From Candidatus Babeliales bacterium (lineage in GTDB: Bacteria; Babelota; Babeliae; Babelales; JANWKD01), in assembly GCA_963701665.1 (NCBI GenBank), contig OY969622.1:864001-928000 (forward strand): a DNA stretch of 64,000 bases, in the 5' to 3' direction. The translations under genes and the position numbers were made by a program. The notes beneath the pieces are model-generated. The model was not told the DNA's origin, did no database searches, and was given only the letters and a program-made list of their open reading frames with translations. Positions 1 through 64,000 of this stretch are shown here, piece after piece. Position 1 is the stretch's first letter. Each line of letters opens with the position of its first letter.

Positions 1-1932
1 GCTCAATTGTATAAAATCTTTTTCTGTGTACAAGAAATTAAAGGTAGCACAGCTTCCCAAATTTAAACAACGAGCAACATCAAAGGTGGTTAAATCATAC
101 TCTTCAATTAATTTTTTCAATGCAGCATTCTTTTGTGCTTGCGTCAACAGGCGGTCATCTTTTAAGAAGTTAAGATAAATAATGCGAGGCGCTCGACTAT
201 TTTTAGGATCTTTAAATATATGAATCGTCGCATTTGATTGGTCATCAACCCGAACATATTTATAATCGTAAAACCGGCGTGCGTCATCAAAAAGTTTTCT
301 CAGATCGGTCGTTGTATCGGCATTACTGGAAGCATCAAGTATAAACATAACATCAACCTTACGCTCCGGTAACAAGAGCGAACGACCCGGAATATTATAA
401 TCAATACCGCCATCAACTAAGGTTATGAATTCACGTTTTTTTAACCATTCAGGAACTTCACTCATTCCCTTAAATGGATTGTTAACCTGTGCAGGAGAAG
501 CACGCAACGCACCAAAAGAAGTACCCCCCATTACACTTACCAATTCTGCTGATGCGAGATATTTAATTTTTTCAAAAGCGCTTTGTCGCTTTTCTTGCTC
601 AGCGATCTCTTTAAAGAATATGGTATTTATATCTTTCAAATTCACCGCATATGCTGAACCAAAAATTCCCATCAAAAAGCCTAAACTTTGTTCAGGCGCT
701 ACTTCTTTTGCCACACCGTCTTCAAAAATGCTATTAAATGAGTATGCGGGAATAGCCAGATTTAACTCTAGATTACGCACATCAACAGGATTAAACTCAT
801 ACCAATTATAAAGATATTGGTTATTTTCTTGTTTATGCATAGACACTGCCGTATAGATAGGAAACGGTTTTGATCCATCTTGAATCATAGACCATTGTGC
901 AGATAAGTGTTGCTTTTGTCTTTGATCACCAAAATCTGCCAATAATGTTCTTGCTAATAAAGAACCATAAAGATCTATTGAACCAATCGGCTGATCAAAA
1001 AGGAACTTTGGCCACATAATATCATTAACCAATAACTTTATATCTGATTGTATGACTGCTCCTATATTTTTAAGATCGAGTTTATTGGCACGTAACTTGC
1101 CTAATAAGTTTTCTTTATAGTCTGCTACGGACAATTGCAATAACGTCCAAGGAACTAAAAACCAGGTCGAACCGGAAAGTGTTGCAGCATACATTGTTGC
1201 ATCTAATAACCCTGTATCAGACATCCCTTTAAAAAAACCAAGCGATGCAATCATTGCACGGTAGCCACCACCGCTACACGCAACACCTATAGTGATCGGT
1301 TTCTCTAATTGATTGTTAAAGAATTGCGCAAGTCCTCTTTTGACAAATGGCATGCGACGTGATCGGTATACTTCTTCATTATAGGAGAGGTTCGTATCTT
1401 TTTTTGCTTGTGCTTTATAGGCAGCAAGTGGGTTGCGAGATTTAACTTGTTCTTTAAAACTAGGAATCGCGTACTTATTCCAAATACTAAGCAATCCATT
1501 TGCAACGTTAGCAACCGTTAATTCTTTAGTAATCAATGCCAATCGATTATCAACTGCTGTTTTTAAGCGCGTATAATCCTCTGGCGCCATAGCTTTCTGC
1601 GCCTCAGCTAAAATATTAATTTCTTCTTTTTTTAATTCTTCAACGAGTTCTTTGATTTTTTTAAGGGCCCCTGCGTCAGGATTTTTTGACATTAAAGCAG
1701 TTTGAGCTGCTATTTTGCGTTGGGTTTCAGAGAGTTTCAATTTGAATGTATTAAATTTCGCAGGATCTTTGAACGGCACGCCATTAAATTGTTGTATAAG
1801 ACTTTCTACGGCAAGATTAAGCATTAAGTTATTTTCATTAACACCTTGAGAAAGCCATTCCCATGGTGCTGCATATATCATGAAAACAACGGAACTGACC
1901 AGAAACCCTGATACGAGCACCTTCTTATTCAT
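1..1932 (-). CDS. Secreted cPLA2/lysophospholipase (PLA2c / phospholipase B catalytic domain) protein, 3' end beyond window start
   Basis: Not in ORF track because it has no stop in the window. Manual translation from ATG at 1932 gives MNKKVLVSGFLVSSVVFMIYA (signal-like), then IGVACSGGGYRAMIASLGFFKGMSDTGLLDATMYAATLSGSTW (~1160-1290) and, in the same frame, ITLVDGGIDYNIPGRSLLLPERKVDVMFILDAS (~330-426). Confidence 0.85.
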   Translation of the reverse strand, partial: MNKKVLVSGFLVSSVVFMIYAAPWEWLSQGVNENNLMLNLAVESLIQQFNGVPFKDPAKFNTFKLKLSETQRKIAAQTALMSKNPDAGALKKIKELVEELKKEEINILAEAQKAMAPEDYTRLKTAVDNRLALITKELTVANVANGLLSIWNKYAIPSFKEQVKSRNPLAAYKAQAKKDTNLSYNEEVYRSRRMPFVKRGLAQFFNNQLEKPITIGVACSGGGYRAMIASLGFFKGMSDTGLLDATMYAATLSGSTWFLVPWTLLQLSVADYKENLLGKLRANKLDLKNIGAVIQSDIKLLVNDIMWPKFLFDQPIGSIDLYGSLLARTLLADFGDQRQKQHLSAQWSMIQDGSKPFPIYTAVSMHKQENNQYLYNWYEFNPVDVRNLELNLAIPAYSFNSIFEDGVAKEVAPEQSLGFLMGIFGSAYAVNLKDINTIFFKEIAEQEKRQSAFEKIKYLASAELVSVMGGTSFGALRASPAQVNNPFKGMSEVPEWLKKREFITLVDGGIDYNIPGRSLLLPERKVDVMFILDASSNADTTTDLRKLFDDARRFYDYKYVRVDDQSNATIHIFKDPKNSRAPRIIYLNFLKDDRLLTQAQKNAALKKLIEEYDLTTFDVARCLNLGSCATFNFLYTEKDFIQLS

Positions 1933-2063
1933 AGAAACCCTTCATTAAACTCTACCCTTGAACATCTAAGAATAATTATAATGATTTATATTTCAGATGG
2001 TCAATAAATTGATTATAAAATATAGAATTTCCTCTGCGCAGAAAAGAAATTATAAACCAAAAT

Positions 2064-2214
2064 GTCATTGCGACCCTACTTCGCTAAGAGCTTCGAAGGG
2101 GTAGGCAACTTGTTCTACGAAGTTTTAACGAAGTAGAACCCAGATAATAAAATTAATTCCTTAAGGATTTATTAAAGTTCTGGTTCCCCGCGGCACTTCG
2201 TGCCTCGGGATGAC
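2064..2214. repeat. Palindromic intergenic repeat (GTCATTGCGA...TCGGGATGAC), REP/RPE-like, with nested hairpins
   Basis: Terminal GTCAT/ATGAC inverted repeats. Its reverse complement aligns by eye with 40512-40617 and its right half with 27966-28013. Confidence 0.75.
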
Positions 2215-2225
2215 AGTTGGGAAGC

Positions 2226-3737
2226 TTAATGCTCTTTTTTCTTGAGCGTAGGGAAAAGAATGACATCTTTAATGGATGTTGTGTTAGTAACGATCATAGC
2301 AAGACGATCAATACCAATACCAACGCCAACGGTAGGCGGCAGTCCATATTCGAGCGCTAAAATATAATCGGCATCATAGTGATGTGCTTCTGTATCGCCC
2401 GCTTTATGCGCTTTTACTTGCTCATGAAAACGTTCTGCTTGATCAAAAGGATCATTCAGCTCATTAAATCCATTAGCAAGTTCCATGCAGCCAATAAAAA
2501 GTTCAAAGCGCGCTGCGATATTCGGATTGTTAGAATCTCGCTTTGAAAGTGGTGAAATTTCAATAGGATAGCCGATAATGAAGGTTGGTTGAATCAACTT
2601 TGGTTCAACAAAACGTTCAAATAAGGCAAAAATTTGTTGCGCTGCGCCTGCTTGTTTATTTTCAAGCGTAATATCATGCTTTTTCAACAATGAGGGAAGA
2701 TTTTTTTCTTGCAGGTCTTGTTCAGAAAAACCGCCAACTTCTATAACTGCTTGCTTGATAGTCATTTTTTTGAATGATTTTGCAAAATCAAGAACATGAT
2801 CACCGAAAGGAACCTGCAAATTCCCCGCGCTTTCACGCACAATGGTACGCAGTAGCTCTTCAACAAAAACCATGATGTATTCATAGTCTTTATTTGCCGT
2901 ATAAAACTCGAGCATCGTAAATTCTGGGTTATGGCGCGTTGAAATGCCCTCGTTTCTGAAGTTTCGGTTAATTTCATACACGCGTTCAATACCGCCAACA
3001 ACTAAACGTTTTAGGTACAATTCTGGCGCAATACGCATATATAAATCTTGGTGCAAGGCATTATGATGGGTAATAAATGGTTTTGCTGCTGCACCGCCTG
3101 GAATTGGATGCAACATCGGCGTTTCAACTTCAACATACCCGTGACCGTTAAGATATTCACGGATCGATTGTACTATTTTACTACGTTTAAGGAATTTTTC
3201 TTTACTTTCTGCATTGGTAATTAAATCTAAATACCGTTGCCGATATTTTATTTCTATATCAGTTAAGCCATGAAATTTTTCTGGCAAAGGATATAAACAT
3301 TTACTCAACAGTTCAAAATCATCAACGTGCAAAGAGATTTCGCCCATTTTGGTTCTAAAAGAATAGCCTTTGAACCAGACAATATCGCCGATATCAACAA
3401 AATGCTCGAGAAGATTGAATTTTTCATCACCAACAATGTCTTTTCTGATGTAAACTTGAACTCTACCACTTTCATCCTGTACATGGGCAAAAGCTGTTTT
3501 TCCATGCAAGCGGATGGTCATGAGGCGACCTGCAATCTCGTATTTTTTTTGCTGTGTTTCATCAAATTGTGCAACAACATCAGCACAACGAGCGGTTACT
3601 TCTTTTGCGGCAGGCCAAGGATTAATATCCTTTTTGCGTAATGCTATAACTTTTTCAATGCGGATTCGGTGCTCTTCAGAGTCATGGGCATCATCAACAA
3701 GATTCAGTAATTCTTCAACAGTGGCATTTTTATTCAT
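2226..3737 (-). CDS. lysS: Lysine--tRNA ligase (class II)
   Basis: YRQRYLDL, GGAAAKPFITHHN, RIAPELYLKRL, FRNEGISTRHNPEFT, GIGIDRL motifs. Confidence 0.98.
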   Translation of the reverse strand: MNKNATVEELLNLVDDAHDSEEHRIRIEKVIALRKKDINPWPAAKEVTARCADVVAQFDETQQKKYEIAGRLMTIRLHGKTAFAHVQDESGRVQVYIRKDIVGDEKFNLLEHFVDIGDIVWFKGYSFRTKMGEISLHVDDFELLSKCLYPLPEKFHGLTDIEIKYRQRYLDLITNAESKEKFLKRSKIVQSIREYLNGHGYVEVETPMLHPIPGGAAAKPFITHHNALHQDLYMRIAPELYLKRLVVGGIERVYEINRNFRNEGISTRHNPEFTMLEFYTANKDYEYIMVFVEELLRTIVRESAGNLQVPFGDHVLDFAKSFKKMTIKQAVIEVGGFSEQDLQEKNLPSLLKKHDITLENKQAGAAQQIFALFERFVEPKLIQPTFIIGYPIEISPLSKRDSNNPNIAARFELFIGCMELANGFNELNDPFDQAERFHEQVKAHKAGDTEAHHYDADYILALEYGLPPTVGVGIGIDRLAMIVTNTTSIKDVILFPTLKKKEH

Positions 3738-3955
3738 ATAACAGCTTCTTTAAAATTTTCTTTAGACGATCAGTAATAAGTATGGCGCTAGAATAGGTTT
3801 TTGACAAGAAAACTCAAGTATCCTGCACATGCTATTCTAGATCATCCTGAGGCATATCACCTCTACCATGATGGTAAACATTTACAAGAGTTCATGTAAT
3901 GTATTAGTTTAAAAACGTTATGGCATGATTCCTAGTCTTATACCAAAAAGAATCG

Positions 3956-4804
3956 ATGAAAAACAGCAGCTTTTTTTTATATTTTTTATTTTTTATTCAG
4001 TATTCCAGCTTTGCGTTTATCATCAATCCTCCTACAAAATCAACCAACCTTACGCCTTCAAACACGGTATTTATGTTTGATGTCGATGGCATACTCATCA
4101 AGCGAGGGTTTTGGGAAAATTGGCAGGAATATTGGCATATCATACGAGATTGTAATTTTTTTGATGTGTTTAAATTTTTAGGGTGGCACCTTTTACATTT
4201 ACCTTCATTAGCCAACAACCTCTATAATCGTGATATTGATCTCTATCTTGATGAGCTCGCTCAAGAGTGGCCATTCTTACAACAAGAAACTGCGCAAGGC
4301 ACTATACTCGCAAGAATTAAGCGTGCAATTACCGCGTCTAAGCCTCTAACGCGCATGCAAGAAATTTTACTCAATTTGCATGATCAAGGATATCCAGTTG
4401 CGCTTACAACTAATCAATCTTTTAGCACCCTGAAAAGAATTATAGATGTTGGCAATCTACCCGATTACTCCTATTATACCCTCATTTTTACTTCGGATCG
4501 CTGTAAACCTGATAGCCCTTTGCTAACAAGAAAACCTCATAAAGAATATTACCAATGCTTTAAGAAAATTCTGGCGCAACAAACCGGTCTCACCCCTTTC
4601 CATTACATTTTTATTGATGATACGTATAAAAATGTCGTCAATTCTGCAAAAGAGGGAATAATTAGCATTCATGTAAACAATTATGAACGTGATCCTGCTC
4701 AAAAGCTGATTGATGATTTGGCACAACTTGGCATTTTTATGCGCAAATCTCATGCAAAAGAAAAAGGCAGAGAAAAATTCCCTGCCTTAAATAAATTTTG
4801 TTAA
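3956..4804 (+). CDS. HAD-superfamily hydrolase with N-terminal signal peptide
   Basis: FDVDG motif I, LTTN motif II, RKP motif III, FIDD motif IV; hydrophobic N-terminus. Confidence 0.75.
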   Translation: MKNSSFFLYFLFFIQYSSFAFIINPPTKSTNLTPSNTVFMFDVDGILIKRGFWENWQEYWHIIRDCNFFDVFKFLGWHLLHLPSLANNLYNRDIDLYLDELAQEWPFLQQETAQGTILARIKRAITASKPLTRMQEILLNLHDQGYPVALTTNQSFSTLKRIIDVGNLPDYSYYTLIFTSDRCKPDSPLLTRKPHKEYYQCFKKILAQQTGLTPFHYIFIDDTYKNVVNSAKEGIISIHVNNYERDPAQKLIDDLAQLGIFMRKSHAKEKGREKFPALNKFC

Positions 4805-4820
4805 AAGCTCAAAAAATTTT

Positions 4821-5684
4821 TTATTTTTTTGAAATTAATGGTGTTTCTTTTGAATCTGTCAAATTTTTGTGATACTCACATAACTTATTATCTTTTTCTA
4901 AATCTTGAGCGATCGTTTTTAGCTCATTAGCACTTAAATAGCCATTATTTTTTAAAGGACTATTCTCTACTTCAAAAGTTATGCGTCTTTGCTCGGCAGC
5001 TTCATCAACACACCGAGAACATTGCGCCGCATAATGACCTTCAATATCCGCACGGCGTTCCATAAAATGGTGGTATTGGCTGCTTGTTAATGAAACTCCC
5101 GTTATTCCTGCTGCTAGTACACCAAGAACATGAACTACTTTAAACTTACCCTTGGGCTTAATTGCTTTAATCAACGCATGGGCACCATATGAGGAAGCTA
5201 ATAATGCGCATAATTCAAAAAAAGTATCACTTGCAAAATCGTGATACTTAATATGCACCGCTTCGTGTAATAAACCACAGCGCTGGGCACCATAAGTGCG
5301 TTTGCTTAATTTCTCTTCATTAACATAGATTGCATCAGATTCTGCATATGCTGCTCCACCTATAGTTGCATAGAGGCTTGACGGATTTACTTTCTTGACG
5401 GGCAACATGCGATCGTCCTGAACACCAACTTCAATCTGAGCTTTTCTACCAAGCTCTTGAAAATTATACGAAGCCGCCTCCTCGCCAATAGGTATAATTT
5501 TATGGAGGCGATTAGCCATTGGCTGCGTTACACAGCTATTAAAAGCATGCATCAATTTCGATTCAGAAATATACCCAAGAGTTTTATTGAATAGTGATTT
5601 TTTAGGTAACACCTCATGGGCATGTAGGTTTACACCCAACGTAGCAATGAGAGAAAACAAAAAAATTTGCTTTTTAAATTTCAT
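4821..5684 (-). CDS. Zinc metallopeptidase, M48/M56-like, secreted or membrane-bound
   Basis: LLHEAVH (HExxH), two hydrophobic helices, then ERRAD third-ligand motif; signal peptide. Confidence 0.65.
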   Translation of the reverse strand: MKFKKQIFLFSLIATLGVNLHAHEVLPKKSLFNKTLGYISESKLMHAFNSCVTQPMANRLHKIIPIGEEAASYNFQELGRKAQIEVGVQDDRMLPVKKVNPSSLYATIGGAAYAESDAIYVNEEKLSKRTYGAQRCGLLHEAVHIKYHDFASDTFFELCALLASSYGAHALIKAIKPKGKFKVVHVLGVLAAGITGVSLTSSQYHHFMERRADIEGHYAAQCSRCVDEAAEQRRITFEVENSPLKNNGYLSANELKTIAQDLEKDNKLCEYHKNLTDSKETPLISKK

Positions 5685-5811
5685 GAAGTTGTTCCTTTCA
5701 CTTTATTTAAACGATATCCTATAGAAAAGCTTAACCAATTTATTAGTTTTCTCAACAAAATAATTTATTTTGTTTTTAATTTCTATAAGAATTTATTTAA
5801 TCACATAAAAA

Positions 5812-5834
5812 AGGCAAAGATTTCTCTTTGCCTT
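5812..5834. terminator. Probable intrinsic terminator hairpin
   Basis: aggcaaaga-tttc-tctttgcct inverted repeat next to an A-run (U-tail on minus strand), downstream of the small ORF at 5876-6013. Confidence 0.55.
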
Positions 5835-5875
5835 CGTTGAATTAATGCTCAAAAAATGTTTATTTTTTGAATATA

Positions 5876-6013
5876 TTAATGCTTACATTTACCATTACAT
5901 TGATGTTGGCCCTGCTGATTATTGTTTGGTTGTTGTTGAGTTTGTGCAACAACAGAAGAAACAATAAGAGACATGCCTAACAATGTAACAAAAAATAACT
6001 TTTGGATTTTCAT
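5876..6013 (-). CDS. Small secreted Gln/Asn-rich peptide (45 aa)
   Basis: Manual translation MKIQKLFFVTLLGMSLIVSSVVAQTQQQPNNNQQGQHQCNGKCKH*; AAGGA RBS upstream; hairpin downstream. Confidence 0.65.
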   Translation of the reverse strand: MKIQKLFFVTLLGMSLIVSSVVAQTQQQPNNNQQGQHQCNGKCKH

Positions 6014-6105
6014 GAAAATTCCTTCCATTCAATGTGTTGAAACTGTTGTAATAACCATCACATAGTTTAGAGATTTTTTTCTTTTTCTCAACCGGTACAA
6101 ATTTC

Positions 6106-6714
6106 TTACAATGCCGTGCGATAATTTTCTTCAACTTGATCCCAATTGACAACATGCCACCACGCTGAAATATAATCCCCTCGCCTATTTTGATAATGCA
6201 AATAATACGCGTGTTCCCATACATCAAGCCCTAAAATTGGTATCATGCCACTCGAAAATGGATTATCTTGATTTGCTGTTGAGGTTATTATCAGATCCCC
6301 TTTTGTATCGAGGCATAGCCATGCCCATCCACTGCCAAAGCGTGTTTTTGCTGCTTTAGAAAATTCTTCTTTGAACGGTTCAGATCCTCCAAATTTTTTA
6401 TGAATTGCTTCCGCAGACTTGCCTTTTGGTTCACCACCACCATTTTTCTTCATCATCTTCCAAAACATTGCGTGGTTTAATTCTCCACCGCCAGAATTGC
6501 GTATTCCGGTACGCGCGCCTTCGGGCAATGAATTTAAATTGCGCAAAAGCTCAACTAATGGTGTAGCTTGCAATTCAGGATAATCTTCCAGCGTTTTATT
6601 AAGCCCATCAATATACGCTTGTTGATGCATGTCATGATGAAGTTCCATAGTACGTGTATCAATATATGGTTCTAACGCATCATAGGAATAAGGAAGTGCC
6701 GATAATTTATACAT
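6106..6714 (-). CDS. sodA: Fe/Mn superoxide dismutase
   Basis: LPYSYDALEP, HHDMHQQAY, FGSGWAWL, DVWEHAYY. Confidence 0.95.
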   Translation of the reverse strand: MYKLSALPYSYDALEPYIDTRTMELHHDMHQQAYIDGLNKTLEDYPELQATPLVELLRNLNSLPEGARTGIRNSGGGELNHAMFWKMMKKNGGGEPKGKSAEAIHKKFGGSEPFKEEFSKAAKTRFGSGWAWLCLDTKGDLIITSTANQDNPFSSGMIPILGLDVWEHAYYLHYQNRRGDYISAWWHVVNWDQVEENYRTAL

Positions 6715-6729
6715 TCGATGTTTCCTTTT

Positions 6730-7011
6730 TTAGGAAGTAAAATAGACAATATCATCTTTATATGCCATATGCAGTTTTTCTCGTGCCAGTTGTTCATAAT
6801 AAAATTCCGCGTATGATTGCCACAATATTTCTTCTTCATGGAGCTTTTCAAGGTCTTGTTTGAGCGTCGCAATATCAACTTGTAAATCACCATTTTCTTT
6901 TTTGAGCGCTCGATAGGTATGAATGCCATGCGAACCAAAAATAAAAATTGCTAGCACTATCATAACCTCACCAATACACACTAAGCGAATAGTTTTATGA
7001 AATACTGTCAT
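6730..7011 (-). CDS. Septum formation initiator (FtsB/DivIC family)
   Basis: TM helix, coiled coil, EQLAREKLHM motif. Confidence 0.75.
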   Translation of the reverse strand: MTVFHKTIRLVCIGEVMIVLAIFIFGSHGIHTYRALKKENGDLQVDIATLKQDLEKLHEEEILWQSYAEFYYEQLAREKLHMAYKDDIVYFTS

Positions 7012-7029
7012 CCTATCCCTCTCTCTTTT

Positions 7030-7956
7030 TTATGGTTCTGCTTGAGCATATTGCACGCTATCACGATGGCGCACAATATAATGTACATTCTCCAAGGGTA
7101 ATGCGGCTAACGCTTCAACAAGCGCAACTGAACGATGTCGCCCCCCAGTACAGCCAATTGCAATATTCATAAAAAACCGCCCTTCTGCCGATGCTTTTTT
7201 TATCGAATAATGCACAAAATCAACCAGTTTTGGCCAATACTCGTTCAATTCTGGCTGTGCAAATAAGAAATCTCGAATTTCTTGCGATGTGCCATCAAGC
7301 GGTCGTAGTGATGGAATAAAATACGGGTTTGGTAAAAAACGTACGTCATATACTGAGTTACTTTCATGCGGCACACCATATTTGAACCCAAACGAAATCA
7401 AATTCACAATCAATTGAGGCTGCGCGCTTTGTGCAAATGAATTACGCACAAACCTGCGCAGTTGATGAATCGTTAGTTGATCGGTTGCTAACACTAAATC
7501 TGATAATTCCATAAGGGGTTTGAGCAACTGTTGTTCATACGCGATCGCCTCAGAAAGAGAACGCGTGTGTGCAAGAGGATGATTTCTGCGCGTTTCTTGA
7601 AAACGTTTCATCAAAACTTCTGGGCTCGATGTTAAAAAAAATATTTTCATGGGATACGTACGCAGTGCGTTTCCTTTATTTAATTCATCAACTAAATCGT
7701 GCATATTTTGGCCGCTGCGCACATCAATGCCAAGCGCAACTTTTTGGCCAATCATGGTCGATTGAGAAACTAATTGAAAGAAAGAATGTAATAAAGGAAT
7801 TGGTAAGTTATCAACACAAAAAAAACCGATATCTTCAAGCGCACGCAGTACGGTACTTTTACCTGCACCTGAATAACCAGTAACCATCAACAACTGTGAT
7901 TGATTATCCGCGCTTAAGTACATTGATGATGAAGCATCGTGGCATTTTTCTATCAT
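7030..7956 (-). CDS. rapZ: RNase adapter RapZ/YvcJ P-loop protein (start uncertain; ORF track extends to 8103)
   Basis: TGYSGAGKS, LEDIGFFCVDNLP, SFGFKYG, DVRFLPNPY, IGCTGGRHRSV. Confidence 0.93.
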   Translation of the reverse strand: MIEKCHDASSSMYLSADNQSQLLMVTGYSGAGKSTVLRALEDIGFFCVDNLPIPLLHSFFQLVSQSTMIGQKVALGIDVRSGQNMHDLVDELNKGNALRTYPMKIFFLTSSPEVLMKRFQETRRNHPLAHTRSLSEAIAYEQQLLKPLMELSDLVLATDQLTIHQLRRFVRNSFAQSAQPQLIVNLISFGFKYGVPHESNSVYDVRFLPNPYFIPSLRPLDGTSQEIRDFLFAQPELNEYWPKLVDFVHYSIKKASAEGRFFMNIAIGCTGGRHRSVALVEALAALPLENVHYIVRHRDSVQYAQAEP

Positions 7957-8148
7957 TCTCATCTTCTTTGCATGAAAAAAAGCGTACTTTATTTGATTTT
8001 TACCATGTTTTGTGATTTTAATGCAAGGCTTACGCTTGCGTAATTTTAGATTTCTGAGTATGTATGATGAGTATAATCGCAAAAAAATAACATGACTACT
8101 CAAAAGGCGTGTTCATAAGGATTTTATAGCGTAAAAAAAGGAAAGCTC

Positions 8149-9621
8149 ATGAAATGCTCCGCGTATATTGTCCCCTTTATTATCCTCATGCTTATGTTTT
8201 CATATTTTGATAACGGAGTTTATGCCGTAGAAGAAGCACCAGATTTTGAAACGTGCGCTTATCGAGGCTGCAAAACCATTGCAGAATCATTTCACCTCAT
8301 TCAGCATAAATATTTTGAAAAAGTAAATCCTGAAAAAGCGATCGTTAATTCCCTCGATACCCTTTTTCAAACACTCGATCCGCATTCAAAATTTATGGAT
8401 CAAAAACAATTTAAAGAAATTTTAGAGTCAACCCAAGGTGAATTTTGTGGTATTGGTATCATTGTTGATAATACTAAAAAAGATAAAGATGAATTCCTTA
8501 AAATTGTTGATACCATTCCAGCCGGCCCATCTGATAAAGCTGGATTACGCCCTGGCGATACGATCGTTCAAATTAATGATGACACCGTAAAAGATATGTC
8601 AGTGGAAGAGATTATTGCTAAATTGAAAGGCAAACGTAATACGACCGTCAATCTGCGCGTGCAACGCACAGGAAATCGCGAATTGCTTTCTTTTACCATT
8701 ACGCGTGATATCGTCAAAGAACAAAACGCATTGTGCTACCATTTTAAAGATCACAATATGTATTATCTTGCCCTCAATATGTTTACCGAAAAATCATGTA
8801 AACAGTTAGAGGCCCTCATCAAAAAATGCATATCAACAAAATCAAAAGGGCTCATTCTTGATTTACGTAACAATTCCGGTGGCCTTTTAACCTCCGTTGT
8901 TGATATCTCCGGTCTTTTCATCGAGAAAAACTCAGTTGTTGTCGTAACCAAAGATCGTGAAAAAAATGCCATAAACACATTTTCAACGACACGAAATGAA
9001 CCCATATCCGTTAATGGGCTTCCTATTTTCATTCTTACCAATAATTTTACCGCGTCAGCAGCAGAAATTTTGGCAGGCGTATTGCGTTCCTATTCAGATG
9101 ATTATTCAAAACAAGCTGCCAACAAACAAAAGTTATTAGTATTCATCGCAGGTTCGACAACCTATGGCAAAGGTTCAGTACAAGAAGTTATTCCTGTAAG
9201 CAATGATTGTGCCGTAAAATTAACGACCGCACTATATTATTTACCCCATGATATTTCTATTCAAGGCGTTGGGATTAAGCCTGATTTTCCCATTGAACAA
9301 CGCTTTGCACCAACAGCAGACATGGAATGGTTTACTAACTTTTTTGGCTATGAGCACAATCTCAAAAACTCAATTAAACATGAACGTACGCCTCAATCAA
9401 AAAAAGAAGAGCCAAAAAAGGAAAAAACCTGGCAAGAAAAGAAACAGGATCTTATTGGATCCGATTATGTTATTTTGAGCACCATGCGCCTTATTGAAAT
9501 GCTTGATATGGGCAAAAAAGCATATCCAAATAAATTACAATCTCGCGCGGAATGTATTACGTTTTTGAATCGTACCTACAATGTGCAGGATTCAATAACC
9601 ATGGAAGAAATCAAGTGCTAA
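8149..9621 (+). CDS. ctpA: C-terminal processing protease, S41 family (PDZ)
   Basis: LDPHS, GIGI PDZ, ILDLRNNSGGLL, TASAAEI, TYGKGSVQ. Confidence 0.92.
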   Translation: MKCSAYIVPFIILMLMFSYFDNGVYAVEEAPDFETCAYRGCKTIAESFHLIQHKYFEKVNPEKAIVNSLDTLFQTLDPHSKFMDQKQFKEILESTQGEFCGIGIIVDNTKKDKDEFLKIVDTIPAGPSDKAGLRPGDTIVQINDDTVKDMSVEEIIAKLKGKRNTTVNLRVQRTGNRELLSFTITRDIVKEQNALCYHFKDHNMYYLALNMFTEKSCKQLEALIKKCISTKSKGLILDLRNNSGGLLTSVVDISGLFIEKNSVVVVTKDREKNAINTFSTTRNEPISVNGLPIFILTNNFTASAAEILAGVLRSYSDDYSKQAANKQKLLVFIAGSTTYGKGSVQEVIPVSNDCAVKLTTALYYLPHDISIQGVGIKPDFPIEQRFAPTADMEWFTNFFGYEHNLKNSIKHERTPQSKKEEPKKEKTWQEKKQDLIGSDYVILSTMRLIEMLDMGKKAYPNKLQSRAECITFLNRTYNVQDSITMEEIKC

Positions 9622-9675
9622 TTCTTGCCTTATGTAAGACCACTACGGTAGGCTTACAATAAACAAGGACGGTAT

Positions 9676-10524
9676 ATGATAGTAAAAATATTCAAATATT
9701 TCTTCAGCGTAGCACTTATATGCTCATATTATCTCTGTTATGGCGCACAGATTGGCGAAAGAGTTGAACCTCAAGAACGACTTGAAGTTATTGATGGAAA
9801 AATTGAGGAAAGCAAAAGAAAATCATTAGAAGAAGAACGCGCAATAAAAAAAGCTGAAGATGAACTGAGAAAATACAAGCAGAACTTGAAAGATGCCCAA
9901 TCTCCAGAGCAAAAAAAAAGAGTTGAAGAAAAAATATCCATCGCTCAAAAAACGCGCGACACCGCATCAGAAAATAAAAGCAAAGAAGATACGATAATCA
10001 AAAAGTTAGTTTCAGAAAAAGAAACGGTGCAAGCACTTCAAAAGAGCTTGGTCGCAGAAGCTTCCTCAACAGGGCAAGGACAAGAATCTCTCGTTGAAGA
10101 GCAATATAAACGGTGCATCGAAGAAAAAATAGCTGAATATTTCGAACTTAAAAAAGAACGTACAACTCAATCACAGAAAAAAGTTCTTGAACAATTGGCA
10201 ACGGCAATAAAAAAATTGATTTCATATGAATGGGTTACGTTTGCAAATTCTGATACGTATACACAGCCCATGTGGGAAGCAGTGAGAGAAAAAGCACTCA
10301 AGGCAAAGCCCGGTGACAAAAGTTATGATGCTACCTATAAAAAATTATTGGACGATGTTACCGATTTAAGAACAAGCCTTGAACGACTAACGGGAAAAAA
10401 ATTACTTGCATCACCAGGTAAGATTGGCATTGATTGCTCATTTGGCTATTTTGCAACAAAGACTATCACAAAAAAAATCTTAGAAACAGTAGATATAGAT
10501 GCTGGCTCAGGTTATGATATGTAA
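9676..10524 (+). CDS. Hypothetical secreted coiled-coil protein
   Basis: 282-aa ORF, signal peptide, K/E-rich helical region, AAGGA RBS. Confidence 0.6.
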   Translation: MIVKIFKYFFSVALICSYYLCYGAQIGERVEPQERLEVIDGKIEESKRKSLEEERAIKKAEDELRKYKQNLKDAQSPEQKKRVEEKISIAQKTRDTASENKSKEDTIIKKLVSEKETVQALQKSLVAEASSTGQGQESLVEEQYKRCIEEKIAEYFELKKERTTQSQKKVLEQLATAIKKLISYEWVTFANSDTYTQPMWEAVREKALKAKPGDKSYDATYKKLLDDVTDLRTSLERLTGKKLLASPGKIGIDCSFGYFATKTITKKILETVDIDAGSGYDM

Positions 10525-10667
10525 AATACTTAGACATATTTTCTATTTGTAATCAAAAGCACAATACCCTTTTGACAGAATCCCCCAAAAAAGGTAATCT
10601 TTTTGATGTATAGTATTAAAATTACTGAGTAATTCAGCTAATTTTTTCTTTGCGAAAGTGTCTGTGT

Positions 10668-10802
10668 ATGTGTAAAAAAAATAAATATCGTATTATTGCT
10701 TCAATTAGCTCCAGTTTAGTTTTTTTATTCATCTTTATTCTAGCAAGCACTAACCCGCCTCACACCCCAAAATCTCCCCTTAAAATTCATGAAAATCGCT
10801 AA
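10668..10802 (+). CDS. Possible small single-TM protein (44 aa)
   Basis: Manual translation MCKKNKYRIIASISSSLVFLFIFILASTNPPHTPKSPLKIHENR*; TTGACA upstream at ~10572; weak RBS. Confidence 0.35.
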   Translation: MCKKNKYRIIASISSSLVFLFIFILASTNPPHTPKSPLKIHENR

Positions 10803-10871
10803 AAACAAACTCTAAGCTGTTTTTTAGGTTCAACAACTATAACTCCCTTAAGACCTATAGCTTTCTTCAAA

Positions 10872-10899
10872 TTGACAAATATAAATATATTGCTATATT
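10872..10899 (+). promoter_or_regulatory. sigma70-type promoter
   Basis: TTGACA-16nt-TATATT with TG extension, upstream of ORF 10936. Confidence 0.5.
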
Positions 10900-10935
10900 T
10901 ATAGTATATTTAAGCATTTTTTAAAAGAGTCTTTT

Positions 10936-12315
10936 ATGAAGAAACTATATCTCATAGCATTAGTATTTATTTCTTCCATCTCGAGTATGGAACAGCAGCC
11001 TTTGCTCGTTCAAGCACAGACTACCAATAAAATCATTGAAGATTACTATGGCAATAGATTTACTATTCCGGCATCATGCGTCGGTTTGGTCAAATTGTTT
11101 GATCATGCCAATATTTTTGAAAATGAATCGCCTATTGATTATGCTTTTTCAAAAAAGGAATTTGATTTTCAGTATGATGACGGACTACATGATAAGTTTA
11201 AAGCAGTAGATACATCCGCCCAACCCTTTTTTAGTTTTTTCGAACGTAAAGCAGGTGATGTACCACTTTCAAGAAAAATCTTAATCAATGCATTAACCTG
11301 CATTAAAAGACCTAGATACAGTTCTTATTATGAAAAAGATACTATCAAATCTGTTTTGGCTGCGATAAATTATCTTAGTCCCCAAAAAGAAAAAGTTCTG
11401 AAGAAATTTGTTCAACGAGCAAAAGAGATAATTCCTGAAGAAGAATTAGATAACGATGATCAAATCGATACTACTATTCTAAATGATTTTTATGGGATTG
11501 GTGCCGTTACGCGATTATTAAACCAAAATGATGTTCTTGTAAAATATGATGGTAACCTATGTTTCATAGACCTCTCCGGAAAATCACTTAATAATCTCAA
11601 TGGAATAGCAAAAATAAAGATCCTTAATGGCGCAAAGTGTTATCTTATTGATATTAGCAATAATAATCTGAAGGAACTTGATATAAATCGTCTTCTCAAA
11701 GAAATTCCTACATTAACTGGTCTAAACGCACCTACAGGTTTAAGCGCACCCACTGGGATAGCCGCACTCAATAATAAGATAACAAAAGTCATTTTCCCCC
11801 GATGTCCTTTACCCAGGGGACTGTGGATTGATTTAAATAAAAATAACATTACTAATCTGAAAGAGATGTATTTAAATATGGGATCTAAGATTGATCTAAG
11901 GAATAATCCTTTAACTGAAGATAGCCGCAAAAATGTAGAAAGAGCTTGTAAATTAGGCTTTCTATTAAGAAACAAATTTTGGTTACTGGATGGGACAAAA
12001 ACATGGGCTAACAATATTCCTGAAATCTTGTATTCAAGTGGGATAGCTGCGGCACTTGTTCCCGGAGTTTTTTATGGGGGCGCGATTATTACTAATTGGA
12101 GAGATGCAAATCTTTTACGCGAATCTGTAAATCTTTTATTTGATAAAGGCTTCTGGATAGTTAGTGCAGCATTTTCTGCCGTAGTATTTACCATAGGTTC
12201 AGTAGGTATTTCGACCCTCTCACTCCCGTGCCATATAGCTTATGGTCATTATAAAAGTTATTCTGATTTCCCCGAAGTTTTTTTACCTGAAAAAAACCCA
12301 ACAGAAAATAAGTAA
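10936..12315 (+). CDS. Secreted leucine-rich-repeat protein with C-terminal TM helices
   Basis: IDLSGKSLNNL, IDISNNNLKEL, IDLNKNNITNL, IDLRNNPL repeats; signal peptide followed by MEQQ. Confidence 0.7.
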   Translation: MKKLYLIALVFISSISSMEQQPLLVQAQTTNKIIEDYYGNRFTIPASCVGLVKLFDHANIFENESPIDYAFSKKEFDFQYDDGLHDKFKAVDTSAQPFFSFFERKAGDVPLSRKILINALTCIKRPRYSSYYEKDTIKSVLAAINYLSPQKEKVLKKFVQRAKEIIPEEELDNDDQIDTTILNDFYGIGAVTRLLNQNDVLVKYDGNLCFIDLSGKSLNNLNGIAKIKILNGAKCYLIDISNNNLKELDINRLLKEIPTLTGLNAPTGLSAPTGIAALNNKITKVIFPRCPLPRGLWIDLNKNNITNLKEMYLNMGSKIDLRNNPLTEDSRKNVERACKLGFLLRNKFWLLDGTKTWANNIPEILYSSGIAAALVPGVFYGGAIITNWRDANLLRESVNLLFDKGFWIVSAAFSAVVFTIGSVGISTLSLPCHIAYGHYKSYSDFPEVFLPEKNPTENK

Positions 12316-12319
12316 CATC

Positions 12320-14164
12320 TCACTCCACCGTCACTGATTTTGCCAAATTGCGCGGTTTATCGATAGGACAGCCAAGTTCTTTGGCAATTTGATAGACAAA
12401 GAATTGCATGAGCCCCGTCATGGCGAGTGGCGCAAGCAGTTTCGAAACGCGCGGAATAACAAATAATTGATCAGCTAATTGCATGAGCTCTTCTTGCCCC
12501 TCGAATGCAAAAATCACTAAATGGCCTTTGCGCGCTTTCACTTCTTGAGCGTTTGAAACCAATTTTGGATATACTAGTTCATCGAGACAAGAAAATAAAA
12601 AGATCGGCGTTTCAGCATCAATGAGCGCAATCGGCCCGTGTTTGAGCTCTCCTGCAGGATAACATTGCGCAAATATATAAGAAATTTCTTTAAGTTTTAG
12701 CGCCGATTCCATGGCAAATGGATAACTAATATGCCTGCCTAAAAAAATGCATCTTTTATATTCAGCATAACGAGGCGCGAGTGTTGAGATGATATCATCT
12801 TTATATAATTCGATCGCATCTTCAAGAACGTGTGCCGCAATAGCAAGATCTTGGCACGCGCGTTCAATTGCATCAGCAGGCAAAATACCTTTTTCAATAG
12901 CAATTTTATGCGCGAGCCAATATAAGGTAGCAAGTTGCGTGGAAAATGCTTTTGTTGACGCCACGGCAATCTCTTGCCCCGCGTGCGTTACTAAGTATCC
13001 GCCCGCTTCACGCGCAACGGTGCTTGATGCAACATTGGTGAGCCCAACGGTGTGTAATCCATGGCCATTAACCATGCGTAATGCTTCTAACGTATCAGCC
13101 GTTTCGCCAGATTGTGTAATGGCGACATATAACCCCTGTGTATCGGGAAAGAATGACATGAGACGAAATTCTGAAGCGAGTGCAACTTTGGTGGGAAGTT
13201 TGGTGATTTCTTCAAAAAAGAATTGCGCAATACGCGCGGCATGCCAGGAAGTTCCACAGCCAATGAGCGTTAAAGAGCTCATTTTTTTTATGTAATCTGC
13301 CGAAACTCCGAGATTTGACCATAAATTTTGGCCAAGAATCTGTAATGAAAGAATAGTTTTTTGTATGACTTGTTTTTGCTCATAAATCTCTTTGAGCATA
13401 AAATGCTCGAATCCCTTTTTTTCAATGTCAATCCAACTGGTATCAACTTCTTGCACAACAGTAGGTAAAGGTATGCCAGAAAAACTATACAGTTTTACTT
13501 CATCTTTTTTTAATAATGCATAGGAATTATTGGGCAAAAAAAGTACTTTATTTGTTTTATCGGCGAATGCTAATAAATCTGATGACACAAACATTTCATG
13601 CTCGCCCACGCCGACACATAAAGGCGAACCTCGGCGCGCAATCAAAAGTTGATCAGGAAAATCTTGGCATATGCAAACGAGTGCATAAGCGCCCTCGAGT
13701 CGGTTAACGAGTGCCTCAAATGCTTCTTTGATAGATTTTTTTTCTTGTAACAATGATTCTAAAAGATGCGCCACTACTTCCGTATCAGTTTGTGAAACGA
13801 ACACGTGACCTTGGGCATGCAATTCTTGTTTGAGCGCGCGATAATTTTCAATGATGCCGTTGTGAGCGAGGGAAATTTTTCTATGACAATCAAATTGTGG
13901 ATGAGCGTTTTCTTGTGAAATGGCCCCGTGCGTTGCCCAACGGGTATGGCCGATACCCAGATGACCATCGATGGGTGATGCTTCGAGACACTCAATGAGA
14001 TTTGCTAAATGCCCTGTTGTTTTATGAGAAAGGATGCATGAATGTGCATCATTAAGACATGAAAATCCTGCTGAATCATAGCCTCGATATTCTAGGCGCG
14101 ATAAGCCTTGGATAACATATCCTTTGCTCCAACCATGACCAATATATCCTGCCAAACCACACAT
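12320..14164 (-). CDS. glmS: Glutamine--fructose-6-phosphate aminotransferase
   Basis: MCG N-terminus, LEYRGYDSAG, GHTRWATHG, QSGETADT, PRNLAKSVTVE. Confidence 0.98.
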   Translation of the reverse strand: MCGLAGYIGHGWSKGYVIQGLSRLEYRGYDSAGFSCLNDAHSCILSHKTTGHLANLIECLEASPIDGHLGIGHTRWATHGAISQENAHPQFDCHRKISLAHNGIIENYRALKQELHAQGHVFVSQTDTEVVAHLLESLLQEKKSIKEAFEALVNRLEGAYALVCICQDFPDQLLIARRGSPLCVGVGEHEMFVSSDLLAFADKTNKVLFLPNNSYALLKKDEVKLYSFSGIPLPTVVQEVDTSWIDIEKKGFEHFMLKEIYEQKQVIQKTILSLQILGQNLWSNLGVSADYIKKMSSLTLIGCGTSWHAARIAQFFFEEITKLPTKVALASEFRLMSFFPDTQGLYVAITQSGETADTLEALRMVNGHGLHTVGLTNVASSTVAREAGGYLVTHAGQEIAVASTKAFSTQLATLYWLAHKIAIEKGILPADAIERACQDLAIAAHVLEDAIELYKDDIISTLAPRYAEYKRCIFLGRHISYPFAMESALKLKEISYIFAQCYPAGELKHGPIALIDAETPIFLFSCLDELVYPKLVSNAQEVKARKGHLVIFAFEGQEELMQLADQLFVIPRVSKLLAPLAMTGLMQFFVYQIAKELGCPIDKPRNLAKSVTVE

Positions 14165-14234
14165 GATGGCTACTCCCCTTTTGAGTTTTTCTTGGCTTAT
14201 ATGTTACCAAAAGGCAAGCAAGACGAAAACGTTT

Positions 14235-14699
14235 TTAACGTTTAACAAACTGGAATTTACGTCGCGCTGCTTTTTGACCAGGTTTTTTACGTTCCTTAAG
14301 GCGAGCATCAACTGTCAATAGACCTGCTGCACGTAATACTGCACGATCAGCTTCATTTAATTTGACTAGTGCACGTGCAATACCCAATTTTACAGCATCA
14401 GCTTGCGAATTAAGACCACCGCCATTTACATTGGCATGAGCATCATAATGTAATGCGCTGCTTAATACCACAAAAGGTTTGTGGGCACTGATACGAGCAA
14501 CATCAGTATCAAAATAAACTTCATAATTTTTATCATTGACTGTGATTTTGCCGGAACCACGTCGCAAATCAACGCGCGCAACAGAGCTTTTACGTCTGCC
14601 AACACCATGTGATAAAGGCGCAGTTTTTACCTGCTTTTGACGAGGTTTGCTTGATTCGGCTTTTTTGCTTGGTGCCTTAACTTTTTTTGTTTCTTCCAT
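14235..14699 (-). CDS. rpsI: 30S ribosomal protein S9
   Basis: GRRKSSVARV, GGGLNSQADA, ERKKPG...QFVKR. Confidence 0.96.
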   Translation of the reverse strand: MEETKKVKAPSKKAESSKPRQKQVKTAPLSHGVGRRKSSVARVDLRRGSGKITVNDKNYEVYFDTDVARISAHKPFVVLSSALHYDAHANVNGGGLNSQADAVKLGIARALVKLNEADRAVLRAAGLLTVDARLKERKKPGQKAARRKFQFVKR

Positions 14700-14860
14700 G
14701 AACAGTTTTTTAAAATCCTATTTTGAAAGGTTATTATTAATAAAAGTAATATATTTTATAATGCCAAAAATGAGGAAAATGTCAAAGTGATCTTTGACAT
14801 AAGAGAAGACCTATATTTTTTACAGTCTTCGTTTTATTTTTCTATTTATAACTTCCTGCA

Positions 14861-15007
14861 GGGCGAAGCCAGGCGTAGTTTGCCGAGCCTGAAGGCCCCT
14901 CCGTCGCTCATGAGCTATGGCGGGCTTCGCCGGATAAACGAAGACTGGCGAAGCCAATCGTAGCCAAGTAGTACATCGAAGTTTTTCCCCATGCAGGCGT
15001 AGATTGG
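14861..15007. repeat. GC-rich nested palindrome cluster abutting the tRNA-Thr 3' end
   Basis: ggcgaagcc...ggcttcgcc; ccgtcgctcatgagctatggcgg; ccaatcgtagcc...ggcgtagattgg. Confidence 0.55.
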
Positions 15008-15080
15008 AGCCGATGATCGGAGTCGAACCGACGACCTATTGATTACGAATCAATTGCTCTACCAACTGAGCTACATCGGC
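15005..15080 (-). tRNA. tRNA-Thr (CGT)
   Basis: Reverse complement GCCGATGTAGCTCAGTTGGTAGAGC-ATTGA TT CGT AA TCAAT-GGTTCGACTCC-CCA. Confidence 0.95.
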
Positions 15081-15142
15081 TTACGACATCGTAGCGTAGC
15101 AAAAAAGAGCCCTTTTGTATAAATTTTCTAGAAAAAATACCG

Positions 15143-15511
15143 TTAGAGTTCTTTTTTTTCTTCTAACTGTTCTTGGCATAGCAAGCAACGCATCGCATTT
15201 GGATAGAGTTTGAGCCTTTTTTCAGATATGGGCTGGCTACAATCAAAACACTTGCCGTAGCTACCGTCATCGATCATTTCTAGTGCTTTTATGATACGGT
15301 TATATTCTTCAATTTCTGCATCCTGCAAAGAAATTTTGAGTGTTTCAAGAGAAGAGGACGAGGCTTGGTCACCACTATCTTGAACTTCGCCTGTGACTTT
15401 TTGCGAGTATAATTCCCCTAATTCAGAATCAAGCTCTTTCTTGCGTTTAAGAAGATCGTTTTTTATCGCTTCTAGCTGCTTTGGAGTGAGCCTGTTTTTA
15501 TCATCATTCAC
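15143..15511 (-). CDS. DksA/TraR family C4 zinc-finger protein
   Basis: Coiled coil with DSGDQA tip, YGKCFDC...RL...CLLC. Confidence 0.88.
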   Translation of the reverse strand: MNDDKNRLTPKQLEAIKNDLLKRKKELDSELGELYSQKVTGEVQDSGDQASSSSLETLKISLQDAEIEEYNRIIKALEMIDDGSYGKCFDCSQPISEKRLKLYPNAMRCLLCQEQLEEKKEL

Positions 15512-15987
15512 ACGTTCTCCTTTCTTTTTTCAGTAAAAAATCTTTTTAACAAGGCTGCTGATTCTTGTTGGCCTACCCCCTTAATTATCTGTAAAGTGTC
15601 TCTTCTGTATAGCTGAAGGGGGCCGCTATTGTCAAGATGATAGCCAAACACGGGAGACTCCGTCCCAAAGACTATGCCTTCCAGCCGGCTTAATAATGCC
15701 AGATTAAAGCACATTGCGCATGGTTCCAGGGTTACATAAAGCCAATGCCCTTCAAGACGCCAGTTGCCCCTTTTTTTACAAGCCTTAGCGATCGCCTGAA
15801 CCTCGGCGTGCGCCATTTGCTGACGCTTGCCCTCAACTTGGTTATATGCTCGGCTCACTATTTCCCCCGAGGGCCCGACGATAACCGCTCCAATGGGAAC
15901 CTCGTCTTTTTCATAAGCCTTTTGGGCCTGCTTGAGGGCCTTTTTCATATATTTAGGGTGATCGGTATGAGAAATAGGGTTCACCAT
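15508..15987 (-). CDS. tadA: tRNA adenosine(34) deaminase
   Basis: EVPIGAVIV, HAE, LYVTLEPCAMC. Confidence 0.9.
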   Translation of the reverse strand: MVNPISHTDHPKYMKKALKQAQKAYEKDEVPIGAVIVGPSGEIVSRAYNQVEGKRQQMAHAEVQAIAKACKKRGNWRLEGHWLYVTLEPCAMCFNLALLSRLEGIVFGTESPVFGYHLDNSGPLQLYRRDTLQIIKGVGQQESAALLKRFFTEKRKENV

Positions 15988-16083
15988 GAAAACTTTTAAA
16001 ATAAATAGCTAATGATATACTAAAAACCATAAGTTTTTAACAAATATACTATTTTTTTAAATTTTAATAAACAGGGCTATTAA

Positions 16084-16377
16084 ATGAAAAATACACATAA
16101 CATCATTAAAGCAGTATTGGCTAGTACTCTATTCTTCAGTATACCCGTTCTCCTCAAGGCTGATGAATCTCAGGAAAAGACGAAATCCGATAACTCAACA
16201 CTTAATCGCCATATAAAAGAGATAGAATTTAATATGTCTGAAAAATTCGAAGAATGGAAATGTAATACAGAATGCATATTAAATTCTGAATATCTTGAAT
16301 TCTGCAAAGCACAATGCACAGCAAAACATTTCATAAGAGTTGGTAGATTCAAAGTCAAACGTTTTTTTGAGCAATAA
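16084..16377 (+). CDS. Small secreted protein with twin CX3C motif
   Basis: Signal peptide; CNTEC-x9-CKAQC; paralog of next ORF. Confidence 0.6.
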   Translation: MKNTHNIIKAVLASTLFFSIPVLLKADESQEKTKSDNSTLNRHIKEIEFNMSEKFEEWKCNTECILNSEYLEFCKAQCTAKHFIRVGRFKVKRFFEQ

Positions 16378-16421
16378 GTTCCAATAAATATATTTTAAAA
16401 CTTTAAAACTGGATTCGACTT

Positions 16422-16874
16422 ATGAATAATTTCTCTACCATTTTTGTAAAAACAGCAGTATTAGTAACAGGACTCATTTTAACAAATCCTAGTTCATTGA
16501 AGGCGGTAAAAATAGACACTTCGGCTCAAGAAGCAGAATTACGTAAGGATCTTGAAACACTAATTAATGATTTACGAACATTAGACGATGCAGAATTTGA
16601 AATGAATTCATATTGGGAAAAAATTGAGTGTAAATCTAAATGCAAACTCAGTCCAGAACACTTAGAAATATATCGACATGAGTTCGAAAACATGTGTCAA
16701 TATAAGTGCAAAATTGAATATTTAATGAGATTTGCAAAATTTTGGCAAGATCGAATCAATAATATGGAGCGAAATATACAAGTTAGTGAAGATGCTGAAC
16801 GTGCAAAAGAAGCTCAACGGAAAATGGATTTAGAAGAGTTCAAGAACAGTATTGAAATTAAACACGCATCATAG
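16422..16874 (+). CDS. Secreted protein with twin CX3C motif
   Basis: Signal peptide; CKSKC-x17-CQYKC; EFxM motif shared with 16084 ORF. Confidence 0.6.
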   Translation: MNNFSTIFVKTAVLVTGLILTNPSSLKAVKIDTSAQEAELRKDLETLINDLRTLDDAEFEMNSYWEKIECKSKCKLSPEHLEIYRHEFENMCQYKCKIEYLMRFAKFWQDRINNMERNIQVSEDAERAKEAQRKMDLEEFKNSIEIKHAS

Positions 16875-16959
16875 ATATAATACCTTGTCTAAAAATAGAA
16901 AAATCATCTAAATTCTTTTATACTAAGCGTACTTAATGTTACCTGTTATACCGCGATAA

Positions 16960-19419
<2,460 letters not shown>

Positions 19420-19510
19420 TAAATCTGCAATTTTTTTTGTAATTTAGCTGCATCTATTTTATACTGATTCATCATAATCTCTAAATAATTCTCTATTTGA
19501 AAGCATACTC

Positions 19511-20410
19511 ATGAGATCTCTTATTTACAAAAACTTAAGATTTTTATTAATTTTCATTACTTTTATTCCTATGCAAGCAATGGAAAAAAAATCACTAAAT
19601 ACGCCCCTTGATCAAGATAGAGCAATCACCGGATGTTTAACTGAACTCATAAACGATCACATTGATACAATCTTCAGCGAAAAACCAACTACAGTTAAAG
19701 ATGCCTTAATTAGAATTCAGTCCATTGCCAGAATAATCAAAACATCTCATCTCTATAGTGGTGATGCGGAGATTACCAAAGATGCACTCATCATTAATGG
19801 ACGTATTTTTCCCAATCACATACATCCTATTGTACCTCCAATTGCGGATCATTGGTCTAATATTATAGAGAACCCAGCGACACTTAATTCCCTGATCATT
19901 TCACATGAAAAATCAGTTGAAGCCATCAATATAATTCTTGGTACATTGCATAAAAAAGCTAACAATGAAAATGTTGAAATGTGCTATAAAGTAGTTAATA
20001 GTTTACCTCCTTGTGTAAGCGAACACATTAAATCTCAGTTTATTGCCAAGCATCCTTCAAGGAAGCATAATATTCTCTATAACTCAACTGGCACCATACA
20101 ACTCCTCCACTATAATAAAGATGGTTTGCTTATTGCAGCAAAACCAAATAAAAGCAGAATAGATATAGGAGTAGTATATAAGGATTTTTGCCATCAATAT
20201 AATGGTCCCCTTGATCGTGATTTCTCAAGTGCACTTCATAATTCACTTGGCCTTCTTAAGGCGCGAACTTTATATGATGTTTCAATAGAAACTATATTAA
20301 CACCGCCTTCTTTTGAAAAAAGATTAAAAAAACACGCGAAAAGAAATTCCAGACTTTTATCACAAAATGTTGAAGATAACGGGCAATTTGTTAAAAATCT
20401 CGATATTTAA
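19511..20410 (+). CDS. Secreted hypothetical protein (paralog family with 21103 and 22115), ending in a GyrB C-terminal 12-mer
   Basis: Signal peptide plus AMEKK; KPTTVKDALIRIQSIA resembles TPKTFYEAIVRLQCIA; ends [12 protein letters not shown]. Confidence 0.65.
   Translation: MRSLIYKNLRFLLIFITFIPMQAMEKKSLNTPLDQDRAITGCLTELINDHIDTIFSEKPTTVKDALIRIQSIARIIKTSHLYSGDAEITKDALIINGRIFPNHIHPIVPPIADHWSNIIENPATLNSLIISHEKSVEAINIILGTLHKKANNENVEMCYKVVNSLPPCVSEHIKSQFIAKHPSRKHNILYNSTGTIQLLHYNKDGLLIAAKPNKSRIDIGVVYKDFCHQYNGPLDRDFSSALHNSLGLLKARTLYDVSIETILTPPSFEKRLKKHAKRNSRLLSQNVEDNGQFVKNLDI
20372..20410 (+). repeat. Direct repeat of the gyrB 3' end (19381-19419)
   Basis: gaagataacgggcaatttgttaaaaatctcgatatttaa vs gaagataacggacagtttgttaaaaacttagatatttaa. 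Confidence 0.9.
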
Positions 20411-20970
20411 TTTTTTTCTAAAGATTTGGGCTGAAAATAATGGGTTATTTCACAAGAAGATTTGTTCAATTTTTGTCCTTTTAAGCAGAGCTGTGCTGTT
20501 ACCACATACATATCTTCTTGAGAAAGCAAATCATTATGGATAAAACAATTTTCACTAAGAGTTTTTGACCAAAACAAATTGTCACTTATTTCTTTTACTG
20601 TATATAAGTTAGTACCACTCGTAATACTAGGCAGACCTTCATAAAAAATGGCGCTAAAGCACAATAAACCGAAGAAACTTTTTTGATGCACAGGTTTAAT
20701 GTGTAAATTTTCTACTTTATACATCATTATGTCCTTAGAATCATAGTAGCGTTCTAAGGGTATCAGTGTTATTTCATCTAATGCCTGTCCTGATCGAAGA
20801 TTTAAAAGCTCTTTTTCATTATGGCTCAGCACCACATCATATTCACTTTCATTTGAAATAGAAGTAATACAAAAGCTGGGCGCTGCAAGCCTTGCTAAGC
20901 CGTTTTCCATGCTTTTGATACTAAAAAAACAGGTTATTACACCTAAAAATAGTAGCTTTTTGCCCACCAT
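20407..20970 (-). CDS. Secreted hypothetical protein
   Basis: 187-aa ORF, signal peptide followed by SMENG. Confidence 0.55.
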   Translation of the reverse strand: MVGKKLLFLGVITCFFSIKSMENGLARLAAPSFCITSISNESEYDVVLSHNEKELLNLRSGQALDEITLIPLERYYDSKDIMMYKVENLHIKPVHQKSFFGLLCFSAIFYEGLPSITSGTNLYTVKEISDNLFWSKTLSENCFIHNDLLSQEDMYVVTAQLCLKGQKLNKSSCEITHYFQPKSLEKN

Positions 20971-21032
20971 AGCTTCCCCCCCATAAAAATAGATTTTTTA
21001 ACTGTTTCTTCCCTTAAATGTATATGGTTTCA

Positions 21033-21060
21033 TTGACATTTTTCAACATTATTTTATAAT
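21033..21060 (+). promoter_or_regulatory. Consensus sigma70 promoter
   Basis: TTGACA-16nt-TATAAT; GGAG RBS before ATG 21103. Confidence 0.6.
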
Positions 21061-21102
21061 TGAATTTATAATAGGTAAAAATACCTTTAAAATGGAGAAA
21101 TT

Positions 21103-22101
21103 ATGAATAGAGTATTTACAGGCAAAATTATCACCTTACTTTTAGCATCATTTTTGTCCTTCGGACTTTCATATGGAATGGAAGAGAGTACTTCAGATGC
21201 CCTTAGTTCCTATAAAGAACCTGCTGCATTAAAAATTCCTCATAAAGGCAAAGATATCGTTGTTCTATTTAGAAATACTTTGCTTGAAGATCAAGAAATC
21301 ATTAAAGCTCTCTATTATGCTTTTAGTGATAAAATTAATAAAAAATTAACCTCAACGCCAAAAACTTTTTATGAAGCAATTGTACGCTTGCAGTGTATTG
21401 CAAAACTCCTTGAAAAATCGCTCATTAACCCGACAGCCTTAGGAAAAAATTTACACTTTACTTCCCATGAATGCCAAATAACCGTTGATGGCACAACTTA
21501 CACAATTCCTCACGATATGCTTCATCCAATTTTTAATGAGCTAATCAAAAAAGCTTGTCACAAAATTTTTCTTGAACATCCAAAATCACTACAAGCAATA
21601 GATATCATTCTTAATGAAATAAGCCAGAAGGTTACTCATCAAAATATGAAGAACTATCAAAAAGCAATCGAAGAGTTACCTAAAACGGTTTCACAATGCA
21701 TACAACAAGAATTCATTAACATGCATGGTTGGCCGCATGGTATTAAACCCGAATTTATAGTAGACCCGCAAGGAATACTATCATTAAGATTTGTTAACAA
21801 TGACCGCCTTATCACTTTTAAAAATGACTACATTATTTCGACCCCCCTCCCGTTTGAAGGCGGCTGGCGAAGTGCAGATTTGGTTAATGATAATTACTTT
21901 GACACAATTGCGTTCGTAGTTTGGAGACATCATAATGCAATGCAAGAAGATGGCACCTATCCATCATTATGGGAAGTGCCAACGTTTGCACAAGCATTAG
22001 AGAAAAGAGTACAAGAAAATGCTAAAACGTTATTAACCCGTATCAAAGAACATATATACCCTTTAATGATTGCATTTGACGACTTTATGGACAGGTTTTA
22101 A
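21103..22101 (+). CDS. Secreted hypothetical protein, tandem paralog
   Basis: Shares SYKEPA, LTSTPKTFYxAIVxLQCIAKLLEKS, HECQIT, IPHDxLHP, EHPKS with next ORF. Confidence 0.65.
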   Translation: MNRVFTGKIITLLLASFLSFGLSYGMEESTSDALSSYKEPAALKIPHKGKDIVVLFRNTLLEDQEIIKALYYAFSDKINKKLTSTPKTFYEAIVRLQCIAKLLEKSLINPTALGKNLHFTSHECQITVDGTTYTIPHDMLHPIFNELIKKACHKIFLEHPKSLQAIDIILNEISQKVTHQNMKNYQKAIEELPKTVSQCIQQEFINMHGWPHGIKPEFIVDPQGILSLRFVNNDRLITFKNDYIISTPLPFEGGWRSADLVNDNYFDTIAFVVWRHHNAMQEDGTYPSLWEVPTFAQALEKRVQENAKTLLTRIKEHIYPLMIAFDDFMDRF

Positions 22102-22114
22102 GATTGGTTATTTT

Positions 22115-23080
22115 ATGAAATTATTTAGAAAAATCTCTTTATCTTTATTTTTCGTAGCTTTTCTCTTTGGAAATACAATTCAATGTATGGAATCGCTTGG
22201 ATCCTACAAAGAACCTGCTGAGCTAAAGACGAGCTTTTCAGATCAAGATATTGTTGATTTAATCTATCATGATCTGAGCAATAAAATTAATGAAAGATTA
22301 ACGTCAACGCCTAAAACATTTTATGATGCAATTGTTTGCCTGCAGTGTATCGCAAAACTCCTTGAAAAGTCACAAATCACCTCGGAAGTTTTTGGTAAAA
22401 ATTTCATTATTACCCCTCACGAATGTCAAATAACTACTGACGAAATGTACTCAATCCCTCACGATATACTTCATCCGGTCTTCGATTCATGGTGTCAAAA
22501 AGCCCACACAAAAATATTTATAGAACATCCTAAATCAATGGCAGCAACCACTATAATTTTAAATGCATTAAGTAATAATGTAACCTTAGAAAACCTTGAA
22601 AAGTACCAAAGCGCTCTTGCAACCTTACCTCTAGAAGCAAAAAAATATATCGAAGAAAAATTTATTGAAAAGTATGGCTGGGAAATTAAAGATTTGGATA
22701 TTGAATTAGATAATAATGGAAATATTGCCGATATTCAGTTCACAATCGATAATTTTTTTGTTAAAGGTCGCACATCATTTGGCATGCCGCCCTCTGTGGC
22801 CATACTTGACATGTCAACCCTTGAATGCCTGTATTGTATCAGGTTACCTAACTTGGATTTATCTAGGGGAGTTTATTATGCTTTGGGCAGTTTCTTTGGT
22901 ATTCGTTTATCACAATCTGAGGTCGATTCGCTGCAAGATTTCCTTGCCACAAAACCAACATTCGAACAGGTGTTACTTAATCATGCGAAAAACCACAAAG
23001 GAACACTATTAACTCGCATTAAAATGAGCGCATATTATTTAACAACAGCTTTCACTAAATTACTTAAGGGACATTTATGA
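22115..23080 (+). CDS. Secreted hypothetical protein, tandem paralog
   Basis: See 21103; likely start MKLFRK; signal peptide followed by CMES. Confidence 0.65.
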   Translation: MKLFRKISLSLFFVAFLFGNTIQCMESLGSYKEPAELKTSFSDQDIVDLIYHDLSNKINERLTSTPKTFYDAIVCLQCIAKLLEKSQITSEVFGKNFIITPHECQITTDEMYSIPHDILHPVFDSWCQKAHTKIFIEHPKSMAATTIILNALSNNVTLENLEKYQSALATLPLEAKKYIEEKFIEKYGWEIKDLDIELDNNGNIADIQFTIDNFFVKGRTSFGMPPSVAILDMSTLECLYCIRLPNLDLSRGVYYALGSFFGIRLSQSEVDSLQDFLATKPTFEQVLLNHAKNHKGTLLTRIKMSAYYLTTAFTKLLKGHL

Positions 23081-24309
23081 AATTAGTTAACGAACAACCA
23101 CTTTTAAAAAGCTTCTTATTTGTGTTGGCATTGAGTGCAATAATTAATACACAGGCAATGGAAAAACAAGAAGAAGATTATCAATTAGCATCCCTATCAA
23201 TGGGCCAGACAATAGACATAGGCGAATTAACGGACGTTGTCGAAAATTTGCACGAGGCACACAAAGCACAAAATCGAGAACTTTTTGCAAATATTTTCCA
23301 ACATTTTACAGAAGATCTAAATCAAAAAGATCCCGTTGAACAATTAGCAACTTGGGTTGAAGCAACTAAAATAGCTGCTAAAAAAAGTAAACCGCTTACT
23401 CTCGCTTTTTGTGATAACCTTTTAAACATTTGCAATGCTTATCCGGACCTCTCAGAGATAACACCAGAAATAGTAAGACCACTCATCCCTAATTTACACA
23501 AAAATAAGCACCCCGAAGCAATTAAAAAAATTATTTGTATTTTTGCTAATAATGCTGACAGCGAAGAATATCATGCTATGCAAAGTAGCATACAGCATGG
23601 TTTGAATACTAGTACAACCCCAAGCATTGATAATGATGAAGCAATTGCACGCGCATACCAACAAGGCTCCCAACATATTAGCAATACAGAATATGATCTA
23701 GCATTAGCAAAAGCACTAGCCGCCAGTATGCAGATCAACGACAACAAAAATGCTGGTACATTGCAACCCAGTCCTCATTATCCTACTGGTTATAATGAAG
23801 ATTGGGCATTAGCACAAGCTCTAAGTGAAAGTGTGAAAGAAGTCAAATCAGAAAAACGCGCTTTCTTGGATCAACTGACAGATGAAGACTTGATCCAAGA
23901 GTCAGAACGTTTGAATACATCGAACCGACAATTACTTACAAACGTGCCAACTACATTTTATTCAGATTTGGATCAACTGACTGATGAAGAATTACTCCAA
24001 GAGGCAGACGATCTACTTACATCAAACCAAACATTATTAGAAGTACCTCCGGTCCCACCCGTCACCGTCACAGTTTATTCTGCTCCTCCTAAAGAAATAG
24101 AGGAATCAGACATACAAGAAGTACTCGCAGAAGGTATGCAATTTAACGCTCCTCCTCGTGAAGAAATAGCTGACCTTGAAGAGGAAGAGGATTTAAGTAT
24201 CGCGATCGAAGAAAGCCTACAAAGCCCTTCTACAAACGATACGCTATCATTCCTGAGAAGAATCCGTGATAATTTACGTGATAATTTAATCGGAGGCTTT
24301 GGTAGTTAA
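23077..24309 (+). CDS. Secreted acidic protein with multiple ubiquitin-interacting-motif-like helices
   Basis: EYDLALAKALAASMQ, NEDWALAQALSESVKE, EEEEDLSIAIEESLQS; duplicated LDQLTDExLxQE repeat. Confidence 0.65.
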   Translation: MKLVNEQPLLKSFLFVLALSAIINTQAMEKQEEDYQLASLSMGQTIDIGELTDVVENLHEAHKAQNRELFANIFQHFTEDLNQKDPVEQLATWVEATKIAAKKSKPLTLAFCDNLLNICNAYPDLSEITPEIVRPLIPNLHKNKHPEAIKKIICIFANNADSEEYHAMQSSIQHGLNTSTTPSIDNDEAIARAYQQGSQHISNTEYDLALAKALAASMQINDNKNAGTLQPSPHYPTGYNEDWALAQALSESVKEVKSEKRAFLDQLTDEDLIQESERLNTSNRQLLTNVPTTFYSDLDQLTDEELLQEADDLLTSNQTLLEVPPVPPVTVTVYSAPPKEIEESDIQEVLAEGMQFNAPPREEIADLEEEEDLSIAIEESLQSPSTNDTLSFLRRIRDNLRDNLIGGFGS

Positions 24310-24401
24310 TTCTATGGGGCAGATACTCTTACACATCGCGGTTTTAATCTTCTTGTTGATAATCAATCGTATCGCAGTAAAATTTTTGCTAAAATAAGAT
24401 T

Positions 24402-25409
24402 ATGTTACGACAAGAAATTACGACTTTTATCGAAAAACATTCCCTTTTGCCGCAAGGCAGCCGCATTGTTGTCGGCTTATCAGGTGGGCCTGATTCTGTG
24501 TTTTTGCTCCATGTCCTACATGGGCTTCAAAAAACATTGAATTTAACTCTTGTTGCCGCCCATTTGGATCACCAATGGCGCATTGATTCCGAATATGATG
24601 TCTTTTTTTGCCAAAGCATGGCCCAGACATTAGGTATCCCTTTTATAAGCGCTAAGGCTGGAACTTTACACACCCCAGTAAAAAATAATGGCTCTCAAGA
24701 AGAAGTGGGCAGGAAGCTGCGCCGTCAATTTTTAGAGCAGGTTCGCGAACAATTTAATGCTGATTATATTGCACTCGGGCATCACGCTCAAGATCAACAA
24801 GAAACCTTTTTCTTACGCCTCATTCGGGGTACCACCTTATCCGGATTAGTAAGCATGCGGCCAAAAAGTGGTTTTTATATTCGGCCTTTATTGGGGATTA
24901 ACAAATCAGAAATTATTGCATCCCTCAAACAAAAAAATATTCCTTTTTTGATTGACCCTACTAATGATTCAGATCTTTATCTGCGCAACCGTATTCGCTC
25001 AAAAGTGTTACCGGCACTCGAATTATGTGACGCGCGCTTCAATCATAATTTTGAACGTACGTTAAAATCGTTACATGAAACAGAAGATTTTCTCACGCGT
25101 TTAACAGAACAAGCATTCCTGCAAGTTACTCATTTTGATGGCATCCTGTATCACCTTGATATTGCCGCATTCTTTGCTCTTGATCCTGTGATACAAAATC
25201 GCGTTCTCATGGCATGGCTCATTAAGGAACAAGTGCCTTACACACCCGCCGATACTTTTTTACAAGAAATAAAACGTTTCTTAAGTAATAAAAAACACAA
25301 AGAACATGCTATGCACCATCTTTGGTCATTACAAAAACATGATGGCAAAGCTACGCTTCTAAAAAATCAGCCTTATACTTTTGAAACAAACGAATTGTCT
25401 TTGCAATAA
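24402..25409 (+). CDS. tilS: tRNA(Ile)-lysidine synthetase
   Basis: SGGPDS PP-loop, GHHAQDQQET, RPLL, DPTN, RNRIR. Confidence 0.95.
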   Translation: MLRQEITTFIEKHSLLPQGSRIVVGLSGGPDSVFLLHVLHGLQKTLNLTLVAAHLDHQWRIDSEYDVFFCQSMAQTLGIPFISAKAGTLHTPVKNNGSQEEVGRKLRRQFLEQVREQFNADYIALGHHAQDQQETFFLRLIRGTTLSGLVSMRPKSGFYIRPLLGINKSEIIASLKQKNIPFLIDPTNDSDLYLRNRIRSKVLPALELCDARFNHNFERTLKSLHETEDFLTRLTEQAFLQVTHFDGILYHLDIAAFFALDPVIQNRVLMAWLIKEQVPYTPADTFLQEIKRFLSNKKHKEHAMHHLWSLQKHDGKATLLKNQPYTFETNELSLQ

Positions 25410-25963
25410 AAGCGCCACGCGCGTTCTTGCTCTTTGCTAATACCGATTCTTTTTGTCGCAACAATGTCACTTTTTTTGAGCTCGATACCCTGCACAATGT
25501 ATAACGGCCCTTTTTTAGTTATATCGCAACCGTATAATGCTTTAGTAATATGCAATGCTTGCGCGAGTTTTCCTGGCCCACTCGTTAAGTTATGTAATGC
25601 ACTCGTTTTTCGCCGCGCGCTCATGAGCTCAATGCCCTCGACTGGTTCAAGCGCGCGTATCAAAATACCTCCGGCAAGCATCGTGCTTTTGCGGGCTACG
25701 ACATTCAAACAAAAGTGCATGCCATACGTAAAATAAATATACGCATGCCCTACAGGCCCAAAAAGTGCTTCATTAGATTTTGTTTTGCCTCGATAGGCGT
25801 GACACGCGGCATCAGTGCATACGTACGCTTCCGTTTCAACAATAATCCCTGCACATATATTTCCTTTTTCTTCACGTACAACAATATTTCCTAAAAGTTT
25901 GCGCGCCACAAGCACCGTATCACGCGCATAAAAAGTTCGTGGCAGCAATTTTCCAACAGCCAT
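25373..25963 (-). CDS. mpg: DNA-3-methyladenine glycosylase (MPG/AAG family)
   Basis: IVETEAY, YIYFTYGMH, LIRALEP, GPGKL, RIGI. Confidence 0.93.
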   Translation of the reverse strand: MAVGKLLPRTFYARDTVLVARKLLGNIVVREEKGNICAGIIVETEAYVCTDAACHAYRGKTKSNEALFGPVGHAYIYFTYGMHFCLNVVARKSTMLAGGILIRALEPVEGIELMSARRKTSALHNLTSGPGKLAQALHITKALYGCDITKKGPLYIVQGIELKKSDIVATKRIGISKEQERAWRFYCKDNSFVSKV

Positions 25964-26063
25964 AGTAAAAACCTTACAATTAAACGTCTTTATTTACTCA
26001 ATACATAGTTCTCGAGTAATCTTACAATAAGAGCACAAAAAAAGGTTAGCAAGGAAAATAGAA

Positions 26064-27086
26064 ATGATGTACAAAAAACCATATGAAAGAAATATGAGCT
26101 GGCTTTTACTGCTCGCCTTATTGCTTAATCTCCTTTTTTTGTATGTTATTTTTTTTATCGCCTTTGATATGCATGATTTTTTTTCGCCAAAAAAAGAAAT
26201 TTTTGAACATGATGCGCCTGTTGTTTTTGAATCGCCACAGCAAGAAGAACCTCAAGAACAACCGCCTCCCATTAACGAGGTTGCTGCATTAAAACCACGA
26301 GCATCGCAGTTTGGCGCTACAGAACTTGTGCAAGATGAACCGGAATTCACGCCCGGTGTGTATGATAAACTTATCCCTGAAGTTCTTGGCAAAGATGAAA
26401 GCGATAACGAAAAAACAGAAGAAATTTCTACGGAACAAACAAAAGATTTTGACACAAAATCAGAAAAGCAAGAAGAACCCACCCAAGAAATTGTTTCTGA
26501 AAGTTCTGATGTTTTATTCAAACCAATCGTAAAACCCGAACCCGCTCTTAAGCCCTCAAAAAGCATAGAACAAGGTAAGCAGCAAAAAGCAAGCCAACGC
26601 ACTACACTCGGCGCTCAAGCAAAAATTGCATCTCCCATGGAAAAAAAATTAACCTTCAATGATTTAGCGACAGGATTTTTAGCTTCATGGCAAAACGAGG
26701 GCAGCGATTGGTTTGAGCGGAAAGGTAATGAAAATATTCGTCCTGATTTTGAAGAAATGAAATATTTAAGTTATTTACAAAAAATTGCTTGGTATATGCA
26801 AAACGCGTGGCAACGTCAAGAACGCGTGCAAGTGCACAATCCACCCGCAGATATTGTCGTAACCGGCGTACGCGTTACGCTCGATAAATTAGGCAATCTT
26901 GTTAATGCTGCCATGTTGCAATCGTGTGGCGTTGCACAACTTGACGATATGGTTATGCGCGGCATTCGTGAAGGCGGCCCTTATCCGCCATTACCCGAAC
27001 ATTTTAAAAAAGAAATTATGTCATTTGAATTTGGCGTAAAGCATTTGCTCTCGCATAATCCATTTGCTTATAACTTTGGTAGATAA
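26064..27086 (+). CDS. TonB/TolA-like protein (N-terminal TM, P/E-rich linker, TonB C-terminal domain)
   Basis: VTLDKLGNL...SCGVAQLDDMVMRGIREGGPYPPLP. Confidence 0.7.
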   Translation: MMYKKPYERNMSWLLLLALLLNLLFLYVIFFIAFDMHDFFSPKKEIFEHDAPVVFESPQQEEPQEQPPPINEVAALKPRASQFGATELVQDEPEFTPGVYDKLIPEVLGKDESDNEKTEEISTEQTKDFDTKSEKQEEPTQEIVSESSDVLFKPIVKPEPALKPSKSIEQGKQQKASQRTTLGAQAKIASPMEKKLTFNDLATGFLASWQNEGSDWFERKGNENIRPDFEEMKYLSYLQKIAWYMQNAWQRQERVQVHNPPADIVVTGVRVTLDKLGNLVNAAMLQSCGVAQLDDMVMRGIREGGPYPPLPEHFKKEIMSFEFGVKHLLSHNPFAYNFGR

Positions 27087-27166
27087 GGTTAAATAAAATA
27101 TCCTTTATAAAATTTAATTTTACGGCCTTTGCAAACAATTACCCAGTTGTTTAAAGTTATTTGAGG

Positions 27167-27496
27167 TTAAACTTTTTTAGATTTTGTTTTATTTACTGAT
27201 GTCTTTTTAGGTGATAAAGAAATTTTCATCGAATAACCCAAAGCATCAGCAACTTGAGCGAGTTTTCCAACAGATGTTGTAGTGTACCCACCCTTTTCTA
27301 GTCGTGCGATAGCTGGTTGTTGAAGATGAAGGCGCTTAGCAAGTTCTGATTGAGAATAACGCGCTTTTTTTCTTGCCTTTATAAACTTTTCAAGTAATGC
27401 AAATTCTGGTTCTAATAAGTCATATGCAGTTTTAAGTTCTTTATTTTCTAAAGCTCTTTTTTTATATGCTGCAAAGCTTGGTCTTTTATTCTTCAT
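27167..27496 (-). CDS. XRE-HTH antitoxin (HigA-like)
   Basis: ARKKARYSQSELAKRLHLQQPAIARLEKG; directly downstream of toxin remnant. Confidence 0.85.
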   Translation of the reverse strand: MKNKRPSFAAYKKRALENKELKTAYDLLEPEFALLEKFIKARKKARYSQSELAKRLHLQQPAIARLEKGGYTTTSVGKLAQVADALGYSMKISLSPKKTSVNKTKSKKV

Positions 27497-27816
27497 TTTT
27501 TACCTCTTTCATGCGCCGTATTGCTATTTCCATTTCCCTTGGCGGAGTTTTTTGTGTTTTCTTTATAAATTCGCTCAGTACTATTACAATTTTCCCTTTT
27601 ATAGTACAAAAAGGAGCCCGAGCGATGCCTTCAGGCCCCTTTACTCTACTCAAAAAGTCCTTTTTTTAAAGGCTTAATATGAGGCATTCCTAATTCATCA
27701 GGGCCCATTTTTTCAATAAGTTCAGCTACTTTTAAAAACTTAGCCCTTAAATGTACTGGCCATTCATCAATACCCTTTTCAACCTTAGTACTATAAAATT
27801 CTACTTTCCAGCTCAT
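27486..27816 (-). pseudogene. Frameshifted RelE/HigB (Gp49-like) toxin
   Basis: MSWKVEFYS...GMPHIKPLKKGLFE* then, in another frame, RVKGPEGIARAPFC...EFIKKTQKTPPREMEIAIRRMKEV; break at ~27650. Confidence 0.8.
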
Positions 27817-27965
27817 TTAAATCTCGCTTTTTTTAATAAAAAACACCTTAAAATTATAACAAATATATTATATTTTCGCAATATAATTAGCAACAATTTA
27901 AGAAAGCCAGAAGCGTAACATGAGGCCCGCATAACTGCGTAAGTTACAATAAAAGAGTTTTTCTA

Positions 27966-28013
27966 AAGGATTTATTTAGGTTCCGGATTCCCACGGCTTC
28001 GCCTCGGAATGAC
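27966..28013. repeat. Partial copy of the palindromic repeat family
   Basis: aaggatttatttaggttccggattcccacggcttcgcctcggaatgac matches 2163-2214. Confidence 0.7.
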
Positions 28014-28149
28014 ATTTTTTGTTTGAATTTATCCCACGCCTACATCGTATTTACGAAAAAATTAAAACTTTAAGCTTCTAGACTTTTTACAACTTTCGTT
28101 TTATAACTAGACCCACATTTGATAGGTATGAAGCACGCGAGAGGAGTCA

Positions 28150-29457
28150 ATGGCGAAAGTAGTGATTATTGGGGCTGGCTTAACAGGTATTTCAACCGCG
28201 TATTATTTAGAAAAACATAATTTCTTCGATTACATCATGGTTGAAAAAGATGATTCTATCGGTGGATTATGCAGATCTATCTATCATGACGGCTTCACTT
28301 TCGATTACACCGGACACTTATTACATGCAAGCGATCCTGGCTTTCAGCAACTTATTCGCGATGTTGTCGGTATCGATACCCTAAACAGTATTTTAAGACG
28401 TTCTTATATTTATTCACATGAAAGTTACACGAAATATCCATTTCAAGTAAATTTATTTGGATTGCCATCTGAGGTGATAGCTGAATGTATCGAAGGTTTT
28501 GTCAAACGAAAAAAAAGTAAAAAAAGAATACAGGCATTTTATGATTTTGTGTTAGAGAATTTTGGGAAAGGCTTAGCAAAACATTTTTTCTTTCCTTATC
28601 AAAAAAAAATCTGTTCCTACAACTTAAAAAAACTTACCTCAAGTTGGATGGGAAGATTTGTTCCCTCCACCTCACTACAACAAATGATACATGGTGCGCT
28701 TAAGGATCCTTCATCAGAAATTGGTATCGGCTATAATGCTCATTTTTATTATCCAAAACAAGGCGGCATACAAACATGGGTACTGAAACTTGCGCATGCA
28801 TTAAAAAACCCCATCCGCGTTAATCACGCTGTTAAGATAATTGATGCTGCCAAAAAACAGGTAATTTTCCACAACAATGAATCTGAACCGTATGATATTT
28901 TAATTAACACGATGCCCCTCGATTATTTCCTTGGCAGCCTGCAAGAAAAATCTTCAACAGCGCTCAAAAATGCCATCCCTCATCTTATTTGCAACTCAGT
29001 AATCAATTTCAATCTCGGCATCGCACGCGCTGATCTTTCCGATAAGCATTGGATATATTTTCCTGAATCAAGCTATCCTTTTTATCGACTTGGATTCCCG
29101 CACAATTTTGCATCTTCAATGGCACCAGAAGGATGCAGCTCATTGTATGGTGAATTTTCTCATATCAAAAAATCTTCTTCTACGGTTAAAAAAACGTTAG
29201 ACACAGCATTACATGCAACAAAAAAGCTGTTCAAATTGGCATCACACGACATTATAACTGAAAAAATTATATCAATTCCTCATGCCTATGTAATTTATGA
29301 TTTTTGGCGCGAAAAAAATCTACCAAAAATTCACGAAACATTACGTTCTGATAACATATACTCAATAGGACGATATGGCGCTTGGAAATATTCAAGCATG
29401 CAAGAAGCAGTCCTTGATGGAAAAAAAATGGCTGAAGAGCTCATTGCATATATATAA
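28150..29457 (+). CDS. FAD-dependent oxidoreductase (HemY/amine-oxidase-like fold; possibly UDP-galactopyranose mutase-like)
   Basis: GAGLTG, GGLCRS, GFTFDYTGH, GRYGAWKY. Confidence 0.75.
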   Translation: MAKVVIIGAGLTGISTAYYLEKHNFFDYIMVEKDDSIGGLCRSIYHDGFTFDYTGHLLHASDPGFQQLIRDVVGIDTLNSILRRSYIYSHESYTKYPFQVNLFGLPSEVIAECIEGFVKRKKSKKRIQAFYDFVLENFGKGLAKHFFFPYQKKICSYNLKKLTSSWMGRFVPSTSLQQMIHGALKDPSSEIGIGYNAHFYYPKQGGIQTWVLKLAHALKNPIRVNHAVKIIDAAKKQVIFHNNESEPYDILINTMPLDYFLGSLQEKSSTALKNAIPHLICNSVINFNLGIARADLSDKHWIYFPESSYPFYRLGFPHNFASSMAPEGCSSLYGEFSHIKKSSSTVKKTLDTALHATKKLFKLASHDIITEKIISIPHAYVIYDFWREKNLPKIHETLRSDNIYSIGRYGAWKYSSMQEAVLDGKKMAEELIAYI

Positions 29458-29472
29458 AAAGGAATTGGTAGT

Positions 29473-30438
29473 ATGAAAGCATCATATAATCGCTGTAATG
29501 TTTTGGTTACGGGCGGCGCAGGATTCATTGGCTCACATCTTGCTGAGGCATTGGTACATCTTGGTGCCTATGTCACCATTCTTGATAATTTCAAAACAGG
29601 ACGACGAGAAAATATAGCCGGCATCAAGGAATCAATTGCCCTTATTGAAGGCGATATAACCGATTTCCAAACATGCAAAGAAGCAACAAGTCATCAAGAA
29701 TTAATTTTTCATTGCGCAGCTGAAACATCAGTACCTGAATCAATGCAAACTCCTTTTATCACCCATCACGTGAATGTTAATGGCACTGCCAACTTGCTTG
29801 AAGCAGCTCGTATCAATGCCGTTAAACGATTTATTTTTTCATCATCATCGGCCGTCTATGGACAACAATTAGGATTGTGCACCGAAACAGCACAATGCAA
29901 ACCCGCCTCACCCTATGGGCTTTCAAAGCTCATCGGTGAAATGATGTGTAAACAATATACGCAAAATTTTGGATTGAAAACGATCAGTTTACGTTACTTT
30001 AATGTCTACGGCCCTCGCCAGGACCCTTTTGCCTCTTATGCATCCGTTATTGCACATTTTAGGGCTGCCATGGCGGCTAATAAACCAATTACCGTATATG
30101 GTGACGGCTTACAAACGCGCGATTTTGTACCGGTCAGACAAGTGGTGGAAACGAATCTTAAGGTAGGCATTCTTGCGAGCACCTTTGTTTCTGATCTTGC
30201 ACTCAACTGTGCAACGGGAAATAGTATTACAGTCCTACAACTTATTCAAAAATTGAAACATGAATTTCCTCATTTTTCTGAAGGGATTTATTTTGCGCCT
30301 GCACGTCCAGGGGATATAAAACACACCGCTGCAGATTGCACACGATATAAAAAGATCATGGAAGATTACCAAAAATATTCGGAAGCGTTGCCGGCATTTA
30401 TCCCAGAAGAACCTTCACAACAGCACCAAGTAACATAG
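29473..30438 (+). CDS. NAD-dependent nucleotide-sugar epimerase/dehydratase
   Basis: TGGAGFIGSH, SSSAVYG, YGLSK, LRYFNVYGPRQ. Confidence 0.92.
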   Translation: MKASYNRCNVLVTGGAGFIGSHLAEALVHLGAYVTILDNFKTGRRENIAGIKESIALIEGDITDFQTCKEATSHQELIFHCAAETSVPESMQTPFITHHVNVNGTANLLEAARINAVKRFIFSSSSAVYGQQLGLCTETAQCKPASPYGLSKLIGEMMCKQYTQNFGLKTISLRYFNVYGPRQDPFASYASVIAHFRAAMAANKPITVYGDGLQTRDFVPVRQVVETNLKVGILASTFVSDLALNCATGNSITVLQLIQKLKHEFPHFSEGIYFAPARPGDIKHTAADCTRYKKIMEDYQKYSEALPAFIPEEPSQQHQVT

Positions 30439-30549
30439 GCTCAACTATGATTATATCAGTATGGTTTTGGCGTTTTTTTTATTTGATGGTATACTTGCTT
30501 GCAGCATCTAATTCTTTAAACCTCTTTTTTCTCGTAACTCCATATCATT

Positions 30550-31677
30550 ATGAAACAAGATTTTTATGAAACTTTAGGCGTTTCTAAAACTGCTACCCAA
30601 GAAGAAATTAAAAACGCTTATCGAAAATTAGCTCTCAAATATCACCCAGATCGTAATCCGGGCAATAAAGAAGCTGAAGAAAAGTTCAAAGCTGCTGCTG
30701 AAGCATATCAAATTTTATCTGATCCTGAAAAACGTAAACGTTATGATCAATTTGGTACTGCTGATACGGGCAACATGGGCGGCTTTGGCCAAGAAATGAA
30801 TATGGAAGATATCTTCGAGAATTTCGGTGATATTTTCGAAACATTATTTGGGGGTGCTGGCGGACGAAGAAAAAGCAGTAAAGCAACAGGCCCAACGGCA
30901 CGCCGTGGCCATGATTTAAATAAAGAAATTACTATCACCCTAAAAGAATCGTATTTAGGCACTAAAAAAGATATTAGTTATTATCGGTTTGTTATCTGCG
31001 AAACGTGCGCTGGTAAAGGCGCAAAGCCAGGCACAACGACTCAAGTATGTCCGACATGCCATGGATCTGGACAACAACAATATAGGCAAGGCTTTTTTGC
31101 ATTTAGCCAACCATGCCCAACGTGTGCTGGCCAAGGTTTTATCATTCCAACACCGTGCACCGTGTGCAAAGGTCAAACGCGCGTCCAAAAACTTGATAAA
31201 TTCTCTATCACGATCCCAAAAGGTATTTTTAACAATGCTGAATTGCGCGTGCAAGGGAAAGGTGATGATGGCGTTTTTGGCGGCCAAGCTGGCGATTTAT
31301 TTGTCAGAATTATTGTTACTCCTGATAAAAAATTCAAACGCATCGATGATGATTTAACGTGTTCGCTTATGGTTACCTATCCTGAATTAGTATTCGGTTC
31401 TCAAGTTGAAATGGAACTCATTGATGGCAGTAAAGAAACAGTCAAAATTCCAAAAGGCTCGCCGGTACATCATCAGATTGTCATCCCTGGCAAAGGATTC
31501 GCTCATCTTCGCGGTAAAGGAGCAGGCAATCTTATTATTACGGTACAATGTCATATACCTACAAAATTAACAAAAGAAGCAAAAGAAACTTTATCAAAAT
31601 ATTCTGAATTGATCGGTACCAATGTTACCGATTCTGATTCGAACATCGTAGGGTTTTTCAAAAAATTTTTAGGTTAA
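30550..31677 (+). CDS. dnaJ: Chaperone DnaJ
   Basis: J domain HPD, G/F region, four CxxCxGxG-type repeats. Confidence 0.97.
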
Positions 31678-31705
31678 TCCCATTACGCTAAAAGGAGCAT
31701 ATATA

Positions 31706-32275
31706 ATGAAACGTTCATTAAAAGTAAGCGTTGCAAGCAGTTTTGTTGTAACGAGCTTATTACTTGCTACAGGTTGTTCAGACAAAGAACAATGTTCTGT
31801 AGAAAATTCTGAAATTGACCAGATTACATTGCAGCAACCTTCAAGTAGTTCACAAGCATCTGAAATGGAAGAAACCCCTATGCAAACGGAAGAAAACAAA
31901 AAACCTATGACCGCCGTACATACTGCCTCAGGATTATCATATACCATACTCAAAGAAGGTGATCCTAATTCAGCAACACCTATCCGCGGCTCAAAAGTTA
32001 TTGTCCATTACACAGGCTGGCTTGCCGACAAGCAAAAAAATCCTCGTTTTGACAAACAATTCGATAGCAGCAAGAAACACGGAACCCCATTCCAATTTCC
32101 CATTGGCATGGGTAAAGTTATCAGAGGCTGGGATGAAGGAGTCATGACCATGCGAAGGGGAGAAATCCGCCGTATTTACATACCTTCAGGCCTAGCATAT
32201 GGGGCTGCTGAAGTTGGCTCTATTCCTCCTTTTTCTGATCTGGTTTTTGACGTTGAACTCATTGATTTTAGATAA
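31706..32275 (+). CDS. FKBP-type peptidyl-prolyl isomerase (lipoprotein, Mip-like)
   Basis: LATGC lipobox; VHYTGWL, FDSS, VIRGWDEG, LAYG, FDVELI. Confidence 0.92.
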   Translation: MKRSLKVSVASSFVVTSLLLATGCSDKEQCSVENSEIDQITLQQPSSSSQASEMEETPMQTEENKKPMTAVHTASGLSYTILKEGDPNSATPIRGSKVIVHYTGWLADKQKNPRFDKQFDSSKKHGTPFQFPIGMGKVIRGWDEGVMTMRRGEIRRIYIPSGLAYGAAEVGSIPPFSDLVFDVELIDFR

Positions 32276-32287
32276 AGATCTTCCTAA

Positions 32288-32316
32288 AAAAGCCTCCTGG
32301 TAACCAGGAGGCTTTT
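32288..32316 (+). terminator. Intrinsic terminator
   Basis: aaaagcctcctgg-taa-ccaggaggctttt. Confidence 0.75.
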
Positions 32317-32434
32317 GCCCCCCCCCTCAGGTTGAAAAAACCCTTTTAAAACCTTGCTTTTTTGGCTTTAGACCTGCTATGCTGAATATGAGGTAATGAC
32401 TCAAAAATAGTCTTGATTTAAAAAGGAGAAAATC

Positions 32435-32704
32435 ATGAAAAAGTTCTTATATGCTTTACTCGTTCTTGTTGGTTTTGCTATCGTAACACCAGCAGTTGCA
32501 CAAATAGGCCATAGAGGCGAAAACCCAACAGTGCCACAAAACTTACGACCAGCAGGCCGACCAGCGGGGCAAAGATATGGTCATGAAGGTGAAAACCCAA
32601 CAACCAGAAGATTTGGTCATCGTGGAGAAAATCCAAATGCAAATAATTGGCAACAAGAACACAAAGGTATTCGCGCTATCTCAGGAACACAATACCCACG
32701 TTAA
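32435..32704 (+). CDS. Small secreted protein with three GH(R/E)GENP repeats
   Basis: AAGGAG RBS, signal peptide ending AVA, IGHRGENPT/YGHEGENPT/FGHRGENPN, hairpin downstream. Confidence 0.75.
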   Translation: MKKFLYALLVLVGFAIVTPAVAQIGHRGENPTVPQNLRPAGRPAGQRYGHEGENPTTRRFGHRGENPNANNWQQEHKGIRAISGTQYPR

Positions 32705-32773
32705 TGTGCTAGAAAAAATTGAAGCTAAGAATAAAACTCTTAGCTTCTTTGTTTTTAATAAAAGGAGTTTCTA

Positions 32774-32995
32774 ATGCATTTGCCAAGAATTTTTATACTT
32801 TCGATTGTTATTCTTTCTTCGTCATCTCTTTTTGCGCAGCAGCCCAAAAAGCGTATTGTATCTAGAAAACCAACAACACAAACAGCAACGGTTAAAATTA
32901 AGCCTTTAACGCAAAAAAATACTGCCACTGAAAAAACGATTGCTGAACGTGTTCGTAAGCCAAATAAAGCTGCTTTAGAAAATATCGCATTCTAA
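32774..32995 (+). CDS. Small secreted basic protein
   Basis: AAGGAG RBS, signal peptide, K/T-rich mature part. Confidence 0.6.
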   Translation: MHLPRIFILSIVILSSSSLFAQQPKKRIVSRKPTTQTATVKIKPLTQKNTATEKTIAERVRKPNKAALENIAF

Positions 32996-33142
32996 ATCAA
33001 CTATTTTTCTCTTGCTTCAAGACAAATTTATTTGACAAATATTGATTTTTATTCAGCTTTTTGCTAAAATTAAAGATAATAAAGCTAGTATATTTTTTAC
33101 AAAAAACTAATTTATCCAATAGATTTAGGTGAAGGAAATATT

Positions 33143-33574
33143 ATGAAAAATCTTTATATTTTTTTAACGGGGCTTTTATGCTGCGCTGCATTAAGCTATC
33201 AAGTGCAGGCTGCTGAACAAGTCCAAGAATTAAATACGCAAATTCAAGCAGATTTAAATAAGCTGGAAGCAGATATCAAACATGCTGAAGCGTATCATCA
33301 AAAAGAACAAGAATATTTAGAAATGGCTGACATGAAACGCGCGATGGAAGAAGACAAAACTCGTGAAGCAGTTGCTCTTTTTGAAATGATTCAGCAAGAA
33401 GCAGAACAAAATAAACCGGTTGAAGAAGAACCTACAGAACAAGCACAAGAAGTAAATCTTGATGATGTCTTAAAAGATTTAAACACCATGAATAAAACAG
33501 AAGAAGAAATTCTCCAAGAACAACCGTTACAAAACGATGTTCAAGAAGCTTTAAAATCAGCTGACGATATTTGA
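33143..33574 (+). CDS. Secreted acidic coiled-coil protein
   Basis: AAGGA RBS, signal peptide ending VQA, E/Q-rich. Confidence 0.6.
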   Translation: MKNLYIFLTGLLCCAALSYQVQAAEQVQELNTQIQADLNKLEADIKHAEAYHQKEQEYLEMADMKRAMEEDKTREAVALFEMIQQEAEQNKPVEEEPTEQAQEVNLDDVLKDLNTMNKTEEEILQEQPLQNDVQEALKSADDI

Positions 33575-33592
33575 AACTGCTTAATTTTTTTA

Positions 33593-33649
33593 TTAAAAGT
33601 TACAAAAAAAAAGGTACCGAATCGGTACCTTTTTTTTTGTAACTTTTAA
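33593..33649. terminator. Bidirectional terminator / perfect 28-bp inverted repeat
   Basis: ttaaaagttacaaaaaaaaaggtaccga-a-tcggtacctttttttttgtaacttttaa between convergent genes. Confidence 0.8.
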
Positions 33650-33663
33650 AGTTTAATGACCTA

Positions 33664-34281
33664 TTAATTAGTAGGTACAGCTTGAGCTTTAATGCCTGTA
33701 AGTACAGCGGCAGCCACATCAGTAACTAATTTCTTTTCTAATTCAATGCCTTCAGCTTTCCATTGTGCAAGTTTTTCTGCCCAACGTGCATTTGTGTAAC
33801 GTGCATCCAATACGGCCAGAACCACAAGTGAAATTAATGTTAAAGAAACACCAGCACATGACAGCACCGTTGATTTTAATTCCAGATTATTAACAGCATC
33901 AAGCATTCTTACAAAACCATTCTTCCAAGATTCATCTTCTTCTTCAAGGCGTTTAGCTTTAATATAAGAAATGCGAGATTGGCGATTAGCTAAAGGACCA
34001 TTCACTTTATCATAATATAATGTCTCTTTTGGTTCCCCATATTGATTTAAATTATTTTTCGCTATCCAGGCATCAATCGCTTTTTCTTCGGTGAGATTGC
34101 GCAAATATTCAGGATTTAATAAACCACCTATCACAGCAGTCGTTATTCCTGCTGCTGCCAAACAAAGTGCAGGTTTATAATTTGGCGGCTCAACAACAGC
34201 TTGCACTGATGATTGTCCTAGCGCACAAGCAAAAACGATTGCCAACAAGCCCGCTTTGAATTTTTTTTGTATAGTAAGCAT
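33664..34281 (-). CDS. Hypothetical membrane protein
   Basis: Signal peptide plus two hydrophobic helices; IDAWIAKNNLNQYGEP segment. Confidence 0.55.
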   Translation of the reverse strand: MLTIQKKFKAGLLAIVFACALGQSSVQAVVEPPNYKPALCLAAAGITTAVIGGLLNPEYLRNLTEEKAIDAWIAKNNLNQYGEPKETLYYDKVNGPLANRQSRISYIKAKRLEEEDESWKNGFVRMLDAVNNLELKSTVLSCAGVSLTLISLVVLAVLDARYTNARWAEKLAQWKAEGIELEKKLVTDVAAAVLTGIKAQAVPTN

Positions 34282-34369
34282 AAAACCCCTAAAAATGAAA
34301 TGATAAACAAACATTTCAAGTATAATCGCTTTCAGATTTTTTTCAATGCTTTTAATTTCTAAAAGAAGG

Positions 34370-35182
34370 TTAAAACTCGCTAAGATTCAATAAAGACAGG
34401 TCAAATTCAGAAAAGAAGGCTTCAAGTAAGAGGTGTTGCGCGCGTTTTTCATCAAATCCACGCGTTTGCAGATACAAAAGTTGTTGCTCGTCAATATGCC
34501 CGAGTGCTGTCCCATGTTTGCAATGAACATCATGAGCCAATATTTCTAGCTGCGGCGTTGATTGCGCTTGCGCGTGCATACTGCCCAGCAATGTTTTGTT
34601 ATATTGGGATGCATGCGCTCGTTGTGCATCCTTTTCAATAACCACCATCCCTCGGTGAATACTTTTAGCTTCATCAGTAACATACCCTTTTAACAGCAAC
34701 TCGCTGTGCGTATTAAACGCTGCATGATGTTGCTCAGTAATTAAGGTGACCTTAGACGACCCTCGCGCTACATATGCCCCTCGTATATTAGCGTGCGCAT
34801 TCTCTCCGAACGCGTGGCATTTAATTTTTATCTGGCGCTCGCCTTCATGCGCAGCAAATGACATGCAAAAATCGAGACGCGCGTTCGTTGCTAAGAAAAA
34901 AGTGTAGGAAGCGTACGCACCATTATATGAGCTTATAATGCGTACGTTAACTTCAGGAAGCACAATCACCATAAGTTCATTATCGCGCTGCGAGTGTTCA
35001 AGCATAATCTCAGGGGCAGATTCGGCATTTATTATTAAGATATTTTTTTGAGCAAGTTGCATATGTCGCGTGCAATCTTTGTCTTCTATAATGCTGGCAG
35101 ACGCCCCATTCGAAATATCTTCGAACGCCTGTATTTGTTTTTGTACCTGCTCAGGCAACACTGTTCGCCATCTATTTTGCAC
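34370..35182 (-). CDS. sufD: Fe-S cluster assembly protein SufD (short form)
   Basis: STPQLEILAHDVHCKHGTALG, QLLYLQTRG. Confidence 0.85.
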   Translation of the reverse strand: MQNRWRTVLPEQVQKQIQAFEDISNGASASIIEDKDCTRHMQLAQKNILIINAESAPEIMLEHSQRDNELMVIVLPEVNVRIISSYNGAYASYTFFLATNARLDFCMSFAAHEGERQIKIKCHAFGENAHANIRGAYVARGSSKVTLITEQHHAAFNTHSELLLKGYVTDEAKSIHRGMVVIEKDAQRAHASQYNKTLLGSMHAQAQSTPQLEILAHDVHCKHGTALGHIDEQQLLYLQTRGFDEKRAQHLLLEAFFSEFDLSLLNLSEF

Positions 35183-35320
35183 ACGTTTCCTTCGATTAAA
35201 GTGATATTTTTTAAGTATAAAGATTTTTTTAATTTACAATACTGAACAATAACAATACAATATGAAAAAGTTGTTGTTATAACAATAAAAAATTAAATGC
35301 AATAAAATTTCAGGAACGAT

Positions 35321-37015
35321 ATGTTTAAAAAATTACTCTGCTTATTTTTTGTAATAAGCTGTTTGCAAGCCATGGAACAACAAGAAGCATCAGTCCAACA
35401 AAAAGCGCGCAAACTAAAATCATTAAGCTATCCTCGCAATCCCAAGTCGCTCGTTCATATTGCAGCCAAAGCAGCATTTAAAAAAGTTATGCCTGAAAAA
35501 GTCAATGAAAACAATCTTGATGGAACACTCGAGCAACTGAATACTCTTCCTTCAAGAATTGGTCAAGAGTGCGCGCAGATGGTGCAAGATAGAGTTCTTT
35601 ATGAACAACCATATCCTTATTTTAGTGAAACAAATAACACCTATTTAATGGATGCATGCCCAATTTTAAAACGAAAAGTTTTATACAATCCTTGGGGAAC
35701 AACTTTTTGTGTTACTTCCCCTTCAGATAACAATACCGAGGAAGCCGCATTTTACTCACGCGCAGAAGGAATCTTAATTAGAGATAACTTTAAATTTTTA
35801 AGAGGCAAATATCTTTCGTACTTGGAAGGAACAAATCTTGATAGTAGTACCTGTGTACTCAATGTTTTTGAAGATAATAACTGGAAATCAACCGCTGAGA
35901 TAAATCCCAATGATCAAATCATTGATATTTCCTTGTCTCCCGATCGCCAACTTTTAGCACTTGGCCTTAAAAATCAAAAAGTTGCTTTTTGGGAGTTAAA
36001 CGAAGACACACAAGAATGGCAAAAAAATGAACATGAAATAGATTTATCACTTTTCCAAGATCAATTAGAAGCTTCTGTATATCAGTCTCGATCTGGGCGC
36101 AGTTATTTCAAAGCTCCAAATCAATACTATCATTCCAAAAAATCTGATGAACTTAAACATCGAGACTTTTGCACGTATATGACCTCAATCGCTTTTTTAC
36201 CCCTTAAGTCTAATGAACGACCACAATTATTACTGGGCTTGAATACAACTGAATGCCATAAACATCCTAATGAGGGTATTTTGACATTGTGGGAGCTTAC
36301 GTTTAATGGATGGTATTTGAAAGAAATTTTACGCGATAAACATGATTGGCCAATAATTAATATTCAACCATCATCTGATGGAACAAAAGTTTTAACGCAT
36401 ACCCACTCATCACGTAATTGTTGCAATTACACAACGTGCTGGGAAAAAAATAATAATGAAGAATGGTACATTGCAAAAAGAACCCGGCAACAAAGTCCTA
36501 TTCAAATAGCTGCCTCATTTAATCCAACTAATGATTCAAATAATACATTTGTACAAATGTATAGTAACCATGCGCAACGAGACTTAGAATATATAAAACA
36601 ATTTCGCAGTGATGGGACATCATATAGTAAGGCAAGAAAGTTAACAATAACATCAGATGTTAGCCCAGCGTTTGTCTACGAATATAACTGGAAAGCAAAT
36701 TCAACACCTTTTATTTGGTTGAACAACAATGAAGTTGCAATAGGGAATAAAGTATTCTCATTAAATCCTTCTTTGGAATATGGGCTCTGCCAAAAAGCTC
36801 TAGAAACACTTCTGTCGAAAAAAAGAACTTTAAAGAAAGATTATAATAGATCAGCAGAAAGTAGTAAGTTTGGTAGTCGTATAAAAACATTTCTTATCAC
36901 AAATGCTTTTAAAAAATTATCACCCGATGAACAAAGACAGCTCAAAAATTACATACATGAGTCCGAAAAATTTCAAAGAAAAACTGGACACTTACCTAGC
37001 GATATACTTGATTAA
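35321..37015 (+). CDS. Secreted WD40/beta-propeller-like protein, tandem paralog 1
   Basis: ISLSPDRQLLALGLKNQKVAFWE, IQPSSDGTKVLT; signal peptide followed by AMEQQ. Confidence 0.6.
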   Translation: MFKKLLCLFFVISCLQAMEQQEASVQQKARKLKSLSYPRNPKSLVHIAAKAAFKKVMPEKVNENNLDGTLEQLNTLPSRIGQECAQMVQDRVLYEQPYPYFSETNNTYLMDACPILKRKVLYNPWGTTFCVTSPSDNNTEEAAFYSRAEGILIRDNFKFLRGKYLSYLEGTNLDSSTCVLNVFEDNNWKSTAEINPNDQIIDISLSPDRQLLALGLKNQKVAFWELNEDTQEWQKNEHEIDLSLFQDQLEASVYQSRSGRSYFKAPNQYYHSKKSDELKHRDFCTYMTSIAFLPLKSNERPQLLLGLNTTECHKHPNEGILTLWELTFNGWYLKEILRDKHDWPIINIQPSSDGTKVLTHTHSSRNCCNYTTCWEKNNNEEWYIAKRTRQQSPIQIAASFNPTNDSNNTFVQMYSNHAQRDLEYIKQFRSDGTSYSKARKLTITSDVSPAFVYEYNWKANSTPFIWLNNNEVAIGNKVFSLNPSLEYGLCQKALETLLSKKRTLKKDYNRSAESSKFGSRIKTFLITNAFKKLSPDEQRQLKNYIHESEKFQRKTGHLPSDILD

Positions 37016-37069
37016 TTTCCTTCGATAGTCAGTAAAATATGAACTTTATTCCGAAAGCACTATAAAGAT

Positions 37070-38713
37070 ATGTTTAAAAAATTACTCTGCTTATTCTTTG
37101 TAATAAGCTGTTTGCAAGCCATGGAAGAACAAGAAGCATCAGTCCAACAAAAAGCTCGCAAATTAAAATCACTCAGCTATCCTCACAATCCAAAATCACT
37201 CGTTCATATTGCAGCAAAAGCGGCATTTAAAAAAGTGATGCCTGAAAAAGTTGATGAAGATAATATTGATGAAACGCTCGAGCAACTGAACACTCTTCCT
37301 TCAAGAATTGGTAATGAATGTGCAGCGTTGGTGCAAGATAAAGTTCTTTACGCACAGGCATATCCTTATTTTGGCGAAACGCCCGAAACCTATTTAATGG
37401 ATGCATGTCCAATTTTAGGACAAAAAATAATATTCAGTAACCATTGTCATACTATTCTGGATGCCAGGGAAGAAAAACTTACCGTTAATATACCTAGACC
37501 AAATCACGGAAGAGATAAATTTAAGTTTTTAGGGGGCACCTATCTTTCTTATTTAGAAGATGATCATAACAGCAATATTTGCTGCATACTCAATGTTTTT
37601 GAAAATAATGAATGGAAACCAATCGCAAATATAAATCCAAATGATCAGATTATCGATACCTCCTTATCTTCTGATCGTCAGCTTTTAGCCCTTGGCCTTA
37701 AAAATCAGAAAGTTGTTTTCTGGCAATTAAAAGAAGACACACAGGAATGGCAAAAAAATGAACACGAAATAGATTTGCCGCTTTTTATTGATACATTAGA
37801 AGCTTCTATATATAATGCTCGACCCGGGCGCAGCTATTTGCAAAACCCTGATAAATATTATCATTTCAAAAAATCCGGTGCACTTAAACATAAAGATTTT
37901 TGTACCTCTATATCTTCAATCGCTTTTTTACCTCTTAACCCTAATGAACGACCACAATTATTACTCGGCTTAAATGCAAGCGAATGTCATAAACATCCCA
38001 AAGAGGGGATTTTAACATTATGGGAATTCAATCTTAATGGCTGGCAATTAAAAAATATTCTTCGCGATAAACATGATTGGCCAATAATTAATATTCAACC
38101 ATCATCTGATGGAACAAAAGTTTTAACTCATACGTACGCATCACGCCAGGCAAACCACACAACGTGCTGGGAAAAAAATAATAATGGAGACTGGAATATT
38201 GTTAAAAGAACTCGGCAACAAAATCCTACCAAGACCGTTGCTTCATTTAATCAAACTAATGATTCATTTGTGCAGATGTATAATAAACATGCACAATCAT
38301 TGCTGCGCTATATAAAACAATTTCGCAGTAATGGCACATCGTACAGCAAGGCAAGAAAGTTAACAATAACATCAGATGTTAGCCCAGCGTTTGCCTTTGA
38401 ATACGAATGGAAGACAAATTCAACACCTTTTATTTGGTTGAACAAGGATGAGATCGCTATCAGCAATAAAGTAATTTCATTGAACCCTTCATTAGAATAT
38501 GGGCTTTGTCAAAAGGCTTTAGAAACAGTTCTCAGCTCAGAAAGCACTATGCCTGAATTTTGTGATCGCATTAAAAAATTTCTAGCCACGGAAACTTTCA
38601 AAAAATTATCACCCGATGAACAAGAAAAACTTAAAATTTATCTACAGGAATCTACGAAATTCAAAAATTCTATCCTTTTGACATATTTTGATGGTCTTCT
38701 CAATGATAAGTGA
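37070..38713 (+). CDS. Secreted WD40/beta-propeller-like protein, tandem paralog 2
   Basis: High identity to 35321 ORF at DNA and protein level. Confidence 0.6.
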   Translation: MFKKLLCLFFVISCLQAMEEQEASVQQKARKLKSLSYPHNPKSLVHIAAKAAFKKVMPEKVDEDNIDETLEQLNTLPSRIGNECAALVQDKVLYAQAYPYFGETPETYLMDACPILGQKIIFSNHCHTILDAREEKLTVNIPRPNHGRDKFKFLGGTYLSYLEDDHNSNICCILNVFENNEWKPIANINPNDQIIDTSLSSDRQLLALGLKNQKVVFWQLKEDTQEWQKNEHEIDLPLFIDTLEASIYNARPGRSYLQNPDKYYHFKKSGALKHKDFCTSISSIAFLPLNPNERPQLLLGLNASECHKHPKEGILTLWEFNLNGWQLKNILRDKHDWPIINIQPSSDGTKVLTHTYASRQANHTTCWEKNNNGDWNIVKRTRQQNPTKTVASFNQTNDSFVQMYNKHAQSLLRYIKQFRSNGTSYSKARKLTITSDVSPAFAFEYEWKTNSTPFIWLNKDEIAISNKVISLNPSLEYGLCQKALETVLSSESTMPEFCDRIKKFLATETFKKLSPDEQEKLKIYLQESTKFKNSILLTYFDGLLNDK

Positions 38714-38938
38714 TTATTTTGGGTCAGAAATTTTTCATAAAAGTTTCTATTTGTCGTATTGATTAAGTAGGAATAACTTGCTGTCTAGGCTGTTATTCCT
38801 AAAGCGGATCCTTCTCCATTCCCACATAAATTATTTATTTGTAATTTTTACATGGGTTTTGCCGGTACTTTATTGATAAATTACTAATATATGATAAGAT
38901 AGATATAAATGTTGGTTATACCTCTAAAAAAGGTCTTT

Positions 38939-40471
38939 ATGAAAAAATTCCTTGTCCTTTTTGCCCCCCTATTTTTCGTAACTCTACCCCTACAAAGTAT
39001 GCATAGTGATGGTATTCAAAAATCATCGATTTCTTGGTTAATACACCGTGCTGAAAAGAACCCTTATACCATAGCAACTCTATCTATAGGAGCTGCACTG
39101 GGTGGTTATTGGTATGCCACTAATGATTATGAAGATCGTTGGAACTGGGATGAAATTATCATTGGAGACCTGATCTTCCCTAAAGACTTTAAATGGGGTT
39201 CTGCAAATTCCTGTTTACAGGTTGCCGGGACAAAAACATGGTGGGGCGATGTACAAAATAACTGGACAAAATACCAACAAGAAAAAAATATCCCTGTAGA
39301 AAAACATATGGGACATGCCGCAGGCCATTGGAAAAAAGAAATATACCAAAAAGATTTTATGTTAGCGCATGAATTTGGCCTTAACACACATCGTTTCTCT
39401 ATTGAATGGAGCAAAATTCAACCACATTTCAAAGGTCATTTTGATACACTTGCGATGCAACATTACATAGAATACGTACAAGATATGATTGATGCCGAAT
39501 TAGAGCCTATGCCGACATTATTCCACCACTCATGGCCATTGTGGTTTGATGAACTCGGTGCTTTTGAAAAAGCGGAGAATATCGAGCATTTTGTGCGCTT
39601 TGCAACGTATGTTTTTGAAGCATTCAAAAAGGCTGGGCTACTTGAAAAAACGAAATTATGGCTTACGTTCAATGAGCCTGCAGGCTATGCCGCAGGTGCC
39701 TATATTGATGGTAGATACCCACCTAACAAAAGATTTGCTGTGGGGCTCTGTGGTGAAGTATTAAAAAATATGCTCGATGCTCATTGCAAAATCTATGACG
39801 AATTCAAATCGCGTGATAACAGTATACAAATAAGTCTCGCTCATGCATTTGTTCCCATACAACCTTTCAACCCCTGGAATCCATTCGATAAATTTGTTTC
39901 CAGTGTTTTCAATCATTTAGTTAATACTGTTACGCTTGAATATCTTTCTACCGGAAAGTTTAAGTGGTTATATAAGAACACAGAAAATCCGAAAGCATGC
40001 AATAAACTCGATTTCATTGGTGTAAATTATTATAGCCATACCCTTCTTGGATGGTTCAAAGAAAGAAATAGACCCAACACAATTACCGCCGATCCTGTTG
40101 AAGGAAAGAAAGCAAAAGCTGTTTATGCTGAAGGTTTTTATCAGGCATTAAAAAAAGTTACTGAATATTTCCCCCATAAAGCAATTTTTATCACAGAAAA
40201 CGGTTTTGCAACTGATAATGCCGAACACCGAAAACTGTATATTGATCGCCATCTTTACGTATTAAAAAAATTGATTGATGAGGGCACTGAGATTATCGGT
40301 TATTTATGGTGGACTTTAACGGATTGTTATAGTTGGGGTAAAGGAAACTGCAGCAAACACGGTTTATATGAAGTCGATTTTAAGCACTCATCATTACCGC
40401 GAAAATTAAAACCAAGTTCAAGACATTTACAAAATATCATCAAGCACAATCACGAACATTACCAACAGTAA
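38939..40471 (+). CDS. Glycoside hydrolase family 1 with signal peptide and TM segment
   Basis: FPKDFKWG, RFSIEWSKI, TFNEP (acid/base), ITENG (nucleophile). Confidence 0.92.
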   Translation: MKKFLVLFAPLFFVTLPLQSMHSDGIQKSSISWLIHRAEKNPYTIATLSIGAALGGYWYATNDYEDRWNWDEIIIGDLIFPKDFKWGSANSCLQVAGTKTWWGDVQNNWTKYQQEKNIPVEKHMGHAAGHWKKEIYQKDFMLAHEFGLNTHRFSIEWSKIQPHFKGHFDTLAMQHYIEYVQDMIDAELEPMPTLFHHSWPLWFDELGAFEKAENIEHFVRFATYVFEAFKKAGLLEKTKLWLTFNEPAGYAAGAYIDGRYPPNKRFAVGLCGEVLKNMLDAHCKIYDEFKSRDNSIQISLAHAFVPIQPFNPWNPFDKFVSSVFNHLVNTVTLEYLSTGKFKWLYKNTENPKACNKLDFIGVNYYSHTLLGWFKERNRPNTITADPVEGKKAKAVYAEGFYQALKKVTEYFPHKAIFITENGFATDNAEHRKLYIDRHLYVLKKLIDEGTEIIGYLWWTLTDCYSWGKGNCSKHGLYEVDFKHSSLPRKLKPSSRHLQNIIKHNHEHYQQ

Positions 40472-40511
40472 AAATTAACGCGAATTCGATAAAACTTGCA
40501 ATAAGCACGGT

Positions 40512-40617
40512 GTCATCCCGAGGCTTTAGCCGTGGGGATCCAGACTTCAATACATCCTTAAAAATGAATTAATTTTATTATCTGGATTGCCACGCCACCT
40601 ACGTGGCTCGCAATGAC
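40512..40617. repeat. Palindromic intergenic repeat (GTCATCCCGAGG...CTCGCAATGAC)
   Basis: Terminal inverted repeats; core gaattaattttattatctgg shared with reverse complement of 2064-2214. Confidence 0.75.
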
Positions 40618-40674
40618 GATTTTGTTTGCAATATACATTTCCTACTGCATAATCACTTATCGAATTTGAGTAAA

Positions 40675-42036
40675 TTAGCCGATTGATCCTTCCATTTCCA
40701 ATGAAATTAAACGGTTAATTTCAACGGCATATTCCATCGGCAGCTGTTGCACAAAACTATCAATAAAACCGTTCACAATCATTGCTTGCGCCTGCGCTTG
40801 GGTAAAACCTCGGCTCATAAGATAAAAAAGTTGTTCTTCACTTATTTTGTTCACAGAAGCTTCATGGCACATATCGACCATCTGCGAGCGAATATCCATG
40901 GTCGGATAGGTATCGGTACGCGACTGAGCATCAAGGAGCAATGCATCGCATTGCACGTTGCATTTTACATTGCTAAGCCCCGATAATACTTTTACTAACC
41001 CACGATAACTTGATCTGCCCCCCTCTTTGCTGATTGATTTTGCAACAATAGTTGAACGCGTGTTTGAAGCGGCATGAATAATTTTTCCGCCAGAATCTTG
41101 ATGCTGACGCGCGCCAGCGAGTGCAATAGAAACTATTTCACCGTGTGCACCCTCTTCTTTTAAAATGATCGCGGGATATTTCATAGTCACTTTACTGCCA
41201 AAGTTACCATCGATCCAACTAACGCGCGCGTTCTTATACGCAAGCGCGCGTTTTGTTACCAAATTATAAACATCTGAAGACCAATTCTGGATGGTTGTAT
41301 AGCGTACGTTTGCGCCTTCGAGTGCAATAATTTCTACCACAGCGCTATGCAATGAGTTTCTTGCATACACGGGCGCACTGCATCCTTCAACATAATGTAC
41401 CGAACTTCCTTTATCTGCGATAATGAGCGTACGTTCAAACTGCCCCATCGTTTCAGAATTAATTCTAAAATATGCTTGTAACGGCATCGTCACCTGCACA
41501 CCTTGAGGAATATACACAAAACTGCCACCGCTCCACACGGCTGAATTCAAGGCAGCAAATTTATTATCATGCGCTGGAATGACGGTAGCAAAATAGTTTT
41601 TAAAAAGCTCTGGATGATCGCGCAAGCCTTGTGACATATCACAAAAGATGACACCTTTTTCATGCCACTCTTTTTTTAGATTTTTATAAATAACTTCAGA
41701 ATCGAACTGCGCGCCAACACCGGCCAAAAATTGTTGCTCTGCCTGCGGCACGCCAAGTGCATCAAAAGTATCTTTGATTTTTTTCGGCATCGTTTGCCAT
41801 GAAGTATGCTGCTTTTCGAGCGGCTTTATGTAGTAGTAAATATCATTAGTCGCGAGTGCAGAAAGATCTGCTCCCCACGTTGGCATTGGCTTTTGTTCAA
41901 AAATTTCCAATGCTTTTAATCGGAATGCAAGCATCCATTCAGGTTCATTTTTTTGTGCAGAAACATTTTTTACTATGTCGGCGTTGAGCCCCTTTGGAGA
42001 TTTATAATGATTTACGTGAGGATCATGTGCGAGCAT
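40675..42036 (-). CDS. sufB: Fe-S cluster assembly protein SufB
   Basis: EPEWML, NSAVWSGGSF, GQFERTLI, YTTIQNWS, LPMEYAVE, MEGSIG. Confidence 0.96.
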   Translation of the reverse strand: MLAHDPHVNHYKSPKGLNADIVKNVSAQKNEPEWMLAFRLKALEIFEQKPMPTWGADLSALATNDIYYYIKPLEKQHTSWQTMPKKIKDTFDALGVPQAEQQFLAGVGAQFDSEVIYKNLKKEWHEKGVIFCDMSQGLRDHPELFKNYFATVIPAHDNKFAALNSAVWSGGSFVYIPQGVQVTMPLQAYFRINSETMGQFERTLIIADKGSSVHYVEGCSAPVYARNSLHSAVVEIIALEGANVRYTTIQNWSSDVYNLVTKRALAYKNARVSWIDGNFGSKVTMKYPAIILKEEGAHGEIVSIALAGARQHQDSGGKIIHAASNTRSTIVAKSISKEGGRSSYRGLVKVLSGLSNVKCNVQCDALLLDAQSRTDTYPTMDIRSQMVDMCHEASVNKISEEQLFYLMSRGFTQAQAQAMIVNGFIDSFVQQLPMEYAVEINRLISLEMEGSIG

Positions 42037-42763
42037 GTGAAACTGAATATCCTTGTTGATCGATTTTGAATGCCAACATTTTATCACCAGTCTCCACGAT
42101 GGTGCCATTCTGCAACATATGAACAACATCAGGCACAATATAGTTCAATAATCGCTGATAATGCGTAATAACGAGAAAAGCCATCGTAGGATTTTGTTCT
42201 CGAGCAATTTGAATACCGTGTGAAACACGGTTAAGTGCATCAACATCAAGACCAGAATCAATTTCATCAAGAATGGCAACTTTCGGCTTCAAAAGCATCA
42301 TTTGCACAAGTTCAAAACGTTTTTTTTCGCCACCAGAAAACCCTTCATTAAGATTTCGATTGGCAAAAGAATGATCAATCTGCAACATATCGAAAATAGC
42401 CAATAGGAGTTTTTGAAATTCATGAACGGAAATATTTTGCTTGGTTTGCAATGCGTACGCTTCTTTCAAACACGTGAACACTGAAACACCCGGCAATTCA
42501 TAGGGATATTGAAATGCTAAAAATAATCCTGCACGCGCGCGTTCATGAGGAGCGAGCGTTGTAATATCGCGCTCGTCGAGGGAGATTGTGCCACTCGTAC
42601 TAGCGTAACGAGGGTCGCCCATAAGTGCGTGCGCAAGTGAACTTTTTCCTGAGCCATTCGGCCCCATTAAAACATGCACCGAGCCGCGTGCAAGAGAAAG
42701 ATTAATACCTGCAAGAATTTGATTATTTTCTCGGAAAACGGAAAGGTTTTTAATTACGAGCAT
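42023..42763 (-). CDS. sufC: Fe-S cluster assembly ATPase SufC
   Basis: GPNGSGKS, FLAFQYP, NEGFSGGEKKR, LDEIDSGLD, ITHYQRLL. Confidence 0.96.
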   Translation of the reverse strand: MLVIKNLSVFRENNQILAGINLSLARGSVHVLMGPNGSGKSSLAHALMGDPRYASTSGTISLDERDITTLAPHERARAGLFLAFQYPYELPGVSVFTCLKEAYALQTKQNISVHEFQKLLLAIFDMLQIDHSFANRNLNEGFSGGEKKRFELVQMMLLKPKVAILDEIDSGLDVDALNRVSHGIQIAREQNPTMAFLVITHYQRLLNYIVPDVVHMLQNGTIVETGDKMLAFKIDQQGYSVSHART

Positions 42764-42769
42764 CAGTTT

Positions 42770-43282
42770 TTACTTACCATTTGACGTTGGTTCGTGACGC
42801 AAATCCCGGATAGCGTTAGTCAGACCTACAATAAGCGCCGCAGTATCAGGTTTTTGGCAAAGATAAAATAAGGCAAGGCCTACTACCGCACTTCCAAATC
42901 CCGCGGCAGCCCAAATGCCGTGATCGAGCCATTGAGCCGTCATATGTTCTTTTTTTTCGCCAGCTACAGCACCTTTTAGCAGTTTTTCATCACGAAGTGC
43001 CTGCTGTGCAGTAGTCCAATCTTCTCGCGCAACTGACTCATCTTTGATTTCGCTCATCTTACCAAGTGCGTTGCCATGATCTGCAAATTCTTTTGCAACT
43101 TCTTCAATATTCCCCCTTTGATAAGAATCAAATAATGTTGTTGCAGTTTTTTTAGGAGGCACTACAACTTTTGCATCATGTTCATTAATTTTATCAGAAA
43201 ATGGTTGCTCCATTTTTGCGCTCATACCACTCATACTATTAAGAAACATCAAGCACAATAAGCTTATAGATATTTTTTTCAT
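42770..43282 (-). CDS. Hypothetical secreted/membrane protein
   Basis: Signal peptide, C-terminal TM. Confidence 0.5.
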   Translation of the reverse strand: MKKISISLLCLMFLNSMSGMSAKMEQPFSDKINEHDAKVVVPPKKTATTLFDSYQRGNIEEVAKEFADHGNALGKMSEIKDESVAREDWTTAQQALRDEKLLKGAVAGEKKEHMTAQWLDHGIWAAAGFGSAVVGLALFYLCQKPDTAALIVGLTNAIRDLRHEPTSNGK

Positions 43283-43399
43283 GGAGAAACCTATTTGTAT
43301 AACTTTTAACATACAAAAAACTTAGCTGGATTATTTAATGCAAATCTGCATGCAAAAAAACAAGAGTTAGTATACGTTTTTTAGACTGTGTTTGCAAAA

Positions 43400-44581
43400 T
43401 TAGCACAGAACGCGTGCGACTTCTTCTAAGCTAACAACGCCCGTTTGCAATTTTTCGCGCGCGTCAACAATCAAGGGACTCATGCCGTCAGTGAGGGCTT
43501 GCTGTTGAATAGCCTCAAAATGAGGGTTACTAACGATTAGAGCACGTAATGAGTTGGTCACAACTAAGAGTTCAAAAATTCCTATGCGCCCTTTATATCC
43601 TAAATTGAAACAGTCAGCGCAGCCTGCGCCTTTAAATATTTTTTTCATGGAAACATTGAGGCGCTCAAGCAGTTTATTGTGTTGATCGGTTGGCTCAATT
43701 TCTATGCGACAATTGGTACAAATTTTTCTCACTAACCGTTGTGCAAGAACACCCGTTAGCGACGTGTTAATTAAGAATGGCTCTATCGCCATATCCATCA
43801 AACGCATAACCGTTGAGGCAGCATCATTAGTGTGAAGCGTACTGAGCACTAAATGGCCCGTTAATGATGCTTCAATAGCAATACGCGCTGTTTGTTTATC
43901 ACGAATTTCACCGATCATGGCAATATCTGGATCCTGACGCAGCAATGCGCGAATACCACGCTCAAAAGTAAAACCAGCTTCAGGATGAATTTGGCCTTGT
44001 GTAATACCATCAATATTATATTCCACCGGATCTTCTAACGTGATTATATTTTTTTCAGACGAGTGCAACGCAAATAAGGTTGCATATAAGGTGGTTGTTT
44101 TACCTGATCCGGTTGGCCCCGTTACTAAAAAAAATCCCTGCGAGCGTTGCATCAGATGACAATAGCGTTCAAAAACCGCAGACTGAAAACCAAGCTTTTC
44201 TAAAGAAATAGATAAATTGGTTCTATCAAGGATTCTGATAACTATTTTTTCACCATAAATCGAGGGAAATGTTGAAACGCGCAAATCAACCATCTTGTGC
44301 GCCCATTTCATTTGAAATTTGCCATCTTGAGGCACTCGTTTTTCAGCAATATTATTATGAGCAAGAATTTTAATACGAGAGATTACCTGCGCGGCATGCA
44401 TGGCCTCTATGGGCTGTTGATCGTACAACGTACCATCAATTCTATAACGCACGCGCGCACCAGTATGATGAGATTCTAAATGGATGTCAGATGCGTTACG
44501 TTCTAACGCTTTGACCAAAATATCATTAACAAGATCAACAACCGATAAGGCTACAAGAGATTGTCGTTGTCGCTCTAACAT
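43400..44581 (-). CDS. GspE/PilB family secretion/pilus ATPase (lacks N-terminal domain)
   Basis: ASDIHLE, GPTGSGKTTT, LEDPVE, LRQDPD, TGHLVLSTLHTN, CxxC...CxxC. Confidence 0.93.
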   Translation of the reverse strand: MLERQRQSLVALSVVDLVNDILVKALERNASDIHLESHHTGARVRYRIDGTLYDQQPIEAMHAAQVISRIKILAHNNIAEKRVPQDGKFQMKWAHKMVDLRVSTFPSIYGEKIVIRILDRTNLSISLEKLGFQSAVFERYCHLMQRSQGFFLVTGPTGSGKTTTLYATLFALHSSEKNIITLEDPVEYNIDGITQGQIHPEAGFTFERGIRALLRQDPDIAMIGEIRDKQTARIAIEASLTGHLVLSTLHTNDAASTVMRLMDMAIEPFLINTSLTGVLAQRLVRKICTNCRIEIEPTDQHNKLLERLNVSMKKIFKGAGCADCFNLGYKGRIGIFELLVVTNSLRALIVSNPHFEAIQQQALTDGMSPLIVDAREKLQTGVVSLEEVARVLC

Positions 44582-44584
44582 AGA

Positions 44585-45136
44585 TTATTCTTCTTCATTA
44601 TCAAGTTCGTGCTTTTCTTCATTGAGCGCACGCTTCTCATTTTCCTCTTCCTCATCCATATAATCAAAATTATCGGTAACTTCAATTGAAGCATCATAAA
44701 ATTCATCAACAGCTTCTTGTATATCTTCACCAATACCGACTAAAAATTGAATATCAGATGACATGTAATTACCTATTGCTGGCAAAAGATTTTCATCAGC
44801 AGGATTTGCTGCAACAACATACAGCATATTGTCATTAATCTCTTGCAACGGGATAATTTCATTGCGCATAAGAAAATCACGCGGAAATTTGATCACCAAA
44901 TCATGATCAAAAAAATGGCCAATAACATCAAATGGAGGCACATGATAATACTGGCTCAATGCTTTAAGTAAATTTTGCTTCGCAACAAGTCCTTCTTGCA
45001 ACAAGAAATTATCGAACTCATCCTCAGATTCTTGCGCGAACAGTTTTTTTGAATCTTTAGATTCTTGCTGGGTAAAAGCACCATTTTTTTCTAAAATAGC
45101 GCACAGATCATTGATAAACTTCTCACCTTTTCTCAT
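44585..45136 (-). CDS. Stand-alone GspE/PilB N-terminal domain protein
   Basis: FLLQEGLV..LLKALSQYYHVP, IIPL...LYVVAANP (T2SSE_N-like); adjacent and in frame with the ATPase. Confidence 0.7.
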   Translation of the reverse strand: MRKGEKFINDLCAILEKNGAFTQQESKDSKKLFAQESEDEFDNFLLQEGLVAKQNLLKALSQYYHVPPFDVIGHFFDHDLVIKFPRDFLMRNEIIPLQEINDNMLYVVAANPADENLLPAIGNYMSSDIQFLVGIGEDIQEAVDEFYDASIEVTDNFDYMDEEEENEKRALNEEKHELDNEEE

Positions 45137-45145
45137 GCACGTTCC

Positions 45146-45544
45146 CTATCCAACCTTATAACCGATTATAAAGCCCGCAGCGACACTCAAAACGATGGGT
45201 ATATTATTTTTCATCCATTCAACAGCATTGCTAAGAATTGTTTGGAATGTATCTGATTCTTTAATGCCAACGAGTGCTTTTAATTTTACTATATCAACGG
45301 CAACAATATGAAACTCATTAAGTAGGTAAAGACTCGCCACAGAGATTACGATGCTCAATACCAGATAGCGCATAGTTTTTTTGAAAAAGAATCCAGCAAA
45401 AAATCCGCCACTTAAATATACCATGAGCCGCATCACGCCATTAAAGGATAAATCAAATGAGCTGATGAAGTTATCAAAATCAAAGGTGGATTTAAGATGA
45501 TCGATCCAACTTGTTTGTTGTATATTATTAGTTTTGCTAAACAT
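45146..45544 (-). CDS. Membrane protein, FUN14-like
   Basis: GGFFAGFFFKK, TM helices, AGFIIGYK C-terminus. Confidence 0.55.
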   Translation of the reverse strand: MFSKTNNIQQTSWIDHLKSTFDFDNFISSFDLSFNGVMRLMVYLSGGFFAGFFFKKTMRYLVLSIVISVASLYLLNEFHIVAVDIVKLKALVGIKESDTFQTILSNAVEWMKNNIPIVLSVAAGFIIGYKVG

Positions 45545-45629
45545 ATAATAAAAGCCTTTTTTCAAATGTAATACTATGAGTGGCTTTCAGTATAATCTGA
45601 GTGGCACTAAAACCGCAAGAATAATTAAA

Positions 45630-45670
45630 AAAAAAGAGAAATATTTTTTGGAAAATATTTCTCTTTTTTT
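45630..45670. terminator. AT-rich inverted repeat downstream of HU
   Basis: aaaaagagaaatatttt...aaaatatttctcttttt. Confidence 0.6.
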
Positions 45671-45690
45671 AAAGCTCTTACAAAAAAAAG

Positions 45691-45966
45691 TTATTTTGCA
45701 ACCATGCCCTTGAGAGCTTTGCCTGGCTTAAATTTAGGAACATTTTTGCCAGGGATTTGCATTTTTTTGCCTGTTGCTGGGTTAACACCAACACGTGGTT
45801 TTCTTTTCATAACTGAAAAAGTACCGAATCCGGTGAGAGCAACTTGTCTCTTCTTTTTCAATTCTTCACCAACAACATTAATGAAAGCCTCTAAGCATCG
45901 TTTGGTTACTGCTTTTGACTCTTTTGACATTTTCGCCATGCGTTCAACTAACATCGCTTTATTCAT
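45691..45966 (-). CDS. hup: DNA-binding protein HU
   Basis: MNKAML, LTGFGTF, RVGVNPATG, PKFKPGKALK. Confidence 0.95.
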   Translation of the reverse strand: MNKAMLVERMAKMSKESKAVTKRCLEAFINVVGEELKKKRQVALTGFGTFSVMKRKPRVGVNPATGKKMQIPGKNVPKFKPGKALKGMVAK

Positions 45967-46086
45967 AAAATATTCCTTTGTTTGATTAGCTGTTCTTACC
46001 ATCAAATACATCAGACTAAATTACCAAGTTGTACATTAGTATAGAAGAATTGTGTTTGTCAAGTTTTATTTTGATGTAAAAAAAAA

Positions 46087-46173
46087 TGGTGCCGAGAGCC
46101 GGACTCGAACCGGCACGGAGAAACCTCCGAAGGATTTTAAGTCCTTTGCGTCTACCAATTCCGCCACCTCGGC
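46087..46173 (-). tRNA. tRNA-Leu (TAA)
   Basis: Reverse complement GCCGAGGTGGCGGAATTGGTAGACGC-AAGGA CT TAA AA TCCTT-long variable arm-GGTTCGAGTCC-CCA. Confidence 0.95.
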
Positions 46174-46204
46174 GCTTTTCTTCTTTCAACTTGTCTGCTG
46201 CATC

Positions 46205-46278
46205 TGGAGGCGGCACCCGGATTTGAACCGGGGATCAGGGTTTTGCAGACCCTTGCCTTACCCCTTGGCTATGCCGCC
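46205..46278 (-). tRNA. tRNA-Cys (GCA)
   Basis: Reverse complement GGCGGCATAGCCAAGGGGTAAGGC-AGGGT CT GCA AA ACCCT-GGTTCAAATCC-CCA. Confidence 0.95.
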
Positions 46279-46328
46279 TTAATCTTTAGTGATAAAATAT
46301 AGCAGTTTTACTTGGCAATCGCAAATTC

Positions 46329-46805
46329 TTATAATTTTTTCGCTAATGCTTCCGCGCTTATTGTTACTACTGCGTTACTTCCTGAAGCTTCTTGCATAGA
46401 TGCAGGTTTTGCATAATCATTTAAATATGCTTGTTTACATGGTCCTGCTACAGGCAAGCCTGCTTGTTTTGCTTCAGCAGTACCTCCTTCATACGCATAT
46501 ACTTTTTTGAATCCTAAATTATGTAGCATCTGCCATGAAGCGCCACTTGCTGTACATTTGTAATTGGTACAATGCACAACTATTTCCGTGTTGTCTTTAT
46601 CAAAATGTGCTAATGCATATGATTCAAGATTTTCAAAAGGAACGTTAATGGAACCTTTAATGTGACAATCATCATAGAATTCCTTATCCAAAACATTCAC
46701 AAGCACAAATGATGGTTTTGATCCTGAATCCCAACCACACGATGGGAGAAGTACAATTGCTGCTAACAAAACAGTTATTCGAGCAAAAGTTTGTGTTATT
46801 TTCAT
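46329..46805 (-). CDS. Rhodanese-like domain lipoprotein
   Basis: LPSC lipobox; HIKGSINVP, VVHC, GFKKVYAYEGG. Confidence 0.85.
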   Translation of the reverse strand: MKITQTFARITVLLAAIVLLPSCGWDSGSKPSFVLVNVLDKEFYDDCHIKGSINVPFENLESYALAHFDKDNTEIVVHCTNYKCTASGASWQMLHNLGFKKVYAYEGGTAEAKQAGLPVAGPCKQAYLNDYAKPASMQEASGSNAVVTISAEALAKKL

Positions 46806-46875
46806 ACCTTTCTTTCGTTTTAAGCAGTTTGATATTCTTAACTATACTTTCACTATTATTTTCTCCTAATACGCA

Positions 46876-47346
46876 TCATACTCCTTTTTTTGGAAAACAT
46901 TTTTCTAAAATCGTTTCTAAAAGTTTTGCATAAGATCTTACTTCACGCATAAGCATTTGAGCAATTTCTTCTCTATAGATATGCGAGGTAAGATTTCTCT
47001 GCTCTATCATTTCTTGCGCAAGAGTACTTTCTGACTCATGTAACAATCCAATTTTAGCACACAGGCGAATAATATTTTTTGGGCTATTTACCTCTAAAGT
47101 CAGTCCTTGCACTTCTTCAAGATATATTTTTAGGTATTTCCAAAGAAGATCTGTCGAATATTCAAACCGTTGAATAACCGAGTCACGCATCCCTAAAAAA
47201 ATTTCTTCAAAATCAATGCCATACATCATTTCTTTATCATTTTTATGTTTTTGTAATCTCGCAAGATTTTCATAAATAGCAATGCTATCTTCGAAACTCT
47301 TAATTGCCCGTTCAAGGGTTTGATATTTTTCTAATATTATACCCAT
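46876..47346 (-). CDS. HEPN / nucleotidyltransferase substrate-binding protein (HI0074 family)
   Basis: RDSVIQRFEYS, SPKNIIR, RNLTSHIY (RX4H). Confidence 0.88.
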   Translation of the reverse strand: MGIILEKYQTLERAIKSFEDSIAIYENLARLQKHKNDKEMMYGIDFEEIFLGMRDSVIQRFEYSTDLLWKYLKIYLEEVQGLTLEVNSPKNIIRLCAKIGLLHESESTLAQEMIEQRNLTSHIYREEIAQMLMREVRSYAKLLETILEKCFPKKGV

Positions 47347-47615
47347 AGTATCCCATCTTTTTTAATTTGTTGTTTCAAAGTTGGTGATATCATATGCAGA
47401 TCAACAACATCAACAAATACTGGCAGTAATGAATCTTCTATATCACTCATGATTGCAAATAATTTTTTTTTAGGTACGGGAACCCCATCATCAAGAGCAA
47501 TATCAAAATCTGCGCCTTCTTTATTTGTCTTTCGAGCTCGGGACCCAAACAAATATATTTTGCAATTTGGTAAATGTTTTCGAACAATTGAAATTATTGC
47601 TTCTTTGTTATCCAT
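47337..47615 (-). CDS. Minimal nucleotidyltransferase (MNT) antitoxin
   Basis: LFGSRAR...ADFDIA, VDVVD; overlaps the HEPN gene. Confidence 0.88.
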   Translation of the reverse strand: MDNKEAIISIVRKHLPNCKIYLFGSRARKTNKEGADFDIALDDGVPVPKKKLFAIMSDIEDSLLPVFVDVVDLHMISPTLKQQIKKDGILWV

Positions 47616-47618
47616 AGT

Positions 47619-48491
47619 TCAATACATCCAATGCAAACATCTACGCCAGCGAACATGCCTCCAAAAATCAATAGGATGTTTTATGAAATCTAGTATCATC
47701 CACGATGCATGCGTATCAACTGACCATATTCGTAGAATAATTTTTCCATGAATTAATTTTCTAGCAAGAGGTCCCCAAAAGCGTGAATCAAGGCTTCCCA
47801 ATCGATTATCACCCATTGCCCAATATTGATCAGGCCCAAGATGAATATCAAATTCATCAACATTTCTGCCATGCTGATCAAATGCTGGCGTACGCGGAAA
47901 GCGCATTATATCTTGTTTATAGGTTTCTGCCCATCGTTTTCCAAGTTGCACATCAGCAGAAGACATTCTATAAAATGGCTGATCTTCATACGAATAACTT
48001 TGATCATATGACACGGTCAACAAACAATTACCATAAAACACACTTAAAAGGGGAAATTTATTAAGATATGGTTCATCTAATTTCTCACCATTACGATATA
48101 AAACCGGAATACCATTCTCAATTTTGCCTTGAATGTAATCGCCAGGAACCCCAATTATGCGCTTTGTCCAATTAGCTGGTCCCCAAACATTATTTTGAAA
48201 AAGATTAACAAAATAATTGTCCGAGTAATCAAAATTTGGATCATTGAATGTTACTATATCACCATGTTTAATCGGTCTAAAAAGATAAGAAAATTTATCT
48301 GCAAAAAACCCTTCACCAACAAGCATTGTTGTTTCCATTGAACCAGTTGGCACTTGATAAAGTCCATAGATATACGTACGAATTAAGAAAGCAAGCGGCA
48401 GAATAATAATGATAGATTCAATATACTGTTCTAGTTTTGATTTATTAGGACGCTTATACCATGCATGTAATCTTTGGAACGTGTGAATCAT
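47619..48491 (-). CDS. lepB: Signal peptidase I, copy 2
   Basis: VPTGSMETT, WTKRIIGVPGD, MGDNRLGSLDSRFWG. Confidence 0.93.
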   Translation of the reverse strand: MIHTFQRLHAWYKRPNKSKLEQYIESIIIILPLAFLIRTYIYGLYQVPTGSMETTMLVGEGFFADKFSYLFRPIKHGDIVTFNDPNFDYSDNYFVNLFQNNVWGPANWTKRIIGVPGDYIQGKIENGIPVLYRNGEKLDEPYLNKFPLLSVFYGNCLLTVSYDQSYSYEDQPFYRMSSADVQLGKRWAETYKQDIMRFPRTPAFDQHGRNVDEFDIHLGPDQYWAMGDNRLGSLDSRFWGPLARKLIHGKIILRIWSVDTHASWMILDFIKHPIDFWRHVRWRRCLHWMY

Positions 48492-48536
48492 TTTTGGTTT
48501 TCTTTCTTTAAATAACGAAACTAAAATGATATATGA

Positions 48537-49409
48537 TTATCTAACAACCTGTAAAAATCTACCCCAACGAATTCTTTTCCAAAAATCGATGGGATGCTTT
48601 AATAAATCAAAAATAAGCCACGACTCAGAACTATCAATTGACCATATTCTAAAAACAATTTTTCCATGAATTAATTTTCCATCGAATGGTCCTAGAAAAC
48701 GAGAATCTTTGCTACCGAGACGATTGTCGCCCATACACCAATATTGATTTGGCCCCAAACGTACGTCATAGATATCAACATTTCTCCCATGATGATCAAA
48801 CGAGGGCGTTCCCGGCATTAAAAGCCATTCTTGACCGTGCATTTCTGCCCATCGTTTTCCAAGCAATGCTTCATAGTCAGTAAAATTATAAAATGGTTGA
48901 TCATTATAAGGCCGTGATGGATCGTATGAACGTGGTGATTGGATACGACTATCTTTAACTACGGTAATCAAAGGATACTTGTTCAGGTATGGTTCATCCA
49001 ATTTTTGGCCATTGCGATACACTACCGGAACCCCATCCTCAATCTTACCTTCAATATGATCTCCAGGAACACCGATAACGCGTTTAGTCCAATTGGTTGG
49101 TCCCCATACATAATGTTCGAATAATTCCTTCCAATAATTATCTGAATATGCAAACGTTGGATCGTTTAATGCAATAATGTCACCATGTTTTATAGGGAAA
49201 AATAATGGCGTAAATTTATCAGAAAAAAAACCTTCACCAACTAATATCGTTGTTTCCATTGAACCGGTGGGAACTTTATAAAGACCATACCCAAACGTTC
49301 TAATCAGAAATGCTATCGGCACGATGATAATTAACGTTTCAACATATTCAGCGATAATTGATTTGTTAGGCCTTTTACGCCAATGTAGATACTTTTGAAC
49401 TAATGTCAT
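48537..49409 (-). CDS. lepB: Signal peptidase I, copy 1
   Basis: VPTGSMETT, WTKRVIGVPGD, MGDNRLGSKDSR. Confidence 0.93.
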   Translation of the reverse strand: MTLVQKYLHWRKRPNKSIIAEYVETLIIIVPIAFLIRTFGYGLYKVPTGSMETTILVGEGFFSDKFTPLFFPIKHGDIIALNDPTFAYSDNYWKELFEHYVWGPTNWTKRVIGVPGDHIEGKIEDGVPVVYRNGQKLDEPYLNKYPLITVVKDSRIQSPRSYDPSRPYNDQPFYNFTDYEALLGKRWAEMHGQEWLLMPGTPSFDHHGRNVDIYDVRLGPNQYWCMGDNRLGSKDSRFLGPFDGKLIHGKIVFRIWSIDSSESWLIFDLLKHPIDFWKRIRWGRFLQVVR

Positions 49410-49455
49410 AACTTTTGTCTTTCGTTTTGGAATTGCTTCTTAATTCTTAATATTA

Positions 49456-50270
49456 TTAGCTTAAATTGCGCAATGGATTGATGCGTTTGCCATGTTCGAT
49501 AACTTCAAAATGTAAATGCCAGGCATTTTTTCCATGAACAGATCCTGTATCACCAACATAGCCGATTAATTGTCCATTTGTAACCCGTTGCCCTTTACAG
49601 ACGATCATACGTTCTAAATGAGCGTATCGCGTTTTAAACCGTTCATTGTGCTCAATCACGACTGAATTTCCATATCCTTTTTGCGTGGATGAAGTTTCAA
49701 CGACAATCCCTTTGGCTGCAGCATGGACAGCCGTGCCTTTGAGCGCTGCAAGATCAATGCCGTAATGGAATCCCCATGCTTTATCGTTCTTTTTTTTGCG
49801 AGGGCCAAATTTCGAGCTTAACCAAAATTGCGATCGATCTATAGGCCAACTGAGTGTAAAGGAACGGTATTGTGCCAAACTATAGCGATCTGGTACATAT
49901 TGTTTTGATCTACGCTGAATTCTTCTATGCCTCGAAGGCTCTCGTGAAATTTTTACATGGCCGTCATAAGAATCATACACATCACATACAATTGAGGTAA
50001 GATTATGTTCCTTACCAAAATTTTGAGCAGCAATTTTTAAATAATCCATATCACGATTAACGACATTAAATCGTGGCTTAGACGCATCATCTTCGTGTAT
50101 GCTACATTGCTCATTTAATGAGTTTTTTTTTTATTCAGGCATGTTTCTTTAAATACCTGAATATAGAGTTGATACTCATCTTGCAGAATAAGCATGCGCC
50201 GAGATTGTTCTTTAAAAAATTGATATTCAGCAATGAGCAAACCCGTTGTAATAAGCATTACCGAACACAT
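49456..50270 (-). CDS. M23 family peptidase, split by a frameshift at an A10 tract (start uncertain)
   Basis: HYGIDLAA, GYGN, TRYAHL, HLHFEV in 49456-50130. A TM/coiled-coil piece MCSVMLITTGLLIAEYQFFKEQ...LNKKKTH* (50115-50270) lies in another frame. Confidence 0.8.
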
Positions 50271-50331
50271 AATTACAAAAAAAATTGTACTTATGGTATA
50301 TAAACTGTGTTTAATTGTTTCAATCCTGCAT

Positions 50332-51078
50332 TTAACAATGAATTAATTCTAACGAATTCTTTTTGATCCATCCTGATTGCTGCGCATTACGTACTTTGCA
50401 CCACTCATCTTTTGATTCAAGCACGGCTATCTCTTGTCCTTTGTTAAGCACACCACGCTTGCTAAAATTCATATTAGTACCCGCACATAAAAATGTTTGA
50501 TCTTCTTTTATAATCCCTCGCTCCTGCGATTGCAGCCATACCCTTAACGATAGACCAAGGCCTATTACACAATTTGGTGCTAATAAAAGTATGAGCCATA
50601 TTTTTTTAGATGCCAAACGCCTATAACAGAGAGCTGCTATAAGTATAATCCAAAAGAGCAAAAACAGGAATTGCAGCATGCCAACTGAATACGAAGTAAG
50701 CCACCTACAAAAGTTCTGTACAAATTTATTCTCTTTTTCTTCCGGTAAACCCAAATGCTGTAATGCCTTAGCACAGTTATGTTCTAGCGATGTTCGCAAT
50801 GCATAAGGGGCATTGTGTTCAGCTTTGCGCCAACACAATAATGCTTCGAAGTGATTACCAAGCCGATACCAACAATTACCCATATTATAATAAACGATAC
50901 AACTTTTTGGGCAGATAACATCATACAATGATAACGCTCTCTGAAACTCTTTTTGATGGTATGCTTGATTTGCCCTTAAAAATATTTCTTCAAAATTTTC
51001 AGCACGCAACGATAGGCAACACAGAAATAGGCATACGCAACTGAGCATTTTTTTGAATGCATGAACAAAGGTGCTCAT
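50332..51078 (-). CDS. batE: BatE-like TPR/SH3 protein
   Basis: YYNMGNCWYRLG TPR, two TMs, WCKVR...GWI SH3-like; bat operon context. Confidence 0.75.
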   Translation of the reverse strand: MSTFVHAFKKMLSCVCLFLCCLSLRAENFEEIFLRANQAYHQKEFQRALSLYDVICPKSCIVYYNMGNCWYRLGNHFEALLCWRKAEHNAPYALRTSLEHNCAKALQHLGLPEEKENKFVQNFCRWLTSYSVGMLQFLFLLFWIILIAALCYRRLASKKIWLILLLAPNCVIGLGLSLRVWLQSQERGIIKEDQTFLCAGTNMNFSKRGVLNKGQEIAVLESKDEWCKVRNAQQSGWIKKNSLELIHC

Positions 51079-52787
51079 ATTTTTTCTTCCAATTGTTTTA
51101 ACCAAACCTGTGCTCTTTTTACGAGCTCCTGCTCCTGCGGCATTGTATGTTTTTTGAGAAATGCACATTCTTGAATGGCATAAAAAAATCGATGCCATTG
51201 TTCAAGCGCCTCTTTAGAGAATCCTTTTTCTCGTAACAATCGTTCTATGCCTTCTGCACTCAATTCCGTTTGAGATAACCCAAAACGCGCGGCAAATAAA
51301 TGCATAAAAATATCATACATGCTCTGTGGCGCTCGATCATCCACGCTCGTTCGTAATCTTTTTTTTGCTATGGCAAACGCATATTTTCTATCAAGAAACA
51401 TTCGGTGAGTTTTTTGATAGTCATAATAATACTGTATACCAAACACATAGCAGCAATAGATAAAAGGTAAAAATATGAAAATAAAAAACCAATACCATGA
51501 TAACGCGCGTTCTCTTTGAAAGATCCATGAACCAGTTTCTCTAATAGGATGAATATCATCTCCATCGTGCAGTGTTCCATCATGCATCATTTCATTGTTT
51601 TGTTGAGTTCGTGCAACGTAAGGCGGTAAAATATTTAAAAAAATGGGGTTGGTTTCTAACGTTTCATAACAGCGCGTAGCAGTATTAAAAAAAGTAAAAA
51701 AATTAGGTGGAATTTCGTAAACACCTTCCTTCATCCCTTGCACAATATATTCAAACAAAATTTTGTAGGGAAACTGCGCATTACCTTCTTCAAAGATCGT
51801 CTTAGATTCATAATATTTTAATCCTTCGGGTAATTTTAATTTTGGCGCCTTTAGTTCATCAGGATGTGTTTTACATAAGACCGATAAGGTCAAAACAATT
51901 CCTTCGCCGACGTGCGCTTTTTCATGTTGTAATGCTGCACGAAAATCGCTAAACACGCCCATGCCATGAACATCCCTATCACAGAAAGGTAAGCTATCAA
52001 CGAAAATGGTAAGATCATTTGATACATAATGTTGTGGATTGGAATGCATCGTGAAGCGATTCATAATGGCAGTAAAAAGATCATGTGATCTGTTTCCATT
52101 TTTTTGCAAAGTCTTGCAGATTGCTTTAAATGGGGGCATGGTTAATCTTCCAGGTTTTTTTGCCGTCAATTCCGTTTGCCATTCAGCAAACTCATAACTT
52201 ACGTTATGTATTGTTGTGCTACCTCGTTGTATCTGTTGTAATGGCGAAAGAGTACCAATAGTTGGATCAAGGTTTGGATGTTCCAAGCTTATTAATTCAG
52301 TCGGCACACGTGTATTGAGACGAATCGTAAGTGTGCATTTTTCTCCTGGCACTATGGATGCGCCAGACGATAATAACTCCAAAATCACTTCTTGTTGTTG
52401 ATCTTCACTAACTTTGAATGAAAGAATATCAGAGCGCAATTCATGGCCATGACTTCCTTTTATTTTTGCAGGACCGAGTTCAAAGGTACCGACTGAGTTC
52501 GATCTAATAAGATAGGTATGTTGCGTTGTCACCTTTGACATCATGGTAATACGACTAGCGCCACGAAATTCATGATATATATTTTTTAGGCCCGGGATCA
52601 CGACATCATGCATCTTATGATCGCCATCTGCTCTCACTTCAAATAGATATGGCGCGCCCCGTTTTAACTCGTGCACAACTTTGCCATTCATATCAGTAAT
52701 GATCAGCTTAATGCCATTTTCTCCATAAAGCGTATGAAGAAAAACTAAAAAGAAGAAAACAAAAAAATTACCAATTTTTCTGACCAT
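51075..52787 (-). CDS. batD: BatD family protein
   Basis: GTFELGPA, GVYEIPP..FFNT; C-terminal TM; operon context. Confidence 0.75.
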   Translation of the reverse strand: MVRKIGNFFVFFFLVFLHTLYGENGIKLIITDMNGKVVHELKRGAPYLFEVRADGDHKMHDVVIPGLKNIYHEFRGASRITMMSKVTTQHTYLIRSNSVGTFELGPAKIKGSHGHELRSDILSFKVSEDQQQEVILELLSSGASIVPGEKCTLTIRLNTRVPTELISLEHPNLDPTIGTLSPLQQIQRGSTTIHNVSYEFAEWQTELTAKKPGRLTMPPFKAICKTLQKNGNRSHDLFTAIMNRFTMHSNPQHYVSNDLTIFVDSLPFCDRDVHGMGVFSDFRAALQHEKAHVGEGIVLTLSVLCKTHPDELKAPKLKLPEGLKYYESKTIFEEGNAQFPYKILFEYIVQGMKEGVYEIPPNFFTFFNTATRCYETLETNPIFLNILPPYVARTQQNNEMMHDGTLHDGDDIHPIRETGSWIFQRERALSWYWFFIFIFLPFIYCCYVFGIQYYYDYQKTHRMFLDRKYAFAIAKKRLRTSVDDRAPQSMYDIFMHLFAARFGLSQTELSAEGIERLLREKGFSKEALEQWHRFFYAIQECAFLKKHTMPQEQELVKRAQVWLKQLEEKI

Positions 52788-53766
52788 AGTAACTCGGCAT
52801 CTGTTGTTGAATTTGTCGTTTGAATAATGCTTTAGAAGCTTGAGCATCATGTTGTTCAACTAATTCAAGTAATTTTGATTCTTTATCTTGTGGTTTTTGA
52901 TTTCCATAAGTACCAGCTTTTTTTGCGTCTGGCAATTCTTTCTGCTCTTGAGCTTGCTGAGGTTTTGAAGATGCATTTTTACCATGCTGATCATCAGCTG
53001 CCGATTCTTGTCTTTCTGATTGCTGCGGCTTAGGTTGTTCAGATTGTTGCTGTTGTTCTTCTTGTTTATTCTGTTGAGGCTGGGGATTGTTTTGATTGTT
53101 ATTGCGTTCATGTTGATCCTGTTGAGGAGCATTTTCTGAAGATTGATCGTTAGGATCACGGTTATCCGAATTTTGTGATTGCTCGTCCGATTTTTGCTCT
53201 TCAGAATCTTTCTGATCATCATTTTTTTCATGTTCATCTGATTGAGAATCATTCTGATCATTTTTTTGAGAATCGTCGTTATTATCTTTTTTTTCATCAT
53301 CGCAAGATTGTTCATCGTTCTTTTGTTGCTCTTCTTGTTGTTTCTGCTCATCCAATTTTTTTTGAATCTGCTCAATCATTTTTTTTGCATATTCATTATC
53401 AGGATTTATCTTGAGCACTTCTTGGAAACTATTGAGCGCATCTTGCCATAATTCCCGATGCACAAAGCTCAAGCCGGCATCGTACCATGCTTGTTCTCGC
53501 AACGCATTCGGCGCTGCAGCATTCTTCGTAACATGATTAAAATATGCTTCTGCTTTTTCAAATTCTTTTTCTTTGAGCGCAATCTTTCCACAATTATAAG
53601 CAGCACTCGCATTATCGGGTCGACGCGTGAGAAGTTCATCATATAATTTTTGTGCACACGCGTTATCGCCATTCTTATAAGCATGGCACGCGTTATATTC
53701 TTCAAAATAAGCGAGGGCGCAAGTAACGCTATTTATGCAAAAAAGTAGTATCAAAAAAAAATTCAT
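52768..53766 (-). CDS. batC: BatC-like TPR protein with Q/D/N-rich low-complexity tail
   Basis: TPRs (AYNCG, WYDAG, LKINPDN), terminal KNW. Confidence 0.75.
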   Translation of the reverse strand: MNFFLILLFCINSVTCALAYFEEYNACHAYKNGDNACAQKLYDELLTRRPDNASAAYNCGKIALKEKEFEKAEAYFNHVTKNAAAPNALREQAWYDAGLSFVHRELWQDALNSFQEVLKINPDNEYAKKMIEQIQKKLDEQKQQEEQQKNDEQSCDDEKKDNNDDSQKNDQNDSQSDEHEKNDDQKDSEEQKSDEQSQNSDNRDPNDQSSENAPQQDQHERNNNQNNPQPQQNKQEEQQQQSEQPKPQQSERQESAADDQHGKNASSKPQQAQEQKELPDAKKAGTYGNQKPQDKESKLLELVEQHDAQASKALFKRQIQQQMPSYYGQKNW

Positions 53767-54773
53767 AATAACCATGCCCCTATCAAAAATGCTAAACCCA
53801 CACCGACAAAATATGGATATTGATCGTGCAAAGAACCAACTTTCTTTTCCTCAAAAGCTGCTTTTTCCATCTTTTCAACTGCCACAATAATCTGTTGAAT
53901 ATCATGCGATGTATTTTGCTGTGCGTGTACATAGACACCGCCAATGCCTTGCGCAAGACTCATTAAAATGCCTTCATTGAGTTGCGAAATTATAACGGTA
54001 TCATTTTCATCTTTTTGATAACCAACATGCTTTCCTTGTTCATCGACAATAGGTAGCGGTGCTCCTTCTGGCGTACCAACACCAACGGTAATAATCGGCA
54101 ATCCTAAGGCATGTGCTTCTTCTTTGACGTGCACTAAATTACTTGAAAAATCTTCACCATCGGTAAACATCACGAGTGCTTTGTTATTGCTTGTTAACTG
54201 ATCTTTAAAAATCTCTAAAACTTTTTGCAATACTCTATCGAGTGCCGTTGTGCCGGAAGAAATTGTTTCAGAATCTATCTGATCTAAAAACAGTAAAAAT
54301 GCTGCGTAATCAGTCGTTAATGGACATTGCACAATAGGTTCGCCAGAAAATAATACTAAGCTAATGCGCTCGGATGCTAAGGTATTAACAAGCTCTTTTA
54401 TTTTTTTCTTTGCAAACTCCAAACGATTAGGTTTCATATCTTGCGCAAGCATACTCCGTGAAACATCGAGGGCAATGATAAGATCTCGCCCCTGCTGTTG
54501 AATATTTTCATCTTTTTTATCCCACTGCGGGCGCAATAAAGCTATGAAAAAAATACTCATAGCTATTGACACCATCAAGGCGTGAAACCAATTTCTTTTT
54601 TCTGAGAAATTTGCCACTAATGATGAACGCCACTTTCGCGAGCTCAGCACCGAGATTGCAGCATTCTTTTTTTGTGCATAATACACGACAAGAAAAATAC
54701 CTACGAGCAATAGTGGGAGATACCAACTATATGATAACGATGCCCATGTAATGCCTAATAATTCTTTTTTCAT
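53763..54773 (-). CDS. batB: VWA domain protein BatB
   Basis: RPQW, DVSRSMLAQD.KPNRL, CPLTTDY, TDGED. Confidence 0.85.
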   Translation of the reverse strand: MKKELLGITWASLSYSWYLPLLLVGIFLVVYYAQKKNAAISVLSSRKWRSSLVANFSEKRNWFHALMVSIAMSIFFIALLRPQWDKKDENIQQQGRDLIIALDVSRSMLAQDMKPNRLEFAKKKIKELVNTLASERISLVLFSGEPIVQCPLTTDYAAFLLFLDQIDSETISSGTTALDRVLQKVLEIFKDQLTSNNKALVMFTDGEDFSSNLVHVKEEAHALGLPIITVGVGTPEGAPLPIVDEQGKHVGYQKDENDTVIISQLNEGILMSLAQGIGGVYVHAQQNTSHDIQQIIVAVEKMEKAAFEEKKVGSLHDQYPYFVGVGLAFLIGAWLL

Positions 54774-55759
54774 ACAACAAACCATAGTAATGAGCTTAGA
54801 AGCTCAACAAGAAGAAGTAATAATGCACCACCAAGAAAAAATTGATAGAGATCATTATATTTGGTGAAAATATGGGTCTGATATTCAGTTTTTTCCAGTG
54901 CATCGATCGTTTCATAAATTTTTTTCATATCTTGAGGCTGCTTTGCTTCAAAATAACGCCCCCCAGTTTGTTCAGCAATAGTGCTTAACAATTCTTTGTT
55001 AACACCAGGTACCACTTGCACACCTCTAAAAGGATCTGTGATATAGCGTACGCCATCGTAGCCGATACCAATGGTATAAATTTTAATACCTAACTTTTTT
55101 GCAATGCTAATAGCATGTTCAATCGGCACATCTTCAGAGCTTGGTGCACCATCGGTCAAAACAATCATGATTTTATTTGTTGACTGAGAGTTTTTAAGTC
55201 TATTAGCACCCATCATCATGCCCAGACTCAACACCGTACCCGAAGGATCAATAACGCCGATATCAATATCCTGTAAAATTTCTTTTAAAATTTTTTTATC
55301 GAGGGTTAAAGGGCACCGTGATACAGCACCGTGCGCAAAAATCACTAACCCAATCGGATCGTCAATACGTTTTTCAATAAATTTAATAGCTTCTTGTTTT
55401 GCAACAACTAATCGCGAACGCTGATCGTTTTCATCATCACAAATTTGCATACTGCCTGATACATCTAATACCACCATCATATCAATGCCCTCGACATTGA
55501 TTTTTGAACGTACGTCTACGGTGCGTGGTTGCGCTAAAACGAGTGCAAGCAATAACAAAACGAGTGTTTGCAACACCGGACTAACATAAAGAACCCAACG
55601 CGCGGCATGACCCTTATAGGTGTCTTTGAAATAGGTTGTTAAAGGGAATGTATAAACGACCTGCTTTTTATAAGCAATTTTATACCACAAAAATAATGCA
55701 ATGCACGGGAGTGCGCTATAAAAAATCCATGGATGAGCGAGTTGTATACCAAAAAACAT
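54770..55759 (-). CDS. batA: VWA domain protein BatA
   Basis: EGIDMMVVLDVSGSM, CPLTLD, LTDG, IYTIGIG, TGGRYF. Confidence 0.85.
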   Translation of the reverse strand: MFFGIQLAHPWIFYSALPCIALFLWYKIAYKKQVVYTFPLTTYFKDTYKGHAARWVLYVSPVLQTLVLLLLALVLAQPRTVDVRSKINVEGIDMMVVLDVSGSMQICDDENDQRSRLVVAKQEAIKFIEKRIDDPIGLVIFAHGAVSRCPLTLDKKILKEILQDIDIGVIDPSGTVLSLGMMMGANRLKNSQSTNKIMIVLTDGAPSSEDVPIEHAISIAKKLGIKIYTIGIGYDGVRYITDPFRGVQVVPGVNKELLSTIAEQTGGRYFEAKQPQDMKKIYETIDALEKTEYQTHIFTKYNDLYQFFLGGALLLLLVELLSSLLWFVV

Positions 55760-55775
55760 AACCGATCCCTATGAT

Positions 55776-56489
55776 TTAATCAGAATGTGCAATAAACCAT
55801 GCACGAACACGATCAGCAAATGCTTGATCGGATTCTTGTCCTTCCATGAAGAAAGGTTTTCCTACAAGTATGGAGAGTGGCGCATAATTAACAAAAAAAC
55901 TTCCAGGCGGATATACCTTATAAGCATTTTTAATCAAAATAGGTACGACAGGACAGTTAGTTTTTTTTGCTAATAATGAAAATCCATTTGAAAATGCATG
56001 AATTTTGCCATCTATATATCTTCCGGCTTCCGGAAAGATAATAAGATTACGTTTTTTTATACCATCAAAAATTGATAATGCTTTGCGTAAACTCATCAAT
56101 GCCTTTTGTGGCGATGAAGGATCAACAGAGATTCCCATTCGCTTGCCAAGAAAACCTAAAACGGGTGTAGAAAGAAGTTCATGTTTTAAAAAGTATATAT
56201 GAGGATAGCATCTCATCAGATGGCCAACGAGGGGAATATCGAGTGCCGATTGATGATTTGCAACAATGATTGAAGGCTTATGGGGAATATTTTCTGCCCC
56301 AACTATTTTTATTGGTAACAATAAAGCTCGTATGGTGACGGCATAAAAAATGCACAGAAACCAATAATAGAATGGATTATCATAACGAATTCTTTTAGGT
56401 AATAAAGCAAAAAGCATACAAGGAATAATCGTTAAAATTGCGATTATCAAAACCACCGTATAAAAAAATAATGTTCGTACTATCCTCAT
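55776..56489 (-). CDS. plsC: 1-acyl-sn-glycerol-3-phosphate acyltransferase
   Basis: NHQSALD, IFPEAGR, VVPI. Confidence 0.88.
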   Translation of the reverse strand: MRIVRTLFFYTVVLIIAILTIIPCMLFALLPKRIRYDNPFYYWFLCIFYAVTIRALLLPIKIVGAENIPHKPSIIVANHQSALDIPLVGHLMRCYPHIYFLKHELLSTPVLGFLGKRMGISVDPSSPQKALMSLRKALSIFDGIKKRNLIIFPEAGRYIDGKIHAFSNGFSLLAKKTNCPVVPILIKNAYKVYPPGSFFVNYAPLSILVGKPFFMEGQESDQAFADRVRAWFIAHSD

Positions 56490-56518
56490 GCTTCGCGCCT
56501 CATTCATCTTAATATCGT

Positions 56519-57346
56519 TTAATAATATCGTTTGAATTGTTCGTGAATCTGTTTTATATAAAAATTCGATGCAAAACAAAAAAAGACTGGCAAAATCAAT
56601 TTTGCTAAATCATTTGATAACAGATATATAGTATTTCTGCCCATCATTTCTAGAAGAAAAGGCATACCCAATAAAATATTAAGCCATATATAACGGGTGA
56701 AAAACCAACTGTACCAAGTCAATATAGTCAAAATAATAAAAAATGGATAATTGTAAACTATCATTTTTGATGCACGTAATACTGTTTTCACTTGTGTTCT
56801 AAATTCACTTGTAGAATCAAGGGAGAAAAAAATCAATACCATCCAAAGTGGTGAAATATAAATATAATTAGCAGAAAAAAACAGAAGCGTTATTAGTCCC
56901 CCAAAAATTCCAAGAAATAAGAGAGAAGAAATCAAAAATGTATTCGATTTTGCCACCATAACAATTGCAATCCAAATCAATCGAGAACTATAACTAATCG
57001 CCATAAAATATAAAAAATGCCAGAAATAACCTGCATAATAGCGATAATCTTTTTTAGCCAGTGAAGGCCGAATAGTTAAAAGGGTAACAAAACCAAGCAA
57101 ACACCATAAGAAATCTCCAAAAAAACCTAACCCACCTTGGATATACGGAGGAAAACTATACTTTTTATAAAGAATATCAACACCAAAACAGAGCAAAACA
57201 AGCCACCAGAATTTTTTAATAAGGATAACATAGGTATGGATAATCGTCTTTAGGGTAACTAATAGGAAAAGCTTCCCCTGGGTAGGGCTCAATATCTTTA
57301 GGGAATTAAGCCAGGAGGATAGGATCTGGGATATAGTGCTAACCAT
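56519..57346 (-). CDS. Polytopic membrane protein, tandem paralog
   Basis: Shares N-terminus TISQILSSWLNSLK and C-terminus FYIKxIHEQFKRYY with 57364 ORF. Confidence 0.65.
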   Translation of the reverse strand: MVSTISQILSSWLNSLKILSPTQGKLFLLVTLKTIIHTYVILIKKFWWLVLLCFGVDILYKKYSFPPYIQGGLGFFGDFLWCLLGFVTLLTIRPSLAKKDYRYYAGYFWHFLYFMAISYSSRLIWIAIVMVAKSNTFLISSLLFLGIFGGLITLLFFSANYIYISPLWMVLIFFSLDSTSEFRTQVKTVLRASKMIVYNYPFFIILTILTWYSWFFTRYIWLNILLGMPFLLEMMGRNTIYLLSNDLAKLILPVFFCFASNFYIKQIHEQFKRYY

Positions 57347-57363
57347 CTTTATTCCTTACTCCC

Positions 57364-58170
57364 TTAATAATATCTTTTGAACTGCTCATGAATTTCTTTA
57401 ATGTAGAAATTATTTGCTATGCATATAAAAATAGGCATTAAAAGCTGTGCGCTTTCGTAAGAAAGTAAACCTAAAATACCGATTTCATATTTATTAATAC
57501 TATGTTCAAGAACAAAATGTATAAGTTTCTGTACACCAAAAAAAATACTGAATGATAGTATAGCTAAAATCAAAAAAAATGGGTAATTAAACACTATCAT
57601 TTTCAATGAACGATATACGGAACTCATTTGTGCATATAATGAAGGATGGGTATCTAAAGCAAAGAAAATGGTAATAATTAAGAATCCAGAAAAAAGAATT
57701 GATGGTATTAACGGTATTAAAAAGAAGAGTGATGGCACAATAAATTCGTGTGCAATTTTTTCATTTCTTAAAAAAAATATACTAATTTGAGCACATGTCA
57801 TGAAAAGTAAAAAATACCAAAAAAAAAGCCGGCTAGCCAAAAAATTTAAAAAATAGGTGTAATCTTTTTTGGCGATTGAAGGACGAATTGTTAAAATTTC
57901 TACAAAAAATAAGCTACTACTGAGATACCAGCCTGAAGTCATTACGCCAAATTTCACATAATAGGGTATTTTACCAGCCCACAAAACCAAGTAGGTATCG
58001 GTAAGAATACATAGCCCAATAAGCCACCAAAATTTTTTAAAAAGAGTGGTATAGGCATGAATAATTGTTTTCAGGGTAACCAATAGGAAAAGCTTCCCAT
58101 GAGTAGGGCTCAATACCTTTAAGGAATTAAGCCAGGAGGATAGGATCTGGGATATAGTAGTAGTATTCAT
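57364..58170 (-). CDS. Polytopic membrane protein, tandem paralog
   Basis: See 56519. Confidence 0.65.
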   Translation of the reverse strand: MNTTTISQILSSWLNSLKVLSPTHGKLFLLVTLKTIIHAYTTLFKKFWWLIGLCILTDTYLVLWAGKIPYYVKFGVMTSGWYLSSSLFFVEILTIRPSIAKKDYTYFLNFLASRLFFWYFLLFMTCAQISIFFLRNEKIAHEFIVPSLFFLIPLIPSILFSGFLIITIFFALDTHPSLYAQMSSVYRSLKMIVFNYPFFLILAILSFSIFFGVQKLIHFVLEHSINKYEIGILGLLSYESAQLLMPIFICIANNFYIKEIHEQFKRYY

Positions 58171-58280
58171 AAATAACCTTTATTTCTAACCTGTAAAAAT
58201 ATATTTTTACCCTGATTTCTCTTTCAGTCAATAAAAACAGGGTTCCAGGCACGCTTTCCCCCGGGGTTGTGACAAAATAT

Positions 58281-58313
58281 TTGACATTTTGAAAATATTT
58301 ATTTTACTATAAT
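58281..58313 (+). promoter_or_regulatory. Probable topA sigma70 promoter
   Basis: TTGACA-18nt-TACTAT(AAT). Confidence 0.45.
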
Positions 58314-58424
58314 AGGTAGCAACTGGAAAAAAACCTAGTACACCTACTTTACCAAATTACTGAATAGGTTCAAACTATATCGCAAATTTAAGCCTGTTAT
58401 TAATAAAGAATTAAGTAAGATAGT

Positions 58425-60674
58425 ATGAAAAAGTTATTGATTGTCGAATCTCCCGCCAAAATTAAAACAATCTCAAAGTTCCTGGGTAAGGACTTTAAGA
58501 TTATGTCTACCATTGGCCATATCATGGATTTGCCTTCCAAGGAGATAGGTGTTTCTTTAGGAAATCCGATTGAAATAAAATACGTAGTATTAGATAAAAA
58601 ACAGAAGGTTATCAACGACATCGTCAAAGAAGCCAAAACTGCCGATGAGATATTCTTGGCTCCCGACCCTGATCGCGAGGGTGAAATTATTGCTTGGCAT
58701 ATCGGTAATCAAATAGAAAAGGCTACCAAGCACCCAGAAAGAATTCATCGCATCACCTTCAATGAAATTACCAAAAGTGCCATTACAGAAGCTTTAGAGC
58801 ACCCTTCAACCGTTGATATGAAAAAGGTCGCCGCCCAACAAGCGCGCCGTGTTCTTGATCGTTGGGTAGGCTACGAGGTTTCCCCTATTTTGTGGAGAAA
58901 AATTGCCAAAGGGTTGTCAGCAGGGCGTGTTCAATCAGTTGCATTAAAACTGATCTGTGATCGAGAAGAGGCTATCCGCCAATTCAAGCCAGAAGAATAT
59001 TGGTCAATTAATGCGCTTTTTATCGATGATGAAGTAAAATTATTGGCGCCTTTGACCCATATCAATAAAAAGAAGGCAGAAATCCCTTCACAAGAAGCGG
59101 CAAAAAAAATCACTGAAGCGCTTAAAAAAGAAAAATACCATGTTGAATCAATTGAAGATAAACAGCGCACTAAAAATCCTCTTGCACCATTTATGACAAG
59201 TAGCTTGCAACAGGCTGCATTTAATCGGCTTGGTTTTGCAGTAAAAAAAACGATGCAAGTTGCACAAAACTTATACGAGGGTATTCCCCTTGAAGACGAG
59301 CAAACACCCGTCGCGTTAATTACCTACATGCGTACGGATTCTTTACGTTTATCTGAAACTGCGCTTAAACAAGCCCGCTCGTTTATTACCTCAGAATACG
59401 GTAATGATTATTTACCTTCAAAAGCAAATGTTTATGCAAAAAGCGGCAAAGCGCAAGATGCACACGAAGCTATTCGTCCCATTGATGTTTCAATTACGCC
59501 TTCACAGGTACGAAAATATTTACCTCCCGATGCAGCAAAATTATATGAGTTAATTTGGCAACGCTTTGTTTCTTGCCAAATGAAACCGGCTCTTTATGCA
59601 CAACGTCAAGTCACCATCCAAGGTGGTATTTATACTTTCAAAGTTACCGGCTCAACGTTGCTTTTTGATGGCTTTTTAAAAGTATATGGCGTTGATGAAG
59701 ATGAAGAGAAAGAAGATAAAGTTATTATACCGCCATCACTCAAGGCAAAAGAATTATTAAAGATCTCAAAAATTTCGCCTAAGCAACACTTTACACAACC
59801 GCCCCCACGCTTTACAGAAGCCTCGCTGGTCAAAGAGCTTGAAAAAGAAGGAATTGGGCGTCCAAGTACCTATGCAACGATTCTTTCTACTATTCGTGCA
59901 CGTGACTATACCGCATTAGATTCTAAAAAAAGATTCTTACCTACAGAGCTTGGTATGACGGTAACTAAAATGTTAACGGACAACTTACCAAAAATTATGA
60001 ATCAGAAGTTTACGGCAGAAATGGAAGAAGATCTTGATAAGATTGCTCAAGGAAAATTAAAACGAGATAGTTTATTAAAAGAGTTTTATAAAAATTTTGA
60101 AAAAGATCTCAATGCATTCCGTGGCGAAGCAAAACGGCCAATTGAACCAATTGGCAAAAAATGTCCAAAATGTAAAAAACATGAATTAGCAATTCGTATT
60201 GGTAAAACAGGACATTTTGTAGGTTGCCTTGGTTATCCCGAATGTACCTTCACAAGCAATTTCAAACGAAAAGAAGACGGCTCAATTGAATTGATTGCAA
60301 CGGAACAACCAAAGTTATTAGATGAAAAATGTCCTCAATGTGGCAGTCAATTACGACAAGTTATCGGTAAATATGGCCCCTTTGTTGCATGTTCAAATTA
60401 CCCTAAATGTAAATACATTCAACAAATTAAGGCATCGTTCCCGTGCCCTCTTGATGGTGGCAATGTTATACGACGTCAATGGCGCGGCAGTGTTTTCTGG
60501 GGATGCAGTAATTACCCGAAATGTAAATTTACCATTTCAGGTGATATTGAAGAGACACCGTGTCCAAAATGCAACGCACCATATTTAATTAAAAAAGTTG
60601 ATAAAGAAGGCAATGTAACACTTACATGTTCTAATAAAGAATGTGATTATAAGAAAGAAATTACAAAGCCTTAA
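58425..60674 (+). CDS. topA: DNA topoisomerase I with C-terminal zinc ribbons
   Basis: IVESPAK, DPDREGE, SAGRVQS, ITYMRTDS, GIGRPST, repeated C4 motifs. Confidence 0.97.
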   Translation: MKKLLIVESPAKIKTISKFLGKDFKIMSTIGHIMDLPSKEIGVSLGNPIEIKYVVLDKKQKVINDIVKEAKTADEIFLAPDPDREGEIIAWHIGNQIEKATKHPERIHRITFNEITKSAITEALEHPSTVDMKKVAAQQARRVLDRWVGYEVSPILWRKIAKGLSAGRVQSVALKLICDREEAIRQFKPEEYWSINALFIDDEVKLLAPLTHINKKKAEIPSQEAAKKITEALKKEKYHVESIEDKQRTKNPLAPFMTSSLQQAAFNRLGFAVKKTMQVAQNLYEGIPLEDEQTPVALITYMRTDSLRLSETALKQARSFITSEYGNDYLPSKANVYAKSGKAQDAHEAIRPIDVSITPSQVRKYLPPDAAKLYELIWQRFVSCQMKPALYAQRQVTIQGGIYTFKVTGSTLLFDGFLKVYGVDEDEEKEDKVIIPPSLKAKELLKISKISPKQHFTQPPPRFTEASLVKELEKEGIGRPSTYATILSTIRARDYTALDSKKRFLPTELGMTVTKMLTDNLPKIMNQKFTAEMEEDLDKIAQGKLKRDSLLKEFYKNFEKDLNAFRGEAKRPIEPIGKKCPKCKKHELAIRIGKTGHFVGCLGYPECTFTSNFKRKEDGSIELIATEQPKLLDEKCPQCGSQLRQVIGKYGPFVACSNYPKCKYIQQIKASFPCPLDGGNVIRRQWRGSVFWGCSNYPKCKFTISGDIEETPCPKCNAPYLIKKVDKEGNVTLTCSNKECDYKKEITKP

Positions 60675-62422
60675 TTAAGCAAAAAAGGTATCGCTGACTT
60701 CTTCTCGGGTTCATTTTTTTTTGAAGCGCCATCGATCAACTTTTTTCTTTTTGTTGCTTCAATTGTCGTATTACCATTTGATGGCTCGGGTAACTTTCTC
60801 TTTAAAGGATCGAGGATTGGATTCTGTTTATCCTGTTCATCACCGCTCTTGTTAATTCTTACCCGACCATTTGATGTTTTTTCTTTCTCTGAATCTTCTC
60901 TGGTTAAATCTCTAGGCAACTCATCTGTGATCAAATCTATGACTTTGTTCTCAATATTCTCTCTACATTCTAATTGAAAAGCTTTTGCAAGCTCTGGGAA
61001 TCGAATAAAAAGAATTTGCATGCATTTCTCTCTTTCACTTTCATCATCCAATAAAGAGAAATGCTTACCAAAATAGTGCTTTAACCGCCCAAATTCAGCA
61101 GTACTTAACCATTGGTCTATTGGAATTTGTTTTATCTTGTCATACAAAGACTTTATTTCGAATGCCGAGCTGATAAACTCAGAAAAGTTACTACAACTAC
61201 TGAAAGTTCTCGCATACACTATATGACTGTTCATTATTTTAATCCATTCAAGAGTCCGTTGATGTTGTTCAATGCTATGCCGCGTCCTTAGCTTTGTATG
61301 CTTTAAACAATCCAGCAGTTTTTCTTCCATACTAGTAACTTTTTTTGTATCCTTTAAATCCTCTCCTATTTCCTGTCTCAGGTGTTTGAGTTTTTTTTGA
61401 ATAATAGTATCCCATATTTCTGCAGCAGCTTTATTTAGTTTGCCAGGATCTTCTTGGTCGTCTTTATATACGAGATTACATGTTGACGTCCACATATCTA
61501 AAACTTTATTCATTTCTTCTTCTCTGCCGCATCTGGAATAAAGAAATGCAAATGTATAATAATCATTGGCCAATTTTAATAATAATTCTTTTTTTTCTTC
61601 TCCAGAACGAATCATCTCTAATAATGTTTTTGCCGAATTATTATAGGATGTCCAAAGAAAATGAGTCGAAAGGGCAGATGGTATATTTCCTGTTGAAGCT
61701 ACAGTACCCTTTAATTTTATAAAGCTTTCATGCAATTGCATATTACAAGTAATAAAATGGATTGGATCTTCTATGTTCTTATATTTTTTCGAAGATTTAA
61801 TACTTCTACTCACATTTTTAAACCAGCCTATTTGAGCGGCAATTTTTTGCTTATCAACTGGCATCCATTTATTCTGTATAACATAATCTGCTTTTTCTTC
61901 TGCCTCTTTCAATTCATTCTTTTCTAACAAGGCGATTACATCGCGCCGAATTTCTCCTAAATTGTTATCTACAACTTTTTGCCAAAGATCTTCCGCGAGC
62001 GTTCGATAATTCATTGTTGTTGGAAATGCATAAAGATAGCATGAGACAAAATCCTCAAATATCTTTTTGGGTTCATCTACAAGTCCCTTTACCACCAATA
62101 AGCGAGACAATTGATAAAAATCACGGCTTAATTCTGATAAGTAACGTTCTTTTTTATAGTTAGAAGACGCTTCTAATAACTCTCTTATATCAACCAGATT
62201 GTTTATCCAAAAATATTCTTTTGAAATATCAAAATAATTTAAGATTTCTGGAGATTTTTCTATATCTAAGCTAGAAATATAGCCTATCAAACCATTTCTT
62301 CTTATTTGAATGTCCTGAAGCATCTCCTGGACAGAACGCGGAAAATTGGATACCAATTTCTGTTCCATAGCGTACAGGTTAAAAAAAATTAATAACAGGC
62401 AAACAGTATATATGTTTCTCAT
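60671..62422 (-). CDS. Secreted helical hypothetical protein with C-terminal NLS-like motif
   Basis: Signal peptide followed by AMEQK; internal helical repeat; LKRKLP...TKRKKL. Confidence 0.6.
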   Translation of the reverse strand: MRNIYTVCLLLIFFNLYAMEQKLVSNFPRSVQEMLQDIQIRRNGLIGYISSLDIEKSPEILNYFDISKEYFWINNLVDIRELLEASSNYKKERYLSELSRDFYQLSRLLVVKGLVDEPKKIFEDFVSCYLYAFPTTMNYRTLAEDLWQKVVDNNLGEIRRDVIALLEKNELKEAEEKADYVIQNKWMPVDKQKIAAQIGWFKNVSRSIKSSKKYKNIEDPIHFITCNMQLHESFIKLKGTVASTGNIPSALSTHFLWTSYNNSAKTLLEMIRSGEEKKELLLKLANDYYTFAFLYSRCGREEEMNKVLDMWTSTCNLVYKDDQEDPGKLNKAAAEIWDTIIQKKLKHLRQEIGEDLKDTKKVTSMEEKLLDCLKHTKLRTRHSIEQHQRTLEWIKIMNSHIVYARTFSSCSNFSEFISSAFEIKSLYDKIKQIPIDQWLSTAEFGRLKHYFGKHFSLLDDESEREKCMQILFIRFPELAKAFQLECRENIENKVIDLITDELPRDLTREDSEKEKTSNGRVRINKSGDEQDKQNPILDPLKRKLPEPSNGNTTIEATKRKKLIDGASKKNEPEKKSAIPFLLN

Positions 62423-62568
62423 AACTAACATTATTTCACGTATTAAAAATATTATTCAAAATTAATATGATAATCATTTATTATTATTTGATAATTCTTT
62501 AAAAAACTTGGCTTTGGTATCATTATGCACAATTTGAAAAAAAATTAAAAAACTTTAGACTTTTTACT

Positions 62569-63195
62569 ATGATTACTCATATTCCTAAGAGCTATATTGC
62601 ACAATTTTTACCTTCAAATCCTATTATCTTAGAAGCCGGAGCTCATATTGGCCGTGATACAATAAAAATGGCCAAAGAATGGCCCCATGCAACGATTCAT
62701 GCTTTTGAGCCTGTACCCCATCTTTTTGAAGAACTTAAAAAAAATACGACAACAGTATCTAATGTTCACTGCTATAATGTTGCCTTAAGTAATCAATCAG
62801 GATCTGCTACTTTTTATCAAAGTGGTGGGCGATCAACGGCAACAAGCTCGCTATTAGCTCCGAAAGAATATCTCAAAGAGCATCCTACAACGACTTTTGA
62901 AAAAATCATTGTCCCAACAATCACCCTTGATGACTGGGCAAAATGTAACAGAATTATCCAGGTCGATTTTATGTGGCTCGATATGCAGGGAGCAGAATTA
63001 TTGGCATTGCAAGCGGGCATTGATCTTTTAAAAACCGTAAAAGCAATTTATTGTGAAGTTAGCTTTCAGGAAAGATATGAAAATAATCCATTAGCACATA
63101 CCATCAAAGCATGGTTAGCACAGCAAGGATTCATGTCAATTAAAGAAGATATACAAAATAAACCTTGGGGCAATGTTCTTTTTATTAAATCGTAA
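62569..63195 (+). CDS. FkbM family methyltransferase
   Basis: LEAGAHIG, HAFEP, TITLDD, WLDMQGAE. Confidence 0.9.
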   Translation: MITHIPKSYIAQFLPSNPIILEAGAHIGRDTIKMAKEWPHATIHAFEPVPHLFEELKKNTTTVSNVHCYNVALSNQSGSATFYQSGGRSTATSSLLAPKEYLKEHPTTTFEKIIVPTITLDDWAKCNRIIQVDFMWLDMQGAELLALQAGIDLLKTVKAIYCEVSFQERYENNPLAHTIKAWLAQQGFMSIKEDIQNKPWGNVLFIKS

Positions 63196-63269
63196 AGTAT
63201 TACTATTGCACAGGATTTTTTTTTAGCGTACTATTTAGACAACACTACTTTCGCATCATAAGGATTTTC

Positions 63270-63557
63270 ATGTATTCAAAACTTATTTTTGCCGCTCTTA
63301 GCTGTTTGTTAATTGTTCAATCTAGTCATGCGATGCGCAAACGCCCAAAAGCAACTGATGATTCACAAGAAATTACAAACCCCATGCATAAACCAGTATT
63401 ACCTTCTCAGGAACTCATTGATTGCAAAACAGAAATGAAAAAAATCGATAAAGAGTGGTTTAAGCATATGACAAATATAGGGTGTCTAGATTGCTGTTGC
63501 TCTACACTATTCGGCACATTAATATATTTTAGCAATATTGATGGAGTTCCACAGTAA
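63270..63557 (+). CDS. Small secreted protein with Cys-rich C-terminal hydrophobic segment
   Basis: AAGGA RBS; signal peptide followed by AMRKRPK; CLDCCC. Confidence 0.55.
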   Translation: MYSKLIFAALSCLLIVQSSHAMRKRPKATDDSQEITNPMHKPVLPSQELIDCKTEMKKIDKEWFKHMTNIGCLDCCCSTLFGTLIYFSNIDGVPQ

Positions 63558-63577
63558 ATTAAAACATAGGGACAATA

Positions 63578-63904
63578 ATGATTAAAAAATTTACTGCGAT
63601 TTTGCTTTTACTATTTTTTACCCATTCCGCTATGGGTATGAAAAAATCTAACATCAGAAAGCGTTCACCTTTACGTGTTACATTTGCCGAGGAAGAAAAT
63701 AATCAGACTAAAAACGCCACTCCAATTTTCTTTTCTGAACCAAAAAAGAAAATTGAAAACGGCCCGTGTCCGCCGCTTTTTTGCATTTTTTGTTCAAATT
63801 GTATGGTGGCAGGAGCTTGCTCTCTTGCCTTAGCAGCTGTTGTATATTTTGCTGATCCAGAGGCTGTATCTCAACCATATGAATATGTTAATAAAACCAC
63901 ATAA
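63578..63904 (+). CDS. Small secreted protein with RVxF-like motif and Cys-rich TM
   Basis: Signal peptide followed by GMKK; RVTF; CPPLFCIFCSNC followed by hydrophobic helix. Confidence 0.55.
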   Translation: MIKKFTAILLLLFFTHSAMGMKKSNIRKRSPLRVTFAEEENNQTKNATPIFFSEPKKKIENGPCPPLFCIFCSNCMVAGACSLALAAVVYFADPEAVSQPYEYVNKTT

Positions 63905-64000
63905 TGCATCATTTATTCCAACATCGAAAATGTAGTCACAATTTTTGCATGAGGATGCAAATTCGCACGACCATATAATTTTTTTGTTGGCATTTTGACG

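Follow-up and report, generated by a model that had tools for sequence, protein, structure and literature searches.

The window, i.e., the whole 64,000-nucleotide stretch of DNA considered here, belongs to the genome of a Babeliales bacterium (G000), a member of a lineage parasitic on protists. It harbors thirteen genes (named by the position of their start) in which a leader ends in a small residue followed by Met, as well as two genes for signal peptidase I (LepB) and a split ATPase of the GspE/PilB type (Table 1). All 13 leader junctions quoted in a first-pass annotation of the window were recovered from the sequence. Cleavage sites, and hence position +1, are predictions throughout, made with a Met-blind model of our own, not SignalP, in two versions: one uses upstream positions only, the other (full model) adds positions +2 to +5. 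Met occupies +1 in 13/13 window carriers with the full model and in 10/13 with the upstream-only model, the least certain sites being those of 43282 (a leader with four Met residues), 21103 and 63578.

Table 1. Leaders with a predicted +1 Met and putative export genes in the window
Feature	Positions	Strand	Remark
Leader to +1 Met codon, 459-aa orphan, ISS/MEQQ	10936..10989	+	weak BTB/LRR look-alike
Leader to +1 Met, 299-aa orphan, MQA/MEKK	19511..19582	+	paralogue of 21103, 22115
Leader to +1 Met, 187-aa orphan, IKS/MENG	20908..20970	-	Met kept in G001 orthologue
Leader to +1 Met, 332-aa orphan, SYG/MEES	21103..21180	+	Met kept in G001 orthologue
Leader to +1 Met, 321-aa orphan, IQC/MESL	22115..22189	+	
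Leader to +1 Met, 410-aa protein, TQA/MEKQ	23077..23160	+	three UIM-like motifs
Leader to +1 Met, 564-aa protein, LQA/MEQQ	35321..35374	+	weak WD40-type matches
Leader to +1 Met, 547-aa tandem paralogue of 35321, LQA/MEEQ	37070..37123	+	68% identical
Leader to +1 Met, GH1 glycosidase, LQS/MHSD	38939..39001	+	G001 orthologue without Met
Leader, 170-aa protein, hydrophobic C-terminal stretch, MSG/MSAK or later Met	43223..43282	-	ambiguous, posterior 0.32-0.40
GspE/PilB-type ATPase without N-domain, second split paralogue, candidate export motor	43400..44581	-	
Stand-alone MshEN/GspE N-domain gene, partner of split ATPase	44585..45136	-	
Signal peptidase I (LepB), tandem copy 2	47619..48491	-	
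Signal peptidase I (LepB), tandem copy 1	48537..49409	-	62% identical to copy 2
Leader to +1 Met, 583-aa orphan, LYA/MEQK	62366..62422	-	
Leader to +1 Met, 95-aa orphan, basic cluster, SHA/MRKRPK	63270..63335	+	
Leader to +1 Met, 108-aa orphan, RVTF motif, AMG/MKKS	63578..63640	+	

The annotation had assigned the carriers to several unrelated families, which holds insofar as the 13 proteins form 10 families, but not for the paralogues 19511/21103/22115 and 35321/37070. The eukaryote-like modules that it ascribed to many of them fared less well: for UIM and WD40 there are regex or weak profile matches (three regex matches in 23077, where no Pfam UIM match was obtained at E ≤ 1; a best E of 0.0025 in 35321), while an LRR in 62422 is unsupported, the ESM Atlas giving no usable match. 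For 10936 the ESM Atlas gave a weak lead, a BTB/LRR look-alike (0.82). Neither RVxF-type matches (0.65 vs 0.68 per 1000 residues) nor UIM regex matches are enriched, C-terminal CaaX motifs occur in 0/13 window carriers, and one carrier, 38939, is an ordinary GH1 glycosidase. The envelope proteins CtpA, FKBP, rhodanese, BatC and BatD of the window lack the Met, as had been noted.

Whole-proteome counts, which refer to G000, reveal Met at the predicted +1 position of 134/461 signal-peptide-like proteins, compared to a protein-body background of 1.9%. The enrichment is seen with both the upstream-only (92/433) and the full model (125/433), neighboring offsets yielding 6-26, and it holds relative to other secreted proteins; among non-cytoplasmic leaders, Met is found at +1 in 134/447 and Gln in 24/447. 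The share of Met differs between classes: 17/31 for ankyrin proteins and 8/18 for other eukaryote-like proteins (25/49 for eukaryote-like-domain proteins together), 107/319 for orphans, 2/49 for other enzymes and 0/30 for envelope proteins genome-wide. With a relaxed site rule, Met is present in 6/6 WD40 and 3/3 DnaJ-domain proteins. It is missing from 11/31 ankyrin proteins and from UCH, RING, DOT1, MavL-like and Macro proteins, and the first residue of eukaryote-like proteins without Met is not confined to stabilizing ones (12/24). Leaders of both classes have a basic n-region, a hydrophobic h-region and a polar c-region, spanning ~15-30 residues with a median length of 21; position -1 of the Met-carrier leaders is A/S/G/C in 125/134, and -3 is mostly Leu (54), then Ser, Thr, Val, Ile or Ala, as in the non-Met leaders of G000. 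The carriers fit the pattern of Sec and signal peptidase I substrates, for which cleavage before the Met is predicted.

The NatB consensus is Met with Asp, Glu, Asn or Gln as the second residue. In G000 one of these four stands at +2 in 110/134 Met leaders vs 120/313 others, a small residue in 12/134 vs 131/313 and a bulky one in 3/134 vs 37/313; the upstream-only model gives 68/92 vs 95/341 for E/D/N/Q. A related genome, G001 (sampled for 1.07 of ~1.5 Mb), has E/D/N/Q at +2 in 114/133 Met leaders, a small residue in 10 and a bulky one in 1, and Met-Gly ends are rare, with 3 in each genome. In G000, clusters of basic residues more often follow the site in Met leaders (16/134 vs 14/313), an enrichment that was not repeated in G001 (13/133 vs 18/270).

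A second motif is found at the other end of the protein. C-terminal CaaX prenylation motifs (Cys-x-aliphatic-X) occur in 15 proteins, 15/15 of them Met carriers, where the pattern was fixed after viewing the list of proteins with Cys at -4 (the plain Cys count is 16/267 vs 17/583, p 0.036). They are present in 7/164 Met-class vs 0/283 other leaders in G000 and in 6/164 vs 0/239 in G001, several of these matches being orthologues of each other. The only match in the remaining 796 G000 genes lies in a Met carrier that had been overlooked and that has Skp1/POZ and WD40 matches, and the only one among 143 leaders of the loci L002-L030 is also Met-bearing; shifted controls give 0-1 matches. The corresponding DNA patterns have too high a background for scanning other lineages. 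The presence of CaaX on Met carriers is a new observation which, read from the sequence, points to delivery into the host cytosol; AnkB is a precedent of a host-prenylated bacterial effector (PMC11323580). The proposal of the first-pass annotation that Met marks orphan and eukaryote-like proteins was borne out, i.e., the rule is confined to these proteins, conserved, and accompanied by host-cytosol motifs.

The Met rule spans the phylum and is weak in some families, where Ser or Ala is favored; it recurs in G001 and more widely, patchily by family. Weak-rule genomes have Met in 1/46 (G009), 0/48 (G016) and 0/16 (G006) leaders, and in an array in G083 only 1/15 leader-bearing ankyrin proteins has Met, most having Ala. 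These figures derive from samples of 160 kb each (G009, G016), 80 kb (G006) and 36 kb (G083), so that CaaX and +1 spectra are under-sampled in weak-rule families; further samples covered 60 kb (G014) and 20 kb each (G007, G038). In the start-free pattern scan only the forward column was used because the reverse column over-counts.

From these data we favor an explanation in which normal signal peptidase I cleavage of many unrelated and rapidly evolving proteins generates a Met-acidic end that is selected by host N-terminal quality control. The arrangement of leader, small residue, Met and acidic or amide residue is seen in the sequence, in non-envelope proteins only, and is conserved. The general LepB would cut and expose the Met. 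The carriers would then cross the outer membrane via type II-like secretin systems or vesicles, because a search of G000 for type III, IV and VI markers was negative (no match for FHIPEP, VirB4 or VipB), and, as indicated by CaaX motifs and eukaryote-like domains, would act in the host cytosol. Taken jointly, these four steps are, in our view, probable. In the host, Met followed by a large polar residue would neither be trimmed by methionine aminopeptidase nor form a Met-hydrophobic degron, and quality control would therefore select the Met-polar end. The chain as a whole has a somewhat better than even chance of being correct. The rule likely flags proteins that are delivered to the host cytoplasm, and the Met end likely gives them a host-like first residue that would resist degradation. 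As summarized in a review (PMC11735805), signal peptidases generate Arg/N-degron targets, methionine aminopeptidase cuts before small residues only, and unacetylated G/A/S/T/C ends and Met-hydrophobic ends are degrons; these rules come from yeast, animals and plants, and the hosts here are protists. According to the same source, NatB-type ends that lack the acetyl group may be targeted by UBR in fly and mouse, and NatB acts co-translationally. NatB acetylation of the carrier ends is therefore doubtful, because these would be made by proteolysis in the bacterium. Of the two roles originally suggested for a new N-terminal Met, protection fits the +2 spectrum best and sorting is rated lower.

In the latter role, the exposed Met(-Glu) would be a periplasmic tag read by a type II-like system, likely the one with the split GspE, and used for transfer to the host, which we regard as unlikely. 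Two complete sets of secretin, ATPase and GspF are encoded in G000 (two of each, and five N-methyl pilins, with component scores below the NCBIfam equivalog cut-offs and secretins scanned as their first 750 residues). The number of secretins was rejected as a lineage discriminator, with two or more in 41/41 genomes. A strong rule is found in 61/169 genomes with a second GspE vs 2/44 without, the latter two being fragmented assemblies; however, 27/44 genomes without it fall in two families, leaving few contrasts, 56/169 genomes with it have a weak rule, and the gap narrows (p 0.04) when only genomes of at most 1.2 Mb are compared. In 19/30 LepB-centered loci the split GspE is close to LepB, and two loci (L007, L026) that keep MshEN and lack the ATPase show Met in 0/10 leaders each, but the surrounding genes form a cluster with general housekeeping roles (Bat, HU, Suf). 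The 15/15 association with CaaX is what a strict tag would give. Against a tag, no second GspE was found in G067 (6 contigs, 93% complete), which encodes ankyrin proteins with the Met, nor in G082 (7 contigs), which has Met orphans. The ATPase, which the annotation had named as candidate machinery, thus co-occurs with the strong rule and is neither sufficient nor strictly required; the duplicated LepB, also named, is not needed as a dedicated peptidase, since a single LepB match goes together with 11 pattern matches in G014 and with 14 in G032. Type II systems are known to read folded surfaces, not linear tags. A bolder version, in which two type II-like machines work in parallel and the split, MshEN-regulated one reads a linear Met-Glu tag and injects several hundred effectors, the tag doubling as a host-type N-terminus, is more doubtful still; if true, the task of type III/IV injection would fall to a type II system whose sorting signal is linear.

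The Met might instead serve modification or protection on the bacterial side, e.g., RimI-like acetylation or resistance to a periplasmic aminopeptidase. A signal-anchored GNAT (C1:162570-163151 in G000) has weak RimI/NAT similarity and is present in 26/41 relatives, and the Q-rule demonstrates that a +1 rule can stabilize exported proteins (PMC10653852). However, three genomes that lack the rule (G009, G016 and G006) also have the GNAT, and with this query it was not found in f7, f12, f15 and f20, families with in-frame Met leaders, a distribution that does not fit the rule's enzyme. Periplasmic protection should, moreover, cover envelope proteins, which is at odds with their complete lack of the Met. 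We know of no periplasmic source of acetyl-CoA and consider this explanation improbable.

Hardly more credible is a Met that is a functionless relic, i.e., an old start codon behind an added leader, or a piece of a leader cassette that spread through duplication and recombination. The carriers are young and often lie in tandem arrays (e.g., contig C6 of G001), and an orthologue is found in the sampled part of G001 for 32/134 Met carriers vs 140/313 others. Nevertheless, the carriers form 100 families, 78 of them singletons, whose leaders are no more alike than controls (15.5% vs 14.2% identity; at least 60% in 4/8735 pairs). In ordinary genes the second residue is K/N/I/S (Glu 4%), whereas Glu makes up 53% at +2 here. 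Ala and Met alternate at +1 inside one paralogue family, and Met status differs in 12/143 orthologue pairs. No position of the region is kept as well as the Met, even as the leader turns over: the Met is identical in 20/29 aligned orthologues (median identity 36%), compared to 21-31% for positions -8 to -2 and 22/107 for deeper Met residues. Conservation of the Met and the unrelated leaders largely refute both forms of the relic explanation.

The inner Met might be where translation really begins, or a second place where it can, giving a cytoplasmic form, as the annotation had allowed. This reading draws on Met being a start residue and on some uncertain annotated starts, and is so improbable as to be refuted in the main by leader conservation in orthologues and by the lack of ribosome-binding sites (duplex energy ≤-4 kcal/mol before 81/134 first ATGs, 1/134 inner ATGs and 153/2032 deep internal Met, compared as fractions because one mean energy, 741, is spurious and stems from an upstream stretch that is empty), the upstream stretch reading as an open leader, first charged and then hydrophobic, whose median length of 21 is normal, and 129/150 of the phylum matches listed being in frame.

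To our knowledge, no injection system is known in the Dependentiae/Babelota. These bacteria are obligate protist parasites in which up to 44% of the proteins have a signal peptide (PMC6561590), and effectors have consequently been inseparable from envelope proteins. The Met rule offers a simple way to pick out likely host-cytosol effectors from sequence, ~130-165 in G000, and is backed by an independent motif (CaaX) at the other protein end.

In Plasmodium, the PEXEL motif (RxL|xE/Q/D) is cleaved and acetylated. There, as here, a processed N-terminus with an acidic or amide second residue marks host-targeted proteins, but the Babeliales leaders have no Arg-x-Leu upstream (-1 is small, -3 aliphatic or small), follow signal peptidase I rules and have a fixed Met at +1. 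The Bacteroidetes Q-rule is similarly a phylum-level +1 bias after the signal peptidase I site, tied to stability, with Gln cyclized by glutaminyl cyclase (PMC5837995, PMC10653852). In Babeliales the residue is instead Met with an acidic or amide +2, found in ~29% of leaders and patchy by family; envelope proteins are excluded, and no modifying enzyme tracks with the rule. Phytoplasmas have no outer membrane. Their SVM leader effectors (SAP54/PHYL1) are Sec-secreted, and the leaders of SAP54 homologues end in a small residue-Met-Asp/Asn (supplement file 5, PMC8026896). SVM, however, is one leader family, and SAP11 has Ser, not Met; membership of the Babeliales leaders was rejected, as these reach at best 14.5 bits with PF12113 (cut-off 22.4) and are mutually unrelated. 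In Listeria, LLO and ActA appear as N-end-rule substrates (titles in the reference list of PMC6160973), where a residue exposed by signal peptidase sets fate in the host cytosol; those are single proteins, whereas the rule here is proteome-wide, covers ~100 families and hints at avoidance of degradation. A rust-fungus preprint (10.1101/2024.07.01.601607) describes, in the part available, charge signatures, not Met. The predicted ends also match eukaryotic NatB-type N-termini (an actin example is given in PMC11735805), except that NatB acts at the ribosome and the Babeliales ends would arise by bacterial proteolysis. Amoeba-associated type II effectors and the TM6 type II system are alike in having Sec leaders on most ankyrin proteins and two gspD copies (PMC4776705, PMC6561590, PMC11323580), as well as in that no other injection system was found in G000; the accessible parts of these papers mention no +1 residue bias, and here separate genes encode the MshEN and motor parts of the second ATPase. 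The Met rule also suggests that the +1 and +2 positions of Sec-exported effectors are shaped proteome-wide by N-terminal quality control in the host, for which the phytoplasmas are, by analogy, a possible parallel.

In the genome that holds the window (G000; one contig of 1,337,192 bases, 37% G+C), 1274 genes were called by codon-pair score, and leader-like N-termini were selected with Met scored as neutral. All cleavage sites quoted are predictions of a model trained blind to the +1 residue and to any Met, in two versions, i.e., one using upstream positions only and a full model with positions +2 to +5 added. The 13 junctions of a small residue and Met that the first-pass annotation had reported for window proteins were all recovered in place; the proteins represent 10 families, and Met is found at +1 in 13/13 (full model) or 10/13 (upstream-only model). 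Met is also the commonest +1 residue among leaders of the whole genome (92/433 upstream-only, 125/433 full model; 29 lipobox-like leaders left out), while the offsets neighbouring +1 in the same set hold 6-26 Met and the Met content of protein bodies is 1.9%. Rescoring of all 461 leaders gave 134 with Met at +1, referred to here as Met carriers.

The possibility, raised from the outset, that the inner Met is the true translation start is largely ruled out by ribosome-binding sites, found upstream of 81/134 first ATGs and 1/134 inner ATGs. A common leader cassette is largely ruled out as well: the carriers comprise 100 families, and between-family leader identity (15.5%) is close to that of controls (14.2%). 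The residue after Met is Glu (53%), Gln (13%) or Asp (13%), while residue 2 of ordinary genes is Lys in 20%, Asn in 12% and Glu in 4%. Comparison with 1.07 Mb of a genome of the same genus (G001) yielded 184 reciprocal best hits; 32 of these are Met carriers, whose median identity is 36%. Met is identical in 20/29 aligned carrier pairs, compared to 22/107 for deeper Met residues; identity elsewhere in these pairs is 21-31% at -8 to -2, 40% at -1 and 50% at +2. When the G001 orthologues were called independently, Met was kept in 22/26, or in 30/34 when the rule was relaxed to a small residue-Met-polar motif close to the predicted site; this relaxed rule also gave 8 pairs with Met in G001 only. 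By these results, Met at +1 is under selection and is neither a start codon nor part of a cassette.

Protein classes were grouped by hand after 460/461 leader proteins had been scanned against Pfam over their first 750 residues, with a threshold of E<=1e-6 (0.01 for one scan); the remaining protein was counted as an orphan. The expected enrichment near the cleavage site in orphan and eukaryote-like proteins relative to envelope proteins was borne out: Met is at +1 in 17/31 ankyrin proteins, 8/18 other eukaryote-like proteins and 107/319 orphans, but in 2/49 other enzymes, 0/30 envelope proteins and 0/14 mis-called cytoplasmic proteins. Under the relaxed rule the numbers are 20 ankyrin, 9 other eukaryote-like, 124 orphan, 5 other-enzyme and 0 envelope proteins, and takes in 6/6 WD40 and 3/3 DnaJ-domain proteins. 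The three exported DnaJ-domain carriers (L043:16712, L044:19 and L083:9646) are possible mimics of host Hsp70 co-chaperones. The simple picture is challenged by 11 ankyrin proteins and by UCH, RING, DOT1, MavL-like and Macro proteins, all without Met; 12/24 of the non-Met eukaryote-like proteins have a stabilising first residue. The eukaryote-like modules initially claimed for the window carriers themselves were weakly supported.

Babeliales / Dependentiae are parasites of protists, and C-terminal CaaX motifs on Met carriers provide evidence for delivery to the host cytosol, with prenylation predicted from sequence. In G000, CaaX is found in 7/164 relaxed-class carriers vs 0/283 other leaders, and in G001 in 6/164 vs 0/239; several of these hits are orthologues, and shifted controls gave 0-1. 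The pattern was fixed after inspection of Cys at -4, for which the plain count is 16/267 carriers vs 17/583 others. Basic or Cys-rich stretches precede several of the motifs. The CaaX carriers of G000 include L040:15939 and L072:51. The sole CaaX among the 796 other G000 genes belongs to a Met carrier missed by the leader filter, with matches to Skp1/POZ and WD40; the product of L073:17267-18571 resembles a mimic of a ubiquitin-ligase adaptor with a membrane anchor. A single CaaX among 143 leaders in loci L002-L030 is likewise on a Met carrier, whereas the 126 leaders from four other Babelota genomes (G009, G016, G006, G014) and the window carriers yielded no such motif. Farnesylation by the host is described for the CaaX effector AnkB (PMC11323580, in part). 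Taken together, the Met feature is very probably real, under selection and a marker for a group of proteins that likely act as host-cytosol effectors.

The NatB consensus is Met followed by Asp, Glu, Asn or Gln. These residues occupy +2 in 110/134 G000 leaders after Met vs 120/313 other leaders, while small residues do so in 12/134 vs 131/313 and bulky residues in 3/134 vs 37/313; with the upstream-only model, itself unable to favour +2, E/D/N/Q count 68/92 vs 95/341, and in G001 they follow Met in 114/133. According to the sections considered of PMC11735805, methionine aminopeptidase acts only ahead of small residues, degrons include unacetylated G/A/S/T/C ends and Met-hydrophobic ends, and the Arg/N-degron pathway is fed by proteins whose first residue is basic, bulky, acidic or an amide, targets that signal peptidases make. 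Met followed by a large polar residue escapes every route listed in those sections. Acetylation of the carriers should not be assumed because NatB is co-translational and, in fly and mouse, NatB-type ends that lack the acetyl group may undergo degradation (same sections). The most likely cause of the Met rule, by a modest margin over even chances, is host N-terminal quality control, i.e., the protective role suggested in the first-pass annotation.

The main rival, that Met is an export tag, is unlikely but draws on co-occurrence with the GspE/PilB ATPase. No match to the type III/IV/VI markers FHIPEP, VirB4 and VipB was found in G000 (93.6% complete), which has two each of secretins, GspE/PilB and GspF along with five N-methyl pilins, a type II-like set in agreement with the portions consulted of PMC4776705; in some families that branch deeper there is a third secretin, which is shorter. 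The second, split GspE has an ATPase open frame of about 400 residues in most relatives, and this short form extends across most Babeliales. Among 30 LepB-centred loci, 19 have it close to LepB (9 loci are short or of other context); in L007 and L026 MshEN is kept and the ATPase alone is absent. A strong Met rule is seen in 61/169 genomes with a second GspE vs 2/44 without, a second match being counted whether or not confirmed as the split form (G095 dropped, no match; G057 present, one hit of split type; G087 absent, two weak pieces; three-hit genomes taken as two). However, 27 of these 44 genomes are from two families, the rule is weak in 56/169 with the copy, and in G067, where a second copy was not found, two ankyrin proteins bear Met; the split GspE proposed as machinery is therefore a lead, not a requirement. 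The LepB duplication (tandem copies 62% identical), also proposed, is not needed, as a single LepB match in each of G014 and G032 goes with 11 and 14 pattern matches. A signal-anchored GNAT, which occurs in 26/41 relatives and carries a conserved DWYWLV motif, was rejected as the rule's enzyme since its distribution does not follow the rule. The nucleotidyltransferase-like pair is inserted in G000 and L001 only, among the 30 loci.

Across the phylum, a DNA pattern of leader plus [AG]-Met-[ED] occurs in 137/214 genomes (549 matches vs 5 for the reversed control; in frame in 129/150 among the matches listed); the rule recurs in relatives with uneven strength. Met is at +1 in 133/403 leaders of G001, 2/16 of G014 and 15/143 of L002-L030, and the rule is weak in G009 (1/46), G016 (0/48) and G006 (0/16). 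At least 13 tandem genes in G001 (C6:349268-360769) have near-identical Met leaders. With patterns of unequal degeneracy, Met-[ED] exceeds Ser-[ED] in families f11 (78 vs 4) and f1 (28 vs 9), while Ser-[ED] prevails in f6 (25 vs 8) and f13 (37 vs 13, one f13 genome left out of the Ser scan). Ser-Asp/Glu or Ala-Gln is commoner than Met after the leader in f6, f13 and an ankyrin array of G083 (L176-L177), largely one paralogue family, where Met occurs in 1/15 leader-bearing proteins (as Met-Gln) and Ala in most. This is no proof of a second solution because Ala and Ser are already the usual bacterial +1 residues.

Features in the window and at other loci of the Babelota genomes
Feature	Location	Strand	Remark
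Three tRNA genes	window 15008-15080, 46090-46173, 46208-46278	-	
Second GspE/PilB, split into ATPase gene and stand-alone MshEN gene	window 43400-45136	-	
FUN14-family membrane protein	window 45146-45565	-	position between HU and MshEN conserved across many relatives
Nucleotidyltransferase-like pair, between LepB and rhodanese gene	window 46876-47615	-	putative names, from sequence
Two unusually long secretins	L031:7514-9763 and 12808-15057		open frames 975 and 1052 residues, ~5 kb apart
Signal-anchored RimI-like acetyltransferase (GNAT)	L039:9604-10185 (G000 C1:162570-163151)	-	predicted outward-facing
Second GNAT with cleavable leader	L053:14656-15156	+	weak similarity to serotonin N-acetyltransferase and GCN5
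Met carrier with Skp1/POZ-like N-domain, WD40 repeats, C-terminal CaaX	L073:17267-18571 (G000 C1:822565)	-	
Exported UCH, RING, DOT1, MavL-like and Macro proteins without Met	L093:2022, L093:5873, L068:13992, L048:14223, L084:2869		host-directed by appearance

Among known systems, Listeria LLO and ActA are reportedly N-end-rule substrates. Membership of the phytoplasma SVM leader family PF12113 was rejected for Babeliales leaders, which score below its cut-off. A description of the Met bias was not found in the literature searched, including parts of PMC6561590 and PMC4776705 (subscription papers and bioRxiv supplements were outside the scope). The Bacteroidetes Q-rule comes closest among known cases, but the Met rule does not belong to it (PMC5837995 and PMC10653852, in part); the word "methionine" is absent from the Q-rule text considered of PMC5837995. 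In phytoplasma SAP54 homologues the junction is identical to the one in Met carriers, within one family (PMC8026896, supplement file 5; two four-letter terms occur 14 and 5 times, 12/26 files covered).
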